The notes beneath the pieces were generated by a model. That model made no database searches and was not told the DNA's origin. It saw nothing but the letters and a program-made list of their open reading frames with translations. From Spirochaetia bacterium (GTDB lineage: Bacteria; Spirochaetota; Spirochaetia; SZUA-6; Bin103), in assembly GCA_965208575.1 (NCBI GenBank), contig CBDBOV010000003.1:608001-672000 (forward strand): a stretch of 64,000 nucleotides of DNA, given 5' to 3'. Positions within the stretch are counted from its first letter, which is position 1, and every line of letters starts with the position of its first letter. Shown here piece by piece: positions 1-64,000 of this stretch. Both the position numbers and the translations under genes were made by a program.

Positions 1-653
1 GTGGAGTCGGTGTGCTGCGTGATGATGTCGGCGCCCTGGCCGATCAGCACCTTGGCGGCGTCCGCCTCCTTGCCGGGATCGAACCAGGTGTTGACCCAGA
101 TCACCTTGAGCTTGAAGTCGGGGTTGATGGTCTGCGCACCGAGCAGGAACGAGTTGATGCCGCGCACCACCTCGGGAATCGGGAACGACGCGATGTAGCC
201 GGCCACGCCGGCCTCCGACATCTGCGCGGCGATCTGGCCGATGATGTAGCGGCCCTCGTAGAAGCGGGCCGAGTAGATCGACACGTTGTCGGCGCGCTTG
301 TAGCCGGTGGCGTGCTCGAACTTCACGTCCGGGAAGCGCTCGGCCACCTTGACGGTCGGGTCCATGAAGCCGAACGAAGTGGTGAAGATCAGGCCGGCGC
401 CCTGGCGCGCGAGGCGGGTGATGGCGCGTTCGGCGTCGGGTCCCTCGGCGACGTTCTCGACGTACACCGTCTCCACGTGGTCGCCGAATTCCTCCTCCAC
501 GGCCAGCAGGCCCTGGTGGTGCTGGTAGGTCCAGCCGTGGTCGCCGATCGGGCCGACGTAGACGAAGCCCACCTTCAGCTTGTCGCCGAAGGCGAAGGTC
601 GAGATCGACAGCAGCAGCGCAAGGCTGACGATCAGCGCGAATGCCTTTCTCAT
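1..653 (-). CDS. BMP-family (purine/nucleoside) ABC transporter substrate-binding protein, runs off the window start
   Basis: Not in the ORF track; read manually. ATG at 653 with AAGGAG RBS gives MRKAFALIVSLALLLSISTFAFGDKLKVGFVYVGPIGDHGWTYQH..., a typical BMP/PnrA N-terminus. Confidence 0.9.
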   Translation of the reverse strand, partial: MRKAFALIVSLALLLSISTFAFGDKLKVGFVYVGPIGDHGWTYQHHQGLLAVEEEFGDHVETVYVENVAEGPDAERAITRLARQGAGLIFTTSFGFMDPTVKVAERFPDVKFEHATGYKRADNVSIYSARFYEGRYIIGQIAAQMSEAGVAGYIASFPIPEVVRGINSFLLGAQTINPDFKLKVIWVNTWFDPGKEADAAKVLIGQGADIITQHTDS

Positions 654-842
654 GAGGTCACTCCTTGGTGTGATGAAAGATGGATGTGGCCGAACTCTCA
701 GCGCCTGCGGGCCGGCGAGCGGACCAGAACGAATGACACCACGAGTGTCCCGCTTGGTCAAGCCGCGCCGCAAGGGCGACGCTGTTGGCGACGGAGTGTC
801 CAGATACGAACCGGCGGGCGGCAGCGGCACGTGCCGCCAACG

Positions 843-1772
843 CTAACGGTCCGGCACGAATGGCAGCCCGAGGCAGGCCGGGGTGTTCTTCCTGGTGAGC
901 AGGCGGTTGCCGGAGATCAGCACCAGCGCGGCGATGGTGGCCAGGTAGGGCAGCGAGGAGAGCAGTTGCGGCGGAATGCCGATGCCCACCCCCTGCGCGT
1001 ACAGGCCCATGATCCACACGGTGCCGAACAGGTAGGCGCCGATCGCGACCCGGCGCGGCGCCCAGGTGGAGAACACCACCAGTGCCAGGGCGATCCAGCC
1101 GCGTCCCGCGGTCATGTTTTCGATCCACTGCGGCGTGTACACCAGGGACAGGTAGCCGCCGGCCAGCCCGGCGCAGGCGCCGCCGAACGCGATGCAGGCG
1201 TAGCGTACCGCGATCACGCGGTAGCCGAGCGCGTGCGCGGAGTGGTGGTTGCCGCCGGTGGCGCGGATCACCAGCCCGACCCGGGTGCGCGCCAGGGTCC
1301 AGGCCACCAGCACCGTGATCGCCACCGAGGCGTACACCAGCGGATCCTGGCCGAACACCACCGGCCCGATGAGCGGGATGTCGGACAGTACCGGAACGTG
1401 CAGGCGTTGCATTTTGGCAGCGTCCGGCAACGGCAGACCGGTGAAGTTTTCGCCGATCAGGCCGGACAGGCCCAGCCCGAACAGCGTCAGCGCCAACCCG
1501 GTAGCGACCTGATTGGTCACCAGCGTCTGGGTGAGATACGCGAACAGCAGCGCGACCGCCACCCCCATGACGATCGCCGCCGCTACCCCGGCCACGGCGG
1601 ATCCGAGCGTGTGGGCGGCGGCGAATCCGCTCACCGCGCCGATGATCATCATCCCCTCGACTCCGAGATTCAGCACCCCCGAACGCTCCGTCACCAGCTC
1701 GCCAACGGCGGCCAGCAGCAACGGCGTCGCGGCCGTGATGATGGTCAGCAGCACCGCCTCCAGTCCGGTCAT
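843..1772 (-). CDS. Simple-sugar/nucleoside ABC transporter permease (BPD_transp_2)
   Basis: MTGLEAVLL...ERSGVLNLGVEGMM...GRGWIALALVVF...LPYLATI motifs; ATG overlaps the upstream gene's stop. Confidence 0.9.
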   Translation of the reverse strand: MTGLEAVLLTIITAATPLLLAAVGELVTERSGVLNLGVEGMMIIGAVSGFAAAHTLGSAVAGVAAAIVMGVAVALLFAYLTQTLVTNQVATGLALTLFGLGLSGLIGENFTGLPLPDAAKMQRLHVPVLSDIPLIGPVVFGQDPLVYASVAITVLVAWTLARTRVGLVIRATGGNHHSAHALGYRVIAVRYACIAFGGACAGLAGGYLSLVYTPQWIENMTAGRGWIALALVVFSTWAPRRVAIGAYLFGTVWIMGLYAQGVGIGIPPQLLSSLPYLATIAALVLISGNRLLTRKNTPACLGLPFVPDR

Positions 1773-2854
1773 CGGGCAACCCCCGCGGCCGCCCGCGTGC
1801 CGCGCTGTACCCGGATGCGGTAGCGGATCAGGGTGTCGCTGGCCAGGATGAAGAACAGCAGGGTGCCCTGGAACACTTGCGCGGTCTTGTCGGACAGGCC
1901 GAGTTCGATCTGCGCTCCCTCGCCGCCCAGGTAGCTGATCGCCAGGATGATGCCGGCGAACAGGACGCCGAGCGGGTTGAGCCGGCCGAGGAACGCCACG
2001 ATGATGGCGGTGAAGCCGTAGCCGGGCGAGATGACCGGCTGCAACTGCCCGACCGGGCCGGCGATCTCGCCGATGCCGGCCAGTCCGGCCAGCCCGCCGG
2101 AAAGGGCCAGGCAGAACCAGACGGTGCGCCGGCGCGAGAACCCGCCGAAGCCGCTGGCGCGCGGGGCGGCGCCGCTCACCACTACCTCGAACCCCTTGAG
2201 GGTGCGCGCCATGAACAGGAACAGCACTCCCACCGCCAGCACCGCGAACGCGCCGCCCAGGTGCACCCGGCTGTAGCCGAGCGTCGGCAGCAGTTGAAAC
2301 CCCTCCAGCGCGACCGACTCCGGGAAGTTGTAGCCTTCCGGGTCGCGCCACGGCCCGCGCACCAGCCAGTCGAGCAGCAGTTGCGCCACGTACACGAGCA
2401 TCAGGCTGGTCAGAATCTCGTTGGCGCCGAAGCGGTTGCGCAAGAACGCCGGAATCGCTGCCCAAGCGATGCCGCCGGCGATGCCGAGCAGCATCATCAG
2501 CGGCAGCGCCAGCGGCGACTGCCACTGGCTGGCCAGGATCGGGATGGCGGCGCCGGCGATGGCGCCGAGCGTGAGCTGGCCCTCGGCGCCGATGTTCCAG
2601 ACGTTGGCCCGGAAGCACACCGCCAGCCCGGCGCCGATCAGCACCAGCGGCGTGGCCTTCACCACCAGCTCCTCAATCGACCACAGGGAAGCCACCGGCT
2701 CGATGAAGTAGACGTACAGCCCGCGCCAGGGGTCGACGCCGCGCGCCGCGAACAGGATGGCGCCGACGATCACCATGAGCAGGATCGCCAGCAGGGGCGA
2801 AACCACCGTCATCACCCGGCTCGGCTGCGGGCGCTGCTCGAACAGCAGTTTCAC
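1769..2854 (-). CDS. Simple-sugar/nucleoside ABC transporter permease
   Basis: WNIGAEGQ, NEILTSLML and GYGFTAIIVAFLGRLNP motifs; hydrophobic. Confidence 0.9.
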   Translation of the reverse strand: MKLLFEQRPQPSRVMTVVSPLLAILLMVIVGAILFAARGVDPWRGLYVYFIEPVASLWSIEELVVKATPLVLIGAGLAVCFRANVWNIGAEGQLTLGAIAGAAIPILASQWQSPLALPLMMLLGIAGGIAWAAIPAFLRNRFGANEILTSLMLVYVAQLLLDWLVRGPWRDPEGYNFPESVALEGFQLLPTLGYSRVHLGGAFAVLAVGVLFLFMARTLKGFEVVVSGAAPRASGFGGFSRRRTVWFCLALSGGLAGLAGIGEIAGPVGQLQPVISPGYGFTAIIVAFLGRLNPLGVLFAGIILAISYLGGEGAQIELGLSDKTAQVFQGTLLFFILASDTLIRYRIRVQRGTRAAAGVAR

Positions 2855-2968
2855 GCCGGGACCTCCCGGTCCGCCGGGACCTCCGGGTCCGCCGGGACCT
2901 CCGGGTCCGCCGGCACCACCCGGTTGCCCGCGCTCTCATGGGCACCTGCCATCAGGAGGCCGATCCGG
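2855..2968. repeat. About four 18-bp tandem repeats plus a 61-bp diverged duplicate of the ATPase gene 3' end
   Basis: (ccgggacctccgggtccg)n at 2855-2924; 2908-2968 aligns with 3006-3066. Confidence 0.85.
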
Positions 2969-3002
2969 CGGCTCGGCCGCGGGCGTTGCGTGAACGGAAG
3001 CG

Positions 3003-4559
<1,557 letters not shown>

Positions 4560-4624
4560 CGTTCCTCCTCCGCTGAGCCGGTGTACCGGTGTGCCGGTCG
4601 GGAACCGCGCCCTCTGTTGCCGGA

Positions 4625-5449
4625 TCAGGCGCCCGCGGCGTCGCGGCGAAATGCCCAGCCGGTGAGGCGCCGCTCAAGCCAGGCGAAGGCAGCATACATG
4701 CCGATTCCCTCCGCCGCCAGCGCAAACAACCCGGCGAACACCAGCGGCACCTCGAAGTTGGCCTGCGCGATCAGCATCATGTGGCCGATGCCGACGTTGG
4801 CGGCAACCGTTTCGGCCACCACCGAGCCCACGAACGCCAGCGTTATCGCGATCTTGAGCGAACCGAAGAAGTAGGGCAGGGCGCGCGGGATGCCCACCTT
4901 GAGCATGATGTCGCGCTTCCTGGCTCCCAGCGCGCGCAGCACGTCCTCCAGTTCCGGCTCCAGTGTCGCCAGGCCGGTGGCGACGTTCACGACGATCGGG
5001 AAGAACGAGATCAGGAACGCGGTCAGGATGGCCGGCGGCGAGCCGATGCCGAACCACAACACCAGGATCGGCACCACCGCCACCTTGGGTACGCAGTTGA
5101 AGCCGATCATCATCGGGTAGAGGCCGTTGTAGATGGTCTTCGACCAGCCGATGATCAGCCCCAGCAACAGCCCGAACCCCACGGCGATGCCGAACCCGGC
5201 CAGCGTCGTCCACAGGGTCTGAATGGAGTTCACCACCAGTGCGCGGCGGAATTCGGCGAAGGTGGCCAGGATCACGGTGGGCGTGGGCAGCACGTAGGCG
5301 GGGATCCGGAACACCCGGCACACCGCTTCCCAGAGCAGGAAACCGCCCAGCGTCATCAGCCAGGGTGAAAGTTTCTCCCGCCAGCGGGCCTGGCCCGCCT
5401 GCGGCGGCGCAACCGCCGCGCCGGTCTGTGCCTCCACGGAGTCGGTCAT
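4625..5449 (-). CDS. NitT/TauT-family ABC transporter permease
   Basis: PKVAVVPILVLWFGIG and EAA-like loop; operon with ATPase and NMT1-type SBP. Confidence 0.9.
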   Translation of the reverse strand: MTDSVEAQTGAAVAPPQAGQARWREKLSPWLMTLGGFLLWEAVCRVFRIPAYVLPTPTVILATFAEFRRALVVNSIQTLWTTLAGFGIAVGFGLLLGLIIGWSKTIYNGLYPMMIGFNCVPKVAVVPILVLWFGIGSPPAILTAFLISFFPIVVNVATGLATLEPELEDVLRALGARKRDIMLKVGIPRALPYFFGSLKIAITLAFVGSVVAETVAANVGIGHMMLIAQANFEVPLVFAGLFALAAEGIGMYAAFAWLERRLTGWAFRRDAAGA

Positions 5450-6264
5450 ATCACCCGAAAGCGCGCGATGTGGTCGCGCAGTTCCTGCACGATGGCGACG
5501 AACTCGGGCGAGTAGCAGTCGTCCGGCTCGCGCGGGCGCGGCAGGTCGATCTCGCGGGTCACCTCGATCCGTCCCGGCCGGGCGCTCATCACGTGCACGG
5601 TGTCGGCCAGGAACACCGCCTCGCGCAGGTCGTGGGTGACCAGGATCACGGTGAATCCCTTACGCTGCCACAAGTCGCGCAGCACGCACCACAACTCCTC
5701 GCGCGTGAACGCGTCCAGCGCCGCGAACGGCTCGTCGAGCATCAGCAGGGCGGGCTCGTGAATCAGCGCCCGGCACAGCGACGCGCGCTGCTGCATGCCG
5801 CCGGAGAGCTGCCACGGGTAATGGGCGCCGTAGCCGGACAGGCCCACCAGCGCCAGCAACTCCTCGGCGGCCGCTTCGTACTCCGCGCGCCGCGCGCGCA
5901 GCCGGCGCCGGTGCGGCTGCACGATTTCCAGCGGCAGCAGGACGTTGTCCAGGGTCGACCGCCACAGCAGCAGGGTCGGGTTCTGGAACGCCATGCCGAC
6001 GATTTTCAGCGGGCCGGTCACCGGCTCGCCGGCCACGTACGTATTTCCGGTGCGGGCCGGGAGCAGGCCGGAGGTCAGCTTCATCAGCGTCGACTTGCCG
6101 CACCCGCTCGGCCCGACCACGGCGGCGAACTCGCCGCGCCGCACCTGCAGGTCCAGGCCCTGCAGAACCAGCTCGGCGGAGGCGTCGCCGCCATAGGTCA
6201 GGCTGACATCGCGCAACTCGACGAATGCCTCCGCCTGCGCGTTTGCCGTATCGCCCGCACTCAC
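5446..6264 (-). CDS. NitT/TauT-family ABC transporter ATP-binding protein
   Basis: GPSGCGKST, LSGGMQQR, LMLDEPF; start placed at GTG 6264 just after the SBP stop. Confidence 0.9.
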   Translation of the reverse strand: MSAGDTANAQAEAFVELRDVSLTYGGDASAELVLQGLDLQVRRGEFAAVVGPSGCGKSTLMKLTSGLLPARTGNTYVAGEPVTGPLKIVGMAFQNPTLLLWRSTLDNVLLPLEIVQPHRRRLRARRAEYEAAAEELLALVGLSGYGAHYPWQLSGGMQQRASLCRALIHEPALLMLDEPFAALDAFTREELWCVLRDLWQRKGFTVILVTHDLREAVFLADTVHVMSARPGRIEVTREIDLPRPREPDDCYSPEFVAIVQELRDHIARFRVI

Positions 6265-6271
6265 CGCGGCG

Positions 6272-7303
6272 CTACTGTAGCATACGCTCCGCGGCAGCCG
6301 GCAGATACTCGTTGGTGAACACCTCCTCGGGCGCCGGCGGCGTCCCACTGAACTCGTAGGTCACGCCGATCTGCTCGATCGACGAGGCCAGCCGCGCCAG
6401 GTCGACGCTGCCGAAGCCGTGCTCCTGCACGTACGCCGTGTTCACGTTGTCGGCGATGCTCATCTCCAGGCGCTCCAGCTCCACCGGCTCGCGCGCCACC
6501 AGGTTGCGCTCCAGCACGTGCTTCACGGCAGCGGCGGGATCCGCGACCACATCCTGCCAACCTCTGATGATGGCGCGCACGAAGCCGGACACCGCGTCCG
6601 GGTTGGCGGCGGCGAACTCGGGGTTGACGATCACCGTGTTGCCGTACAATTCGAGCCCGTAGTCGGACATCAGGAACACGCGAATGTCCTCTGCAGCGAC
6701 ACCCTTGGACTTGAGGTTCAGGAACGAGGAGAACGAGTAGCCGGTGATCGCGTCCACCTGGCCCGCCACCAGCATCGGCTCACGCACCGGGAATCCGACG
6801 TTCTCGATGGTCACCTTGCTCGCGTCGATGCCGTTCTCCTTGACGAACGCCTTCCACTGCGCGTAGGCGCCGTCGGGAGCGGGCGCGCCGAGAATGCGTC
6901 CCTCCAGGTCCTTCGGCGTCTCGATACCGGTCTTGGCGAGCGTGACGATGGCGAACGGCGGCGCGTCGTACACCATGAGAATGCCCTTGATGCCGACGTC
7001 CGGATTCTTGTCGTGGAACTTGATCAGCGAGTTGATGTCGGCGAAGCCGAACTGATAGACGCCGCTGGCCACGCGCGGGATCGCCTCCAGCGAGCCCTGG
7101 CCGGTGTCGATGGTGACGTCCAGCCCCTCGTCGGCGAAGTAGCCCTTGTCGAGGGCCAGCAGGTAGGCCGCCGCCGGACCTTCGAACTTCCAGTCGAGCG
7201 AGAACTTGACGTCGAGCCCGTCCGCGCTCACCGCGGCCGCGCCGAGCAACGATGCGCAGGCGACGGCCAGAAAGCCGAGCACCGCGCGCTGAAATGTGTG
7301 CAT
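6272..7303 (-). CDS. NMT1/THI5-like ABC substrate-binding protein
   Basis: Signal peptide, LDWKFEGPAA...KGYFADEGLDV motif; AGGAGG RBS before ATG 7303. Confidence 0.9.
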   Translation of the reverse strand: MHTFQRAVLGFLAVACASLLGAAAVSADGLDVKFSLDWKFEGPAAAYLLALDKGYFADEGLDVTIDTGQGSLEAIPRVASGVYQFGFADINSLIKFHDKNPDVGIKGILMVYDAPPFAIVTLAKTGIETPKDLEGRILGAPAPDGAYAQWKAFVKENGIDASKVTIENVGFPVREPMLVAGQVDAITGYSFSSFLNLKSKGVAAEDIRVFLMSDYGLELYGNTVIVNPEFAAANPDAVSGFVRAIIRGWQDVVADPAAAVKHVLERNLVAREPVELERLEMSIADNVNTAYVQEHGFGSVDLARLASSIEQIGVTYEFSGTPPAPEEVFTNEYLPAAAERMLQ

Positions 7304-7419
7304 GAGAATCCTCCTGTGCAGCATTATGCAAGATGCGCGCCAAAAGGAAAGCTCGCGGCTTGGATTCGACAACCGCGTGGCGGTGTGCCAGAATGCCGCC
7401 GCACTGGGGAGGGCCACAC

Positions 7420-8328
7420 ATGGCACAGGTTTCGATAACGATGCTCAACTCGATGGCGGACCGCGACTTCGAGACCGCCCTGGACCGCCACGTGGCGTGG
7501 GAGCTGCGCTACCTGGACGTGAAGGACTCCGTGTTCGGCAAGGGTGTGGCCGACCTCAGCGACGCCGAGGCCCACCGCGCCGCGGAGTTGATCGATGCCC
7601 GCGAGCTTTCGGTGTACTGCATGTCCACGCAACTCTTTCACGGCGACGTGGAGGTGGGCGAGGCGGCGTTCCGTGAGGCGCACCTGGAGCCGCTGGAGCG
7701 CGCCATCGCGGTCGCCCGGATCCTGCGCCCGAACCTGTTCCGGCTGCTGTCGGCGCGCACCACCCTGCGCGGGCAGGTCGCCGACAGCATCGCCTGGCTG
7801 CGCGACCGCCATCCCTGGGTGATGTCCTGCTACCGCGAGGCGGTCGAGCGGCTGGCGGCGGCCGGGCTGCGCGTGACCATCGAGAACGAGTGCCACGCCA
7901 ACATCCTCGCGACCCCGGACGAGGTGGCCGGCTTCTTCGCCGAGCTGGACTGCGGCGACGCGGTCAACCTGACCTGGGACGTGCAGAACATGTGGCAGAT
8001 GGGCACGGTGCCGACCATGGAGGCGTACCGCCGGTTGCGCCCGCTGCTCGCCTACTACCACCTGAAGGGCGGCCAGGCGGCGGCGGGCGGCGACGCCCTG
8101 CACTGGAAGTCGAGCCTCGAGGACGCATCCTGGCCGGTGCGGGAGATAACACGCCAGGTGGTGGCGGACGGCGTCAGCCCGGTGATCTGCCTGAATGGCT
8201 CGCACGGACAGCGCAAACCGGGTTACCCGTACGACGACGTGCTCGCGCGCGACCTTGCGTTCGCAAGGGAAATCGCCGCCGGCGTCGAGACGGCCGGCGG
8301 CGTCGGGACAGCCGGAGGCGCGCGGTGA
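7420..8328 (+). CDS. Sugar-phosphate isomerase/epimerase family (xylose-isomerase-like TIM barrel)
   Basis: IENE, WDVQN and YYHLKG metal-binding motifs; GGAGG RBS. Confidence 0.75.
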
Positions 8329-9362
8329 GCTATCAACGCGAATTCGAGCGCCGCCTCAACGTCGGCGTGGTGGGCGTGGGTTCCCACTCCTACCGCAACC
8401 TGCTGCCTGCCATGCACTTCCTGCCGGTCCGGCTGGCCGCGTTCTGCGACCGCAACCTGGAGCTGGCAGAGCGCACCGCGGCCGAGTACGGCGTGGCGTC
8501 CTGCTACGCCGATGCCGCCGAGATGTACCGCAACGAGGATCTGGACGCCGTGTTCATCTGCGTCTCGCCGCGCCTCCACTCGGAGCTCGCCTGCGAGGCA
8601 CTCGATGCCGGCCTGCACGTGTGGATGGAGAAACCGCCGTCAATCAATCCGGCACAGGTGGAGACGATGATCGAGCACCGCGGCGACCGCGTCGCAGTGG
8701 TGGGGTTCAAGAAAGCGTTCCTGCCTGCCACCCGCAAGGTGATCGAGATCATGGCGCGCGACGATGCCGGACCCCTGCAGGGGATGACCGCCGAATACCG
8801 GCTGCAGTTTCCCGAACGCGGTGCGGAGGTACTCACCGATCCGGGGCAGCGCAATTCCTTCGGCGACGCGGTCCACCCGATGGCGATGATGCTTGCGGTA
8901 GGCGGGAAAGTCGCGGCGGTGACGGCGCACCCCACCCCGGCCCGGGTGGGCGTCTGCGTGCTGGAGTTCGCCAGCGGGGCGGTGGGCACCTTCAGCCTGG
9001 TGTCGGCGCGCACCATGCCGCTGGAGCGCTACGCGTTCTGGGGCAACTGGCACGTCAGCGTCGACAACGGCAGCCGCATCACGGTGCGGCGCGGCATTCC
9101 GTTCGCCTACGGGCGCACCACCAGCTTCGTCCCCGAGGGCATCGATTCCGGCGCGGTGGTGTGGGAGCCGCAGAACACCCTGGCCACGCTGGAGAACAAG
9201 TCGCTGTTCATCCAGGGCTTCTACAACGAGATGCGCTACTTCTGCGACTGCGTGCTGGAAGGCCGCCCGGCGCAGCAGGGTTCGCTCGAGTTCGCGCTCT
9301 CCCTGATGCGCACCTACGAGGCAGCGCTGCACTCCGAGGGCCGCCGCATCGAACTCGCCTGA
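8325..9362 (+). CDS. Gfo/Idh/MocA family oxidoreductase
   Basis: GVVGVGSH Rossmann motif and HVWMEKP; GTGA overlap with the upstream gene. Confidence 0.9.
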
Positions 9363-9415
9363 CCGAGCCCGTGCACTCCCCGCCGGGACGGATCGTCTTG
9401 TACCGGATCGGGTAG

Positions 9416-9835
9416 TCAGTTTTCGAGCAGTTGCTTGAGGGCGGCGAGCTGGCCGCTGTCGGCCTTGCGGATCGCCATCCGGATCAGGGGCGCCAGGAAC
9501 CGCCACGGCCCCTGCATCCGGCACTCGGCGGTCAGGGTGACCCGCGTGCTGTCGGCGCCGGATGCTTCGACGGCATACTCGTAGTCGGCGGTCACGCCAG
9601 CGTGCTCGGAGCGCAGCACGAACGACCGGCCCGGCTGCCACGAGGCGATCGTGGAGGTGCGGTCCTGGCCGCGGGCGCGGAAGGTGATGCGCGTCCCCAC
9701 GGCGGCCGCTCCCTCCGCCTGCAGCGAGTCGACGCCGGCCATCCAGCGGTGGGCGTTGCCCCAGTCGGTCAGGGCCTGCCACACCTCGCCCGCGGGTCTG
9801 GTTATGGTCGCCTCCACGGCGAACACTCTCGGCAT
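9416..9835 (-). CDS. SRPBCC/polyketide-cyclase-like family protein
   Basis: ITRPAGEVWQALTD...W pattern, C-terminal 'LAALKQLLE'; 139 aa. Confidence 0.8.
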   Translation of the reverse strand: MPRVFAVEATITRPAGEVWQALTDWGNAHRWMAGVDSLQAEGAAAVGTRITFRARGQDRTSTIASWQPGRSFVLRSEHAGVTADYEYAVEASGADSTRVTLTAECRMQGPWRFLAPLIRMAIRKADSGQLAALKQLLEN

Positions 9836-9964
9836 CGCAATTCCCCCTGAATCGTCGTTGCGGCGGAAACCGCGCCCGCCGGTGGTCGGCGACCGTGGCG
9901 TGCGCGGCGCACAGCATACACCACTTGGTCCCGGTCGCGGCCGAGTACAAGCGGATCTTCCCGC

Positions 9965-10019
9965 TTGACCCGAACTGTTGACGTGATTACCCTAAGTTTG
10001 GATTTTGAGTAATCAAAAT
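9965..10019 (+). promoter_or_regulatory. Sigma70-like promoter plus DtxR/TroR/MntR-type operator
   Basis: TTGACC(9965)-N17-TACCCT(9988); AT-rich dyad ATTTTGA-GTAA-TCAAAAT at 10002-10019 upstream of the metal ABC operon. Confidence 0.65.
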
Positions 10020-10032
10020 TGGGATTTGTTGA

Positions 10033-11094
10033 ATGCAAAGAACGAACTGTGGTCGGTCCGGGATGCGCGCACTGGCGTTGCTGGGGTATGCCCTCGCGGC
10101 GGCGATGCTGGTTGCCTGTGACGCCGCCGAAGGCGGCAGCCGGACCGGAAAAGGAGGGCAGGCCGCCGGCGGCGTGGGCGGCGCGAGCGCGCGCGACCAT
10201 CCGTACCGGATCACCGCCACCATCGGCATGGTGGCAGACATCGTGCGGCAGGTAGCCGGTGACCGTGGCGAGGTGACCGCGATCATCGGGGAGGGGGTCG
10301 ACCCGCACCTGTACGTGCCCACGCGCAGCGACGTGGCGGCCTTGATGGAGTCGGACATCGTGTTCTACTCGGGGCTGCTGCTGGAAGGGAAGATGACCGA
10401 CACGCTGATCAAGGTGGCGCGCGGCGGGCGCCCGGTGCACGCGGTCACCGAGCTGGTGGACGAGTCGCTGCTGCTGGCCCCGGAGGAGTTCGCCGGGCAC
10501 TTCGATCCGCACCTGTGGATGGACGTGTCCGGCTGGATGCAGGCGGTGGACGCCGTGACCGGTGCGCTGGCCGAGTTCGATCCCGCCGGGCAGGAGGGCT
10601 ACCGGCAGCGCGCAGCCGACTACCGCGCCACGCTGTCCGATCTGCACGACTACGCACTGCGCGCCGTCGGCACGGTTCCCGAGCGCCAACGCATTCTGGT
10701 CACCGCCCACGATGCGTTCAACTACTTCGGGCGCGCCTACGGCCTGGACGTGGAGGGCATCCAGGGCATGTCCACCGAGTCGGAGGCGGGCCTGGACCGC
10801 ATCAACCGGCTGGTCGACCTGCTGGTGACGCGGCAGGTCGGGGCGGTGTTCGTGGAAACCACCATCGCCGACCGCAACGTGCGCGCCCTGATCGAAGGCG
10901 CCGCGGCGCGCGGTCACGAGGTGCAGGTGGGCGGCGAGCTGTTCTCCGATGCCATGGGTCAGCCGGGCACCTACGAGGGCACCTACGTGGGCATGCTGGA
11001 CCACAACATCACCACCGTGGCGCGCGCCCTCGGCGGCGACGCCCCGGAGCGCGGCTTCCAGGGCAAGCTGTCGCACGCGGCGGCGGCGCCGTGA
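10033..11094 (+). CDS. troA: TroA/MntA-like Mn/Zn/Fe ABC substrate-binding lipoprotein
   Basis: Lipobox LVAC, DPHLY, DPHLWMD, TAHDAFNYF, LFSDAMG. Start may be ATG 10063. Confidence 0.9.
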   Translation: MQRTNCGRSGMRALALLGYALAAAMLVACDAAEGGSRTGKGGQAAGGVGGASARDHPYRITATIGMVADIVRQVAGDRGEVTAIIGEGVDPHLYVPTRSDVAALMESDIVFYSGLLLEGKMTDTLIKVARGGRPVHAVTELVDESLLLAPEEFAGHFDPHLWMDVSGWMQAVDAVTGALAEFDPAGQEGYRQRAADYRATLSDLHDYALRAVGTVPERQRILVTAHDAFNYFGRAYGLDVEGIQGMSTESEAGLDRINRLVDLLVTRQVGAVFVETTIADRNVRALIEGAAARGHEVQVGGELFSDAMGQPGTYEGTYVGMLDHNITTVARALGGDAPERGFQGKLSHAAAAP

Positions 11095-12251
11095 GCGGGC
11101 CGGAGAGACAGGCCCGTCCACCACGTGCGGCGGGCGATGAGCGGCTACGGCGGGTACGCGCTCACGGTTCGCTGTTGGTTGCGTCGCGGGCGCGGTCGCT
11201 TCGCTGCGCCAAGGGCGATGCAGTCGCAGGCACGGGCACCGCAACCGGGTCGCGACTCACGGACCAGGCTCCGGCAGCACCGCCGGCACGAGACCGCGGC
11301 GGTGTGCCGGCTGCCGGATCGCTTGCGGTGCGCGGCGATCCGGGCCGGCCCGCCGCCAAGCCGGCACGACGTGGCGATGGCAGACCACGGCGCGGCGGCC
11401 CCGGCGCGCAGCGTGGCGGCGACCACCCGAAGGCGGCGACCGCTTCCCATCCGGTCGCGGCGCCGTCCGAGGCGGCGCGCAGCCCGCTGGTGGTGCGCGA
11501 CCTGACCATCGCCTACCGGCGCCGGCCGGTGTTGTGGGACGTGGACCTGGCCGCCACCGACGGGGTGATTACCGGCATCGTCGGGCCCAACGGCGCCGGC
11601 AAGAGCACGCTGCTCAAGGGCGTGCTCGACCTGGTACCGCACGTGTCCGGCTCGGTGAGCATCTACGGCAAGCCCTACCGGCAGCAGCGGCGGCTGGTGG
11701 CCTACGTCCCGCAGCGTGAGAGCGTGGACTGGGACTACCCGGTCAGCGCGCTCGACCTGGTGGCGATGGGGCTGTACCGGTCGCTCGGCTGGCTGCGCCC
11801 GGTGCGCCGCGCCACCCGCGAGGCGGCGCGCGCCGCCATGGACCTGGTCGGCATGGCCGACTATGCCGGGCGGCAAATCTCGGAGCTTTCCGGTGGCCAG
11901 CAGCAACGCCTTTTCCTGGCGCGGGCGCTTGCTCAGGATGCGCGGATCTACTTCATGGACGAGCCGTTTGCCGGCGTGGACGCCGCTACCGAGCGCGCCA
12001 TCGTGGAATTGCTGCAGCGGCTGCGCCGCGAGGGCAAGAGCGTGTTCGTGGTGCACCACGACCTGCAGACCGTGAGCAGCTACTTCGACGACCTGCTGAT
12101 GCTCAACCTGCGCGTGGTGGCGCACGGACCGGTGGCGGCGGTGTTCACCAACGACAACCTGCACAAGACCTACGGCGGCCGGCTGACGCTGCTCGATCGG
12201 GCGGTGGACGCGCTCGGGCGCGGTCCGGCCGGGCGCGGGCACGGCGGATGA
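11091..12251 (+). CDS. troB: TroB/MntB-like metal ABC ATP-binding protein; start uncertain, possible long low-complexity N-terminus
   Basis: GPNGAGKST, YVPQRESVDWDYP, LSGGQQQR, MDEPF, VHHDL; GTG overlaps the troA stop. Confidence 0.85.
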   Translation: MSGPERQARPPRAAGDERLRRVRAHGSLLVASRARSLRCAKGDAVAGTGTATGSRLTDQAPAAPPARDRGGVPAAGSLAVRGDPGRPAAKPARRGDGRPRRGGPGAQRGGDHPKAATASHPVAAPSEAARSPLVVRDLTIAYRRRPVLWDVDLAATDGVITGIVGPNGAGKSTLLKGVLDLVPHVSGSVSIYGKPYRQQRRLVAYVPQRESVDWDYPVSALDLVAMGLYRSLGWLRPVRRATREAARAAMDLVGMADYAGRQISELSGGQQQRLFLARALAQDARIYFMDEPFAGVDAATERAIVELLQRLRREGKSVFVVHHDLQTVSSYFDDLLMLNLRVVAHGPVAAVFTNDNLHKTYGGRLTLLDRAVDALGRGPAGRGHGG

Positions 12252-13672
12252 CCTACCTGCCCTCTTGGGAGCAGGTGCTGCGCGTGCTGCTCCTGAGCGA
12301 CTTCAACACCCGCGTGGTGGTGGTCGGCGTCGCCCTCCTGGGGATGGCGGCCGGCATCGTCGGCACCTTCACGCTGCTGCGCAAGCGCGCCCTGGTGTCG
12401 GACGCGGTCAGCCACGCCACGCTGCCGGGCGTCGCCGCGGCGTGGCTGGTGATGGTCGCGCTCGGCGGCACCGGCAAGTGGTTTCCCGGCCTGCTGCTCG
12501 GCGCGGCGGCCGGCGGCCTGATAGCCGTCGGCGCGGTGCTGACCCTGCGCGGCGTGCTGCGCCTGCACGAGGACGCGGCCCTGGGAGTGGTGCTGTCGGT
12601 TTCGTTCGGCATCGGCATTGCGCTGCTCGGGCTGATCCAGCAGATCCGCCGCGGTTCCGCTGCCGGCCTGGACTCCTTCATCTACGGCAAGACCGCCTCG
12701 ATGCTGTCCGCCGACGCACTGCTGATCGCCGTCACCTCGCTGATCCTGGTGGCCGTCGCGGTGCTGCTGTTCAAGGAGTTGAACCTGCTCTGCTTCGATG
12801 CGCCGTATGCCGCGACGCAGGGCTTTCCGGTGGCGCTCCTGGACGCACTGATGCTCACCCTGGTGGTCGCGGTTACGGTGATCGGACTGCAGGCCGTGGG
12901 GCTGATCCTGATCGTGGCACTGCTGATCACCCCGGCCGCCGCGGCCCGTTTCTGGACCCACGACCTGCGCGCGATGACGGTGCTGGCCGCGCTGTTCGGC
13001 GCCGCGGGCGGGTTCATCGGCGCCGGACTGTCGGCCCTGGTGCCGCGCCTGCCGGCGGGGGCGGTGATCGTGGTGACCATCGCGGCCGGGTTCGTGATCA
13101 GCGTGCTGTTCGGAACCCGCCGCGGCCTGCTGCGCATGCTCGTCGAGCGGCATCGCGGCGACCGCCGCATCCGGAGCGAGCACCTGCTGCGCGCACTGTT
13201 CGAGCAGTTGGAGGCTCAGTTGGGGGCCATGCCGGGAGTGCGCGAGCTGGCCGCGACGCCGGTGCGCCGCGAGCGGCTTGCCCGCCGGCGCGGCTGGAGC
13301 CGGGCCGAGCTCGTGTCTGCGCTGCGCGGCGCCCGCCGCCAAGGCTGGCTGCGCCCGGAGAGCGCCGGGCGGCAGGACATGCGGCTGACCGCGGCCGGTG
13401 CGGAGCAGGCGTTGCAGGTGGTGCGCAACCACCGGCTTTGGGAGCTCTACCTGATCAGGTATGCCGACGTGGCCACCAGCCGCGTGGACCGCGGCGCCGA
13501 CCGCATCGAGCACGTGCTCGGTCCGGAACTGGTCGCGGAACTGGAGGAACAGCTCGACCGGCAGCGCGACCGCGCCGCCGTGGCCGCCAGCCCGCACGAG
13601 TTGCCCGGCACTGCGCTGCCGCATCCCGGGCTTTCTGCCGGCGCGCCGTTGCGGCTCACGGGCTCGCAATGA
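12248..13672 (+). CDS. TroC/MntC-like metal ABC permease fused to a C-terminal DtxR/MntR-like domain
   Basis: DAVSHATLPG permease motif; C-terminal LTAAG...RNHRLWELYL...ADRIEHVL. Confidence 0.9.
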   Translation: MTYLPSWEQVLRVLLLSDFNTRVVVVGVALLGMAAGIVGTFTLLRKRALVSDAVSHATLPGVAAAWLVMVALGGTGKWFPGLLLGAAAGGLIAVGAVLTLRGVLRLHEDAALGVVLSVSFGIGIALLGLIQQIRRGSAAGLDSFIYGKTASMLSADALLIAVTSLILVAVAVLLFKELNLLCFDAPYAATQGFPVALLDALMLTLVVAVTVIGLQAVGLILIVALLITPAAAARFWTHDLRAMTVLAALFGAAGGFIGAGLSALVPRLPAGAVIVVTIAAGFVISVLFGTRRGLLRMLVERHRGDRRIRSEHLLRALFEQLEAQLGAMPGVRELAATPVRRERLARRRGWSRAELVSALRGARRQGWLRPESAGRQDMRLTAAGAEQALQVVRNHRLWELYLIRYADVATSRVDRGADRIEHVLGPELVAELEEQLDRQRDRAAVAASPHELPGTALPHPGLSAGAPLRLTGSQ

Positions 13673-15018
13673 CCTGGACCTCGCTCGACGCCGGCATCGT
13701 GGTGGTGGCGGCAGTCAGCGCCATGGCGTGCGCGCTGATCGGCAGCTTCCTGGTGCTGCGCCGCATGAGCATGATGGGCGATGCCATCAGCCACGCCGTG
13801 CTGCCGGGCATCGCCGCCGCCTTCCTGGTCACGTTGAGCCGCGACACCGCGGTCATCCTGGTGGGGGCGGCGCTCGCCGGCGTGCTCACCGCGGCGTTCA
13901 CGCAGCTTATCCACCAGGCCGGCAACGTCGACCGCGGCGCCGCGATGGGCGTGGTGTTCACCACCATGTTCGCGGTCGGCCTCATCCTGATCGTGCGCAG
14001 CGCCGACGCGGTGCACATCGACGTGCACACCGTGTTTTATGGCGCCGTGGAGCTGGCGCCGCTCAACGACGTGGCGGTCGCCGGCGTCCGCATTCCGCGC
14101 GCGCTGCTGATCCTCGGCCCGGTGTTCGCGGCGGACCTTGCGTTCGTGCTGTTGCTGTACAAGGAGCTCAACCTCACCTCGTTCGACGGCGAGTTCGCAC
14201 GCACCATCGGCTTCAACGCGCGGCTCGTTCACTACGCGTTGATGGTGATGGTGGCCGTGACCATCGTGGCCGCGTTCGAGAGCGTCGGCAGCATCCTGGT
14301 GATCGCCATGCTGATCGTGCCGGGCGTAGTCGCCGGGCTGTTCACCAGGCGCTTGTGGTCGCTGTTGCTGTTTGGCCAGGCGGTGGCGCTGGTGTGCGCC
14401 GTGGGCGGGCACCTGGGCGCCATTACCGTGCCGCGCTGGTTCGGGCTGTCCGACACCAGCACGGCCGGGATGATGACCGTGGTCGCCGGCATGGTGGTGG
14501 GGGTTGCACTGGTGGCTGCCCCGCAACGCGGACTGGCCGCGCGCGCGCTGCACCGCGTTCGGGTTGCTGTCGGGGTGGGCCGCGAGGACCTGCTGGTGGA
14601 ACTGTTGCGTGGCGAAGAGCGCGGCAGTCCCGGCGTCCGTGGTCGTGACCTGGTGCGCGAGGAGCCCTCGCGCATCGCCGGCCGCTCCACGCGCTTCGAC
14701 CGTACCGTGGCGTTGCTGGCCGAGCGCGTGGGCGGCCGGGTGCGGCGCAGCGGCGACGGCTACCGGCTCACCGCCGCCGGGCGCAAGCTGGCGACCGGAC
14801 TGCTGCGCAGCCACCGGCTGTGGGAGAGCTACCTGTTCGCCGAGGGCGCCACCGCGGTTGGCGAGGTGCACTTCGCCGCCCACCAGTTGGAGCACGTGAC
14901 CTCGGCCGGCATGCGCGCAGACCTGGCCCGCGGTGCCGGCGCCACCGATCCCCACGGGCGTCCGATTCCGGAGGCGCCGCCCGCCGACCCGGGCGACGGC
15001 CGACCGGCGGACCGCTGA
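13669..15018 (+). CDS. TroD/MntD-like metal ABC permease fused to a C-terminal DtxR/MntR-like domain
   Basis: MMGDAISHAVLPG; C-terminal REDLL...RSHRLWESYL...VHFAAHQLEH...DPHGRPIP; ATGA overlap at 13669. Confidence 0.88.
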   Translation: MTWTSLDAGIVVVAAVSAMACALIGSFLVLRRMSMMGDAISHAVLPGIAAAFLVTLSRDTAVILVGAALAGVLTAAFTQLIHQAGNVDRGAAMGVVFTTMFAVGLILIVRSADAVHIDVHTVFYGAVELAPLNDVAVAGVRIPRALLILGPVFAADLAFVLLLYKELNLTSFDGEFARTIGFNARLVHYALMVMVAVTIVAAFESVGSILVIAMLIVPGVVAGLFTRRLWSLLLFGQAVALVCAVGGHLGAITVPRWFGLSDTSTAGMMTVVAGMVVGVALVAAPQRGLAARALHRVRVAVGVGREDLLVELLRGEERGSPGVRGRDLVREEPSRIAGRSTRFDRTVALLAERVGGRVRRSGDGYRLTAAGRKLATGLLRSHRLWESYLFAEGATAVGEVHFAAHQLEHVTSAGMRADLARGAGATDPHGRPIPEAPPADPGDGRPADR

Positions 15019-15019
15019 C

Positions 15020-16294
15020 GTGACCACCGCCCCGGCGGCGGATTCCCGGAGTCCGCGGGACGCCGTGCGGGACGCGCAGGCCAGGTACCACGGGCTGGAC
15101 GGGTTGCGCGCCCTCGCCATGCTGCTCGGCATCGTGCTGCACGCCACCCTGCCATACTTCGCGCGGATCGCCGGCATCGAGTCGATGTGGCCGGCCGACG
15201 ACGACCAGTCGCTGGCGCTGCTGGTGCTGTTCGACTTCATCCACCTGTGGCGCATGCCGGTGTTCTTCCTGCTGGCCGGCTTCTTCGCGCACCGGGTGCT
15301 GGAGCGCCGCTCCACCGGGGCATTCATACGCGACCGGTTGCGGCGCATCGCCGTGCCGCTGGTCTTGTTCACGGGCGTGATGGCGCTGATCCTGCCGGTG
15401 TTGTGGAACTACGGCTGGAAGGGAGCGTTCGCGGTCGACCCAGGCGTGCTCGATCCGCGCAAGTGGCCGCACTATGCCGCCGAGGGCATGCCGTTGGCGC
15501 ACCTCTGGTTTCTGTGGCACCTGCTGCTCATGTATGCCGTGCTGCTCGTGCTGCGCCGTGTCGGTGCGACGCGGCTTGGTCTGGCTGTCCGTAACGTGCC
15601 ATCGGTTGCGTCTTTGCGGCGGCGCTCGGTTGCCGCCCTGTACGCGCGAGCGCCGTTGCTGCTGATGGCGGCGGCGGCGCTGCTGCTTGCCTGGCGCGGC
15701 GGCGACGAGTCGAAACCGATCTTTCCTCCCAATGTCCCCGACCTGCTGTACGGAGCGTTATTCTTCGTCTACGGCTACGGGCTGTGGGCCCGCCGCGCGC
15801 TGATCGATTATCTGCAGCACCCCGGGACCGTGGCCGTCCTGTGGGCGGCGGCCTGCTCGGTGTACGCCCTGCACCTGGTCCTGCTCGGTGTCCTGGAGGC
15901 GGCGGATGGCGCCGGTTCGAGCGGCGTGGCGGCGCGGCTGGCGCTGGTGGAGGTGCTGGCGCACGGGTCCGCGGTTGCGCTGCTGGCACTGGCGCTGATG
16001 GGCAGTTGCGAGGCACTGTTGAGCGTGCCGCGGGCGTGGGTGCGGTGGACGGCAGACGCGTCCTACTGGATCTACCTGATGCACCTGCCGGTGGTGGCAT
16101 GGCTCACCTTCTGGCTCGCCCACCTCGACCGGTCCGGACGCCTCACCGCGCTGACCGGGTTCGCCTGGGGCGCCGGACTGAAGTTCCTGGCCGCCAGCCT
16201 CGTCACCACAGCCGTAGGTCTGGCGACCTACCGCTACCTCGTCCGCTACACCCCGCTCGGCACGCTCCTCAACGGCCGGCGGATCCGAGGCTGA
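15020..16294 (+). CDS. Acyltransferase-3 family membrane protein (OpgC/MdoC-like)
   Basis: RYHGLDGLRALAMLLGIVLH, HLWRMPVFFLLAGFF, HLWFL, SYWIYLMHLP. Confidence 0.85.
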   Translation: MTTAPAADSRSPRDAVRDAQARYHGLDGLRALAMLLGIVLHATLPYFARIAGIESMWPADDDQSLALLVLFDFIHLWRMPVFFLLAGFFAHRVLERRSTGAFIRDRLRRIAVPLVLFTGVMALILPVLWNYGWKGAFAVDPGVLDPRKWPHYAAEGMPLAHLWFLWHLLLMYAVLLVLRRVGATRLGLAVRNVPSVASLRRRSVAALYARAPLLLMAAAALLLAWRGGDESKPIFPPNVPDLLYGALFFVYGYGLWARRALIDYLQHPGTVAVLWAAACSVYALHLVLLGVLEAADGAGSSGVAARLALVEVLAHGSAVALLALALMGSCEALLSVPRAWVRWTADASYWIYLMHLPVVAWLTFWLAHLDRSGRLTALTGFAWGAGLKFLAASLVTTAVGLATYRYLVRYTPLGTLLNGRRIRG

Positions 16295-16424
16295 AACGGC
16301 TTGACACCTTCTGCCGGTACCTGGGACTCGCTACCATCCCGCGCTCGACGCGCCGTCGTTTGCCGGACCGCACCCGCCATTACTTCCGGTTGCCCGCGGC
16401 ATGCCCGGTTGGTAAGGTCACTGC

Positions 16425-17081
16425 ATGCCGGATCGGATCGACTATCGCCGCTGGAATGTCACCCGACTGGAGATGGAGGCGTGGCGTAACTTCAGTCGGC
16501 AGACGGAGATCAGGCTGCGCGGTCGCACCTTCTTCGTCGGTCCGAACGCCTCCGGCAAGTCCAATATCCTGGATGCGTTCCGTTTCTTGCGCGACGTTGC
16601 CGGGTCGGGACGACGAAGCGGTTTCGTCGCGTGGCGGTATGCGCGAGGTGCGGTCGCTGCATGCCAGGCAGTTTCCGGGCGTCCGAATCGCGGTCGACGT
16701 GGGACCTCGCGACGGCAGCGCCCGGTGGTCTTACGAGTTGCACTTCCGCAATCATCCGAATCGGCACCGTCCCGCACCACCTGCGGCACGAGGTGCAGAT
16801 GGTGCGATCTCGACCACGATGAGTGTGCTCCGGCTCGCGCACGGGACTTTCTCGCCGCCCCGGCGTCCGGCATGTGCTTTCGCATCGCGGAGCGGGCCGT
16901 GGAAGCTTGGTTGCTCGCAGATCGCGCAAGCATTGCGCGCTTCCTGTCGGTATCCGGCGATCTGGTCAGTCCCGCTCCCGAGCGGTTGCCGGCGCCGAAG
17001 TCCCACCTCGTTTCGCTCGCGAGCGGCCGAGAGGGCGCCGAGCCTGCAACGGGCAATGACGCACGTTCGGAACTTGTCTGA
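16425..17081 (+). pseudogene. Collapsed AAA/SMC-like ATPase N-terminus fused to a DUF4276/RloB-like partner fragment
   Basis: WRNF...FVGPNASGKSNILDAFRFLRD, a frameshifted continuation GGMREVRSLHAR, then DLDHDECAP...CFRIAERAVEAWLLADR; the middle of both genes is missing. Confidence 0.65.
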
Positions 17082-17221
17082 TTGTGGTCGCTGGTAGCAG
17101 GAAACCAGACCCTTAGAAAATTCAAGGCGGATGTTGATTTTATTGAGGGGAGGGCTGACACTTCGGCTGTGGGTTTGATGCGGGAGGCGTCGAAGGGCCA
17201 AGTGCAATCAACGGTGGGCAT

Positions 17222-18022
17222 ATGCGGGTTCTGAGCGGTGTAGCCCATGGCCTGGTTGCTCCGGACCGGGCGTTTGCATTTCGGGTGGCTTCCGGGGTCT
17301 CGCTGTTGGCATTGCTGGCCCTGGAGCTGGCTTCCGTGGTCGCCGGTGAAACGATGATCCTGTGGCGGACGAGCGGACCTGAGTTGCGGCGGATTGCCCT
17401 GGTGGAGTCGCTCCACGTTGCCGAGCAGCGCAGCACCTCGTTCGCCGAGCCTGAGGAGGTCGACCGGCGGCGGGCGGCGGCCTACCGCCGGCTCACCGCA
17501 CCCACCGGCGCCGTTGCCAAGACCGTTGCCGTCCTGCTCTCCGGCCTCGTGCTGCCGGCCGCTGTTGTCCTCACCTGGTTGGCGCTGCTCGTGCTGGCGC
17601 AATTCCTTGGCGGCGAGGAGCCACGCAGCCCGGGCCGCCCGCGTGCCTCGATCCGACTGGTCGCGGTGGCGTTCGCCCCGCTGGCGCTGCGCCGCCTGCT
17701 GTCCGGTGCCGTAACCCTGGCGGCGGTCGATCCGACCCGGGCCGCCGCCGGCGCCACCACCGTCGCCGCCTACCGCGAGCGCGCAACGGTGCGCTTCGAC
17801 CTGGCGGCGCTGGCCGACGCGGCTCCCGCCGGCGTCGTCGAGCGCGCCGCCGTGTTGCTCACCGACCCGTTCGGCCTGTGGGCGCTGGCCGTGCTCGCCT
17901 CCGGCGCCGCGGCACTGCTGCGCCTGCCGACTCTGCGCGCCCTGGTGCTGACCGCGGTAATCGCCGCGCTGTGGACGCTGTTCGACACCGTGGCGGGCGG
18001 CCGCTGGGCGCTGCTGGCATGA
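17222..18022 (+). CDS. Yip1-like (YknW-type) membrane protein; start uncertain
   Basis: Several TM segments, DPFGLW motif; stop overlaps the adaptor ATG. Confidence 0.6.
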   Translation: MRVLSGVAHGLVAPDRAFAFRVASGVSLLALLALELASVVAGETMILWRTSGPELRRIALVESLHVAEQRSTSFAEPEEVDRRRAAAYRRLTAPTGAVAKTVAVLLSGLVLPAAVVLTWLALLVLAQFLGGEEPRSPGRPRASIRLVAVAFAPLALRRLLSGAVTLAAVDPTRAAAGATTVAAYRERATVRFDLAALADAAPAGVVERAAVLLTDPFGLWALAVLASGAAALLRLPTLRALVLTAVIAALWTLFDTVAGGRWALLA

Positions 18023-19518
18023 AGCGCCGCACCAGCCGCCTGCTGCGGGCGGGCATCGTCGTGGTGGTGCTGCTCGGCGCCGGTGCCGCACTGTGGCGGT
18101 TGTTCGCCAGCGACCCGGCGGCGGACGCCGTCCCGGTGACGGTGGAGGCGGCGCGCACCGCCACCCTGCGGGCGCGCGTGGTAGGGAGCTGCACGTTCCG
18201 GCCGCGGCGCAGCGTCACGGTGCTCAGCGAGACGGGCGGCCGCGCTGTTGCGATTCACGCCGCGGTAGGTGACGCGGTCAGCGCCGGTCAGGAGCTGGTG
18301 GTGCTCGACGACCGTGAGCTGCGGCTTGCATTGCGGCGCGCCGAGGCGGCGCGGCAGGACGCCGAGGACGGCGTGCGCGGCAACCTGCTTACGCTGCGCT
18401 CCAACCTGCGCGGCGCAGAGGCGGGCTGGCGGCGGGCGCACGATGCCCTGGAGCGCGACCGGAAGCTGCATGCCGCCGGCGGCGCGACGCGGGCCCAGGT
18501 GGATGCGGCGCTGCATGCCGAGCGCGATGCCTCCGAAGCGCTCCGCGGTGCGCGTGAGCAGCTCAACCTCGCGGCCGGCCGCGCGCCCGGCGCGGAGCCG
18601 GCGCTCGACCCGGCGGCGGACGCCGCCATCGTCGCGGCGGACGCCGGCGTGCTGCAGGCGCGGCTGGCGGCTCAGCAGGCGGCGCACGACCTGGAGCAGG
18701 CGATCCTGGCCGCCCCGCTGGCCGGAACCCTGACCGCGCTGGAGGCGACGCTCGGCAATCACCTGGCTCCCGGAGCGGCGGTAGCAACCGTCGCCACCCT
18801 GGACGACATCCTGGCCGAGGTGCAGATCGACGAGGTGGATATCGGCAAGCTGCAGGTGGGCCAGGAAGTGGTGCTGACCACCGACAGCGTGCGCGACGTC
18901 GAGCTGGCCGGCCGCATCGCGCTCATCCCGCCGGCGATGACCGACCACCGGGTGGCGGTGGAGGTGGCGGTGGACCAGCGCGGCCTGCCCGCGGGCGCCG
19001 TGTTGCGCGCCGGCGCCTCCTGCCGGGCGCGCATCGAGGCGGAGTTGAAGCGCGACGTGACGGTGGTGCCGTTTGCCGCGCTCCTGGAGCGTCCGGGCGG
19101 CAGCGTGGCGTTCGTGGCGGTTCTCGACGGCTCGGATGCCGCGGGCGCGACCGGTGCGGACGGCGGCGTTGCGGCCGAGACCGGCCCCGCCGCCGACCCG
19201 CCGGAGAGCGCCGACCGCGCCGCTGACGACGGCCCCGGCAACGCCACCGGCGATGGCGATGGCGACGAAACCGGCGAATTCGCGGATCCGGCACCGCGCT
19301 TGTACCGGTTGGAGCGGCGTGAAGTGGAGTTGGGCTCCTCCAGCGTCAGCGACGTGGAGGTGACCGCGGGAGTGGAGGAGGGTGAGCTGGTGGTGGTGGG
19401 CAACCTGTCACTGCTGCGCGACGGGCTGCTCGTCACCCTGGAGAGCGGCGACCTTGACGGCAACGAGGACGAGGAGAGTGGCGGGCCGTTCGGCCGGCGG
19501 CAGGACGACGAGCAGTGA
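18019..19518 (+). CDS. MacA/HlyD-like efflux periplasmic adaptor subunit
   Basis: N-terminal [16 protein letters not shown] lipoyl half, [20 protein letters not shown]; acidic low-complexity insertion near the C-terminus. Confidence 0.85.
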
Positions 19519-20210
19519 TTCGGCTCGCCGGGATCACCAAGGTATACCACATGGGCGAAGACGTGACGGTGAACGCGCTCGCGGGAATCGACCTGAAGAT
19601 CGGTGCGCGCGAGTTCGTCGCGGTGATGGGGCCGTCCGGCTCCGGCAAGTCGACGCTGATGAACATCATCGGCTGCCTGGACCGGCCCAGCGGGGGCCGC
19701 TACACCCTGGATGGCATCGACGTGGCGCGCATGAGCGACCGGGAATTGGCACAGGTGCGCAATGCGCGCGTCGGCTTCGTGTTCCAGACCTTCAACCTGC
19801 TGCCGCGCATGACCGCCCTGCGCAACGTCGAGCTGCCGCTGGTGTATGCCGGCGTGGCGCGCGGCGCACGCCAACGCCGAGCCACCGCGGCCCTGGTCCG
19901 CGTCGGCCTGGCCGACCGCACGCGGCATCGCCCCAACCAGCTCTCCGGAGGCCAGCGGCAACGCGTCGCCATCGCCCGCGCCCTGGTCAACAATCCCTCC
20001 ATCGTGTTCGCCGACGAGCCCACCGGCAACCTGGACACCGCCACCGGTAGCGAGATCATGGACCTGCTGGCCGACCTGCACGACGCCGGCGCCACCATCA
20101 TCCTGGTCACCCACGAGGCCGACGTCGCCGCCTACGCCGGCCGCGTCATCCACCTGCGCGACGGACGCATCACCGGCGACGAAGCGCGCACGGCGGCGCC
20201 GGCCGAGTAG
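19515..20210 (+). CDS. MacB/LolD-type ABC ATP-binding protein
   Basis: [43 protein letters not shown]. Confidence 0.95.
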
Positions 20211-20231
20211 CGGGAGGCGGCAGGAAGCAGC

Positions 20232-21446
20232 ATGCGCGTCACCGAGGGACTGCGCGAGGCGTTGGACACCGTGCGCCACAACAAGCTGCGCACCGCGCTG
20301 ACCATCCTCAGCATCGTGATCGGCGTCGCCTCGGTAATCGCGGTGATGGCGATCGGGATCATGGGCCGGCGCGCGATCATGGGCGACCTGGCAGCGCTCG
20401 GCGGCGCGCTGTACTGGATCGAAGCGGAGAATGGCGGATCGGAAGACGGGCGCCGCGACCAGCACCTGCGTATCGAGCACCTGGAGGCGATATCCGCGCT
20501 GGTCGCCGACACCAGCTCGGTGAGTCCGATCCTGCGCGGCGGCGCCGAGTTGCGCTTCCGCGACCGGCAGGCGCAGGCGTCGCTGTTCGGCGTCGGTGCG
20601 CAGTACTCGGAACTGTGGCCGCTGCCGGTACAGGCGGGGCGCTTTCTTGAACCGGACGAGGTTGCACAACGGCGCAAGGTGATCGTGCTCGGCGACCGCG
20701 TCGCGCACGCGCTGTTCGACGATGCCGAACGCGCCCTCGGCAGCATGGTGAGCGCGGGCGGGCTGCAGCTCCAGGTGGTCGGCGTGATGGCGGCGGACTT
20801 CCGCGCCGCCGGCGACGGCTCCGACGACCGCACCTGCTACCTGCCGCATGAACTGTATCGCAGTATCTACCCGTGGGATCCGGGTATCGGCCCGCACGTG
20901 CCCGAGGTGACCCTGCGCGCCCGCGACGCCGCGCGGCTCGGCGAATCGATGACGCTCGTGCAGCGCTTCCTCGACCGCGTGCTGCCCGGCTCGCCGTCGG
21001 TGCGGCCGTTCGTGGTGCAGACCGACCAGGCGCGGCTCGAAACCGAGGCCGAGGTGCTGCGCGTGATCAGCATGGTGGTGACCCTCGTGGCAGGCATTTC
21101 GCTGCTGGTCGGCGGCCTCGGGATCATGAACATCATGCTGGTGAGCGTCAGCGAACGCACCGTCGAGATCGGCCTGCGCAAGGCGGTAGGCGCCCGCGAC
21201 GGCGACATCCTCGGCCAGTTCCTGATCGAGTCGATGGTGATCTGCCTGCTGGGCGGGGTATGCGGCGTGGTGCTGGGATTCGGCGGTACGCTGGCGGTGG
21301 CGCTGGCCCTGGGCTGGAACCTGATCCTGCCGGAGGTTGCCGCCGTCGGCCTGGGGGTGGCGGTGGCGACCGGCCTGTTCTTCGGCGTCTACCCGGCAAC
21401 CAAGGCGGCGCGGCTGCCGCCGGTGGTCGCCCTGAGCCGGAATTAG
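20232..21446 (+). CDS. MacB-like ABC permease
   Basis: NKLRTALTILSIVIGVASV, GIMNIMLVSVSERTVEIGLRKAVGA. Confidence 0.92.
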   Translation: MRVTEGLREALDTVRHNKLRTALTILSIVIGVASVIAVMAIGIMGRRAIMGDLAALGGALYWIEAENGGSEDGRRDQHLRIEHLEAISALVADTSSVSPILRGGAELRFRDRQAQASLFGVGAQYSELWPLPVQAGRFLEPDEVAQRRKVIVLGDRVAHALFDDAERALGSMVSAGGLQLQVVGVMAADFRAAGDGSDDRTCYLPHELYRSIYPWDPGIGPHVPEVTLRARDAARLGESMTLVQRFLDRVLPGSPSVRPFVVQTDQARLETEAEVLRVISMVVTLVAGISLLVGGLGIMNIMLVSVSERTVEIGLRKAVGARDGDILGQFLIESMVICLLGGVCGVVLGFGGTLAVALALGWNLILPEVAAVGLGVAVATGLFFGVYPATKAARLPPVVALSRN

Positions 21447-21460
21447 CAAGAGGCCCACGC

Positions 21461-22696
21461 GTGGGTATCGGCGCCCTGATCATGGCCGCGCTGGCGGCGG
21501 TCGCGGACAATCGATTTCGCGCTACCCTGGCGCTGCTCGGCATCACCATCGGCGTCGGCTCGGTGATCGCGATCGTGGGCCTCGGCGACGGCGCCAAGCT
21601 GGTGATACGCGACGCGATTTCGCGCTTCGGCGCCGGCTCGCTGATGGTGCTGCCCAACTACCAGGTGATCGAGGCCAGCGACGGCCGCTACGAGTGGCCG
21701 TCGATCACGCGCGAGGACATCGCGCAGATCAACGCCGGGGCGGACGCGGTTCGGGCGGTGACCCCGCAGGCCAACTGGAGCGGTTTCTCCGCGCGCCGCG
21801 CCGGCCGCGCCCGCGAGGTGGAGATCTTCGGCACGCTGCATCACTTCCTGGCGGTAAACTCATCCACGCGCCTGGCGCGCGGACGTTTCCTGCACCCGGA
21901 GGACGACCGCCTGCAGCGCAAGGTGGCGGTGCTCGGGGCGGGCGTCGCCGCCGACCTGTTCCCGGACCAGGCGGCCCTGGGCGAGTTGATTTCGATCGAA
22001 AACTGGTTCGAGCTGGAGGTGATCGGCATCCTCGCTCCCGAGGCGGACTCGTTGCTCGAGGTGGGGGAGGAGTTCACGGTCGATGACCGCGTGTTCGTGC
22101 CAATCTCGACCCTGGAGCGCGTCACCCGATTCGACGACGTGGTGTCGATTCTGTGGGGTGAAGCGGTCAGCCTGCGCGCGATCGAGGCCGCCAAGCAGCA
22201 GATTGTGGCGATTCTGGACGCCAACCACGGCCGCTTCGACGGCGTCCATCACAAGTTCGTGGTGCACGACTGGGCGCAGCTCCTGTCCACCATCGAGTCC
22301 ACCACCGGCACGATTACCGCGCTGGTTTCGATCCTGGGCGTCATCTCGCTGGTGGTGGCCGGCATCGGGGTGATGAACATCATGCTGGTGTCGGTGCGCG
22401 AGCGCACGCGCGAGATCGGCACCCGCAAGGCGCTCGGCGCGCAGCCGGCCGCGATCCTCAACCAGTTCATGGTGGAAGCGGTGCTGGTGTGCGGCGGAGG
22501 CGGCCTGGCCGGCGTCGGCCTGGCGGCCGCCGTGATCTCCGGCATCGCCGAGGCGACCGACTGGCCCGGCCTGATCACGTGGCCGACCGTCCGGCTGGCG
22601 TTCCTGATGTCGTTCGGCACCGGCCTGGTATTCGGCCTCTACCCTGCCAGCCGCGCCGCCCGCCTGCCCCCGGTCGAAGCCCTGCGCCACGACTGA
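21461..22696 (+). CDS. Second MacB-like ABC permease
   Basis: NRFRATLALLGITIGVGSV, GVMNIMLVSVRERTREIGTRKALGA. Confidence 0.9.
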   Translation: MGIGALIMAALAAVADNRFRATLALLGITIGVGSVIAIVGLGDGAKLVIRDAISRFGAGSLMVLPNYQVIEASDGRYEWPSITREDIAQINAGADAVRAVTPQANWSGFSARRAGRAREVEIFGTLHHFLAVNSSTRLARGRFLHPEDDRLQRKVAVLGAGVAADLFPDQAALGELISIENWFELEVIGILAPEADSLLEVGEEFTVDDRVFVPISTLERVTRFDDVVSILWGEAVSLRAIEAAKQQIVAILDANHGRFDGVHHKFVVHDWAQLLSTIESTTGTITALVSILGVISLVVAGIGVMNIMLVSVRERTREIGTRKALGAQPAAILNQFMVEAVLVCGGGGLAGVGLAAAVISGIAEATDWPGLITWPTVRLAFLMSFGTGLVFGLYPASRAARLPPVEALRHD

Positions 22697-22799
22697 CCGC
22701 GAGCGAATAAAACATGCTACGGTAGGCAGGTAACACCCGCGGCCAAGCGGGCGTGCAACAAGATTCGCGCTATGTTTTTCGTGACGACCCTCGACGACG

Positions 22800-23291
22800 A
22801 TGCCAACATACTCCGACGCTGAGCTGGAGTTGCTGATGGCGGACCTGGAGTCCGACCTGGTGGAGCGGAAGGAGTCGGCCGCCGACGGCCGGAAGATCCG
22901 CCGCAACATCTGCGCTTTCGCCAACGACCTGCCCGGGAGCGGCCGCGCCGGGGTCGTGCTGGTAGGCGTTCGCGACGATGGTTCCTGCGCGTCCCTGACG
23001 ATCAACGACGAGTTGTTGACCCGGCTAGCGAACATTCATGGAGAGGGCGACATTCTGCCGCTACCGTCAATGACCGTCCAGAAGCGGGTACTCGATGGCT
23101 GCCCGGTGGCGGTCATAACCGTCGAGCCGTCGCTTGATCCGCCGGTGCGATACCGCGGCCGAGTCTGGGTCCGCGTCGGTCCGTCGGTGCGCGAGGCGGC
23201 GGTCTCCGATGAGCGCATGCTGCTCGCCGGACACTCGCCGAGAATGGCAACCCTCCTCCGGAATTCAACTTCCAACCGACGCTGGTGGTAG
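22800..23291 (+). pseudogene. AlbA_2/Schlafen-like DNA-binding domain, 3'-truncated
   Basis: ESDLVERKES...ICAFAND...GVVLVGVRDDG...VWVRVGP; recognisable sequence stops near 23220, before the usual ATPase/HTH part. Confidence 0.7.
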
Positions 23292-23310
23292 CCACCGTCC
23301 GGATTGCAGC

Positions 23311-24300
23311 GTGACGAGCATCGCGGTATTCAACAACAGGGGCGGCGCCGGGAAGACCTCGCTCGTCTATCATCTCGCGTGGATGTATGCCGAACTGGAC
23401 TTCGACGTTGTGGTGGCCGATCTGGATCCGCAAGCCAACCTGACCAGCATGTTTCTGGACGACGACGAGATCGAGGATCTGTGGGCAGGCGACAGCCGTA
23501 GCCGAACGATCCATGCATCTTTGCGCCCGCTCCTGGACGGAACGGGGGATGTCGCGGAACCGCACGTGATCGAGCCGACGACGGGTATAGGGCTGGTTGC
23601 CGGGGACATGCTGCTGTCGGGCGCGGAAGATGAACTGGCAAGCAATTGGCCCGACTGTCTCGATCGCAAGCCGCGAGCATTCCGCGTGCTGTCTGCTTTT
23701 TGGCGAACACTGCACATGGCGGCGGAGGCGAAAGGAGCAGACCTGATTCTGGTTGACGTCGGCCCCAATCTCGGCGCGCTGAATCGGGCAGCTCTCGTTA
23801 CGGCCGATTACGTCGTGGTGCCCCTGGCGCCGGACCTCTACTCCGTACAGGGTCTGCGCAACCTTGGCCCGACCCTGCGGCAGTGGCGGCGGGAGTGGTC
23901 GGAGCGCCGCGATCGCAACCCGGTAACCGATCTCGACATGCCTCGGGGGAAGATGCACCCCGTCGGATACGTGGTGCTGCAACATGCCGCGCGGCTCAAC
24001 CGTCCGGTGAAGGCCTATGAACGTTGGATGGAACGCATTCCGGGCGCGTACCGCGAGTTCGTGATCGACAAGTCAACGACGCGTACGCCATCGACCTACA
24101 CCGATCCGCACTGCCTTGCGACGTTGAAGCACTTCCGGAGCCTGATGCCGCTGGCGCAGGAGGCGCGCAAGCCGATGTTCGCTCTGAAGCCGGCGGACGG
24201 CGCCCTCGGCGGCCACGCCAACGCCGTGCGGGGCTGCTACCGCGACTTTCGTGCGCTCGCGCGCGAAGTGGCGACCCGTTGCGGCGTGACTCCCGAGTGA
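23311..24300 (+). CDS. Orphan ParA/Soj-family ATPase
   Basis: FNNRGGAGKTS, ADLDPQANLT, ILVDVGPNLGALNR; no parB nearby. Confidence 0.85.
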   Translation: MTSIAVFNNRGGAGKTSLVYHLAWMYAELDFDVVVADLDPQANLTSMFLDDDEIEDLWAGDSRSRTIHASLRPLLDGTGDVAEPHVIEPTTGIGLVAGDMLLSGAEDELASNWPDCLDRKPRAFRVLSAFWRTLHMAAEAKGADLILVDVGPNLGALNRAALVTADYVVVPLAPDLYSVQGLRNLGPTLRQWRREWSERRDRNPVTDLDMPRGKMHPVGYVVLQHAARLNRPVKAYERWMERIPGAYREFVIDKSTTRTPSTYTDPHCLATLKHFRSLMPLAQEARKPMFALKPADGALGGHANAVRGCYRDFRALAREVATRCGVTPE

Positions 24301-24319
24301 ACGGCGTGCCGTATCAGTC

Positions 24320-25558
24320 TCAGCGGGGTGCGGCGGAGGGGGCCACCGTGGCGAGGGGGTCGCCGGCGGAGTCGAGCGCGGCGGCGCGGGCGCGCGCGGC
24401 GGCGGAGCGTTGCGGGAGGTCGGCTTGCGACAGCACGGGCGGGTGCGCGGTGGGCGGCAGGGGCGTGTCGTACTGGTATCCGGGCTCCTCCTGCTGGCGC
24501 TTCCAGATGGCCAGGATCTCGCGCCACGAGCCGAGCAGCGTGCGCGGCGCCGGCACGTCGTCCCGGATCACCCGATACAGGCGGGCGAGGTTGTAGCACG
24601 GCACGCCGGCGTACATGTGGTGCTCGGTGTGCCAGTTCATGCCCCAGTACAGGAACTCCGAGATCGGGTCGAGGGTGTTGCTGCGCACGCACAGGCGGAA
24701 GTCGGGCACGTTGTCGCGCAGGCCGGCGTGCATCGGCCCCCCAACCAGCCAGCGCAGCCAGTGGCCGATCGCCAGGTGCGCGGTGAGCAGCAGGGCCAGG
24801 ATCGGCACGCCCAGGGCGACCGGCACCGCGACCGCGGCGCCCAGGGAAAGCAGGATGAAGCGCGCCGCCCACACCGCCCTGCGGCGCATGGCCGGCGCGT
24901 CGCGGTAGATCGCTCGCATCCACTCGCCGTCCCAGTCGCCGCCGGCGCCGGTGGCGGACGGGTAGCGGTCAAGCGCGGTGATCACGTGCAGGCTCAGCAC
25001 CGGCCACAGCCCGGCGGACTGGTAGCCGCCGGTGATGTTGACCGTGAACAACTGCAGCAGGTAGAGGAACCGATACGTGGGGTTCTGCGGCAGCACCACC
25101 TCGCGGTCGCCCTGCGGGTGCAGCGTGTAGCGGTGGTGGTAGCTGTGGCTCACCTTGAAGTCGTAGATGTTGACGAACCCGAACAGGCAGAACACGCGCG
25201 TGAACAGCCCGTTCAGCCACTTGGTCCGGAACACCGTGCCGTGCCCGAGTTCGTGGATCGCCGCGCCCTTGAAGAACGAGCCCACCACGCCGTGCGCCAT
25301 CAGCGCGACCGCGAACAGCGGCCACAGCTCCGCCGCGAACAGCAGCCAGGTCAGCGCGCCGGTCGCCGCCCACAGCAGCAGGTGGCCGACGCTGTGCAGG
25401 CCGCCGCGCCAGTCGCTGCGCCGCATCAGTTCGCGCAGCAGCGCCGGCTCCACCGGCGAACGGTACCACTTGACCCGGAAGTCGCGCCGCACCTCCGCCA
25501 GCGGCTGGAATTCGCCGGCCATGGGTTCCACCGTCCCGTTGCTCGTCGTCGAAGCCAT
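24320..25558 (-). CDS. Membrane fatty-acid desaturase family protein
   Basis: Three His boxes: HELGH, HSYHH, HTEHH. Confidence 0.88.
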   Translation of the reverse strand: MASTTSNGTVEPMAGEFQPLAEVRRDFRVKWYRSPVEPALLRELMRRSDWRGGLHSVGHLLLWAATGALTWLLFAAELWPLFAVALMAHGVVGSFFKGAAIHELGHGTVFRTKWLNGLFTRVFCLFGFVNIYDFKVSHSYHHRYTLHPQGDREVVLPQNPTYRFLYLLQLFTVNITGGYQSAGLWPVLSLHVITALDRYPSATGAGGDWDGEWMRAIYRDAPAMRRRAVWAARFILLSLGAAVAVPVALGVPILALLLTAHLAIGHWLRWLVGGPMHAGLRDNVPDFRLCVRSNTLDPISEFLYWGMNWHTEHHMYAGVPCYNLARLYRVIRDDVPAPRTLLGSWREILAIWKRQQEEPGYQYDTPLPPTAHPPVLSQADLPQRSAAARARAAALDSAGDPLATVAPSAAPR

Positions 25559-25831
25559 CGTGATTGCTTTACAGATACACCGCCCGGAACGTGTTGGCTA
25601 CCCCGCGTCCGCAATACTCTGCCGCGACTGCTCCGCGACCGGGGCAATCTGCTCAGGCGGCAACCGTATTCGGCTGCGATCCGAATCGCCCCGACTACTC
25701 CGACCCCGGCAACGGAACCGGGGCGCCGGTGTCCAGGCTGCGGTAAATGGCCGCGACCAGATCCACCGCCTTCTTCGACTCCGGGCCGTTGCTCAGCGGG
25801 GTTTCGCCGAACTGCCGGCGTGTTTCGTCCG

Positions 25832-25840
25832 TGCTATTAT
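25832..25840 (+). promoter_or_regulatory. Extended -10 element, probable leaderless promoter of the permease-FG-GAP gene
   Basis: TGcTATTAT ending 6 nt before GTG-ATG, no SD; conserved at 41942 and as TGcTACTAT at 54566. Confidence 0.55.
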
Positions 25841-25849
25841 GCCGCTGTG

Positions 25850-28669
25850 ATGCAGACTGCGGCGGTCAGGTCTCGTCCGTTGCTCGCCGGCGCCGCCGCC
25901 AAGCGCCGCGTCGCCGGCGTCGCGCTGCTGCTCGTCATCCTGGTGCCGTTCGCGGCGTTGAACCGGCTCCCCAAGCTGGATACGGTGCGCGAGGATCTGC
26001 GCGCTGCGCTTGCCCCCACCGCGCAGTGTTTTCAGGGGTTCTGCATCGAGGACCCCGACCGGGCGGGCGAACGGAGTGGGTTCTTCGAACGTTGGTGGCG
26101 ATTCTCCGTGACCTACCTGCAGCTCGTTGCCGTCGGGATGTTGTTCGCGTTCGCGGCCGCCGCCATTGCCGAGGCTTTCCTGGTCGCCGAGGTGTCGGTG
26201 AGTGCAGGCGCCACTACCGCGCCCGCTGGACCCGGGCGTTGGCGACGCATCCTGAAGGGCATCGGTCTCGGCCCCGTGCTCAACCTCTGTTCGGCCTGCA
26301 TCGCTCCGGTGTCCAGCACGCTGCGGCGCGGCGGCATGGGAGTGGAGGGCGCGCTCGCGCTGGTGCACGGATCGGCCACGCTGAACGTGCCGTCGCTGCT
26401 GATGATCGCCGTGGTGTTCACGCCCCTGCTCGGTGCGAGCCGGCTCGTTCTCGGGCTGGTCGCCGCGCTGTCGCTGGGGCCCCTGGTCGCGTGGGCGGTG
26501 CGCCGGCGCGGCGCGCGCCTGGACGACCGCGCGGGCGCCGAGGTCGCGTGCGAGCTGCCGGCGATGGCAGCGGAAACGGCGACCTGGTCGGAGGTGCTGC
26601 GCACCGGCGGCGCGGCGTGGCTGCGCTCGTTCGTCCGCCTGGTGCGGCGCATGTTGCCGCTCATGATCGTGGCCGGCTTCGCCAGCGGCGCGGCCATCCA
26701 GGCGTTGCAACCGGAGACCGTTACCGCCTACCTCGGCGACAGCCTGCTGGGGGTGGTAATCGCGGCGACGCTCGGGGTGCTTATCAACGTGCCGCTGCTG
26801 TTCGAGATCCCGCTGGTCGCGCTACTGCTGATCCTCGGCGCCGGCACCGCGCCGGCCGCGGCGCTGCTGTTCGCCGCCGCCGCCGCGGGGCCGGTCACTT
26901 TCCTCGCGCTTGCCAAGGCCCTCGGTCGCCGCGGCGTCGCCGTCTACGCGGGCGGCACCTGGGCCATCGCCGTCCTTGGGGGATGCGCGGTGCTGCTGGT
27001 GGGGGCGCTGCTGGGGCCGGAGCGGGCGGCGCTGCGACTCGACGGCGGTGCAGCTACCGAGCGCACCGGCCACGTGGGCGCCGTGCCCAACGCCATCGTG
27101 CTGGCCACCTGCGCCGGTGAGCCGGCGCTGTGCCCGGAGCAGAGCGGACTCCGTTGGCCGCACACGCCCACCATCCATGGGCACTCGGTGACCAGTGCCG
27201 GGGGCGCCGTCGGCGACTTCGACCGGGACGGTTGGCAGGACCTGTTCGTGCCGTCGGGCGGCACCTCGCCCGACCGGCTGTACATGAACAACGGCGACGG
27301 CACGTTCACGGACCGCGCCGCCGAGGCCGGAATCGCGGCCCGCCATCACGGCTACGGCGCGGCCGTCGGCGACGTGGACGGCGATGGCTGGCTCGACATC
27401 TTCGTCATCAGCTACGGCAGCGTGGACCAGCGCTTCACCATGCCCGGCAACCACCGCCTGTACCGCAACAACGGCGACGGCACGTTCACCGACATCGCCG
27501 CCCGCGCGGGGGTGGCGACCACCAGCCTCAAGCAGCCGACCGGCACCGGGGCCAGCTTCGGCGACTACGACCTCGACGGCGACCTGGACCTGGCCGTGGC
27601 CTCGTGGTTCTACGGCGAGGGGGGCAACGCGCTGTTCCGGAACAACGGCGACGGGACGTTCGAGAACGTGACCTCACTGCTGCCATTCGGTGGCAAGCGT
27701 GCCCCGATGGGGTATACGCCGCTGTTCGCCGACATGGACGGCGACCGCTATCCCGAGTTGCTGTGGGCCGCCGACTACTTCACCAGCAGCTACCTGCGCA
27801 ACGACGGCGGTGGCGGCTTCACCGACATCACCGCGCAATCCGGGACCGGGCTGGACGCCAACGGCATGGGCGCAGCGGCAGCCGATCTCGACAACGACGG
27901 CAGGCTCGACTGGTTCGTCACCTCAATCAGCACACGGTATGCGGTCGACAAGGCGCCGGGTACCGGGAACTTCCTGTACCGCAACCAGGGCGGCCATCGC
28001 TACGAGTCGGTCGGCGACCGCGCGGGGGTCGAGGAGGGCGGCTGGGGATGGGGTGCCGCGGCGGTGGATCTGGACCACGACGGCTGGCTCGACCTCGTGC
28101 AGACCAACGGCTGGGAGGGCCACAACGGCCGCGACGATCCCGAGTGGGCGTCCGAGACGACCAGGGTGTTCCGCAACCTCACCGCCGTCTCGTCCGAGCT
28201 GACCTTCGCCGACGTCGCCGAACAAGCGGGCCTCGTGCACCGCGGGCAGGGCCGCGGAGTGGTTCACCTCGACTATGACAATGACGGCGACCAGGACCTG
28301 GTGATCTTCAACAACGGCGGGCTACCCACGTTGGTGCGCAACGAGATCGACACGGGTACGGACGGTAGCGGGCACTGGCTGCGCGTGTTTCTGGACACCG
28401 CAGCGCGTGCAGACTTGGCGCCCGACGGTTTCGGCAGCCTGGTCGCGGTGCGCTCCGGCGATCTTCGCCAGGTGCGCTACGTCGGCGCTGCGGCCGGCTA
28501 CCTCGGCCCGTCCGAGCTGTCGGCCCACTTCGGTCTCGGCGCCGCGCCGGTGGTGGACGAGCTGCAGGTGCACTGGGCCGACGGCAGCACCTCCACCTAC
28601 CACCAGGTGCCCACCAACCGCACCCTCACCATCACGGCGCGTCAGGAGTCTGTCGGATTGGCGCGTTAG
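25850..28669 (+). CDS. DUF318/ArsP-like permease fused to an FG-GAP/VCBS repeat and ASPIC-UnbV (CRTAC1-like) domain, copy 1, intact, 939 aa
   Basis: N-half multi-TM with GPVLNLCSAC and INVPLLFEIPL; C-half with repeated GDFDRDGWQDLF/DxDGDGxLD motifs and ELSAHFGLG...VHWADG. Confidence 0.85.
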   Translation: MQTAAVRSRPLLAGAAAKRRVAGVALLLVILVPFAALNRLPKLDTVREDLRAALAPTAQCFQGFCIEDPDRAGERSGFFERWWRFSVTYLQLVAVGMLFAFAAAAIAEAFLVAEVSVSAGATTAPAGPGRWRRILKGIGLGPVLNLCSACIAPVSSTLRRGGMGVEGALALVHGSATLNVPSLLMIAVVFTPLLGASRLVLGLVAALSLGPLVAWAVRRRGARLDDRAGAEVACELPAMAAETATWSEVLRTGGAAWLRSFVRLVRRMLPLMIVAGFASGAAIQALQPETVTAYLGDSLLGVVIAATLGVLINVPLLFEIPLVALLLILGAGTAPAAALLFAAAAAGPVTFLALAKALGRRGVAVYAGGTWAIAVLGGCAVLLVGALLGPERAALRLDGGAATERTGHVGAVPNAIVLATCAGEPALCPEQSGLRWPHTPTIHGHSVTSAGGAVGDFDRDGWQDLFVPSGGTSPDRLYMNNGDGTFTDRAAEAGIAARHHGYGAAVGDVDGDGWLDIFVISYGSVDQRFTMPGNHRLYRNNGDGTFTDIAARAGVATTSLKQPTGTGASFGDYDLDGDLDLAVASWFYGEGGNALFRNNGDGTFENVTSLLPFGGKRAPMGYTPLFADMDGDRYPELLWAADYFTSSYLRNDGGGGFTDITAQSGTGLDANGMGAAAADLDNDGRLDWFVTSISTRYAVDKAPGTGNFLYRNQGGHRYESVGDRAGVEEGGWGWGAAAVDLDHDGWLDLVQTNGWEGHNGRDDPEWASETTRVFRNLTAVSSELTFADVAEQAGLVHRGQGRGVVHLDYDNDGDQDLVIFNNGGLPTLVRNEIDTGTDGSGHWLRVFLDTAARADLAPDGFGSLVAVRSGDLRQVRYVGAAAGYLGPSELSAHFGLGAAPVVDELQVHWADGSTSTYHQVPTNRTLTITARQESVGLAR

Positions 28670-28673
28670 CGGC
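28645..28673 (+). mobile_element. IS/MITE end relic GGAGTCTGTCGGATTGGCGCGTTAGCGGC supplying the stop codon of copy 1
   Basis: Replaces the native stop seen in copies 2 and 3; recurs at 37167-37189 with a matching inverted end. Confidence 0.55.
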
Positions 28674-28737
28674 TCGTCTTCAAACCGGATGGCGCGGGTC
28701 ACCGCCGACGCAACTCGTCTTCGGCTCGCCGTCTCAC
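28673..28737 (-). pseudogene. 65-bp relic of the antitoxin/ParE junction
   Basis: Identical to 57841-57905. Confidence 0.9.
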
Positions 28738-29300
28738 CCAGGCGCCATGCTGGAGAGCCGCTCCGCCTCATCCCGCACAACGCGCCAGTCGAACGCGCTC
28801 CGGATCAGCCGGCTGCGCGCAATGGCGCCGGCAAGCATGGCCCTCGACCGACTTGCCGCGTTGGGTGCCGCTGGGAACTTCGGCGGAGAGTTTGGTACTG
28901 GCGGGGTTGGATACGGTGGAACAACCGTAACTCAGCCGCGGCGGCCGCTACTCCGCTTCCGGTACTCTCAGCGCCCGCAACGCAGGCGTTCGAACAGAGT
29001 CAACTCCGCAGGCGCGCGGCGCCTGACTCACGGGGCTTACGCCGCGCGCGCGTGCGGTTCCTTGCGTACCACTTTGCACCTCCTGTACGCCAGGAATACC
29101 GGGTTGTTGTGGATATGATGACGTGATTGACCAGTGGAAGGGGGATCCAGGACCGTGGCGGGCGGGGCGGTGACCAGTGGCTGCGCGGATACGGGTCGTC
29201 ATGCATCATGCGCATCGGTCGCGATCCCAAGGGGTTCACCGTAGCCGACTCTGCAACGGCCGTCAAGCGCGTGTCGTCAGTCCCGTCAGTCCCGTCGCGA

Positions 29301-30341
29301 TCACCGGTCCGGATAGAGGAGTATCTTTATGCCCTGCCGATCCTGCAACGCGTCGAATGCCTGCTGCCACTGGGACATCGGCATGGTGTGGGATACCAGC
29401 GGGCGCGCATCGACCTTGCCGGTGCTCATCAACTGCAGGCTCCGTTCCCAGTCGCGATGGCGGTAGCCGAAACTCCCCACCACCCTCAGTTCCTTGTAGG
29501 CAATCTGCATGAAGTCGATCTCGTAGCGGTGCATGGAGGTGCCGAGCTGGATGAACTGCGCCCCGCGGCGTCCGTAGTCGAACAGCCGATTGACCGATGA
29601 CCCGTGGCCCGAGCACTCGATCAGCACGTCCGCACCACCACCGGCGGTAAGGTCCAGGAGGTGGGGGAGGGGATCCTCCCGCTCCACGTTGTACACCTCG
29701 TCGACGCCAAGCTGCCGCGCAACCTCGAGTTTGGCCTCGTCGCCGTCGACGCCGCAAACCACCACGTAGCCACCTTCGGCTTTGGCGATCTGCGCGGCCA
29801 GCAGGCCGATCGGCCCCGGGCCGGAAACGACCACCAGGTCGGTGGTGTGAATCTCGCCATGCGAGAGGATGCCCCTGGTGCACACGGCGAGCGGCTCGGT
29901 CATGGCAGCCGATTGCAGGTCGACTCCGGGCGGCAGCCGAAGTACCGCGTCCTCCTCGTATACCCCAAAGCGCGTCATGCCGCCATAGGTGGCGATGCCC
30001 CAGGGCGTCTCGAACCCACGACGTTTGCCTTGCGGCCAGTCCCAGCCATGCCGCTGATGGAGGGTGACACGCGCGTCCAGGGGTGCCACCACGATCTCGT
30101 CGCCGGGCTGCACGCGCGTGACCTGTTCGCCCACTTCGGCCGCGACTGCGCTGAACTCGTGGCCGAGTACCATGGGAGGACGGTAATATGCGTGATCGTC
30201 GCTGACGATCTTCCGGTCGGTGGCGCAGATACCGCAGAACTTGATCTCTGCCTTGATCTGTCTCGGCCCGGGTTCCGGTACCGGAATCTCGACCAGCTCG
30301 GTGTTGCCGCGTCCTCGACGGGTCTTGACCACCGCCTGCAT
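29301..30341 (-). CDS. Zinc-dependent MDR alcohol dehydrogenase (sorbitol/threonine dehydrogenase-like)
   Basis: CGICATD, LGHEFS, TEPLA, GPGPIG; the four-Cys structural Zn loop is absent. Confidence 0.88.
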   Translation of the reverse strand: MQAVVKTRRGRGNTELVEIPVPEPGPRQIKAEIKFCGICATDRKIVSDDHAYYRPPMVLGHEFSAVAAEVGEQVTRVQPGDEIVVAPLDARVTLHQRHGWDWPQGKRRGFETPWGIATYGGMTRFGVYEEDAVLRLPPGVDLQSAAMTEPLAVCTRGILSHGEIHTTDLVVVSGPGPIGLLAAQIAKAEGGYVVVCGVDGDEAKLEVARQLGVDEVYNVEREDPLPHLLDLTAGGGADVLIECSGHGSSVNRLFDYGRRGAQFIQLGTSMHRYEIDFMQIAYKELRVVGSFGYRHRDWERSLQLMSTGKVDARPLVSHTMPMSQWQQAFDALQDRQGIKILLYPDR

Positions 30342-30426
30342 GGAACTCTCAGTGCTTGCCACAGGTTCGACTATATCATGACCACCGGCATGAGCGACCA
30401 CGTCACCGGCCCAGCAACGCGGGACC

Positions 30427-30601
30427 GCCGCCCACCAGGATCGGCAATTGCAGGTCCACCAGGGTAACCACCGGGATGATGGCGTTCTTGACCGCGTGGC
30501 GCAGCACGACCGCCTTCTCCTTCAGGCCCTTGGACCAGGCGGTGCGGACATAGTCCTGCCGCAGCACCTCCAGCATCATGGTGCGCGTCATGCGCATGGT
30601 G
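30427..30601 (-). pseudogene. Internal dppB-like permease fragment
   Basis: TMRMTRTMMLEVLRQDYVRTAWSKGL...LPILVGG, a diverged match to about 59936-60110. Confidence 0.9.
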
Positions 30602-30680
30602 TCGCTCTTGCTGCGCGCCCGGTGACTGTATACGGTTGGCTGTTCTTGGCTAGTCAACGAACTAAGTCTATTCTGCCCTG

Positions 30681-31013
30681 GTGACTACGGTGAACATACA
30701 CGAGGCAAAGACGCATCTCTCCCGGCTGCTGAAGCGGGTAGCCGTTGGCGAGCAGATCGTCATCGCCAGGGCCGGCACGCCGATTGCCCGGCTCACTCCG
30801 TACAAGGAACAGGGCCGGCAACGTGTCGCCGGACGAGAATCGTGGAGTGAATGTCACGTCATCGTACATCGACATCCAAGCTCGGTTTCGAGGGACCTCC
30901 GCGGGTTGACGGTTCGACTCCCGGTCCACCTGCGCGCCTCGGCCGCCTCCGCGGCTTGGAATTGCTGGTACCCGGGAAGGCTGCCGGCGGCGGGTGGCCG
31001 GCACTGGTCATAA
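30681..31013 (+). pseudogene. Orphan Phd/YefM antitoxin with a scrambled 3' end and no cognate toxin
   Basis: VNIHEAKTHLSRLL...GEQIVIARAGTPIARLTP; homology lost after about 30845. Confidence 0.75.
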
Positions 31014-31043
31014 TTTCCGCCTGGTCGTATTATATGACTACTT

Positions 31044-31274
31044 ATGAACACGCGGACGATCGGCGCAGCGAAATTCAAGGAGCAGTGTCTGGCGCTTCTC
31101 GACGACCTCCCCAGTGACGGCCTGATCGTTACCAAACACGGCAAGCCGGTGGCCCGGGTTGTGCGCTATCCAGTGCAACCGCGCCAGCTGATCGGCGCGT
31201 TACGAGGGAAGCTAGCCGTACGCGGTGACATCCTCACCACGGGAGTGACGTGGGATGCCGCTGCTGAATCTTGA
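31044..31274 (+). CDS. Phd/YefM-family antitoxin
   Basis: IGAAKFKEQCLALLD...IVTKHGKPVARVV. Confidence 0.88.
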   Translation: MNTRTIGAAKFKEQCLALLDDLPSDGLIVTKHGKPVARVVRYPVQPRQLIGALRGKLAVRGDILTTGVTWDAAAES

Positions 31275-31629
31275 TACGCACATTCTCGTGCACGCCCTCA
31301 CCGGCGACCTGAGACCTACGGAGGAGTCGATGCTGATCAAGCACGGCTGGGGAGTGGCGGCTATCGTCTTCTGGGAGCTGGCGAAGTTGTCGCAGCTTGG
31401 CCGGATCGACGTCGATCTCGGCGACGCCGAGGTCCAGAGTGTGCTGGCCAGCCTGCACATTTGGCCGCTCGACCTCGCCGTAGCCCGGGCCTCGATCGAC
31501 CTGGACTTTCGCGGCGACCCGGCGGACGAACTGATCGCGGCGACCAGCGTGGTGCACAACATCCCCCTGCTGACTCGAGACCGGCAGATGCTGAAGTCGA
31601 CGCGGGTACCGCTGGCGCGCGTGACCTGA
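31255..31629 (+). CDS. vapC: VapC-family PIN toxin
   Basis: LDTHILV...FWELA...DPADELIAAT...LLTRD. Confidence 0.88.
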   Translation: MPLLNLDTHILVHALTGDLRPTEESMLIKHGWGVAAIVFWELAKLSQLGRIDVDLGDAEVQSVLASLHIWPLDLAVARASIDLDFRGDPADELIAATSVVHNIPLLTRDRQMLKSTRVPLARVT

Positions 31630-31937
31630 TCTTATATGATGTGACCCCCCGCGCCCTGCTCTACCTGATCACGCCCCGGCGTGCTCTACTTCGTCATTTC
31701 CAGGTCTCGACCGCCAGGCCCGGGGTCACGATCCCCCCGTCGGGAGACTCCTGAGCAAACACGGCGCTCGCCATCACGAACGCCACGAGGAACCGGGCTG
31801 CCCCGAAGATGCCAAGGCTTAGCCGGCGAGATTGGCGCGGGTTCATATTCACGAGCGCGGAAGGTAGATGGCAGCGGGAGGTTAGTCAATTCGTGCTCGG
31901 GCTTGATAGCCGTCCCTGCCGTTAGTATTTTGTACGT

Positions 31938-32195
31938 ATGAAGCGCAAGCTTGTACGCGTCGGAAACAGCCTTGCCGTCACCCTGCCGCACGATCTGGTC
32001 AAGGAGTTCGCATTGCGGCCCGGCATGGAGGTAGACGCGACGGTTGATCCGCGTGACGGGAGTTTCGTGGTGCGCACCGGAGTCAAGTTGTTCGAGGAGG
32101 GCGAGGTCTCACCGCGGTACCGGAAAATGGTGAACCATCTCGTGGAGGAGCGGCGAGAACTGTACGAACGCCTCGCCGGCGGCAGTGATGAATGA
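31938..32195 (+). CDS. AbrB/MazE/SpoVT-family antitoxin
   Basis: KLVRVGNSLAVTLP...; C-terminal RELYERLA; ATGA overlap with doc. Confidence 0.85.
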   Translation: MKRKLVRVGNSLAVTLPHDLVKEFALRPGMEVDATVDPRDGSFVVRTGVKLFEEGEVSPRYRKMVNHLVEERRELYERLAGGSDE

Positions 32196-32578
32196 TCGAG
32201 TATCTCGGTGAGCAGCAGATTCTCCACCTCCATCGGTCGCTGCTGGCCGCCACCGGCGGAGCCGGCGGCCTGAGGGATCGGGGGATGCTGCAATCGGCGC
32301 TGGCGCGGCCCGCCGCGTCCTTTGCCGGCCAGGATCTCTACGTGTCTCTGTCGGAAAAGGCGGCAGCCTTGATGCACTCGCTGGTGAGCAACCATGCGTT
32401 CGTGGACGGCAATAAGAGAGTCGCAATTGCGGCGACCGAGCTGTTCCTGCTCGCCAATGGCCATCGCCTCGAGGCCGATGCCGATGCCCTGGAGCAGTTG
32501 ACCCTCGCGGCGGCGGCGTCCCAAATCGGCCGCGAAGAAATCCGGATTTGGATCGAGCAGCATATCTCGCGGGAATGA
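32192..32578 (+). CDS. doc: Doc (death-on-curing, Fic-domain) toxin
   Basis: GLRDRGMLQSALARP and NHAFVDGNKR. Confidence 0.92.
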   Translation: MIEYLGEQQILHLHRSLLAATGGAGGLRDRGMLQSALARPAASFAGQDLYVSLSEKAAALMHSLVSNHAFVDGNKRVAIAATELFLLANGHRLEADADALEQLTLAAAASQIGREEIRIWIEQHISRE

Positions 32579-32725
32579 CGAGCAACAAAGATGCCTGATC
32601 AGGGCTGGACGTGACGGCGGCGCTCGCCGTGCTGTGGGAGCCGCAGGCCGCCGCCGGGGGAGCCGGGACTCCCTGAGAGATCGGCGCCGTCGCGAAATGC
32701 CTCTAAAGGGCGCGTTCCGGCCGGT

Positions 32726-32983
32726 GTGGACTACTTGGATATGGACGCTGAGCATACAAATTTTGATATGAAAGAGCTAGTGGAGACCGTCCATTGTGCT
32801 CACCTGGCTGGTATCACACCTATGGTACGCCTTCCTGCCTTGGAGCAACATTTCATCACTAGACTGCTAGATAACGGTTGTCAATGTCTGATCCTACCAA
32901 GTATCAGGACCGGAGCGGAGGCCCGGCGGTTCATAGAGTTTGCCAAATTCCACCCGGAAGGAAAGCGTGCGTTTGGTGAGTGA
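32726..32983 (+). pseudogene. HpcH/HpaI aldolase internal fragment, low GC
   Basis: DMDAEHT...PMVRLP...RLLDNG...KFHPEGKRAF; near-identical to about 50706-50965. Confidence 0.8.
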
Positions 32984-32989
32984 GCACCG

Positions 32990-33958
32990 CTATGTGTTTA
33001 ACGCCGGGCTGTAGTACTCAGGTTTCGATCTTACTTCTTCAATAAATTCGGCCACTATCTTTTCGAAATCCGCATACACTGGCCGCCACTCCCATTCCTC
33101 ACGAGCCCGGCTATCATCGAAGTTATTGAGACTGCGGTAATAATCCATCACCCATGGGTCCGGCTTATAGGTAAATTGAGCCTCCGGAATGAACTTCTTT
33201 ATAGTCAGTTCTACCTCCCTGGCCGGTAGTGATGGGAACACCCCTACAACGTTATAGCAGACGGTCTCTATTTGCTCCTTGGGTGCATCATACAGCATTT
33301 GTGTGGCCCGCATGGCATCTTCATAGTACAGGACAGGAAGTTTGGTGTCTTCGCTGACAGGACACTCGGCCGGCCTGCCCAGGGCCGCACTTTGAATCAT
33401 CCAGGAAATATATTGCAGCTCCTTACTGATCCTGACACTGGGACCAAAGATGTTGGGGTATCGTATGCAGCGAAAGTCAAGGTCAAAGGTGTTCCGATAG
33501 TATCTGCCAATAAGCTCACCATATAGCTTCGTTACACCGTACGCGCTAGCAGGCCGTTGTAGTGTCTCATCGGTGATAGTTTCAGTAGGTATTCCCAGAC
33601 TATAGGTCATCATACTGCTGGTAAACACCACCCGCTTTACCCCGAACAGTCGCGCCGCCTCCAGGACATGCATTATTCCGGCGACATTCCCTTCACAAAC
33701 GATCCAGGGGCGTAGCGGGAAGCTAGGTATCGTGCCAAGGTGAAATACGCCTTCTACGTTGTTTTCCTTGACAACATTCAACACTTCAGGCCAGATCTTC
33801 TGGTCTCCCTGGACAACCTTTACGTTGTTCTTGATATCCGCGACGCTCTCTATTCGCGGAGCGATGTCAAACAATATGACGTCCTCGCCCCTCTCTACCA
33901 GTCTATGTGCCAGGCCAGTACCAACCCAACCTGTTCCGCCGGTAATAAGTATAGACAT
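32990..33958 (-). CDS. NAD-dependent epimerase/dehydratase (extended SDR, threonine-3-dehydrogenase-like), copy 1, low GC
   Basis: ILITGGTGWVG, YGVTK, DFRCIRYP; markedly AT-richer than its flanks. Confidence 0.88.
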   Translation of the reverse strand: MSILITGGTGWVGTGLAHRLVERGEDVILFDIAPRIESVADIKNNVKVVQGDQKIWPEVLNVVKENNVEGVFHLGTIPSFPLRPWIVCEGNVAGIMHVLEAARLFGVKRVVFTSSMMTYSLGIPTETITDETLQRPASAYGVTKLYGELIGRYYRNTFDLDFRCIRYPNIFGPSVRISKELQYISWMIQSAALGRPAECPVSEDTKLPVLYYEDAMRATQMLYDAPKEQIETVCYNVVGVFPSLPAREVELTIKKFIPEAQFTYKPDPWVMDYYRSLNNFDDSRAREEWEWRPVYADFEKIVAEFIEEVRSKPEYYSPALNT

Positions 33959-34041
33959 CCTTCTCTGCTTCCTTATGTGATCGTCCTCCATGTAAGGAAC
34001 AAATGTCAACCCCGCAGTACGCTTTTTCGAACGATTATGCG

Positions 34042-34119
34042 CAGCAGAAAGACGATCATGCTCAGGATCAGGAGCGTAGGGACGACCAGCAGCAACCCTC
34101 TGATGGCGTACGCTTTCAT
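34042..34119 (-). pseudogene. dppB-like 5' stub downstream of SBP copy A
   Basis: MKAYAIRGLLLVVPTLLILSMIVFLL matches the start of 59750-60706. Confidence 0.88.
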
Positions 34120-34159
34120 GGCAGATACCTGGCTGTGATCACGCGGCGTGCGGAGATGA

Positions 34160-34200
34160 GAGGGGAGCCGGGAAGCCTGCGCGAGGCTCCCGACTCCCTC
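34160..34200 (-). terminator. GC-rich stem-loop between SBP and dppB (mRNA stabiliser or attenuator)
   Basis: GGGAGCCGGGA...CCCGACTCCC; homologues at 52217-52270 and 60723-60764; no clear U tract. Confidence 0.55.
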
Positions 34201-34211
34201 ATATGGCGTAA

Positions 34212-35981
34212 CTAGCCGCCCATTTCCCTCTTCAGCGCCTGATCGATCCAGAGGCGGGCATAGACGGCGTTCTTGTTCCAGACCCCCATGTAGAAGTCAC
34301 CGTCGAAGCCCTGCAGCCACGGCTGGGTGACGTTGAACCATGGATTCAGGCCTCCCCACATGACGATGTGGTTCTTGACGAGCCAGAAGTCTGCCTCTCT
34401 GCCGAGCCGCTGATACTCCTCCGCGGTGGCAGCCACTCTCAGTTGCTCGATCAGTGCGTCGTACTCCGGGTCACTCAGTCCGGCGATGTTATTGTCGGCG
34501 CCGGATTCAGTGTGGGGCAGCATAATGAGCGGGCGATATGGGGTCCCCTGACTCCAGGTGCTGATGCCGTCATAGTCGCCCTTGCCACCCCCGGCGTTGG
34601 CCCGAATCGTAGGCCAGTCCATTTGCCGGATCTCAACCTCGACCCCGATCTCGGCAAGGTAGCCTTGGACGATCTCACGATGCCCGACACTGGTGGGGTT
34701 GGCGATGATGTCGCTGATCGTGAATCGGACGCCGTCGGCGCCGCGCGGATACCCGGCCTCGTCGAGGAGCTTCTCGGCAGCTTCCGGGTCGTACCGGTAG
34801 TACTGCCTGACCTCCTCGGGCCACTCCGCATACGGGATCGCAAATCCGGTGAACGGCTGTAACGAGCCCATGGGTTCGGGCCGCATCCAACCCTTGTAGT
34901 AGGTGTTGTTGATCGTTTCGAGGTCGACCGCCATCTGTATGGCGTGGCGCACGCGGATGTCGTCGAAGGGAGGCTTGGTCACGTTGAAGGCAGCGCTCTC
35001 CCCGGCCCGAAAATAGTACGCGTTCACCCTCAGCTCTGGGTTGGTCCGCTGCAGGCTGTCGATCGGGTCCACCGTAAAGAACTGACCGTGGCCGTTGTGC
35101 GCAAGGTAGTCGATCTGGCCGGTGCGCATGGCCGATACGCGCGTCGCCTGGTCTGGCATGATCAGTCTGACCAGCTCGTCGACGTAGGGCAGGCGGTTAT
35201 CGGGGTATTTCTCGTCGTGGCCCCAGTAGTCGGGGTTCTTGACCCAGGTGATGGAGCTGCCGTCGACCCAGTCCGTCAGCATGAAGGGACCGGTACCGAC
35301 CAGGTTCCGCCAGTCGGCGACGTCGCCGTGCTGCTCGATCGCCTCGGGGGCGTTTACGAACCCGATATTGTCGTCGATCAGCACCAACAGCGCATCAAGG
35401 GGTGGATCTACCAGCTTGACCTCGACCGTATATCTGTCGGTGGCGGTGACCGATTCCCATGACATCGCGGGGTATCGGGTGTTCTGGTCGCTGGTGCGCC
35501 AGCGCGCGATGTTGTACACCACGTCCTCGGCGGTCAGCTCGCGACCGTTCATCGGTGCCTTGTCATGCCAGCGAACGCCCTGGCGGATGTGGAAGATATA
35601 GGTCGTCGGATCGGGGATGTCCCAGCTTTCGGCCAGAGCCGGGGCAAATTGGTCTTCGAGCAGGAACTCGTTGGCGAGATTGTTCACGCTCCGGTCGATT
35701 CCCCAGTTCGCGATGCCGAGCTTCTCGACCACGCCGCTGGCTGCGGATCCCGCCCCTATGCCACCGATCATCGCGTCGGAATTCGGCGGCTCCCACGAGG
35801 CGCCGTAGGTCAGCGTCCCACCATACTCCGGCGCCGTGTACACCTTGCCGTTGGTGGGGTCGGTGACGTACCTCTTCTCGGCGGCGGCTGCCGCGCCGGC
35901 GCTGTCGCTCTCGCCGGCGGCGAACGAAACGGTGGCCGCCAGCGCGAACGCCAGTGCCATCGATACGAATCTGGAAACCAT
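34212..35981 (-). CDS. Family-5 (DppA/OppA/NikA-like) ABC substrate-binding protein, copy A, 589 aa
   Basis: GAGGAGG RBS, signal peptide, YGGTL, LAESWD, GTGPFML, PFDDIRVRHAI, YDPEAAEKLLDEAGY. Confidence 0.93.
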   Translation of the reverse strand: MVSRFVSMALAFALAATVSFAAGESDSAGAAAAAEKRYVTDPTNGKVYTAPEYGGTLTYGASWEPPNSDAMIGGIGAGSAASGVVEKLGIANWGIDRSVNNLANEFLLEDQFAPALAESWDIPDPTTYIFHIRQGVRWHDKAPMNGRELTAEDVVYNIARWRTSDQNTRYPAMSWESVTATDRYTVEVKLVDPPLDALLVLIDDNIGFVNAPEAIEQHGDVADWRNLVGTGPFMLTDWVDGSSITWVKNPDYWGHDEKYPDNRLPYVDELVRLIMPDQATRVSAMRTGQIDYLAHNGHGQFFTVDPIDSLQRTNPELRVNAYYFRAGESAAFNVTKPPFDDIRVRHAIQMAVDLETINNTYYKGWMRPEPMGSLQPFTGFAIPYAEWPEEVRQYYRYDPEAAEKLLDEAGYPRGADGVRFTISDIIANPTSVGHREIVQGYLAEIGVEVEIRQMDWPTIRANAGGGKGDYDGISTWSQGTPYRPLIMLPHTESGADNNIAGLSDPEYDALIEQLRVAATAEEYQRLGREADFWLVKNHIVMWGGLNPWFNVTQPWLQGFDGDFYMGVWNKNAVYARLWIDQALKREMGG

Positions 35982-36222
35982 GCTGGTTCCTCCTCTCGGG
36001 TCGCCATGCGGCGACCTGCTTGTGCGCTTGCTGCCGGCAACGCCGGCCGGTGTGGCTGGTGGATGGGGGAGATGAAAGAGATGCGGGTGGCTGGCCGAGG
36101 CAGTGAAACGGTGGATGTGCGGACGTATGGCCGCCGCCGCTACGCTGATCGACGGTGCCGCGGTCAGCACCACCCCGCGCGCTCGGTCGTCGCGTGCTTG
36201 GCTCGGGCAGTTAGCGGCGCGC

Positions 36223-36238
36223 GGTAGTCGGGTAGTCG
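36223..36238. repeat. (GGTAGTCG)x2 in the SBP-A leader
   Basis: Read directly; x7 in copy B, x3 in copy C, absent in copy D. Confidence 0.85.
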
Positions 36239-36278
36239 GCGGGTGGGCTGGGTCATGTCGTCACCCATTACCCGTGCC

Positions 36279-36307
36279 AGTATAGACGGCCCGCCCGGGT
36301 AGTGCAA
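36279..36307 (-). promoter_or_regulatory. Sigma70-type promoter of SBP copy A
   Basis: TTGCAC-N17-TATACT on the minus strand; inter-copy homology ends just beyond the -35. Confidence 0.75.
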
Positions 36308-36366
36308 TGACAGGCGTGTAGCCGCGAGCTTGATCGGTCGCATGCAGATTATTACAATAGAATACA

Positions 36367-36837
36367 GTGAAGATCGTCATGGATGCTGACTGCCTCATCA
36401 AGCTGACCAAGGCCGACTTGAAAGAACAGGTGTGCGCCGGGTGGAGCATTACGATTCCAGAGTTGGTGAGACGCGAAACGGTCGAGCGGGCTCCCCAGCT
36501 TCCCGACGCGGTACGCATCCGCGAGAACGTCGAGAAGAGGCGTATCGCGGTACGAGACGTTGCAGGCCCACAGGGTGACGGAGAAGATGCGGCACTGTTC
36601 CTGTTCCGGGAAGGCGGCTTCGACCTGATTGCGAGTGACGATGCGCGGTTCATCCGCCGACTGCGCGGACTTGGTGTGCCGTTCGCGGTCCCGGCGGTAA
36701 TCGCGGTGTTGCTCTGCCGTGACGGCGCGCTGACGGCAGATCAAGCGCGGGAGGCTCTCGAAGCCTTGCGTCCCCATATCAGCGCCGATCAGTATGCCGC
36801 TGCACAGCTCTTGGTTTCGGGAGGCGTGGTGAGGTGA
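36367..36837 (+). CDS. PIN-like domain protein, putative toxin
   Basis: IVMDADCLIKL, IPELVRRE, GEDAAL, IASDDARF acidic PIN pattern. Confidence 0.7.
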   Translation: MKIVMDADCLIKLTKADLKEQVCAGWSITIPELVRRETVERAPQLPDAVRIRENVEKRRIAVRDVAGPQGDGEDAALFLFREGGFDLIASDDARFIRRLRGLGVPFAVPAVIAVLLCRDGALTADQAREALEALRPHISADQYAAAQLLVSGGVVR

Positions 36838-37136
36838 TCACGAAATCGTTGCGGTTGTCGGACTCCCTGGTGAGCGCGGTACGGGAAATCGGACGTGCCG
36901 AACAGATCGAGGAATCGGCGGCGATGCGGAAGCTCCTGCACATGGGCTACGGGCTCTATCTGGCCGAGCAGTACCGGGCGGGACGACGCACGCTGCGTGA
37001 CGTGGCGGACCGCCTGGACCTGTCGCTGAGCGAGACGCTCGACACGCTGCAGCGTCTCGGCATCACCGGCAACACCGGCGCCGATGATACGCTCGCATCC
37101 TTCCGTTCCACGTCGAAGCCAACTGGCCGTCAGTGA
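36834..37136 (+). CDS. UPF0175-like putative antitoxin
   Basis: KSLRL...MRKLL...EQYRAGRRTLRDVADRLDLSL; GTGA-coupled to the PIN gene. Confidence 0.65.
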   Translation: MITKSLRLSDSLVSAVREIGRAEQIEESAAMRKLLHMGYGLYLAEQYRAGRRTLRDVADRLDLSLSETLDTLQRLGITGNTGADDTLASFRSTSKPTGRQ

Positions 37137-37144
37137 GGCACGTA

Positions 37145-37206
37145 GGCTACCTCGGCCCGTCCGAGTTGTCGGATTGGCGGGTTAGCGGCAGTTCCGACAG
37201 GACTCC
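37145..37206 (+). other. 28-bp relic of a fourth permease-FG-GAP copy fused to a ~40-bp mini IS-end element
   Basis: 37145-37172 matches 28496-28523; joins via TGTCGG to the element of 28651-28673 and ends in TCCGACAGGACTCC. Confidence 0.75.
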
Positions 37207-37274
37207 GTACGGTAGGCGGGGCTGGGCCGAAAGCGACGCCGAGAGGCGGCGGTTTCGGGGCCCTGACCCGAGGG

Positions 37275-37388
37275 CTAACCGGCGAGCAGACGCTGCATCA
37301 ACTCCGGCAGATTCAGGAATCGTGTACTGGTCCCGCCATAGTCGCGGACGTAGGATCTTTCGGTGTCGGCGGTCACGACGAAGTTGGC
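37275..37388 (-). pseudogene. C-terminal fragment of an AAA+/DUF4143-like ATP-binding protein
   Basis: Manual translation ANFVVTADTERSYVRDYGGTSTRFLNLPELMQRLLAG*; family assigned by recollection only. Confidence 0.35.
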
Positions 37389-37476
37389 ACTCATAGCGGA
37401 TTCTCGGATCGAGGAACCCATACGTCAGGTCGATGAGCACGTTCCCCACCACGACGAAGCTGCCAAACAGCAGGTT
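37388..37476 (-). pseudogene. dppB 3'-end relic, 89 bp
   Basis: Identical to 59751-59839. Confidence 0.92.
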
Positions 37477-37497
37477 CTTCCGGCCCAACCGGCCTGC

Positions 37498-37530
37498 CTA
37501 GGAACCTGTCGGAATCCGACAGCCTCCTAG
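37498..37530. mobile_element. Minimal 'ends-only' IS footprint with CTAG duplication (IS5-like)
   Basis: CTAG-GAACCTGTCGGA-A-TCCGACAGCCTC-CTAG. Confidence 0.6.
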
Positions 37531-37539
37531 CGTGAGTTT

Positions 37540-39609
37540 CCTAGTTATTTCGGGTGGCTGGTAGTTTGAGTGGATAAGTCATTTTAGGATAGCAAGTTAC
37601 TCGCTATCCTGTCGGACGGGGCTTGTATACACTGACCGTGGTGCTGTCAGGGATGGGCGTGTCGGTATACGTCAAGTAGGCGGCACAGTTTGTCTTGCAG
37701 GGACGACCGTTCAGAGAGCACGTATTGAGCCCGGTAGCGCCCTCTGGTGGCCGGCTCAGGCGCGGCGTAGAGGTTGACCACTTCGGTCACGCCGCTGAGT
37801 TCCGTCAGTAGTTGCTCGATGGTAAGGAGTTGTCCGCCGTCGGCCGCCTTGCGTTGCAGCAGCGAACTCAGCAGCAGTGCCAACACACAATAGAACACGT
37901 GTACGCGCAGCTTCTGATCGGTCCAGTGGAAGGTCGGCGAGAAGCTCACCCAGTGGGGATTCTTCATCTGCTTGAACGCCCGCTCCACGTGATGTTGAGC
38001 GCGGCTGGCCAAGATGATCTCCTGGTCGCTCCACGACTCGTTGTCGGTGCACAGGATGCGTTTGCCCAAGCGCCGGCGTTGCAAGCGCTGGTACGCTGCC
38101 CAATCGGTGCGAAATCGAAAACTGAGCACGCCGTCGGATTCGCTGATCTGAACCTTGAGAATCTGCTTTACGTACTGACCCGAGGTGATCGTGTCGAAAT
38201 GCTTCTGCAAGGATGCTCTGCTGTAGCCTTTGCCCTTTGCTCCCGGTAGCTGGCTGCGCGCCAGCTTGCTGCGCAAGGCGCGCAACGCAGCGCGCTTCTT
38301 GCGCAACGCGTGGTTGATCCCAGCCAGCTGCCCGTCCAGCAACCGGCGACTGTTGGTGACCACCACGGTGCGGCGCTCACCCCAGATCACCTTGTCGCTG
38401 CGGTAAGCGGTCACCCCGGCCAGCCGTGGGTCAGTGAAGGAGTGAAACCTGCCGGCGGGAACCGCCAGCAGATCCTCGTGCTGAGTCACGGTCAAGGAGG
38501 TGACGAAATGGTATGGGCCGGCTTGCAGCGCCTCGATATTCGCTCTCGAGGTGTTGCCGCCATCGAACACCAGCGTGACATCTTCGCAGTCCTGGGCCAA
38601 CTGCTTGCAGCGGCTGATCAGCGTCTCGATCAAGCTCGAGAACATCGCGGCGTCATTCTGATTTCCCGGATACGGGTGTGAGAGCAGCGGAATGTGGTAG
38701 TCGCAGCTTACCAGGAGTGCCAAGCCCAGGATCCGCAGATCGGCGCGTTTGCTTTTCGCGTGGCCACGTTGTGCCAGTGCACTGACGGTGCGACTGTCGA
38801 TGAACGTATCGAAGTTGGTCGCATCGAAGATGAGCGGTCGCAGATCGATCCGGTAGTGGTCGATCACCCGCTGCGCCAGTTGTTGCTCAATCGCGCCGAT
38901 GGCAGCGCTGTCGAGCATGTTCATGTGATCCCAGAATCGCTGACTGGCGAGCGAGCGCTGTGCAGCGGGGAGCAGCCGATTCAACACCGTGCGTCGATAC
39001 CACTGGTACAGAGAAGCCTTGCTGGAGGCGGCCACACAACGGTTCAGCGCCGCCACCAGCAGATACTGTCCGCAGGACAGTCCTTGGTCTCGCTTGGGGA
39101 CCTGGGTATCGATAAGGCCCACCACATCCAACTCTTGGGCGATCTGCCAGAGCGCGGCCAACGCACCGAACTGAATGACCTTCGCCTTTGCCGGTCGGGT
39201 GGGAGCCTCACGGAGGCGCTGGAGCAACTTCTCTGCGCTGCCGAGATGTTCGAGGACGATGGGACGTGGTTTGCCGTTGACGCGTCTGGACTCGACGATC
39301 TGCCAGTAGGTGTGCCCGCGGGAGACCTTTTTCTGGAGGGTGGCCACTGCAATCAGTGTATACACTTAGTACGGAGACAGTCAAGGAGAACCGGCATGAG
39401 TGGGTCGGAAGGATCGAAGAGGGGATACTTCGAGTAGTATTGAGGAAGCTGTCCGGCACGGCGCTCGATATATTCAGTGTATACACTGATCCTCTCAAGA
39501 GGAGAGTCCACTTCCGTGAACCTATCTTGTTTCATGGTAACAACTTATCTGGATGAACCAGAGAATCCCGCGGTCAAATCAACGGGATAAGTAGGAAGGT
39601 CAGGCTAGG
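37540..39609 (-). mobile_element. IS1634-family insertion sequence; ends approximate
   Basis: Transposase ORF bounded by CCTAG...CTAGG; the right end abuts TCACGATTGAC, which continues the SBP 3' flank as in copy C; no direct repeat seen. Confidence 0.7.
37647..39365 (-). CDS. IS1634-family DDE transposase
   Basis: YWQIVESRRVNGKPR, FDATNF, GHAKSKRADL, LVFDGG, VERAFKQMK, FHWTDQKLRVHVFYCVLAL. Start may be GTG 39347. Confidence 0.9.
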   Translation of the reverse strand: MYTLIAVATLQKKVSRGHTYWQIVESRRVNGKPRPIVLEHLGSAEKLLQRLREAPTRPAKAKVIQFGALAALWQIAQELDVVGLIDTQVPKRDQGLSCGQYLLVAALNRCVAASSKASLYQWYRRTVLNRLLPAAQRSLASQRFWDHMNMLDSAAIGAIEQQLAQRVIDHYRIDLRPLIFDATNFDTFIDSRTVSALAQRGHAKSKRADLRILGLALLVSCDYHIPLLSHPYPGNQNDAAMFSSLIETLISRCKQLAQDCEDVTLVFDGGNTSRANIEALQAGPYHFVTSLTVTQHEDLLAVPAGRFHSFTDPRLAGVTAYRSDKVIWGERRTVVVTNSRRLLDGQLAGINHALRKKRAALRALRSKLARSQLPGAKGKGYSRASLQKHFDTITSGQYVKQILKVQISESDGVLSFRFRTDWAAYQRLQRRRLGKRILCTDNESWSDQEIILASRAQHHVERAFKQMKNPHWVSFSPTFHWTDQKLRVHVFYCVLALLLSSLLQRKAADGGQLLTIEQLLTELSGVTEVVNLYAAPEPATRGRYRAQYVLSERSSLQDKLCRLLDVYRHAHP

Positions 39610-39634
39610 TCACGATTGACTAGCGATACCTGAG

Positions 39635-41404
39635 CTAGCCGCCCATTTCCCTCTTTAGCGCCTGATCGATCCAGAGGCGGGCATAGACGGCGTTCTTGTT
39701 CCGGGTCCCCATGTAGAAGTCACCGTCGAAACCCTGCAGCCACGGCTGGGTGACGTTGAACCATGGATTCAGGCCTCCCCACATGAAGATGTGGTTCTTG
39801 ACGAGCCAGAAATCTGCCTCTCTCGCGAGCCGCTGATACTCCTCCGCGGTGGCAGCCACTTTCAGTGCCTCGAACAGCGCGTCGTACTCCGGGTCACTGA
39901 GTCCTGGGGCGTTGTTCGGGTGGCCCGACGACGTGGCGTTCAGAATTACCAGAGGGCGATACGGGACGCCCTGACCCCAGGTGGTGATGCCGTCATACTC
40001 GCCCTTGCCACCCTTGAAGTTGGCGCTCATCGTAGACCAGTCCTGTTGCCGGATCTCGACCTGGACCCCGATCTTGGCAAGGTAGCCCTGGACGATCTCA
40101 TGATGCCCGATGCTCTGGGGGTTGCTAAAGATGTCGCTGATCGTGAATCGGATGCCGTCGGCGCCGCGCGGATACCCGGCCTCGTCGAGGAGCTTCTCGG
40201 CAGCTTCCGGGTCGTACCGGTAGTACTGCCTGACCTCCTCGGGCCACTCAGCAAACGGAATCGCAAATCCGGTGGCGGGCTGTTGCGTCCCCATGGGTTC
40301 GGGCCGCATCCAACCCTTGTAGTAGGTAGTGTTGATGGATTCGAGGTCGACCGCCATCTGTATTGCGTGGCGCACGCGGATGTCGTCGAAGGGTGGCTTG
40401 GTCACGTTGAAGGCAGCGCTCTCCCCCGCCCGAAAATAGTACGCGTTCACCCTCAGCTCGGGGTTGCTCCGCTGCAGGCTGTCGATCGGGTCCACCGTCT
40501 GAAAGTATCCGTCGCTGTTGTGACCAAGGTAGTCGATCTGGCCAGTACGCATGGCCGAGATGCGTGTCGCTTGGTCAGGCATGATCAGTCTGACCAGCTC
40601 GTCGATGTAGGGCAGGCGGTTCTCGGGGTACTTCTCGTCGTGGCCCCAGTAGTCGGGATTCTTGACCCAGGTGATGGCGCTGCCGTCGACCCAGTCCGTC
40701 AACATGAAGGGACCGGTACCGACCAGGTTCCTCCAGTCGGCGACGTCGCCGTGCTGCTCGATCACCTCAGGGGCGTTTACGAACCCCAAACCGTCCTCGA
40801 TCAGCACCAACAGCGCATCGAGGGGTGGATCGACCAGCTTGACCTCGACCGTGTATCTGTCGGTGGCGGTGACCGATTCCCATGTCATCGCGGGGTATCG
40901 GGTGTTCTTGTCGCTGGTGCGCCAGCGCGCGATGTTGTACACCACGTCCTCGGCCGTGAGCTCGCGGCCGTTCATCGGTGCCTTGTTGTGCCAGCGAACG
41001 CCCTGACGGATGTGGAAGATATAGGTCGTCGGATTGGGGATGTCCCAGCTTTCGGCCAGAGCCCCGGTAAAGTGGTCGGCGAGCAGGATTTCGTTCGCGA
41101 GGTCGTTCACGCTCCGATCTATGCCCCAGTTGGCGATGCCGAGCTTCTCGACCACGCCGCTGGCGGCAGCTCCTGCGGTGATACCACCGACAATCGCGTC
41201 GGAGTTCGGAGGCTCCGAACTGGAGCCGTAGGTCAACGTCCCACCATACTCCGGCGCCGTGTACACCTTGCCGTTGGTGGGGTCGGTGACGTACTTCTTG
41301 TCGGCGGCGGCTGCCGCGCCGGCGCTGTCGCTTTCGCCGGCGGCGAACGAAACGGTGGCCGCCAGCGCGAACGCCAGTGCCATCGATACGAATCTGGAAA
41401 CCAT
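39635..41404 (-). CDS. Family-5 ABC substrate-binding protein, copy B, 589 aa
   Basis: Colinear paralogue of copy A with the same RBS and no indels. Confidence 0.93.
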   Translation of the reverse strand: MVSRFVSMALAFALAATVSFAAGESDSAGAAAAADKKYVTDPTNGKVYTAPEYGGTLTYGSSSEPPNSDAIVGGITAGAAASGVVEKLGIANWGIDRSVNDLANEILLADHFTGALAESWDIPNPTTYIFHIRQGVRWHNKAPMNGRELTAEDVVYNIARWRTSDKNTRYPAMTWESVTATDRYTVEVKLVDPPLDALLVLIEDGLGFVNAPEVIEQHGDVADWRNLVGTGPFMLTDWVDGSAITWVKNPDYWGHDEKYPENRLPYIDELVRLIMPDQATRISAMRTGQIDYLGHNSDGYFQTVDPIDSLQRSNPELRVNAYYFRAGESAAFNVTKPPFDDIRVRHAIQMAVDLESINTTYYKGWMRPEPMGTQQPATGFAIPFAEWPEEVRQYYRYDPEAAEKLLDEAGYPRGADGIRFTISDIFSNPQSIGHHEIVQGYLAKIGVQVEIRQQDWSTMSANFKGGKGEYDGITTWGQGVPYRPLVILNATSSGHPNNAPGLSDPEYDALFEALKVAATAEEYQRLAREADFWLVKNHIFMWGGLNPWFNVTQPWLQGFDGDFYMGTRNKNAVYARLWIDQALKREMGG

Positions 41405-41655
41405 AGTGGTTCCTCCTCTCGGGTCACCATGGGGCGACCCACTTGTGCGCTTGTTGCCGGCAACGCCGGCCGGTGTGGCGGGTGGATTGGGGAGATGAAA
41501 GAGATGCGGGTCGCTGGCCGAGGCAGTGGAACGGTGGATGCGCGGACCTGTGGCCGCCGCCGCTCGGCGGATCGATGGTACCGCGGTCAACACCGCGCCG
41601 CGCACTCGGCCGTCGCGTGGTTGGCTCGGGCAGTTAGTTATAGTTAGCGGCGCGC

Positions 41656-41711
41656 GGTAGTCGGGTAGTCGGGTAGTCGGGTAGTCGGGTAGTCGGGTAG
41701 TCGGGTAGTCG
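41656..41711. repeat. (GGTAGTCG)x7 VNTR in the SBP-B leader
   Basis: Seven perfect 8-bp units. Confidence 0.95.
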
Positions 41712-41743
41712 AGCGTACCATGTCGTTACCCATTACCCGTGCC

Positions 41744-41772
41744 AGTATAGACGGCCCGCCCGGGTAGTGCAA
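41744..41772 (-). promoter_or_regulatory. Sigma70-type promoter of SBP copy B
   Basis: TTGCAC-N17-TATACT. Confidence 0.75.
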
Positions 41773-41959
41773 GGACAATCGCATCTACCGCCATCCACCG
41801 CCCCGTCGCCTGGGCTTCCGGAGCCATGTGGGCGACGACGTTGCCGTGGCTGGCGCCGGAGAAGCGCGTCGGTGATGAGGGCGACGCCGGCGATCATGCC
41901 GCTGGACCGCTCGGACCGCTCCGTTGCCCCGCCGGGTTCCGTGCTATTATGCCGCTGTG

Positions 41960-44765
41960 ATGCAGACTGCGGCGGTCAGGTCTCGTCCGTTGCTCGCCGG
42001 CGCGGCCGCCAAGCGCCGCGTCGCGTCGCGGGCGTCGCGCTGCTGCTCGTCATCCTGGTGCCGTTCGCGGCGCTGAACCGGCTCCCAAGCTGGATACGGT
42101 GCGCGAGGACCTGCGCGCCGCGCTCGCCCCCACCGCGCAGTGTTTTCAGGGGTTCTGCATCGAAGATCCCGAGCGGGCGGGCGAACGGAGTGGCTTCCTC
42201 GACCGTTGGTGGCGATTCTCCGTGACCTACCTGCAGCTCGTTGCCGTCGGGATGTTGTTTGCGTTTGCCGCCGCCGCCATTGCCGAGGCGTTCCTGGTCT
42301 CCGACCTGTCGGTGCGTGCAGGCCCCGCTACCGCTACCGCGGCCGCTGGACGCGGGCGTTGGCGGCGCATCCTGAAGGGCGTCGGTCTCGGCCCGGTGCT
42401 CAACCTCTGCTCGGCATGCGTCGCTCCGGTGTCCAGCACGCTGCGCCGCGGCGGCATGGGAGTCGAGGGCGCGCTCGCCCTGGTGCACGGATCGGCCACG
42501 ATGAACGTGCCGTCGCTGCTGATGATCGCCGTGGTGTTCACCCCGCTGCTCGGTGCGAGCCGGCTCGTTCTCGGGCTGGTCGCAGCGTTCTCGCTGGGGC
42601 CCCTGGTCGCGTGGGCGGTGCGCCTGCGCGGCGCGCGCCTCGACCACCGCGCGGGCGCCGAGCTCGCCTGTGCGGTGCCGGCCGTGGCAGCGGAGACGGC
42701 GACCTGGTTGGAGGTGCTGCGCACCGGCGGCGCGCACTGGCTGCGCTCGTTCGTCCGCCTGGTGCGGCGCATGTTGCCGCTCATGATCGTGGCCGGCTTC
42801 GCCAGCGGCGCGGCGATCCAGGCGTTGCAGCCACAGACCGTTACCGCCTTCCTCGGCGACAGCCTGCTGGGGGTCCTCGTCGCGGCGACGCTCGGGGTGC
42901 TGATCAACGTGCCGTTGCTGTTCGAGATCCCGCTCGTCGCGCTGCTGCTGATCCTCGGCGCCGGTACGGCGCCGGCCGCGGCGCTGCTGTTCGCCGCCGC
43001 CGCCGCGGGGCCGGTCACCTTCCTCGCGCTTGCCAAGGCCCTCGGGCGCCGCGGCGTCGCCGTCTACGCGGGCGGCACCTGGGCGATCGCCGTGCTCGGG
43101 GGATGCGCGGTGCTGCTGGTGGGGGCGCTGCTGGGGCCGGAGCGGGCGGCGCTGCGACTCGACGGTGGTCCGGCTACGGACGCCACCGGCCACGTCGGCG
43201 CCGTGCCCAACGCCATCGTGCTGGCCACCTGCGCCGGTGAGCCGGCGCTGTGCCCGGAGCAGAGCGGACTCCGTTGGCCGCACACGCCCACCATCCATGG
43301 GCACTCGGTGACCAGTGCCGGGGGCGCCGTCGGCGACTTCGACCGGGACGGTTGGCAGGACCTGTTCGTGCCGTCGGGCGGCACCTCGCCCGACCGGCTG
43401 TACATGAACAACGGCGACGGCACGTTCACGGACCGCGCCGCCGAGGCCGGAATCGCGGCCCGCCATCACGGCTACGGCGCGGCCGTCGGCGACGTGGACG
43501 GCGATGGCTGGCTCGACATCTTCGTCATCAGCTACGGCAGCGTGGACCAGCGCTTCACCATGCCCGGCAACCACCGCCTGTACCGCAACAACGGCGACGG
43601 CACGTTCACCGACATCGCCGCCCGCGCGGGGGTGGCGACCACCAGCCTCAAGCAGCCGACCGGCACCGGGGCCAGCTTCGGCGACTACGACCTCGACGGC
43701 GACCTGGACCTGGCCGTGGCCTCGTGGTTCTACGGCGAGGGGGGCAACGCGCTGTTCCGGAACAACGGCGACGGGACGTTCGAGAACGTGACCTCACTGC
43801 TGCCATTCGGTGGCAAGCGTGCCCCGATGGGGTATACGCCGCTGTTCGCCGACATGGACGGCGACCGCTATCCCGAGTTGCTGTGGGCCGCCGACTACTT
43901 CACCAGCAGCTACCTGCGCAACGACGGCGGTGGCGGCTTCACCGACATCACCGCGCAATCCGGGACCGGGCTGGACGCCAACGGCATGGGCGCAGCGGCA
44001 GCCGATCTCGACAACGACGGCAGGCTCGACTGGTTCGTGACCTCGATCAGCACACGGTATGCGGTCGACAAGGCGCCGGGTACCGGGAACTTCCTGTACC
44101 GCAACCAGGGCGGCCATCGCTACGAGTCGGTCGGCGACCGCGCGGGGGTCAAGGAGGGCGGCTGGGGATGGGGTGCCGTCGCGGTGGACCTGGACCACGA
44201 CGGCTGGCTCGACCTGGTGCAGACCAACGGCTGGGAGGGGCCCAACGGCCGCGACGATCCCGAGTGGGCGTCCGAGACGACCAGGGTGTTCCGCAACCTC
44301 ACCGCCGCCTCGTCTGAACTGACCTTCGCCGACGTCGCCGAACAAGCGGGCCTCGTGCACCGCGGGCAGGGCCGGGGAGTGGTTCACCTCGACTATGACA
44401 ATGACGGCGACCAGGACCTGGTCATCTTCAACAACGCGGAACTACCTACGCTGGTGCGCAACGAGCTCGACCCGGGCAGCGACGGCGCCGGGCACTGGCT
44501 GCGCGTGTTTCTGGACACCGCAGCGCGTGCAGACCTGGCGCCCGACGGTTTCGGCAGCCTGGTCGCGGTGCGCGCCGGCGATCTTCGCCAAGTGCGCTAC
44601 GTCGGCGCGGCGGCCGGCTACCTCGGTCCGTCCGAGCTGTCGGCCCACTTCGGTCTCGGCGCCGCGCCGGTGGTGGACGAGCTGCAGGTGCACTGGGCCG
44701 ACGGCAGCACCTCCACCTACCACCAGGTGCCCACCAACCGCACCCTCACCATCACGGCCCGTTGA
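41960..44765 (+). pseudogene. Permease-FG-GAP/ASPIC fusion, copy 2, 5' frameshifts; 888-aa ORF remains from 42099
   Basis: Versus copy 1: +5 bp near 42021-42030 and -1 bp at about 42085; the rest is open. Confidence 0.8.
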
Positions 44766-45031
44766 TGCGTCCAACGGCGGCACCCGCTGCGCGAACTCAT
44801 CTCGCGGCGCTCCATCACCAACCGGAGGAGCGGCGCAATCTGCGGATCGGCCTCCTGATCAGAGAGCTCCGCCTCGAGAAAGGCATGACGCAGGACCAGC
44901 TCGCGCGGGAGATTCGCACCACCAAGAGTGCAATCTCCAGACTCGAGAATCACTCCGAGAGCATTACGCTTGCGACGCTCGAGAAGGTGGCCCACGCGCT
45001 CGGGAAAGTGGTCCACATCGAGCTGTCATAA
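44765..45031 (+). CDS. XRE/HigA-like HTH antitoxin with a chimeric N-terminus
   Basis: IGLLIRELRLEKGMTQDQLA...KSAISRLEN...LATLEKVAHALG; first ~20 codons come from the flank shared with copy 3; TGATG coupling. Confidence 0.65.
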   Translation: MRPTAAPAARTHLAALHHQPEERRNLRIGLLIRELRLEKGMTQDQLAREIRTTKSAISRLENHSESITLATLEKVAHALGKVVHIELS

Positions 45032-45468
45032 TCCACGCCTGCACGAATCCTCCACCGCGACCACCGCGGTGTGAGCCCTTCGTCGACCACGCCCTCCCCG
45101 CTGCCGATCTTCGGCGCCTGCCCGACACTGTGGCGCGGCCGGCCGTTTTGCCCCACTCGCCGACGTGCGAATGAATCGACCGCAGATGTCTTCACGCTCG
45201 ATCACCGCGGCGCCTGCATCATTCAGTTCGCCACCCCCGCGCCGACCCATGCGTGGGCGGCCGACCGGCAGCCCCGCGGTGTCACGCCGGATGCCCGTCG
45301 GCCGCTCCGGAGGCGCGCCCGGAACGCGCGAATAGCTAACAGCACGCCGATCAGACTGCCATTCACCCCGCCTCATGTGCCCATTGCCGCGTCCTGTCCC
45401 CGCCGCCACCCCCTCAATGGCGAATCCTGCGGACCGCCGGGAAGAGCCAATGGGCGATTCTCAGGTGT

Positions 45469-45800
45469 TCAGGAAGTTCCGCTTCCGGAATACGCCTGTG
45501 CTGTCGGTGCCGCCTCTCGCAGTACCACCACTTCCTTACTGAGGCGTCCCTTCAGTCGTGCTCTCTCTACCTCGAGCACGTAGCGCGTTTGCAGGTTAAG
45601 CCAGAAGCGCTCGGTCGTGCCAAAATAGCGCGCAAGCCGCAGCGCGGTATCAGCCGTGATCGCCCGCTTGCCATGCACGATCTCGTTGATCCGCCGAGGG
45701 GGAACGCTGATGTCCTTTGCAAGCCGATACTGGCTGAGTTCCATCGGCTCCAGAAACTCCTGTAGCAGGATCTCGCCAGGGTGAATCGGGGGTGGGCCTT
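45469..45800 (-). pseudogene. higA: Orphan HigA antitoxin, native start missing
   Basis: PPIHPGEILLQEFLEPMELSQYRLAKDISVPPRRINEIVHGKRAITADTALRLARYFG; no start codon before HPGE and no higB. Confidence 0.8.
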
Positions 45801-45831
45801 CCTTGCCGGAGGAATACGCCGACGAGTCCGG

Positions 45832-47319
45832 TCAGTCTTCGCGGGAAAAGTAGCGTTCGATCGCGTGATCGATCGGCCAGAGATCCAGCAGTTCGAGGGA
45901 TTCGCGCAACGAGATGATCGTGTAGAACGGCGGCTCCCGGTCGTATCGGTGAAGGATCTCTTCTACGTGCGATCGGTCGATGCGAGCCGCCGGGCGCTCG
46001 GTCAGGTTGGCGACGTGGAGGGCGATCCGCGCGTTGACCGCCGCCGCCTCCGTGAGGCCCGGGATGCACACCTTGTCGATGTGATCGGTGTCGAGGTGAT
46101 AGGAAGCGAAGTCCCCCCTCTTCGCCTCGGTCGACGTCAGGTGGACCGTCGGGACGCCCTTGAATCCGAACGGTGTGCTGTCCAGGCCCCACCAGCCGGG
46201 ATGGGCGGTCGTGACCCGGAAAGGAGGCGGAGGCTCGCCACCGATCCGGACGCTCTCCGCGACCTGCTCCATGGTTCCGCGGAGTTCGTCGCGACCCTGT
46301 ATTTCGATGCCGGACGGTCGACCTCCGAGACAGTCGTTGTTGATCATCAGCACGAGGTCGCCCAGCTCCCGCTCGTGGCGATGCACATAGGCCATGGAGC
46401 CGACGAGACCGGGCTCCTCCACGCCGAACAGGACGATCTTGACGTCGCGTCGAAGATGCGATGCGAACGTGCTCAGCCCCCGCGCGGCCTCGAGCACGGT
46501 CGCCACCCCCGCCGCATTGTCGATGGCGCCCGAAGCAACGTGATGACAGTCGTAGTGCGCGCCGATGACGAGGTGCTCGTTGCCGGTCGCTTCCGCCCCT
46601 TCGCCCCGGGCGGTCACTTCTCCGACGACGTTCCAGGAGTCCTTGCGTTCGATCCGGCTGTCCAGCAGCAGGCGAAACCGCAGCGCCCCCCTGCGCCGTG
46701 CGACACGCTGAAGCCATGCGCCGTCTTCGTAGGTGATCGATGCCACCGGTACGCCGCCGACGCGCCCGAACGCGCACGTTCCCGCGGGCAGGTGCTGTCC
46801 GGGGCTGTGGTGCCAGCCGATGAAACCCAGCGCCCCGTATCGCGCCGCAAGCTCGGTCTTCATTTGGCGTGGGATGCTGTGCGCAACTCCGTCCACGTAC
46901 GTCGAGTCGTAAAGCGACACGACGAACCGGCCACGGATCTGCTCCCGGTGCTGCTCGAAGTCGGCGGGGTCGCCGCGCTCGAGGATGACGGCCTCACCCA
47001 CCTGACCGTCGGGGGGCGTGGACGGCGACAGCACGGCGCAGCGGCACTGAATCGTCCGGTCCACGGGGGCGCAGAGCGTCAGCTCCTCCCGGACCGGCGT
47101 CCATGCCCGGTGTTGGAACGGTTCCGCCCGGACCTGATGAAGTCCATAGCGCTTCAGGGTGTCGCACAGAAAGTCACGGGCCCGCACCTCGTTCGCGGTG
47201 CCCGGCTGCCGCGTGCCGATATCGTCGGCGAGTACCTGCAGGTTCTCGAAGGCTTCGGAGCGCGCCTCGATCTCCTCGACGAGCTGGCGCTCCGCCGCGT
47301 GTCGGGACGATGGCTTCAT
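45832..47319 (-). CDS. M28-family metallopeptidase with PA domain
   Basis: IGTRQPGTANE, IGAHYD, GAIDNAAG, FGVEEPGLVGS, YHLDTDH; start estimated at ATG 47319. Confidence 0.85.
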   Translation of the reverse strand: MKPSSRHAAERQLVEEIEARSEAFENLQVLADDIGTRQPGTANEVRARDFLCDTLKRYGLHQVRAEPFQHRAWTPVREELTLCAPVDRTIQCRCAVLSPSTPPDGQVGEAVILERGDPADFEQHREQIRGRFVVSLYDSTYVDGVAHSIPRQMKTELAARYGALGFIGWHHSPGQHLPAGTCAFGRVGGVPVASITYEDGAWLQRVARRRGALRFRLLLDSRIERKDSWNVVGEVTARGEGAEATGNEHLVIGAHYDCHHVASGAIDNAAGVATVLEAARGLSTFASHLRRDVKIVLFGVEEPGLVGSMAYVHRHERELGDLVLMINNDCLGGRPSGIEIQGRDELRGTMEQVAESVRIGGEPPPPFRVTTAHPGWWGLDSTPFGFKGVPTVHLTSTEAKRGDFASYHLDTDHIDKVCIPGLTEAAAVNARIALHVANLTERPAARIDRSHVEEILHRYDREPPFYTIISLRESLELLDLWPIDHAIERYFSRED

Positions 47320-47880
47320 CCGGTGATCTCTCCCACGTCTTCCCAGGCACCGCTCTCCCACGAGCCGGCCTTGGCAGCACTGACTCTCCGGCAAATCGCG
47401 CAACCGGCGGATCTGGACGAACGAAATTCGACCAGGACCGATGAAGCAAGTGATCAGGTGATAGGAAGAGTAATCGAGAACCGAACGGGCGTAAAGCAAG
47501 TGATGTGCAACCGCTTCGGTGGTCGACCCGGGCATGGGCGCCGGTAGGACGGGCGACAGCAGGCTCGTCTGGTCCCGCAGGCCAGCGTCCATCGCCCTCG
47601 GGTTGTCGGTGACCTTCGCTCCCCCCGGTGACCCCTGGTGACCCCCACGAGTCGTTGACAGGGTGGTCGCGTCCATAGCAAGCTCGCGTCACTTGGGGTC
47701 CGACGGATCGCTGATGAAACGCCGCGACGACAGTCAGCGCAGTGACCCGTTCGCTGTGACGCGACCGGTGCATCCCCGTCGGGTAGAGCGCTGGTGCGCG
47801 CACCCGTAGGTGGAGGGTTTCCAGCCCCGCCCTTTCGGTAGCGAGGTGGGTTCACAGTTGAGCGCCAAGGAGAACTGATT

Positions 47881-48144
47881 ATGGAACTTGCCTTGCACGA
47901 AGCGGAAACATGCCTCTCCGATCTCGTCATCGCCGTCCAGAGTGGCGAACGGGTCGTCATAACGAGGAACGGAGAACCAACCGTGGAGCTGGTCCGCTGC
48001 CGCGCGAAGCGAGGCGGTATCGACTTCGACAAGCTTGACGCGGATCGCCGCGGGCTCGGAATCAAGGGGGACGAAGAGAGGTGGCCTAAGGAATTCGACG
48101 ATCCGGCCTTCAGCCGCGCCGTGTTGGGACTCGACGACGAATAG
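47881..48144 (+). CDS. Phd/YefM-family antitoxin
   Basis: AAGGAG RBS; HEAETCLSDLV...GERVVITRNGEPTVELV. Confidence 0.85.
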   Translation: MELALHEAETCLSDLVIAVQSGERVVITRNGEPTVELVRCRAKRGGIDFDKLDADRRGLGIKGDEERWPKEFDDPAFSRAVLGLDDE

Positions 48145-48154
48145 GCTGACGGCC

Positions 48155-48550
48155 ATGCGTGTTCTTCTCGATACGTCCTACCTTTACGATCTGATGGAAA
48201 CGAGCGGCAAGTTTTCCGACAACGAACGCCGTTTCTTCGCCGAGCAAAAAGCTGAGCTCTTCGTGAGCGCCGTGTCCATCTGGGAGATGCGTCTGAAGTA
48301 CCGCGCCCGTCATCCGTCCGGCAAACGCAAGAGTCCCTTCAATCCCAATTCGGTGGTCGCCATGGTCGAACGACAGGACGTGACTTGCTTGCCGATGACC
48401 ATGCAACACGCCGCGAGTGAACTCGAAGTCGCTATCGCGCACAAAGACCCGTTCGACGAACTCCTCCTTGTGCAGGCCCAGGAAGAAGGTCTCAAGTTTC
48501 TCACCGCGGACCGGCAGCTTATCGGACACCCGCTGGCAATCACTGCGTAA
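48155..48550 (+). CDS. vapC: VapC-family PIN toxin
   Basis: MRVLLDTS...VSAVSIWEM...HKDPFDELLLVQA...LTADR. Confidence 0.9.
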   Translation: MRVLLDTSYLYDLMETSGKFSDNERRFFAEQKAELFVSAVSIWEMRLKYRARHPSGKRKSPFNPNSVVAMVERQDVTCLPMTMQHAASELEVAIAHKDPFDELLLVQAQEEGLKFLTADRQLIGHPLAITA

Positions 48551-48678
48551 CATGACGATCACCCTTGACGCCGGCCGGGCGCCAAGCCGGCCCCGGCATG
48601 CTGGACGGGGGCCCACGAACGGATGACGCGTGTCAGTGGATGCCGGCTTCTGGGCCTGGGAAGTGGTTTCACCGAGGT

Positions 48679-48708
48679 CTCGCCGGAGCTCGCCGGAGCT
48701 CGCCGGAG
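48679..48708. repeat. (CTCGCCGGAG)x3
   Basis: Read directly, at the junction before the ASPIC fragment. Confidence 0.8.
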
Positions 48709-48741
48709 TTCTCTCCGGGCAGTTCGCGTCGGTGGTCGCGT

Positions 48742-49029
48742 GGCGCGAACTTCCTTCGGGTTCAGCTGCGTGGCCTGCCGCCCAACACCGAAGCGGTGGG
48801 AGCGCGTATCACCGTGACGACGACTGGCGCCGGCGACGCACGGGTGCGTATGCGTGAGCTCACGCTGGGCAGCAACTACCTGTCGCAGAACCCGCTGGTG
48901 CAGGTGTTCGGTCTGGGCGGCCAAACCGAGTGCGACGTCGAGGTCGAATGGCCCGACGGCCGGCGAACGCGGCTGGCGCAGGTAGCGGTCGGGGAGACGC
49001 TGCTGGTCACGCATCCGGCCCTGCCCTGA
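48742..49029 (+). pseudogene. Isolated ASPIC/UnbV C-terminal fragment of a different CRTAC1-like paralogue
   Basis: NFLRVQLRG...NTEAVGARITV...GSNYLSQN...VFGLG...VEWPDG; not a nucleotide copy of the three fusion genes. Confidence 0.75.
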
Positions 49030-49271
49030 GCGGTAACCTCTGCGCTGATCTCGTGTGAGTCAGCCTCGAAAGCCTTGTGAACGCCGGCGCCTTCGCCGTC
49101 CAAACAGGCGCGCGTGCACGTCGGCATGCGTGGGCACGCCTGCTCTCTTCCTACGACTAAGTCCACGAAACCGACACGAAGAAACACGAAGGAATCCCAG
49201 GAGGGAACACCGTAGACGTAGGGTGGGCGTGTCTACCCCTCTTCGTTAGACTGCGAGGCCAGCAGAATCCA

Positions 49272-50453
49272 ATGATTGACCGTGCCATTGAAGACCTGAT
49301 GACCTTGCTCCCAATCGAAGGCCCGCCGGCAGGTGAAGGTCGCGTTGCCGAGCATCTGCGTGGCGCACTCATTGAGATCGGTGTTCCCGAGGCGGACATC
49401 CACGTCGACCAGGCGCAGGAGCAGAGCGAGTACGGAGGCGATACGGGCAATCTGATTGTCCGGATGGATGGCAATCGAGGCGGGCAGCGGCTGATGTTCA
49501 GCACGCATATGGATACGGTGCCTGATGCGGTTGGCTGCATTCCTCGTCTCGATCGGGAAAATAACCGCATTGTCAATGATGCCGAAGGCAGGGCGCTTGG
49601 AGGTGACAATCGGACCTCCTGCGCAGTGCTGCTTCACCTGGCCCGGGCTCTCGTCGAGAAGGGGGGAGACCATCAACCGATCACGCTGGTCTTCTTTATC
49701 CAAGAGGAAGTTGGGCTCGTCGGGGCCAGAGGGATGGATCTTTCGATGCTTGGCGATTCCCTGCCCGAGATGTGCTTCAATCTGGACGGCGGTCGGTCGG
49801 ATGTGGGAGTGACGGCCGTGATCGGCACCGAGCGCTTTACGATCGAGGTAACTGGAATCGCGTCACATGCGGGGCAGCCGGGCGGCGGCGTGTCAGCGGC
49901 CATCATCGCGGCGCAGGCGCTCGCCGAGATCGAGCAGGGAGGATGGCAGAGCGTGATCGATCAGCCGGATGGGAAAGGGTCGGCGAACGTGGGTATCGTG
50001 CGAGGTGGCCAGGGAACGAACGTGGTGATGCCTTCGATGCATATCCTGGCGGAGGCCCGATCACACGATCCAGCGTTTCGGAAGAAGATCATCGCTACGT
50101 GGAAGGCGGCTTTCGTGAGGTCCGCTGAGAGCGTTCATAACGAACGGGGCGAGAACGGGACAGTCGCGTTCGGACCTGGCCCGACCTACGAGGCGTTCGC
50201 TCTCAATGATGATGCCCCCGTGGTTCAACGCTATCTGAGTGGAGTGAAGGCCTGCGGGATGGATCCGAAGACCGTAAGCAACGACGGCGGGATGGATGCG
50301 AACTGGATTGTCACGCACGGGATTCCGACAGTGACATTCGGGGCGGGACAGCGAGATGTACATACGTCGGATGAGTGGATTGCCTTGGAGGACTTTGCGG
50401 CGGCATGTCGTCTTGTAACACAGCTTTCCGAACAGATCCCTCAAACGGATTAA
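49272..50453 (+). CDS. M20/M25/M40 metallopeptidase (PepT-like)
   Basis: FSTHMDTV, LGGDNR, QEEVGLVGA, GGMDAN, VHTSDE. Confidence 0.88.
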   Translation: MIDRAIEDLMTLLPIEGPPAGEGRVAEHLRGALIEIGVPEADIHVDQAQEQSEYGGDTGNLIVRMDGNRGGQRLMFSTHMDTVPDAVGCIPRLDRENNRIVNDAEGRALGGDNRTSCAVLLHLARALVEKGGDHQPITLVFFIQEEVGLVGARGMDLSMLGDSLPEMCFNLDGGRSDVGVTAVIGTERFTIEVTGIASHAGQPGGGVSAAIIAAQALAEIEQGGWQSVIDQPDGKGSANVGIVRGGQGTNVVMPSMHILAEARSHDPAFRKKIIATWKAAFVRSAESVHNERGENGTVAFGPGPTYEAFALNDDAPVVQRYLSGVKACGMDPKTVSNDGGMDANWIVTHGIPTVTFGAGQRDVHTSDEWIALEDFAAACRLVTQLSEQIPQTD

Positions 50454-50512
50454 CTCGGACGTTTTGACGACCTGCTCCGCACGGTGCGGCGGGATGAAGA
50501 TGACACCATCAT
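50425..50512 (-). pseudogene. RraA/HMG-aldolase-like C-terminal fragment
   Basis: DGVIFIPPHRAEQVVKTSELIRLRDLFG. Confidence 0.5.
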
Positions 50513-50599
50513 CTGGAAAGGAGATACTATTGATCGCTAATATACCTGCTTCAGGTATAGGACCTATCGGGCATACGCCCTTATTAATTGGAGGAAACA

Positions 50600-50980
50600 A
50601 TGCCACTGCGGGAGAATAAGTTAAAGCAAAGTTGAAAAGAGGTGAGGTTATCATCGAAACATTGACGAAGAGCCGCGGACCATACGTGGCGGAGGCTTTT
50701 GCAAAGGCCGGTGTGGACTACTTGGATATGGACGCTGAGCATACAAATTTTGACATGAAAGAGCTAGTGGAGACCGTCCATTATGCTCATCTGGCTGGGG
50801 TATCACACCTATGGTACGCCTTCCTGCCTTGGAGCAACATTTCATCACTAGATTGCTGGATAACGGTTGTCAATGTCTGATCCTACCAAGTATCAGGACC
50901 GGAGCGGAAGCCCGGCGGTTCATAGAGTTTGCCAAGTTCCACCCGGAAGGAAAGCGTGCGTTTGGCATGTACGGGGTACG
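50600..50980 (+). pseudogene. HpcH/HpaI aldolase, frameshifted and truncated, low GC
   Basis: GGAGG RBS, MPLRENKLK / KLKRGEVII...DAEH / PMVRLP in three frames. Confidence 0.8.
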
Positions 50981-51093
50981 TGATTTACCGGCAGCGTGCG
51001 CTCAGTTCGGATTTATGGTTTCTGGAGCGTGCAGCGCGAAATGCGGTCGATGAGATCGCAGCTTGGCGCGATCGATGAGGTGAGTGAGCACCG

Positions 51094-52062
51094 CTATGTG
51101 TTTAACGCCGGGCTGTAGTACTCAGGTTTCGATCTTACTTCTTTAATGAAATCGGCCACTATCTTTTCGAAATCCGCATACACTGGCCTCCACCCCCATT
51201 CCTCACGAGCCCGGCGATCATCGAAGTTATCGAGACTGCGGTAATAATCCATCACCCATGGGTCCGGCTTATAGGTAAATTGAGCTTCCGGAATGAACTT
51301 CTTTATAGTCAGTTCTACCTCCCTGGCCGGTAGTGATGGGAACACCCCTACAATGTTATAGCAGACGGTCTCTATTTGCTCCTTGGGTGCATCATACAGC
51401 ATTTGTGTGGCCCGCATGGCATCTTCATAGTACAGGACAGGAAGTTTGGTGTCTTCGCTGACAGGACACTCGGCCGGCCTGCCCAGGGCCGCACTTTGAA
51501 TCATCCAGGAAATATATTGCAGCTCCTTACTGATCCTGACACTGGGACCAAAGATGTTGGGGTATCGTATGCAGCGAAAGTCAAGGTCAAAGGTGTTCCG
51601 ATAGTATCTGCCAATAAGCTCACCATATAGCTTCGTTACACCGTACGCGCTAGCAGGCCGTTGTAGTGTCTCATCGGTGATAGTTTCAGTAGGTATTCCC
51701 AGACTATAGGTCATCATACTGCTGGTAAACACCACCCGCTTTACCCCGAACAGTCGCGCCGCCTCCAGGACATGCATTATTCCGGCGACATTCCCTTCAC
51801 AAACGATCCAGGGGCGTAGCGGGAAGCTAGGTATCGTGCCAAGGTGAAATACGCCTTCTACGTTGTTTTCCTTGACAACATTCAACACTTCAGGCCAGAT
51901 CTTCTGGTCTCCCTGGACAACCTTTACGTTGTTCTTGATATCCGCGACGCCCTCTATTCGCGGAGCGATGTCAAACAATATGACGTCCTCGCCCCTCTCT
52001 ACCAGTCTATGTGCCAGGCCAGTACCAACCCAACCTGTTCCGCCGGTAATAAGTATAGACAT
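51094..52062 (-). CDS. NAD-dependent epimerase/dehydratase, copy 2
   Basis: Near-identical to 32990-33958 with a handful of substitutions. Confidence 0.88.
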   Translation of the reverse strand: MSILITGGTGWVGTGLAHRLVERGEDVILFDIAPRIEGVADIKNNVKVVQGDQKIWPEVLNVVKENNVEGVFHLGTIPSFPLRPWIVCEGNVAGIMHVLEAARLFGVKRVVFTSSMMTYSLGIPTETITDETLQRPASAYGVTKLYGELIGRYYRNTFDLDFRCIRYPNIFGPSVRISKELQYISWMIQSAALGRPAECPVSEDTKLPVLYYEDAMRATQMLYDAPKEQIETVCYNIVGVFPSLPAREVELTIKKFIPEAQFTYKPDPWVMDYYRSLDNFDDRRAREEWGWRPVYADFEKIVADFIKEVRSKPEYYSPALNT

Positions 52063-52216
52063 CCTTCTCTGCTTCCTTATGTGATCGTCCTCCATGTAAG
52101 GAACAAATGTCAACCCCGCAGTACGCTTTTTCGAACGATTATGCGCACCGTCAACTGAAGCTCGTACGCTCTCATGGCAGATACCTGGCTGTGATCACGC
52201 GGCGTGCGGAGATGAG

Positions 52217-52270
52217 AGGGGAGCCGGGATAGCGGTCGGCCCTGCAGGCCGACTATCCCCCGACTCCCCT
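52217..52270 (-). terminator. Stem-loop downstream of SBP copy C, followed by a 13-bp dppB start stub (52163-52175)
   Basis: GGGGAGCCGGGATAG...CTATCCCCGACTCCCC. Confidence 0.55.
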
Positions 52271-52298
52271 AAGTCACGATTGACTAGCGATAACTGAG

Positions 52299-54068
52299 CT
52301 AGCCGCCCATTTCCCTCTTCAGCGCCTGATCGATCCAGAGGCGGGCGAAGACGGCGTTCTTGTTCCAGACCCCCATGTAGAAGTCACCGTCGAAACCCTG
52401 CAGCCACGGCTGGGTGACGTTGAAGTATGGAATGAGGCCTCCCCACATGTGGATGTGGTTCTTTACGAGCCAGAAAACGGCCTCTCTCGCGAGCCGCTGG
52501 TGTTCCTCCGCGGTGGCAGCCACTTTCAGTTGCTCGATCAGTGCGTCGTACTCCGGGTCACAGAGTCCGGAGACGTTAACGTTGTCGCCGCACGTCATCT
52601 GGGGAAGACGAATCAGAGGGCGATACGGAGTGCCCTGACCCCAGTAGCTGATGCCGTCATAGTCGCCCTTGCCACCCTTGATCTTGGGGTGCATCGTAGC
52701 CCAGTCCTGTTGCCGGATCTCCGTCTGGACCCCGATCTCGGCAAGGTAGCCTTGGACGATCTCACGATGCGGGACGTTTGTGGGGAATCTGTAGTTGTCG
52801 GTCATCGTGAATCGGATGCCATCGGCGCCGCGCGGATACCCGGCCTCGTCGAGGAGCTTCTCGGCAGCTTCCGGGTCGTACCGGTAGTACTGCTTGACCT
52901 CCTCGGGCCACTCCGCATACGGAATCGCATTTCCGGTGAACGGCTGTAACTCCCCCATGGGTTCCGGCCGCATCCAACCCTTGTAGAAGGTGTTGTTGAT
53001 CGTATCGAGGTCGACCGCCATCTGTATGGCGTGCCGCACGCGGATGTCGTCGAAGGGAGGCTTGGTCACGTTGAAGGCAGCGCTCTCCCCCGCCTGAAAA
53101 TACATCGCGTTCACCCTCAGCTCGGGGTTGGTCCGCTGCAGGCTTTCGACCGGGTCCACCGTCGTGAACCGCCCGTTGCTGTTGTGACCAAGGTAGTCGA
53201 TCTGGCCAGTACGCATGGCCGAGATGCGTGTCGCTTGGTCAGGCATGATCAGTCTGACCAGCTCGTCGGTGTAGGGCAGGCGGTTCTCGGGGTACTTCTC
53301 GTCGTGGCCCCAGTAGTCGGGGTTCTTGACCCAGGTCATCGAGCTGCCGTCGACCCAGTCCGTCAGCATGAAGGGACCGGTACCGACCAGGTTCCGCCAG
53401 TCGGCGACGTCGCCGTGCTGCTCGATCGCCTCGGGCGCGTTTACGAACCCGATATTGTCGTCGATCAGCACCGACAGCGCATCGAGGGGTGGATCTACCA
53501 GCTTGACCTCGACCGTGTATCTGTCGGTGGCGGTGACCGATTCCCATGACATCACGGGGTATCGGGTGTTCTGGTCGCTGGTGCGCCAGCGCGCGATGTT
53601 GTACACCACGTCGTCGGCCGTGAGCTCGCGACCGTTCATCGGTGCCTTGTCGTGCCAGCGAACGCCCTGACGGATGTGGAAGATATAGGTCGAAGGGTTG
53701 GGGATGTCCCAGCGTTCGGCCAGAGCCCCGGTGAAGTGGTCCTCGAGCAGGAACTCGATGGTGAGATCGTTCACGCTCCGATCTATGCCCCAGTTGGCGA
53801 TGCCGAGCTTCTCGACCACGCCGCTGGCGGCAAATCCTGCGCTGATACCACCGACCATCGCATCGGAGTTCGGAGGCTCCGACGAGGAGCCGTAGGTCAA
53901 CGTCCCACCATACTCCGGCGCCGTGTACACGATGCCGTTGGTGGGGTCGGTCACGTACCTCTTCTCGGCGGCGGCTGCCGCGCCGGCGCTCTCGCCTTCG
54001 CCGGCGGCGAACGAAACGGTGGCCGCCAGCGCGAACGCCAGTGCCATCGATACGAATCTGGAAACCAT
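52299..54068 (-). CDS. Family-5 ABC substrate-binding protein, copy C, 589 aa
   Basis: Colinear paralogue; most divergent C-terminal patches. Confidence 0.93.
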   Translation of the reverse strand: MVSRFVSMALAFALAATVSFAAGEGESAGAAAAAEKRYVTDPTNGIVYTAPEYGGTLTYGSSSEPPNSDAMVGGISAGFAASGVVEKLGIANWGIDRSVNDLTIEFLLEDHFTGALAERWDIPNPSTYIFHIRQGVRWHDKAPMNGRELTADDVVYNIARWRTSDQNTRYPVMSWESVTATDRYTVEVKLVDPPLDALSVLIDDNIGFVNAPEAIEQHGDVADWRNLVGTGPFMLTDWVDGSSMTWVKNPDYWGHDEKYPENRLPYTDELVRLIMPDQATRISAMRTGQIDYLGHNSNGRFTTVDPVESLQRTNPELRVNAMYFQAGESAAFNVTKPPFDDIRVRHAIQMAVDLDTINNTFYKGWMRPEPMGELQPFTGNAIPYAEWPEEVKQYYRYDPEAAEKLLDEAGYPRGADGIRFTMTDNYRFPTNVPHREIVQGYLAEIGVQTEIRQQDWATMHPKIKGGKGDYDGISYWGQGTPYRPLIRLPQMTCGDNVNVSGLCDPEYDALIEQLKVAATAEEHQRLAREAVFWLVKNHIHMWGGLIPYFNVTQPWLQGFDGDFYMGVWNKNAVFARLWIDQALKREMGG

Positions 54069-54310
54069 GCTGGTTCCTCCTCTCGGGTCGCCATGGGGTG
54101 ACCCACTTGTGCGCTTGTTGCCGGCAACGCCGGCCGGTGTGGCTGGTGGATGAGGGAGATGCGGGTGGCTGGCCGAGGCAGTGGAACGGTGGATGTGCGG
54201 ACCTATGGCCGCCGCCGCTCGGCGGATCGATGGTGCCGCGGTCAACACCGCGCCGCGCACTCGGCCGTCGCGTGGTTGGCTCGGGCAGTTAGTTATAGTT
54301 AGCGGCGCGC

Positions 54311-54334
54311 GGTAGTCGGGTAGTCGGGTAGTCG
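54311..54334. repeat. (GGTAGTCG)x3 in the SBP-C leader
   Basis: Read directly. Confidence 0.9.
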
Positions 54335-54367
54335 GGTAGGGTCATGTCGCCACCCATTACCCGTGCG

Positions 54368-54396
54368 AGTATAGACGGCCCGCCCGGGTAGTGCAA
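54368..54396 (-). promoter_or_regulatory. Sigma70-type promoter of SBP copy C
   Basis: TTGCAC-N17-TATACT. Confidence 0.75.
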
Positions 54397-54583
54397 GGAC
54401 ACGCATCTACCGCAATCTACTGCCCCCGTCGCCTGGGCTTCCGGAGCCATGTGGGCGAACGACGTTGCCGTGGCTGGCGCCGGAGAAGCGCGTCGGTGAT
54501 GAGGGCGACGCCGGCGATCATGCCGCTGGACCGCTCGGACCGCTCCGTTGCCCCGGCGGGTTCCGTGCTACTATGCTACGGTG

Positions 54584-57374
54584 ATGCAGACTGCGGCGGT
54601 CAGGGCTCGTCCGTTGCTCGCCGGCGCCGCCGCCAAGCGTCGCGGGCGTCCCGTTGCTGCTCGTCATCCTGGTGCCGTTCGCGGCGCTGAACCGGCTCCC
54701 CAAGCTGGATACGGTGCGCGAGGACCTGCGCGCCGCGCTCGCCCCCACCGCGCAGTGTTTTCAGGGGTTCTGCATCGAGGATCCCGAGCGGGCGGGCGAA
54801 CGGAGTGGCTTCTTCGACCGTTGGTGGCGATTCTCCGTGACCTACCTGCAGCTCGTTGCCGTCGGGATGTTGTTTGCGTTTGCCGCCGCCGCCATTGCCG
54901 AGGCGTTCCTGGTCTCCGACCTGTCGGTGCGTGCAGGCCCCGCTACCGCGGCCGCTGGACGCGGGCGTTGGCGGCGCATCCTGAAGGGCGTCGGTCTCGG
55001 CCCCGTGCTCAACCTCTGCTCGGCATGCGTCGCTCCGGTGTCCAGCACGCTGCGCCGCGGCGGCATGGGAGTGGAGGGCGCGCTCGCCCTGGTGCACGGA
55101 TCGGCCACCCTGAACGTGCCGTCGCTGCTGATGATCGCCGTGGTGTTCACCCCGCTGCTCGGTGCAAGCCGGCTCGTTCTCGGGCTGGTCGCAGCGTTCT
55201 CGCTGGGGCCCCTGGTCGCGTGGGCGGTGCGGCGGCGCGGCGCGCGCCTCGACCACTGCGCGGGCGCCGAGCTCGCCTGTGCGGTGCCGGCCGTGGCAGC
55301 GGAGACGGCGACCTGGTCGGAGGTGCTGCGCACCGGCGGCGCGGCATGGCTGCGCTCGTTCGCCCGCCTGGTGCGGCGCATGTTGCCGCTCATGATCGTG
55401 GCCGGCTTCGCCAGCGGCGCGGCGATCCAGGCGTTGCAGCCAGAGACCGTTACCGCCTACCTCGGCGACAGCCTGCTGGGGGTGGTAATCGCGGCGACGC
55501 TCGGGGTGCTGATCAACGTGCCGCTGCTGTTCGAGATCCCGCTGGTCGCGCTGCTGCTGATCCTCGGCGCCGGTACGGCGCCGGCGGCGGCCCTGCTGTT
55601 CGCCGCCGCCGCCGCCGGGCCGGTTACCTTCCTCGCGCTTGCCAAGGCCCTCGGGCGCCGCGGCGTCGCCGTCTACGCGGGCGGCACCTGGGCGATCGCC
55701 GTGCTCGGGGGATGCGCGGTGCTGCTGGTGGGGGCGCTGCTGGGGCCGGAGCGGGCGGCGCTGCGACTCGACGGTGGTCCGGCTACGGACGCCACCGGCC
55801 ACGTCGGCGCCGTGCCCAACGCCATCGTGCTGGCCACCTGCGCCGGTGAGCCGGCGCCGTGCCCGGAGCAGAGCGGACTCCGTTGGCCGCACACGCCCAC
55901 CATCCATGGGCACTCGGTGACCAGTGCCGGGGGCGCCGTCGGCGACTTCGACCGGGACGGTTGGCAGGACCTGTTCGTGCCGTCGGGCGGCACCTCGCCC
56001 GACCGGCTGTACATGAACAACGGCGACGGCACGTTCACGGACCGCGCCGCCGAGGCCGGAATCGCGGCCCGCCATCACGGCTACGGCGCGGCCGTCGGCG
56101 ACGTGGACGGCGATGGCTGGCTCGACATCTTCGTCATCAGCTACGGCAGCGTGGACCAGCGCTTCACCATGCCCGGCAACCACCGCCTGTACCGCAACAA
56201 CGGCGACGGCACGTTCACCGACATCGCCGCCCGCGCGGGGGTGGCGACCACCAGCCTCAAGCAGCCGACCGGCACCGGGGCCAGCTTCGGCGACTACGAC
56301 CTCGACGGCGACCTGGACCTGGCCGTGGCCTCGTGGTTCTACGGCGAGGGGGGCAACGCGCTGTTCCGGAACAACGGCGACGGGACGTTCGAGAACGTGA
56401 CCTCACTGCTGCCATTCGGTGGCAAGCGTGCCCCGATGGGGTATACGCCGCTGTTCGCCGACATGGACGGCGACCGCTATCCCGAGTTGCTGTGGGCCGC
56501 CGACTACTTCACCAGCAGCTACCTGCGCAACGACGGCGGTGGCGGCTTCACCGACATCACCGCGCAATCCGGGACCGGGCTGGACGCCAACGGCATGGGC
56601 GCAGCGGCAGCCGATCTCGACAACGACGGCAGGCTCGACTGGTTCGTGACCTCGATCAGCACACGGTATGCGGTCGACAAGGCGCCGGGTACCGGGAACT
56701 TCCTGTACCGCAACCAGGGCGGCCATCGCTACGAGTCGGTCGGCGACCGCGCGGGGGTCAAGGAGGGCGGCTGGGGATGGGGTGCCGTCGCGGTGGACCT
56801 GGACCACGACGGCTGGCTCGACCTGGTGCAGACCAACGGCTGGGAGGGGCCCAACGGCCGCGACGATCCCGAGTGGGCGTCCGAGACGACCAGGGTGTTC
56901 CGCAACCTCACCGCCGCCTCGTCTGAACTGACCTTCGCCGACGTCGCCGAACAAGCGGGCCTCGTGCACCGCGGGCAGGGCCGGGGAGTGGTTCACCTCG
57001 ACTATGACAATGACGGCGACCAGGACCTGGTCATCTTCAACAACGCGGAACTACCCACGCTGGTGCGCAACGAACTCGACGCGGGCAGCGACGGCGCCGG
57101 GCGCTGGCTGCGCGTGTTTCTGGACACGGCAGCGCGTGCGGATCTGGCGCCCGACGGGTTCGGCAGCCTGGTCGCGGTGCGCGCCGGCGATCTTCGCCAG
57201 GTGCGCTACGTCGGCGCGGCGGCCGGCTACCTCGGCCCGTCCGAGCTGTCGGCCCACTTCGGTCTCGGCGCCGCGCCGGTGGTGGACGAGTTGCAGGTGC
57301 ACTGGGCCGACGGCAGCACCTCCACCTACCACCAGGTGCCCACCAACCGCACACTCACCATCACGGCCCGTTGA
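54584..57374 (+). pseudogene. Permease-FG-GAP/ASPIC fusion, copy 3, -5 bp 5' frameshift; 906-aa ORF remains from TTG 54654
   Basis: AAGCGTCGCG versus AAGCGCCGCGTCGC in copy 1; the remainder is open. Confidence 0.8.
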
Positions 57375-57552
57375 TGCGTCCAACGGCGGCACCCGCTGCG
57401 CGAACTCATCTCGCGGCGTTCCATCACCAACCGACAAACAACTAACCGCTCCGGCTGATCGCCCGGTACGTGACCCGCGCACGCCGTCGCCTTCACCACC
57501 GCCGAGGCGATCCGCTCGGACCAGCGCGTGTGCACCACACCGGTGTTCGCGG

Positions 57553-57870
57553 TTAGAGCCGGCTTTTCCAGTAACCAGGCTTGCGACGATCGTGGGCGAC
57601 AGCGAGCACTCGGATCGTGGCTTCGGTCTCGTGGTTGATGTAGACGACATGGTACGGGAAGCGCTTGACAGGTGCGCGCCGCACACGCAGTTCGGCAGGC
57701 ACTCGAGGCACGAACACACCTGCACGTGGGAAGCGAACGATATGGGCCAGGGTGGCGTCTACCGTGTCGAGGAACTCGGTGCCCAATCCGGCTCGCTGGT
57801 CGTCGTACCAGCGGGCGGCAGCGCGGTATTCCTGTTCTGCCTCGTCTTCAAACCGGATGGCGCGGGTCAC
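57553..57870 (-). CDS. RelE/ParE-family toxin
   Basis: EAEQEYRAAARWY...GLGTEFL...VRRAPVKRFPYHVVY...VLAVAHDRRKPGYW. Confidence 0.9.
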   Translation of the reverse strand: MTRAIRFEDEAEQEYRAAARWYDDQRAGLGTEFLDTVDATLAHIVRFPRAGVFVPRVPAELRVRRAPVKRFPYHVVYINHETEATIRVLAVAHDRRKPGYWKSRL

Positions 57871-58109
57871 CGCCGACGCAACTCGTCTTCGGCTCGCCGT
57901 CTCACATCTTCCCAGGGAGTCCCAGCTGATTGGCCGGAGAGAATCCGCCGGGCCCGCCGCTCGATTTCAGCGGCCCAGGCTGTCTCGACATCCTGCATGT
58001 CGCTTTCGGCCTCGTCCAGGCTGACGAGCAATTCGGCAGCCACATCGGCGCGTTCTTCGGCAGGCAGCGTCAGGGCTTCGCGGAGAAGCTGTTGCGTACG
58101 AGAGGTCAT
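57867..58109 (-). CDS. Putative addiction-module antitoxin
   Basis: ALTLPAEERADVAAELLVSL...AWAAEIERR...PWEDV; coupled to the ParE gene. Confidence 0.85.
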   Translation of the reverse strand: MTSRTQQLLREALTLPAEERADVAAELLVSLDEAESDMQDVETAWAAEIERRARRILSGQSAGTPWEDVRRRAEDELRRR

Positions 58110-58197
58110 AGCGGCATTCTAACCGCGGTGAGGCAGGCCACCAAGTCGGTCACCCAGGCGCTTTGATCTGGTGGGGGCTTTGCGGGCGGTGCCAGCT

Positions 58198-58521
58198 CTA
58201 CGTCAGTCCGAGCTGGACTCGCAAGGCTCGTTCGACGGAGTCCATGTCCTGGCCTGTCAGGATGCCGAGCCGCCTGGTCAGCCGATGCTTGGCAGTGGTC
58301 GTGATCTGATCGGCCATGGCCTTCTGTCGTCGGCTGCCAACATGTACCAGAGCCTCGCTCGGATACACTCTGCGAGTAGCTGATGTCAGCGGCACGACCT
58401 GCACGCGATTGAGATGCCGATTCGCTGCGTCGTTGCTTACGATGACCGCAGGGCGTCGCTTTCGGACTTCGCCTCCCTGGCCCGATTCAAACGAAACCCA
58501 CCACACCTCACCGCGGGTCAT
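58198..58521 (-). CDS. mazF: MazF/PemK-family toxin
   Basis: RGEVWWVSF...GGEVRKRRPAVIVSND...VVPLTS...ADQI. Confidence 0.92.
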   Translation of the reverse strand: MTRGEVWWVSFESGQGGEVRKRRPAVIVSNDAANRHLNRVQVVPLTSATRRVYPSEALVHVGSRRQKAMADQITTTAKHRLTRRLGILTGQDMDSVERALRVQLGLT

Positions 58522-58738
58522 CTTTCACGTCGCCCAGGAGAGCCTCCGACCACTCCTCGGCGTCCCGCTCCCGGTTCTCGTCGCGGGCCATCTCCTCATA
58601 GACCGGATCAAGATCGGCGTCGACCACATGCGGGCGTACGATCTCTTCTATGAACCGAGCGATCTTTCTGGGCCCTACCTTTCTGTACAGACCTTCGTAG
58701 ACGGCTTCGTCAATCGTGATGGTGAGCTTCCGCTGCAT
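58508..58738 (-). CDS. Cognate antitoxin of MazF
   Basis: MQRKLTITIDEAVYEGL...YEEMARDENRERDAEEWSE; overlaps the toxin start. Confidence 0.8.
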   Translation of the reverse strand: MQRKLTITIDEAVYEGLYRKVGPRKIARFIEEIVRPHVVDADLDPVYEEMARDENRERDAEEWSEALLGDVKDDPR

Positions 58739-58752
58739 GAGTAACACGTATA

Positions 58753-58764
58753 TTACACGTGTAA
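58753..58764. promoter_or_regulatory. Perfect palindrome TTACACGTGTAA, likely TA autoregulatory operator
   Basis: 12-bp dyad just upstream of the antitoxin ATG, with a partial second copy at 58742. Confidence 0.55.
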
Positions 58765-58821
58765 CAGCACAGTCAAGCTCGATGGCTCCGCGACAGAGAG
58801 CTCCGGCCAGAGCCTATCTAC

Positions 58822-59757
58822 CTACGCTCTTTTCGCCGGCTCGCGGCCCAGGCGGCCGCCGCCGCCCCGCAGGCGCGGGTCGAGCAGGTCGCGCACCGCG
58901 TCGCCGAACATGTTCAGGCTGTAGACCAGCACGGTCAGGAAGATGCCGGGCCAGAACGCCAGCCACGGCGCCTGCTCCATGTACTCGCGGCCTTCGCGGC
59001 TCAGCATACCACCCCAACTGGGAACCTCCAGTGGCAGACCGAAGCCGAGAAAGCTCAAGCTGGCCTCACTGATGATCACCGCACCGATGTTGATGCTGAA
59101 CACGATGATCACGGGAGCGACGATGTTGGGCACCACGTGCCACACGAGCGTCCTCCATCGCGAGGACCCGATCGCCTCGGCCGCCTGAAAGTACGCGTTC
59201 TCCTTGATCGCGATTACGGCGCTTCTGACCACCCGCGAGCCGCCGATGCCGCCGGTAACGCCAAGGACCACGATGGTCTGCACCAGCCCCTGCCCGACGA
59301 TGGACATGATGGTCAACAGGATCAGCAGTCCGGGTATCGACACCCAGGCGTCGACGAATCGTTGGGTCGCCAGGTCCACGTTACCGCCAACGAATCCGGA
59401 GGCACCGCCGACCACCATGGCGACCACGACGTTGAGGGCGGTCGCGGCCAGGCCAACGGTCAGCGAAACACGGGCGCCGTAGATCAGGCGGGTCAGCAGG
59501 TCGCGTCCGACATGATCGGTGCCGAGCAGGAAGCGCGCCGAGGGGCCGCTGAGCCGATCGGCCAGGCTCATCTCCAGCATTCCGTAGGGAGCCAGCACGT
59601 CGGCGAAGATGGCGGTCAGCGCGAACAGCACGATGATGATCCCGCTGGCGGTTCCCAGCGGTTTCTCCTTCCACAGCCGGGCGAAGAAGTAGGCGGCGCC
59701 GGCGCGGGTCTTCGGCTCGCTGGGCTCGCTCACCGCGGTGGTCTGTCTGTCACTCAT
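58822..59757 (-). CDS. DppC/OppC-like peptide ABC permease
   Basis: LLGTDHVGRDLLTRLIYGARVSL, EASLSFLGFG, NMFGDAVRDLLDPR. Confidence 0.93.
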   Translation of the reverse strand: MSDRQTTAVSEPSEPKTRAGAAYFFARLWKEKPLGTASGIIIVLFALTAIFADVLAPYGMLEMSLADRLSGPSARFLLGTDHVGRDLLTRLIYGARVSLTVGLAATALNVVVAMVVGGASGFVGGNVDLATQRFVDAWVSIPGLLILLTIMSIVGQGLVQTIVVLGVTGGIGGSRVVRSAVIAIKENAYFQAAEAIGSSRWRTLVWHVVPNIVAPVIIVFSINIGAVIISEASLSFLGFGLPLEVPSWGGMLSREGREYMEQAPWLAFWPGIFLTVLVYSLNMFGDAVRDLLDPRLRGGGGRLGREPAKRA

Positions 59758-60706
59758 AGCGGATTCTCGGATCGAGGAACCCATACGTCAGGTCGATGAG
59801 CACGTTCCCCACCACGACGAAGCTGCCAAACAGCAGGTTGATTCCCGACACCACCGTGTAGTCTCGGTCTTCGAGCGCATTCAGCATCAGACGACCCAGC
59901 CCAGGCAGATTGAAGATGTTCTCCATGATGACCGAGCCGCCCACCAGGATGGGCAGCTGCAAGCCCACCAGCGTGATCACCGGGATGATGGCGTTCTTGA
60001 CCGCGTGCCGCACGACCACCGCCCGCTCCTTCAGCCCCTTGGACCAGGCGGTGCGGACATAGTCCTGCCGTAGCACCTCCAGCATCATGGTGCGTGTCAT
60101 CCGCATGGTGGCCGCGGCCATCGCCGTTCCCAGGATGGCGCCGGGAATGAGGAACATCCCCAGGTTCCCCAGCGGGTCGGCGCTGAACCGGATGAGCCGC
60201 ATCGGCGGTGACCAGCCCCACCAGATTGCCGGGTAGAGCATGACCATCAACGCCAGCCAGAAGTTGGGCGTTGCCAGGCCGACGACGGCAACCGAGCGTC
60301 CCACGTAGTCGGGGGTGGTATCCTGGCGGATCGCCGAGTAGATGCCCACCGGCAGGGCGATCAGCAGCCCGATCACCAGCGCCGTCACGCCGAGCTGAAT
60401 CGTCACCGGCAACCTGCCCGCTATCTTCTCGTTTACGGAGAAGCGGCCGAGCAGGGATTGACCCAGGCTCCCGTGCAGCACGATGTCGCCCAGCCAGCGC
60501 GCGTACTGCACGGGAATGGGCTGGTCCAAGCCGAGCTTGCGCTCGAGAGCTTCGCGGTCGATCTCGCCGGCGGTGAAGGCGAAGTCGGCCTGCATGGCGT
60601 CGATGACATCGCCGGGGATGAACCGGACCAGCAGAAAGACGATCATGCTCAGGATCAGGAGCGTAGGGACGACCAGCAGCACCCTTCTGATGACGTACGC
60701 TCTCAT
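59750..60706 (-). CDS. DppB/OppB-like peptide ABC permease, the only intact copy
   Basis: GLDQPIPVQYARWL, QDYVRTAWSKGL, ENIFNLPGLG, DLTYGFLDPRIRY. Confidence 0.93.
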   Translation of the reverse strand: MRAYVIRRVLLVVPTLLILSMIVFLLVRFIPGDVIDAMQADFAFTAGEIDREALERKLGLDQPIPVQYARWLGDIVLHGSLGQSLLGRFSVNEKIAGRLPVTIQLGVTALVIGLLIALPVGIYSAIRQDTTPDYVGRSVAVVGLATPNFWLALMVMLYPAIWWGWSPPMRLIRFSADPLGNLGMFLIPGAILGTAMAAATMRMTRTMMLEVLRQDYVRTAWSKGLKERAVVVRHAVKNAIIPVITLVGLQLPILVGGSVIMENIFNLPGLGRLMLNALEDRDYTVVSGINLLFGSFVVVGNVLIDLTYGFLDPRIRYE

Positions 60707-60722
60707 GGCAGATACCTGGTTG

Positions 60723-60764
60723 TGAGGGAGCCGGGAAGCTTGCGCGAGGCTTCCGGCTCCCTCA
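60723..60764 (-). terminator. Strong intergenic stem-loop between SBP-D and dppB
   Basis: TGAGGGAGCCGG...CCGGCTCCCTCA, 12-bp perfect outer stem. Confidence 0.6.
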
Positions 60765-60774
60765 TATGGCGTAA

Positions 60775-62544
60775 CTAGCCGCCCATTTCTTTCTTCAGCG
60801 CCTGGTCGATCCAGAGGCGGGCATAGACGGCGTTCTTGTTCCAGACCCCCATGTAGAAGTCACCGTCGAAGCCCTGCAGCCACGGCTGGGTGACGTTGAA
60901 CCATGGATTCAGGCCTCCCCACATGAAGATGTGGTTCTCCACGAGCCAGTAATCTGCCTCTTTGCCGAGCCGCTGATATTCCTCCGCGGTGGCAGCCACT
61001 CTCAGTTGCTCGATCAGTGCGTCGTACTCCGGGTCACTGAGTCCGGGGACGTTATTGTCGGCGCCGGACGCCTTGTGGGGCAGAATAATGAGAGGGCGAT
61101 ATGGGGTTCCCTGACTCCAGTTGCCGATGCCGTCATACTCGCCCTTGCCACCCCGGAAGCTGGCCTGGAACGTAGGCCAGTCCATTTGCCGGATCTCGAC
61201 CTGGACCCCGATCTCGGCAAGGTAGCCCTGGACGATCTCACGATGCCCGATACTCGCGGGGTTGGCGATGATGTCGCTGATCGTGAATCGAATGCCGTCG
61301 GCGCCGCGCGGATACCCGGCCTCGTCGAGGAGCTTCTCGGCAGCTTCCGGGTCGTACCGGTAGTACTGCTTGACCTCCTCGGGCCACTCCGCATACGGAA
61401 TCGCAAATCCGGTGGCGGGCTGTATCGACCCCATGGGTTCGGGCCGCATCCAACCCTTGTAGTAGGTGTTGTTGATCGTTTCGAGGTCGACCGCCATCTG
61501 TATTGCGTGGCGCACGCGGATGTCGTCGAAGGGTGGCTTGGTCACGTTGAAGGCAGCGCTCTCCCCCGCCCGAAAATAGTACGCGTTCACCCTCAGTTCG
61601 GGGTTGGTCCGCTGCAGGCTGTCGATCGGGTCCACCGTGAAGAACTGACCGTGGCCGTTGTGCGCCAGGTAGTCGATCTGGCCGGTGCGCATGGCCGATA
61701 CGCGCGTCGCTTGGTCTGGCATGATCAGTCTGACCAACTCGTCGACGTAGGGCAGGCGGTTCTCGGGGTACTTCTCGTCGTGGCCCCAGTAGTCGGGATT
61801 CTTGACCCAGGTCATGGAGCTGCCGTCGACCCAGTCCGTCAGCATGAAGGGACCGGTACCGACCAGGTTCCGCCAGTCGGCGACGTCGCCGTGCTGCTCG
61901 ATCACCTCGGGGGCGTTTACGAACCCGATATTGTCGTCGATCAGCACCAACAGCGCATCGAGGGGTGGATCTACCAGCTTGACCTCGACCGTATATTTGT
62001 CGGTGGCGGTGACCGATTCCCATGACATCGCGGGGTATCGGGTGTTCTGGTCGCTGGTGCGCCAGCGCTCGATGTTGTACACCACGTCCTCGGCGGTCAG
62101 CTCGCGACCGTTCATCGGCGCCTTGTCGTGCCAGCGAACGCCCTGACGGATGTGGAAGATATAGGTCGAAGGGTCGGGGATGTCCCAGCTTTCGGCCAGA
62201 GCCGGGGCAAAATGGTCTTCGAGCAGGAACTCGTTGGCGAGATTGTTCACGCTCCGATCGATGCCCCAGTTGGCGATGCCGAGCTTCTCGACGACGCCGC
62301 TGGCGGCAGATCCTGCCCCGATACCACCGACCATCGCGTCGGAGTTCGGCGGCTCCCACGAGGCGCCGTAGGTCAGCGTCCCACCATACTCCGGCGCCGT
62401 GTACACGATGCCGTTGGTGGGATCGGTGACGTACTTCTTGTCGGCGGCGGCTGCCGCGCCGGCGCTCTCGCTCTCGCCGGCGGCGAACGAAACGGTGGCC
62501 GCCAGCGCGAACGCCAGTGCCATCGATACGAATCTGGAAACCAT
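60775..62544 (-). CDS. Family-5 ABC substrate-binding protein, copy D, 589 aa, in operon with dppBC
   Basis: Same motifs and RBS as copies A-C. Confidence 0.93.
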   Translation of the reverse strand: MVSRFVSMALAFALAATVSFAAGESESAGAAAAADKKYVTDPTNGIVYTAPEYGGTLTYGASWEPPNSDAMVGGIGAGSAASGVVEKLGIANWGIDRSVNNLANEFLLEDHFAPALAESWDIPDPSTYIFHIRQGVRWHDKAPMNGRELTAEDVVYNIERWRTSDQNTRYPAMSWESVTATDKYTVEVKLVDPPLDALLVLIDDNIGFVNAPEVIEQHGDVADWRNLVGTGPFMLTDWVDGSSMTWVKNPDYWGHDEKYPENRLPYVDELVRLIMPDQATRVSAMRTGQIDYLAHNGHGQFFTVDPIDSLQRTNPELRVNAYYFRAGESAAFNVTKPPFDDIRVRHAIQMAVDLETINNTYYKGWMRPEPMGSIQPATGFAIPYAEWPEEVKQYYRYDPEAAEKLLDEAGYPRGADGIRFTISDIIANPASIGHREIVQGYLAEIGVQVEIRQMDWPTFQASFRGGKGEYDGIGNWSQGTPYRPLIILPHKASGADNNVPGLSDPEYDALIEQLRVAATAEEYQRLGKEADYWLVENHIFMWGGLNPWFNVTQPWLQGFDGDFYMGVWNKNAVYARLWIDQALKKEMGG

Positions 62545-62854
62545 ACTGGTTCCTCCTCTCGGGCCGCCATGCGGTGACCCACTTGTGCGCTTGCTGCCGG
62601 CAACGCCGGCCGGTGTGGCTGGTGGATGGGGGAGATGAAAGAGATGCGGGTGGCTGGCCGAGGCAGTGGAACGGTGGATGTGCGGACCTATGGCCGCCGC
62701 CGCTACGCTGATCGACGGTGCCGCGGTCAGCACCACGCCGCGCGCTCGGTCGTCGCGTGCTTGGCTCGGGCGCTTCGCTGTGCACAACTGTCCGGTTAGT
62801 GCGGACATCAGGCGGCGGCTGGGCTGGATCATGTCGTCACCCATTACCCATGCA

Positions 62855-62884
62855 AGTATAGACGGCCCGCTCGGGTCAGCGCAA
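62855..62884 (-). promoter_or_regulatory. Sigma70-type promoter of SBP copy D
   Basis: TTGCGC-N18-TATACT. Confidence 0.65.
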
Positions 62885-62900
62885 GTTCGCGCATTGACTC

Positions 62901-64000
62901 GGGTGCATTCCGTCAGTGTGGTAGCGGTCAGGCAGCCTCAAGCTGGATCTGGTTGGATTCTGGGGTGGGCGATGAGGGCAACAGGCTCTCGAAATCGTCC
63001 CAGAAGCGACGGCTCTTCGCCGAAGCGCGGAGCTGAAGCATCTCCTTGGCTCCGTCCAGCGACCAAGTCATCCCACTCTGCTTCATGCGCTTGGCGACGA
63101 CGTTCTTGCAGGCTCCCTCGACTACACCGCTGCCGATCGGCAGACCGCACGATCGATACAGCGGGTAGTCCATGCGGTGCTGGTTGGCCGTGAAGTAGTT
63201 GATCTCGCCCTGGAGGTCGTAGCACTGCTTCTCGCTGTAGCGGCCACTGACGTGCAGTTCCTGCAGTTCCTTGATTACGGCGGCGACGCAGCCCTTGCGC
63301 AGCAGGCTGCGCCAGCGCTTGAAGGATCTCTTGAACTGCTCGCTGCCCTCGCCGTACAACACCTTGCCGATCTTCCCCAAGTGGTCGCAGGCATGCCAGA
63401 AATCGAGGATGTGCCAGACCTTCTGCCCGGGTTCGGACAGCTGGGAGACCCGGTCCCATATCCAATGCGCTCCATCGCCCAGAATCACCAGCACCAGCGC
63501 TGCCAGGTGAGCGCTGCGCCGGCTCATTTCCACCTCGATCCGGGGAAAGAACTCATCAGCATGCTCGATCCCGGTGACACAGGAGGTCTTGGTGCAGTGC
63601 GCTGCACCCTCCCGGTCCACCTTCACCGCTGATACCGTCGCTACCTTGGAGTCCCGAAACACGCGATCGTAACTCTTTTTCCCATCTTCAGTTACCCGCT
63701 CGTTCGCGCGTGTCGCCACCTTCCCCGCGTCGATGCCCACGACCATCGTCCCGGTGATCTCTTCGCGCACCGCCACCGGCTCGTCGGCACGCTCGACAAT
63801 CTCCCGCTGGCGTTGCTCCGCCAACCCGTCAGTAACCGCCCGCACCATCTCGAACGCCTTGTTCATCGACACCAGCTCCCGCCCGTCAGGCCGCAACACC
63901 TCGTGGAATTGCGCCAGACCCTGCTCGTAGGACTGCTCGGCGCACCACCGCGCCATGAAGTACTGGCACCCAGGCGTGTACCCGCCCGCGATACCCAGTT
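62901..64000 (-). mobile_element. ISKra4-family insertion sequence, partial
   Basis: Transposase ORF ending at 62928; probable terminus GGGTGCA at 62901. Confidence 0.7.
62928..64000 (-). CDS. ISKra4/UPF0236-family transposase; 5' end outside the window
   Basis: LGDGAHWIW, ILDFWHACDHL, MDYPLYRSCGLPIGSGVVEGACK...RMKQSGMTWS; frame open to the window end. Confidence 0.88.
   Translation of the reverse strand, partial: LGIAGGYTPGCQYFMARWCAEQSYEQGLAQFHEVLRPDGRELVSMNKAFEMVRAVTDGLAEQRQREIVERADEPVAVREEITGTMVVGIDAGKVATRANERVTEDGKKSYDRVFRDSKVATVSAVKVDREGAAHCTKTSCVTGIEHADEFFPRIEVEMSRRSAHLAALVLVILGDGAHWIWDRVSQLSEPGQKVWHILDFWHACDHLGKIGKVLYGEGSEQFKRSFKRWRSLLRKGCVAAVIKELQELHVSGRYSEKQCYDLQGEINYFTANQHRMDYPLYRSCGLPIGSGVVEGACKNVVAKRMKQSGMTWSLDGAKEMLQLRASAKSRRFWDDFESLLPSSPTPESNQIQLEAA

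Follow-up and report, generated by a model that had tools for sequence, protein, structure and literature searches.

A tandem array of solute-binding protein paralogues with recombined sequences and differences concentrated at the predicted ligand cleft

Introduction

Why would closely related genes for ABC solute-binding proteins (SBPs) stand in one array, alike over most of their length and different in short patches? The question is raised by four SBP genes, A to D, in the 64,000-nt stretch of Spirochaetia DNA analyzed here as a whole (the window). A first-pass annotation of the letters alone described these paralogues as recombinational mosaics and proposed gene conversion together with diversifying selection, acting either on the ligand cleft or on a phage- or host-exposed surface.

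Four SBP genes in a tandem array

Copies A to D are each 1,770 nt (589 aa), indel-free, intact in frame and encoded on the minus strand, with pairwise identities of 90.3-95.1% (nt) and 84.8-93.7% (aa). They are family 5 (cluster C, DppA/OppA-like) ABC solute-binding proteins by domain, fold and linked permeases. Copy A matches SBP_bac_5 with 252 bits (gathering threshold 32.4), and a cluster search of an atlas returned SBP_bac_5 clusters only. The AF2 model has a pLDDT of 94.1; its best Foldseek matches are DppA/OppA at a probability of 1.00, including 1DPP (E. coli DppA) at an E value of 1e-34 and a TM score of 0.67-0.72. The copies are like E. coli DppA (1DPP) and OppA in PF00496, fold and linked oppB/oppC, whereas the sequences are only 21-27% identical, and all 11 NCBIfam models matched gave scores below their cut-offs (NikA 122/393, DppA 103/1005, OppA 91/947). 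Copy A lacks Arg and Asp at the sites aligning with DppA R355 and D408, so dipeptide anchoring of the DppA kind should not be presumed.

Synteny and permease remnants show an architecture absent from the first-pass annotation: the locus arose by recent tandem amplification of a unit running from an FG-GAP gene to oppC-oppB-SBP (Table 1). Across the fetched loci, 74 of 90 family genes have a full oppB behind them, whereas A, B and C are followed by remnants; permeases are intact after D alone and lost in three of the four units. Copy 1 of the co-duplicated gene forms the left end of the array and adjoins a desaturase-family gene, as in the related locus L002, which holds one intact SBP copy, a 5′-deleted second copy and a third fragment. 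A syntenic locus, L001, contains a single SBP copy. The epimerase found beside A and C is also present at 93% in another metagenome-assembled genome (MAG; L042). In the domain scan of window ORFs, no OppD/F ATPase was identified beside the array, and Rfam gave no matches in the window. Several toxin-antitoxin modules lie near the array.

Table 1. Features of the SBP array (positions in the window)
Feature	Position	Strand	Remarks
Co-duplicated gene copy 1	25828..28669	+	ArsP-like permease + FG-GAP repeats + ASPIC/UnbV
oppB remnant, internal fragment	30427..30601	-	90% identity to intact oppB
NAD-dependent epimerase ORF	32990..34009	-	Low GC; past oppB remnant of A
oppB remnant, first ~78 nt	34042..34119 (limits approximate)	-	Directly after copy A
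SBP copy A	34212..35981	-	SBP_bac_5, 589 aa, Sec signal peptide; without own permeases; PF00496 E 1e-74
Conserved ~330-nt upstream region (that of A)	35982..36312	-	Common to all four copies
oppB remnant, last ~90 nt	37385..37476	-	Downstream of copy B, past IS
IS1634 transposase	37647..39365	-	Separates copy B from its oppB remnant; NF033559, 271 bits (cut-off 100)
SBP copy B	39635..41404	-	Shares patches with distant paralogue P0031 (residues 95-114) and L001 (~479-520)
Co-duplicated FG-GAP gene copy 2	41938..44765	+	Divergent from SBP B
Second epimerase copy	51094..52113	-	After C; 99% identical, dS 0.013
oppB remnant, ribosome-binding region + first 13 nt	52163..52194	-	After copy C
SBP copy C	52299..54068	-	Cys493/Cys503 pair, missing from A, B, D
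Co-duplicated FG-GAP gene copy 3	54562..57374	+	Divergent from SBP C; matches copy 2 without difference over a tract of 1,197 nt
oppC-like permease	58822..59784	-	BPD_transp_1 + OppC_N; start codon provisional
oppB-like permease	59750..60706	-	BPD_transp_1 + N-terminal domain; sole intact oppB of array
SBP copy D	60775..62544	-	Intact oppB-oppC linked; related genomes conserve the D cleft type

The upstream region of A contains an 8-nt repeat tract, a GAGGAGG ribosome-binding site and a promoter-like TTGCAC-N17-TATACT motif at 36307-36279. Since the consensus promoter scanner did not list this site, it is regarded only as a putative promoter, and the motif is not family-wide, being present in 3 of 94 upstream regions against 17 of 1,500 random windows. 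MVSRF is preceded by in-frame GTG/ATG extensions, which are considered non-coding: a strong ribosome-binding site lies at MVSRF itself, and in L001 the region has non-triplet indels.

Recombination among the copies

All the motifs quoted in the first-pass annotation are present in A to D, and EKR/DKK, GKV/GIV and ASW/SSS do split the four copies in three different ways. The further statement that no single tree explains the copies holds insofar as conflicts exceed chance, but one split dominates: the 65 informative sites are divided into 42 for AD/BC, 12 for AC/BD and 11 for AB/CD, indicating a principal tree overlaid by conflicts. The 23 sites conflicting with the best tree were never matched in single-tree simulations, whether under GTR+G (mean 5.0 conflicts; 0/500 reach 23) or forced extreme gamma (means 9-11; 0/300 reach 23), and codon models (means 9-10) likewise failed in 1,000 of 1,000 runs to reach the 22 conflicts observed in the mature part. 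The PHI test was weak to marginal with the four copies alone (p 0.040 for all sites, 0.13 for one site per codon, 0.14 for synonymous codons) and strong when the orthologue L001 was added (1e-4, 1e-4 and 0.015, respectively). At the protein level, PHI gave p 1e-4 in three sets, one of which consists of 15 sequences without window copies. A runs test (p 0.0002) was discounted because neighboring sites within a codon are not independent, and a mosaic signal in L001 (p 0.0013-0.0027 among 61 triplets) was not significant after Bonferroni correction.

Copy B illustrates the shuffling. In segments picked after the data had been viewed, B groups with L001 at residues 479-520 (UFBoot 100) and with C at residues 33-300; at residues 95-114, it shows no difference from P0031 and five from D. 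The simulations of conflicts and PHI, the latter marginal with four copies alone, thus show recombination among the SBP paralogues, irrespective of donor and direction. Of the gene conversion proposed earlier, the recombination stands, while conversion within the genome is inseparable from import of alleles by homologous recombination from other cells.

Variable residues and the predicted ligand cleft

The 116 residues that vary across A to D form clusters along the chain, and none of 10,000 permutations was as strongly clustered. The cleft was placed by alignment to DppA and not by 3D coordinates, using 17 anchors, of which four are cited and 13 are positions that we take to be DppA ligand contacts; R355 fell in an alignment gap and was positioned manually, Y114 was dropped, and a literature search found no full DppA contact list. 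With these partly presumed anchors, 29 of 56 cleft positions are variable versus 85 of 501 elsewhere, bearing out the earlier proposal that the patches affect the ligand cleft, and the mapped contact positions are variable at 12 of 17 versus 102 of 540. When the four cited anchors only were used, three-state sites were not enriched (1/12). The cleft positions are also generally variable in the family (Spearman 0.42 against entropy across 79 distant homologues), so part of the pattern may reflect low constraint.

The ratio of cleft to scaffold differences is 3.1-4.2 among the window paralogues and 0.9-1.1 for D or L001 versus L002, P0004 and P0017. Anchor residues are identical within A/P0001, within C/P0002/P0003 and within D/L001, and D differs at 5, 10 and 8 of the 17 anchors from A, B and C, respectively. 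Clefts of types A and C recur with little change in other sequences (3-4 differences in 56 cleft positions), and the second copy of L002 compared with P0032 shows 0/40 cleft and 22/338 scaffold differences. The window copies fall in one clade in both the cleft tree and the scaffold tree; at scaffold positions, A to D, L001 and the closest matches form one clade with UFBoot 99.

Selection on the cleft and divergence from neighboring genes

On a shared synonymous clock, cleft omega is 0.86-1.04; allowing the cleft a separate rate, 2.2-2.4 times faster at synonymous sites, lowers it to 0.43-0.47. Scaffold omega is about 0.2. For M1a/M2a and M8a/M8, our implementation, which scaled branch lengths from M0, gave nominal significance (p 0.004-0.018). 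However, the M1a/M2a statistic of 8.05 was reached in 21 of 82 neutral recombining simulations, and positive selection by site models was rejected. With a cleft omega near 1 and a signal matched by neutral simulations, the diversifying selection suggested previously is not demonstrated in the sense of dN/dS > 1. A segment-tree fit (LRT 10.1 from 0.4% of sites, omega ~16) is uncalibrated and was not relied on. In one of the six pairs, B-C, cleft dN is 0.45 versus dS 0.19 (Fisher p 0.04-0.11 according to rounding).

That selection may keep the pockets different is supported only indirectly. The dS of the SBPs exceeds that of the genes duplicated with them, at 0.129 versus 0.035 (FG-GAP) in the B-C blocks and 0.184 versus 0.013 (epimerase) in the A-C blocks, and the longest identical tracts are 596-1,197 nt in the co-duplicated neighbors versus 91-95 nt (at most 121 nt) in the SBPs. 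A divergence peak at the DppA-inferred functional sites is accompanied by homogenized flanks.

Proposed origin and alternative explanations

We consider it probable that, after tandem amplification, recombination homogenizes the scaffold and selection keeps distinct pockets that feed a shared permease. The unit of FG-GAP gene and oppC-oppB-SBP was amplified in a Spirochaetia-related bacterium, and redundant permeases were lost, leaving three extra periplasmic binding proteins, which probably load the intact OppBC beside D or another family permease. Homologous recombination among the copies and with alleles of relatives would keep the scaffold alike and shuffle segments, while selection may maintain differing sets of cleft residues, giving each copy its own ligand spectrum and widening uptake through one translocator. 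A pocket type, once arisen, would be held by purifying selection, and a dedicated diversifying machine would be unnecessary. The array suggests a familiar route to a wider bacterial diet, at an early stage. We think it unlikely that duplication and routine recombination of cleft segments keep yielding new specificities on a fixed docking scaffold, as a combinatorial repertoire of binders, the 8-nt repeat tract possibly tuning the expression of each copy; if so, the array would be a natural library of binding-specificity reshuffling.

Selected pockets on a homogenized scaffold have to be weighed against recombining duplicates under relaxed selection, in which redundant copies with neutrally drifting cleft loops head for loss by birth and death. 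The cleft omega near 1, the loss of the site-model signal on calibration, the variability of the same positions across the family, the broken extra copies of L002, the lost permeases and the inserted IS elements fit this account, which we nevertheless judge unlikely given a scaffold omega of 0.2, four intact frames, the recurrence of A-type and C-type clefts elsewhere and SBPs several-fold more diverged than their co-duplicated neighbors, synonymous sites included. The excess of SBP dS over flank dS would also be expected if older SBP alleles of related species had recombined into the new slots via the conserved leader and 3′ end, consistent with the identity of B to P0031 at residues 95-114 and the L042 epimerase. 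As the scaffold clade has UFBoot 99, any donors must be close relatives, and such import appears distinctly unlikely; it and the preferred explanation are not exclusive and have the same functional outcome. An assembly artifact joining strain haplotypes of one locus in tandem could produce long identical tracts between units, and the related records are MAGs, but it is very improbable considering that the units differ in flanks, in insertions and in how their oppB remnants are truncated, that L002 shows an independent multi-copy version and that PHI is significant without window sequences.

Patchy variable regions in a conserved scaffold and recombination are features of the Borrelia vlsE and Treponema tprK cassettes and of diversity-generating retroelements, and A to D share them in a spirochaete-related genome with toxin-antitoxin modules nearby. 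Antigenic or phage-driven variation of an exposed protein, or a retroelement of this kind, is nonetheless a nearly negligible explanation. Unlike those systems, the array has no silent donors, single expression site, reverse transcriptase match or adenine bias. Cassette antigenic variation was rejected because there are four full-length ORFs, each with its own leader and ribosome-binding site, and no silent partial donors. A diversity-generating retroelement was rejected because the window ORFs scanned gave no match to a reverse transcriptase, nor to a site-specific recombinase, and because changes are not adenine-specific (A is involved at 139 of 266 variable sites, and 55 sites show C/G only). 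Phage origin was rejected as well, since the SBPs in 39 phage records are only distant (all < 60%; 26-29% among those listed). The leader of A to D is of the signal-peptidase-I type without a lipobox Cys, predicting soluble periplasmic proteins, as does the fold, and the patches map to the cleft; the host- or phage-exposed surface offered as an alternative in the first-pass annotation is thus unlikely.

Relationship to known systems

The OppA proteins of Borrelia are lipoproteins and far more diverged than A to D. Borrelia burgdorferi is a spirochaete with several binding-protein paralogues and fewer permeases, and for OppA1-5 variability is reported to be highest in the ligand-binding region, with more conserved outer surfaces and no mention of mosaicism in the passages covered (PMC5736914). 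The array resembles these paralogues in both the surplus of binding proteins and the ligand-region variability, but is much younger: A to D share 85-94% identity, continue to recombine, lie among permease remnants and IS elements, and lack a lipobox. In the opsin model, a eukaryotic two-copy example, divergence peaks are kept under gene conversion (PMC3924837). Homogenized neighboring DNA, diverged functional sites and raised dS (cleft rate 2.2-2.4 times here) are common to that model and the present locus. The latter differs as an array of several bacterial copies, into which alleles may also come from other cells.

A literature search of incomplete coverage returned nothing on this SBP subfamily or on mosaic SBP arrays. 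SBP paralogues with differing pockets and shared permeases are known, usually as old, deeply diverged genes. Here, four copies have a common scaffold (85-94% identity) and differ chiefly within some 56 DppA-aligned cleft residues, co-duplicated neighbors serve as a built-in control and pocket types recur in other genomes, which together make duplication and divergence of specificity directly testable. The array also provides an entry into a large, uncharacterized SBP subfamily that is expanded in uncultured Spirochaetia and Chloroflexota; among its 76 fetched loci, 30 come from a single chromosome.

The SBP genes and their protein family

The four solute-binding protein (SBP) genes, A to D, align without gaps at 90.3-95.1% DNA and 84.8-93.7% protein identity, and each encodes an N-terminal MVSRF behind a GAGGAGG ribosome-binding site. 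Their products belong to family 5 of the solute-binding proteins (Pfam E 1e-74), with a predicted fold (AF2 pLDDT 94.1) that Foldseek matches to DppA/OppA; they score under the cut-off for all 11 NCBIfam models matched and are not OppA or DppA equivalogs. Because the hydrophobic leader ends in SFA-A and A, B and D contain no cysteine, the proteins would be soluble and periplasmic. Copy C has Cys at residues 493 and 503, both also present in the related protein P0007 and neither in P0002 or P0003; position 503 aligns to C435 of DppA, which has C422 too. By analogy with the C422-C435 disulphide bond that we take DppA to form, this pair is probably a disulphide acquired in a variable loop.

Coordinates of the array genes, adjoining elements and repeats
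Feature	Position	Strand	Remark
SBP A	35981-34212	minus	1,770 nt
SBP B	41404-39635	minus	1,770 nt
SBP C	54068-52299	minus	1,770 nt
SBP D	62544-60775	minus	1,770 nt
FG-GAP genes (three)	25828-28669, 41938-44765, 54562-57374		ArsP-like permease fused to FG-GAP repeats and ASPIC/UnbV
Solitary UnbV piece	48565-49029
Epimerase genes (two)	32990-34009, 51094-52113		related gene, L042 2679-3669
Type II toxin-antitoxin modules	30681-32578, 47881-48550, 57553-58521, 44762-45744, 36367-37136		dense between units; last is an unassigned two-gene pair
ISKra4-like transposase	62928-63956		adjoins leader of D, upstream; 193 bits vs cut-off 205, N-terminal part unmatched
M28 peptidase gene	45832-47676		within unit, FG-GAP copy 2 to SBP C
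M20 peptidase gene	49272-50453		within unit, FG-GAP copy 2 to SBP C
CTACCCGA repeat, window	36223-36239, 41656-41711, 54311-54339
CTACCCGA repeat, other loci	L001 9669; L002 11826; L016 9548, 15089; L041 9488; L044 799

Array architecture and relatives

The homologous locus L001 has a single unit, FG-GAP gene ... oppC-oppB-SBP, that matches window positions 54562-62769 collinearly, and the window carries repeats of this unit, with three FG-GAP genes and four SBPs. The left end of the array is a desaturase-FG-GAP junction as in the homologous locus L002. A different oppB remnant lies behind each of A, B and C; since 74 of the 90 full-length family genes in the fetched loci have a full oppB (66 with oppC too; 7 genes close to contig ends excluded), the remnants are losses. 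An IS1634 lies behind B and a low-GC epimerase gene behind both A and C; the intervals between units hold toxin-antitoxin modules and peptidases. L002 shows the same process in decay: beside its intact SBP copy stand a second with a 5' deletion and a third fragment.

Within the best 80 of 138 matches, the nearest genomes are Spirochaetia MAGs (L001, 94%; L002, 84%), the subfamily is strongly expanded, with chromosome OZ253572.1 alone supplying 30 of 76 loci, and other loci come from Dehalococcoidia, among others. Searching at protein level gave 3,895 relatives out of 8,000 scored candidates, 120 of the relatives being listed. The longest contig is 577,037 nt for both P0009 and P0024 and 35,923 nt for both P0017 and P0031, a hint of two close paralogues per contig in other assemblies.

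Recombination among the copies

The first-pass annotation described the SBP genes as recombinational mosaics, and recombination between them is upheld. Of the 65 informative sites among 266 variable ones, 42 support the pairing A+D, 12 support A+C and 11 support A+B. The 23 conflicting sites stand against a mean of 5.0 in single-tree GTR+G simulations (0/500 reach 23), and third positions alone give 13 conflicts against 3.3; codon-model simulations average 9-10, none of 1,000 reaching the 22 conflicts of the mature part, and with rate variation forced to extremes the mean is 9-11, none of 300 reaching 23. PHI, which tests for clustering of conflicting sites, is marginal on A-D alone (p 0.04; 0.13 with a single site per codon) and gives p 1e-4 with the L001 orthologue added (synonymous codons, 0.015). 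Protein PHI is 1e-4 in each of three sets, namely 8 close sequences, 20 sequences and 15 with the window copies removed, all drawn from 38 aligned sequences with near-duplicates and the frameshifted P0014 excluded. The clearest cases are L001, whose resemblance to A/D breaks off at about residues 479-520, where it is B-like (UFBoot 100, with segments picked by eye), and B, identical to the distant P0031 at residues 95-114. Singly, L001 triplets reach p 0.0013-0.0027 (61 tested), non-significant once corrected.

Location of the variable residues

All motifs cited in that annotation are present in A-D, and its variable patches fall at the ligand cleft by alignment to DppA. The 116 variable residues, 28 with at least three states, are clustered along the chain (0/10,000 permutations equal it). 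The family profile was aligned by hhalign (probability 100) to E. coli DppA, whose binding-site residues include R355, D408, D153 and K498 according to PMC8566422, and R355 and D408 also according to PMC12136057. Within one residue of these four, 7/12 positions are variable vs 107/545 elsewhere (p 0.004; shift-null 0.005), and three-state sites are unenriched there (1/12). A further 13 positions, residue identities checked against the alignment, we presume to be DppA contacts; R355 was hand-placed in an alignment gap and the unaligned Y114 left out. With these 17 anchors, 13 of them presumed, 12/17 are variable vs 102/540 elsewhere, as are 29/56 positions within two residues vs 85/501, and three-state sites number 15/56 vs 13/501; no circular shift equals this. 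The patches correspond to DppA T20-Y25, R355-Y357, W386-L390, M403-D408 and S429-Y431, a sequence-based mapping with a possible error of one or two residues. Cleft positions are also variable in 79 distant homologues (rho 0.42).

Selection and divergence of the cleft

Diversifying selection on the cleft, also proposed earlier, was not shown by omega tests; selection that keeps the pockets different gains indirect support from comparisons of pocket divergence. Over the whole gene, omega is 0.25-0.74 for pairs of A-D. Site-model LRTs near 8 count as no evidence, because 21 of 82 neutral simulations on segment-specific trees attain them, and this signal was discarded as evidence of positive selection. 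In fixed-site models omega is 0.19-0.22 for the scaffold and 0.86-1.04, indistinguishable from 1, for the cleft; given its own clock, the cleft has omega 0.43-0.47 at a rate 2.2-2.4 times higher, and therefore its synonymous sites are older too.

Comparative patterns (block dS, cleft density, recurring pockets) offer stronger, if indirect, support for selection than omega tests. The B/C duplicated unit has dS 0.129 in SBPs vs 0.035 in neighbours, and the A/C unit 0.184 vs 0.013; the longest identical tracts in shared blocks are 91-95 nt in SBPs vs 1,197 and 596 nt in neighbours, with a maximum of 121 nt among window SBP pairs. Difference density in the cleft is 3.1-4.2 times that elsewhere between window paralogues, vs about 1 times for D against L002, P0004 or P0017; for comparisons among the latter three it is 0-0.5 times (Fisher p 0.004-0.03). 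Anchors are identical in A/P0001, in C/P0002/P0003 and in D/L001, and pocket types recur across sequences. D is nearest in the cleft for 28/33 close matches, and the broken second copy of L002 matches P0032 at 40/40 cleft positions and differs at 22/338 others. Diverged SBPs, near-identical neighbours, cleft-dense differences and recurring pockets fit the divergence-peak model as reviewed in PMC3924837.

Mechanism and alternatives

The array is real and composed of known processes. The data establish that the unit was amplified in tandem, that permeases were lost, that recombination took place and that divergence centres on the cleft, with the scaffold conserved. The extra SBP copies would be expressed and would dock on shared OppBC, each binding different ligands, and selection, not drift, would maintain their differences. 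That these are amplified, recombining SBPs with selected distinct ligands on shared OppBC is the reading we favour, with moderate confidence. Relaxed selection on redundant copies is unlikely; import of alleles as the main source of divergence, itself compatible with selected pockets, is less likely again. Misassembly of the array is very doubtful. Antigenic variation or a DGR is hardly credible, since the scanned window ORFs contain no reverse transcriptase or site-specific recombinase match and the substitution spectrum has no adenine bias.

With selected pockets, the array would operate like the Borrelia OppA set, in which, according to PMC5736914, two permeases are served by five binding proteins and the binding region is the most variable part. 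A literature search of partial coverage found neither this SBP subfamily nor arrays of mosaic SBPs described before. The array is open to experimental study.

Neighbouring genes and repeats

The FG-GAP copies are mosaic too: copy 1 differs by 4% overall from the others, with identical tracts of 789-842 nt, and copies 2 and 3 have small indels at their 5' ends. The epimerase gene is a recent lateral acquisition, judging by its low GC3 (0.56 vs 0.83 in SBPs), its insertion after A and after C at different oppB truncation points, and its 93% identity to the gene of another MAG. The toxin-antitoxin types between units (Phd-PIN, MazE-Doc, Phd-PIN, a ParE pair, MazF and HTH genes) could stabilise amplified units against deletion. 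The M28 and M20 peptidases are compatible with, and not evidence for, peptide- or amide-type ligands. In the SBP leader, directly downstream of a promoter-like site, lies the 8-nt tandem repeat CTACCCGA (coding strand). Copy D lacks it; A has about 2 copies of the repeat, B has 7, C has 3.6 and L001 has 11, with 4-12 in the others. Five of six arrays in fetched loci have an SBP match within 900 nt downstream, and the remaining one stands ahead of the broken L002 copy; the repeat is a candidate for slippage-based tuning of expression.
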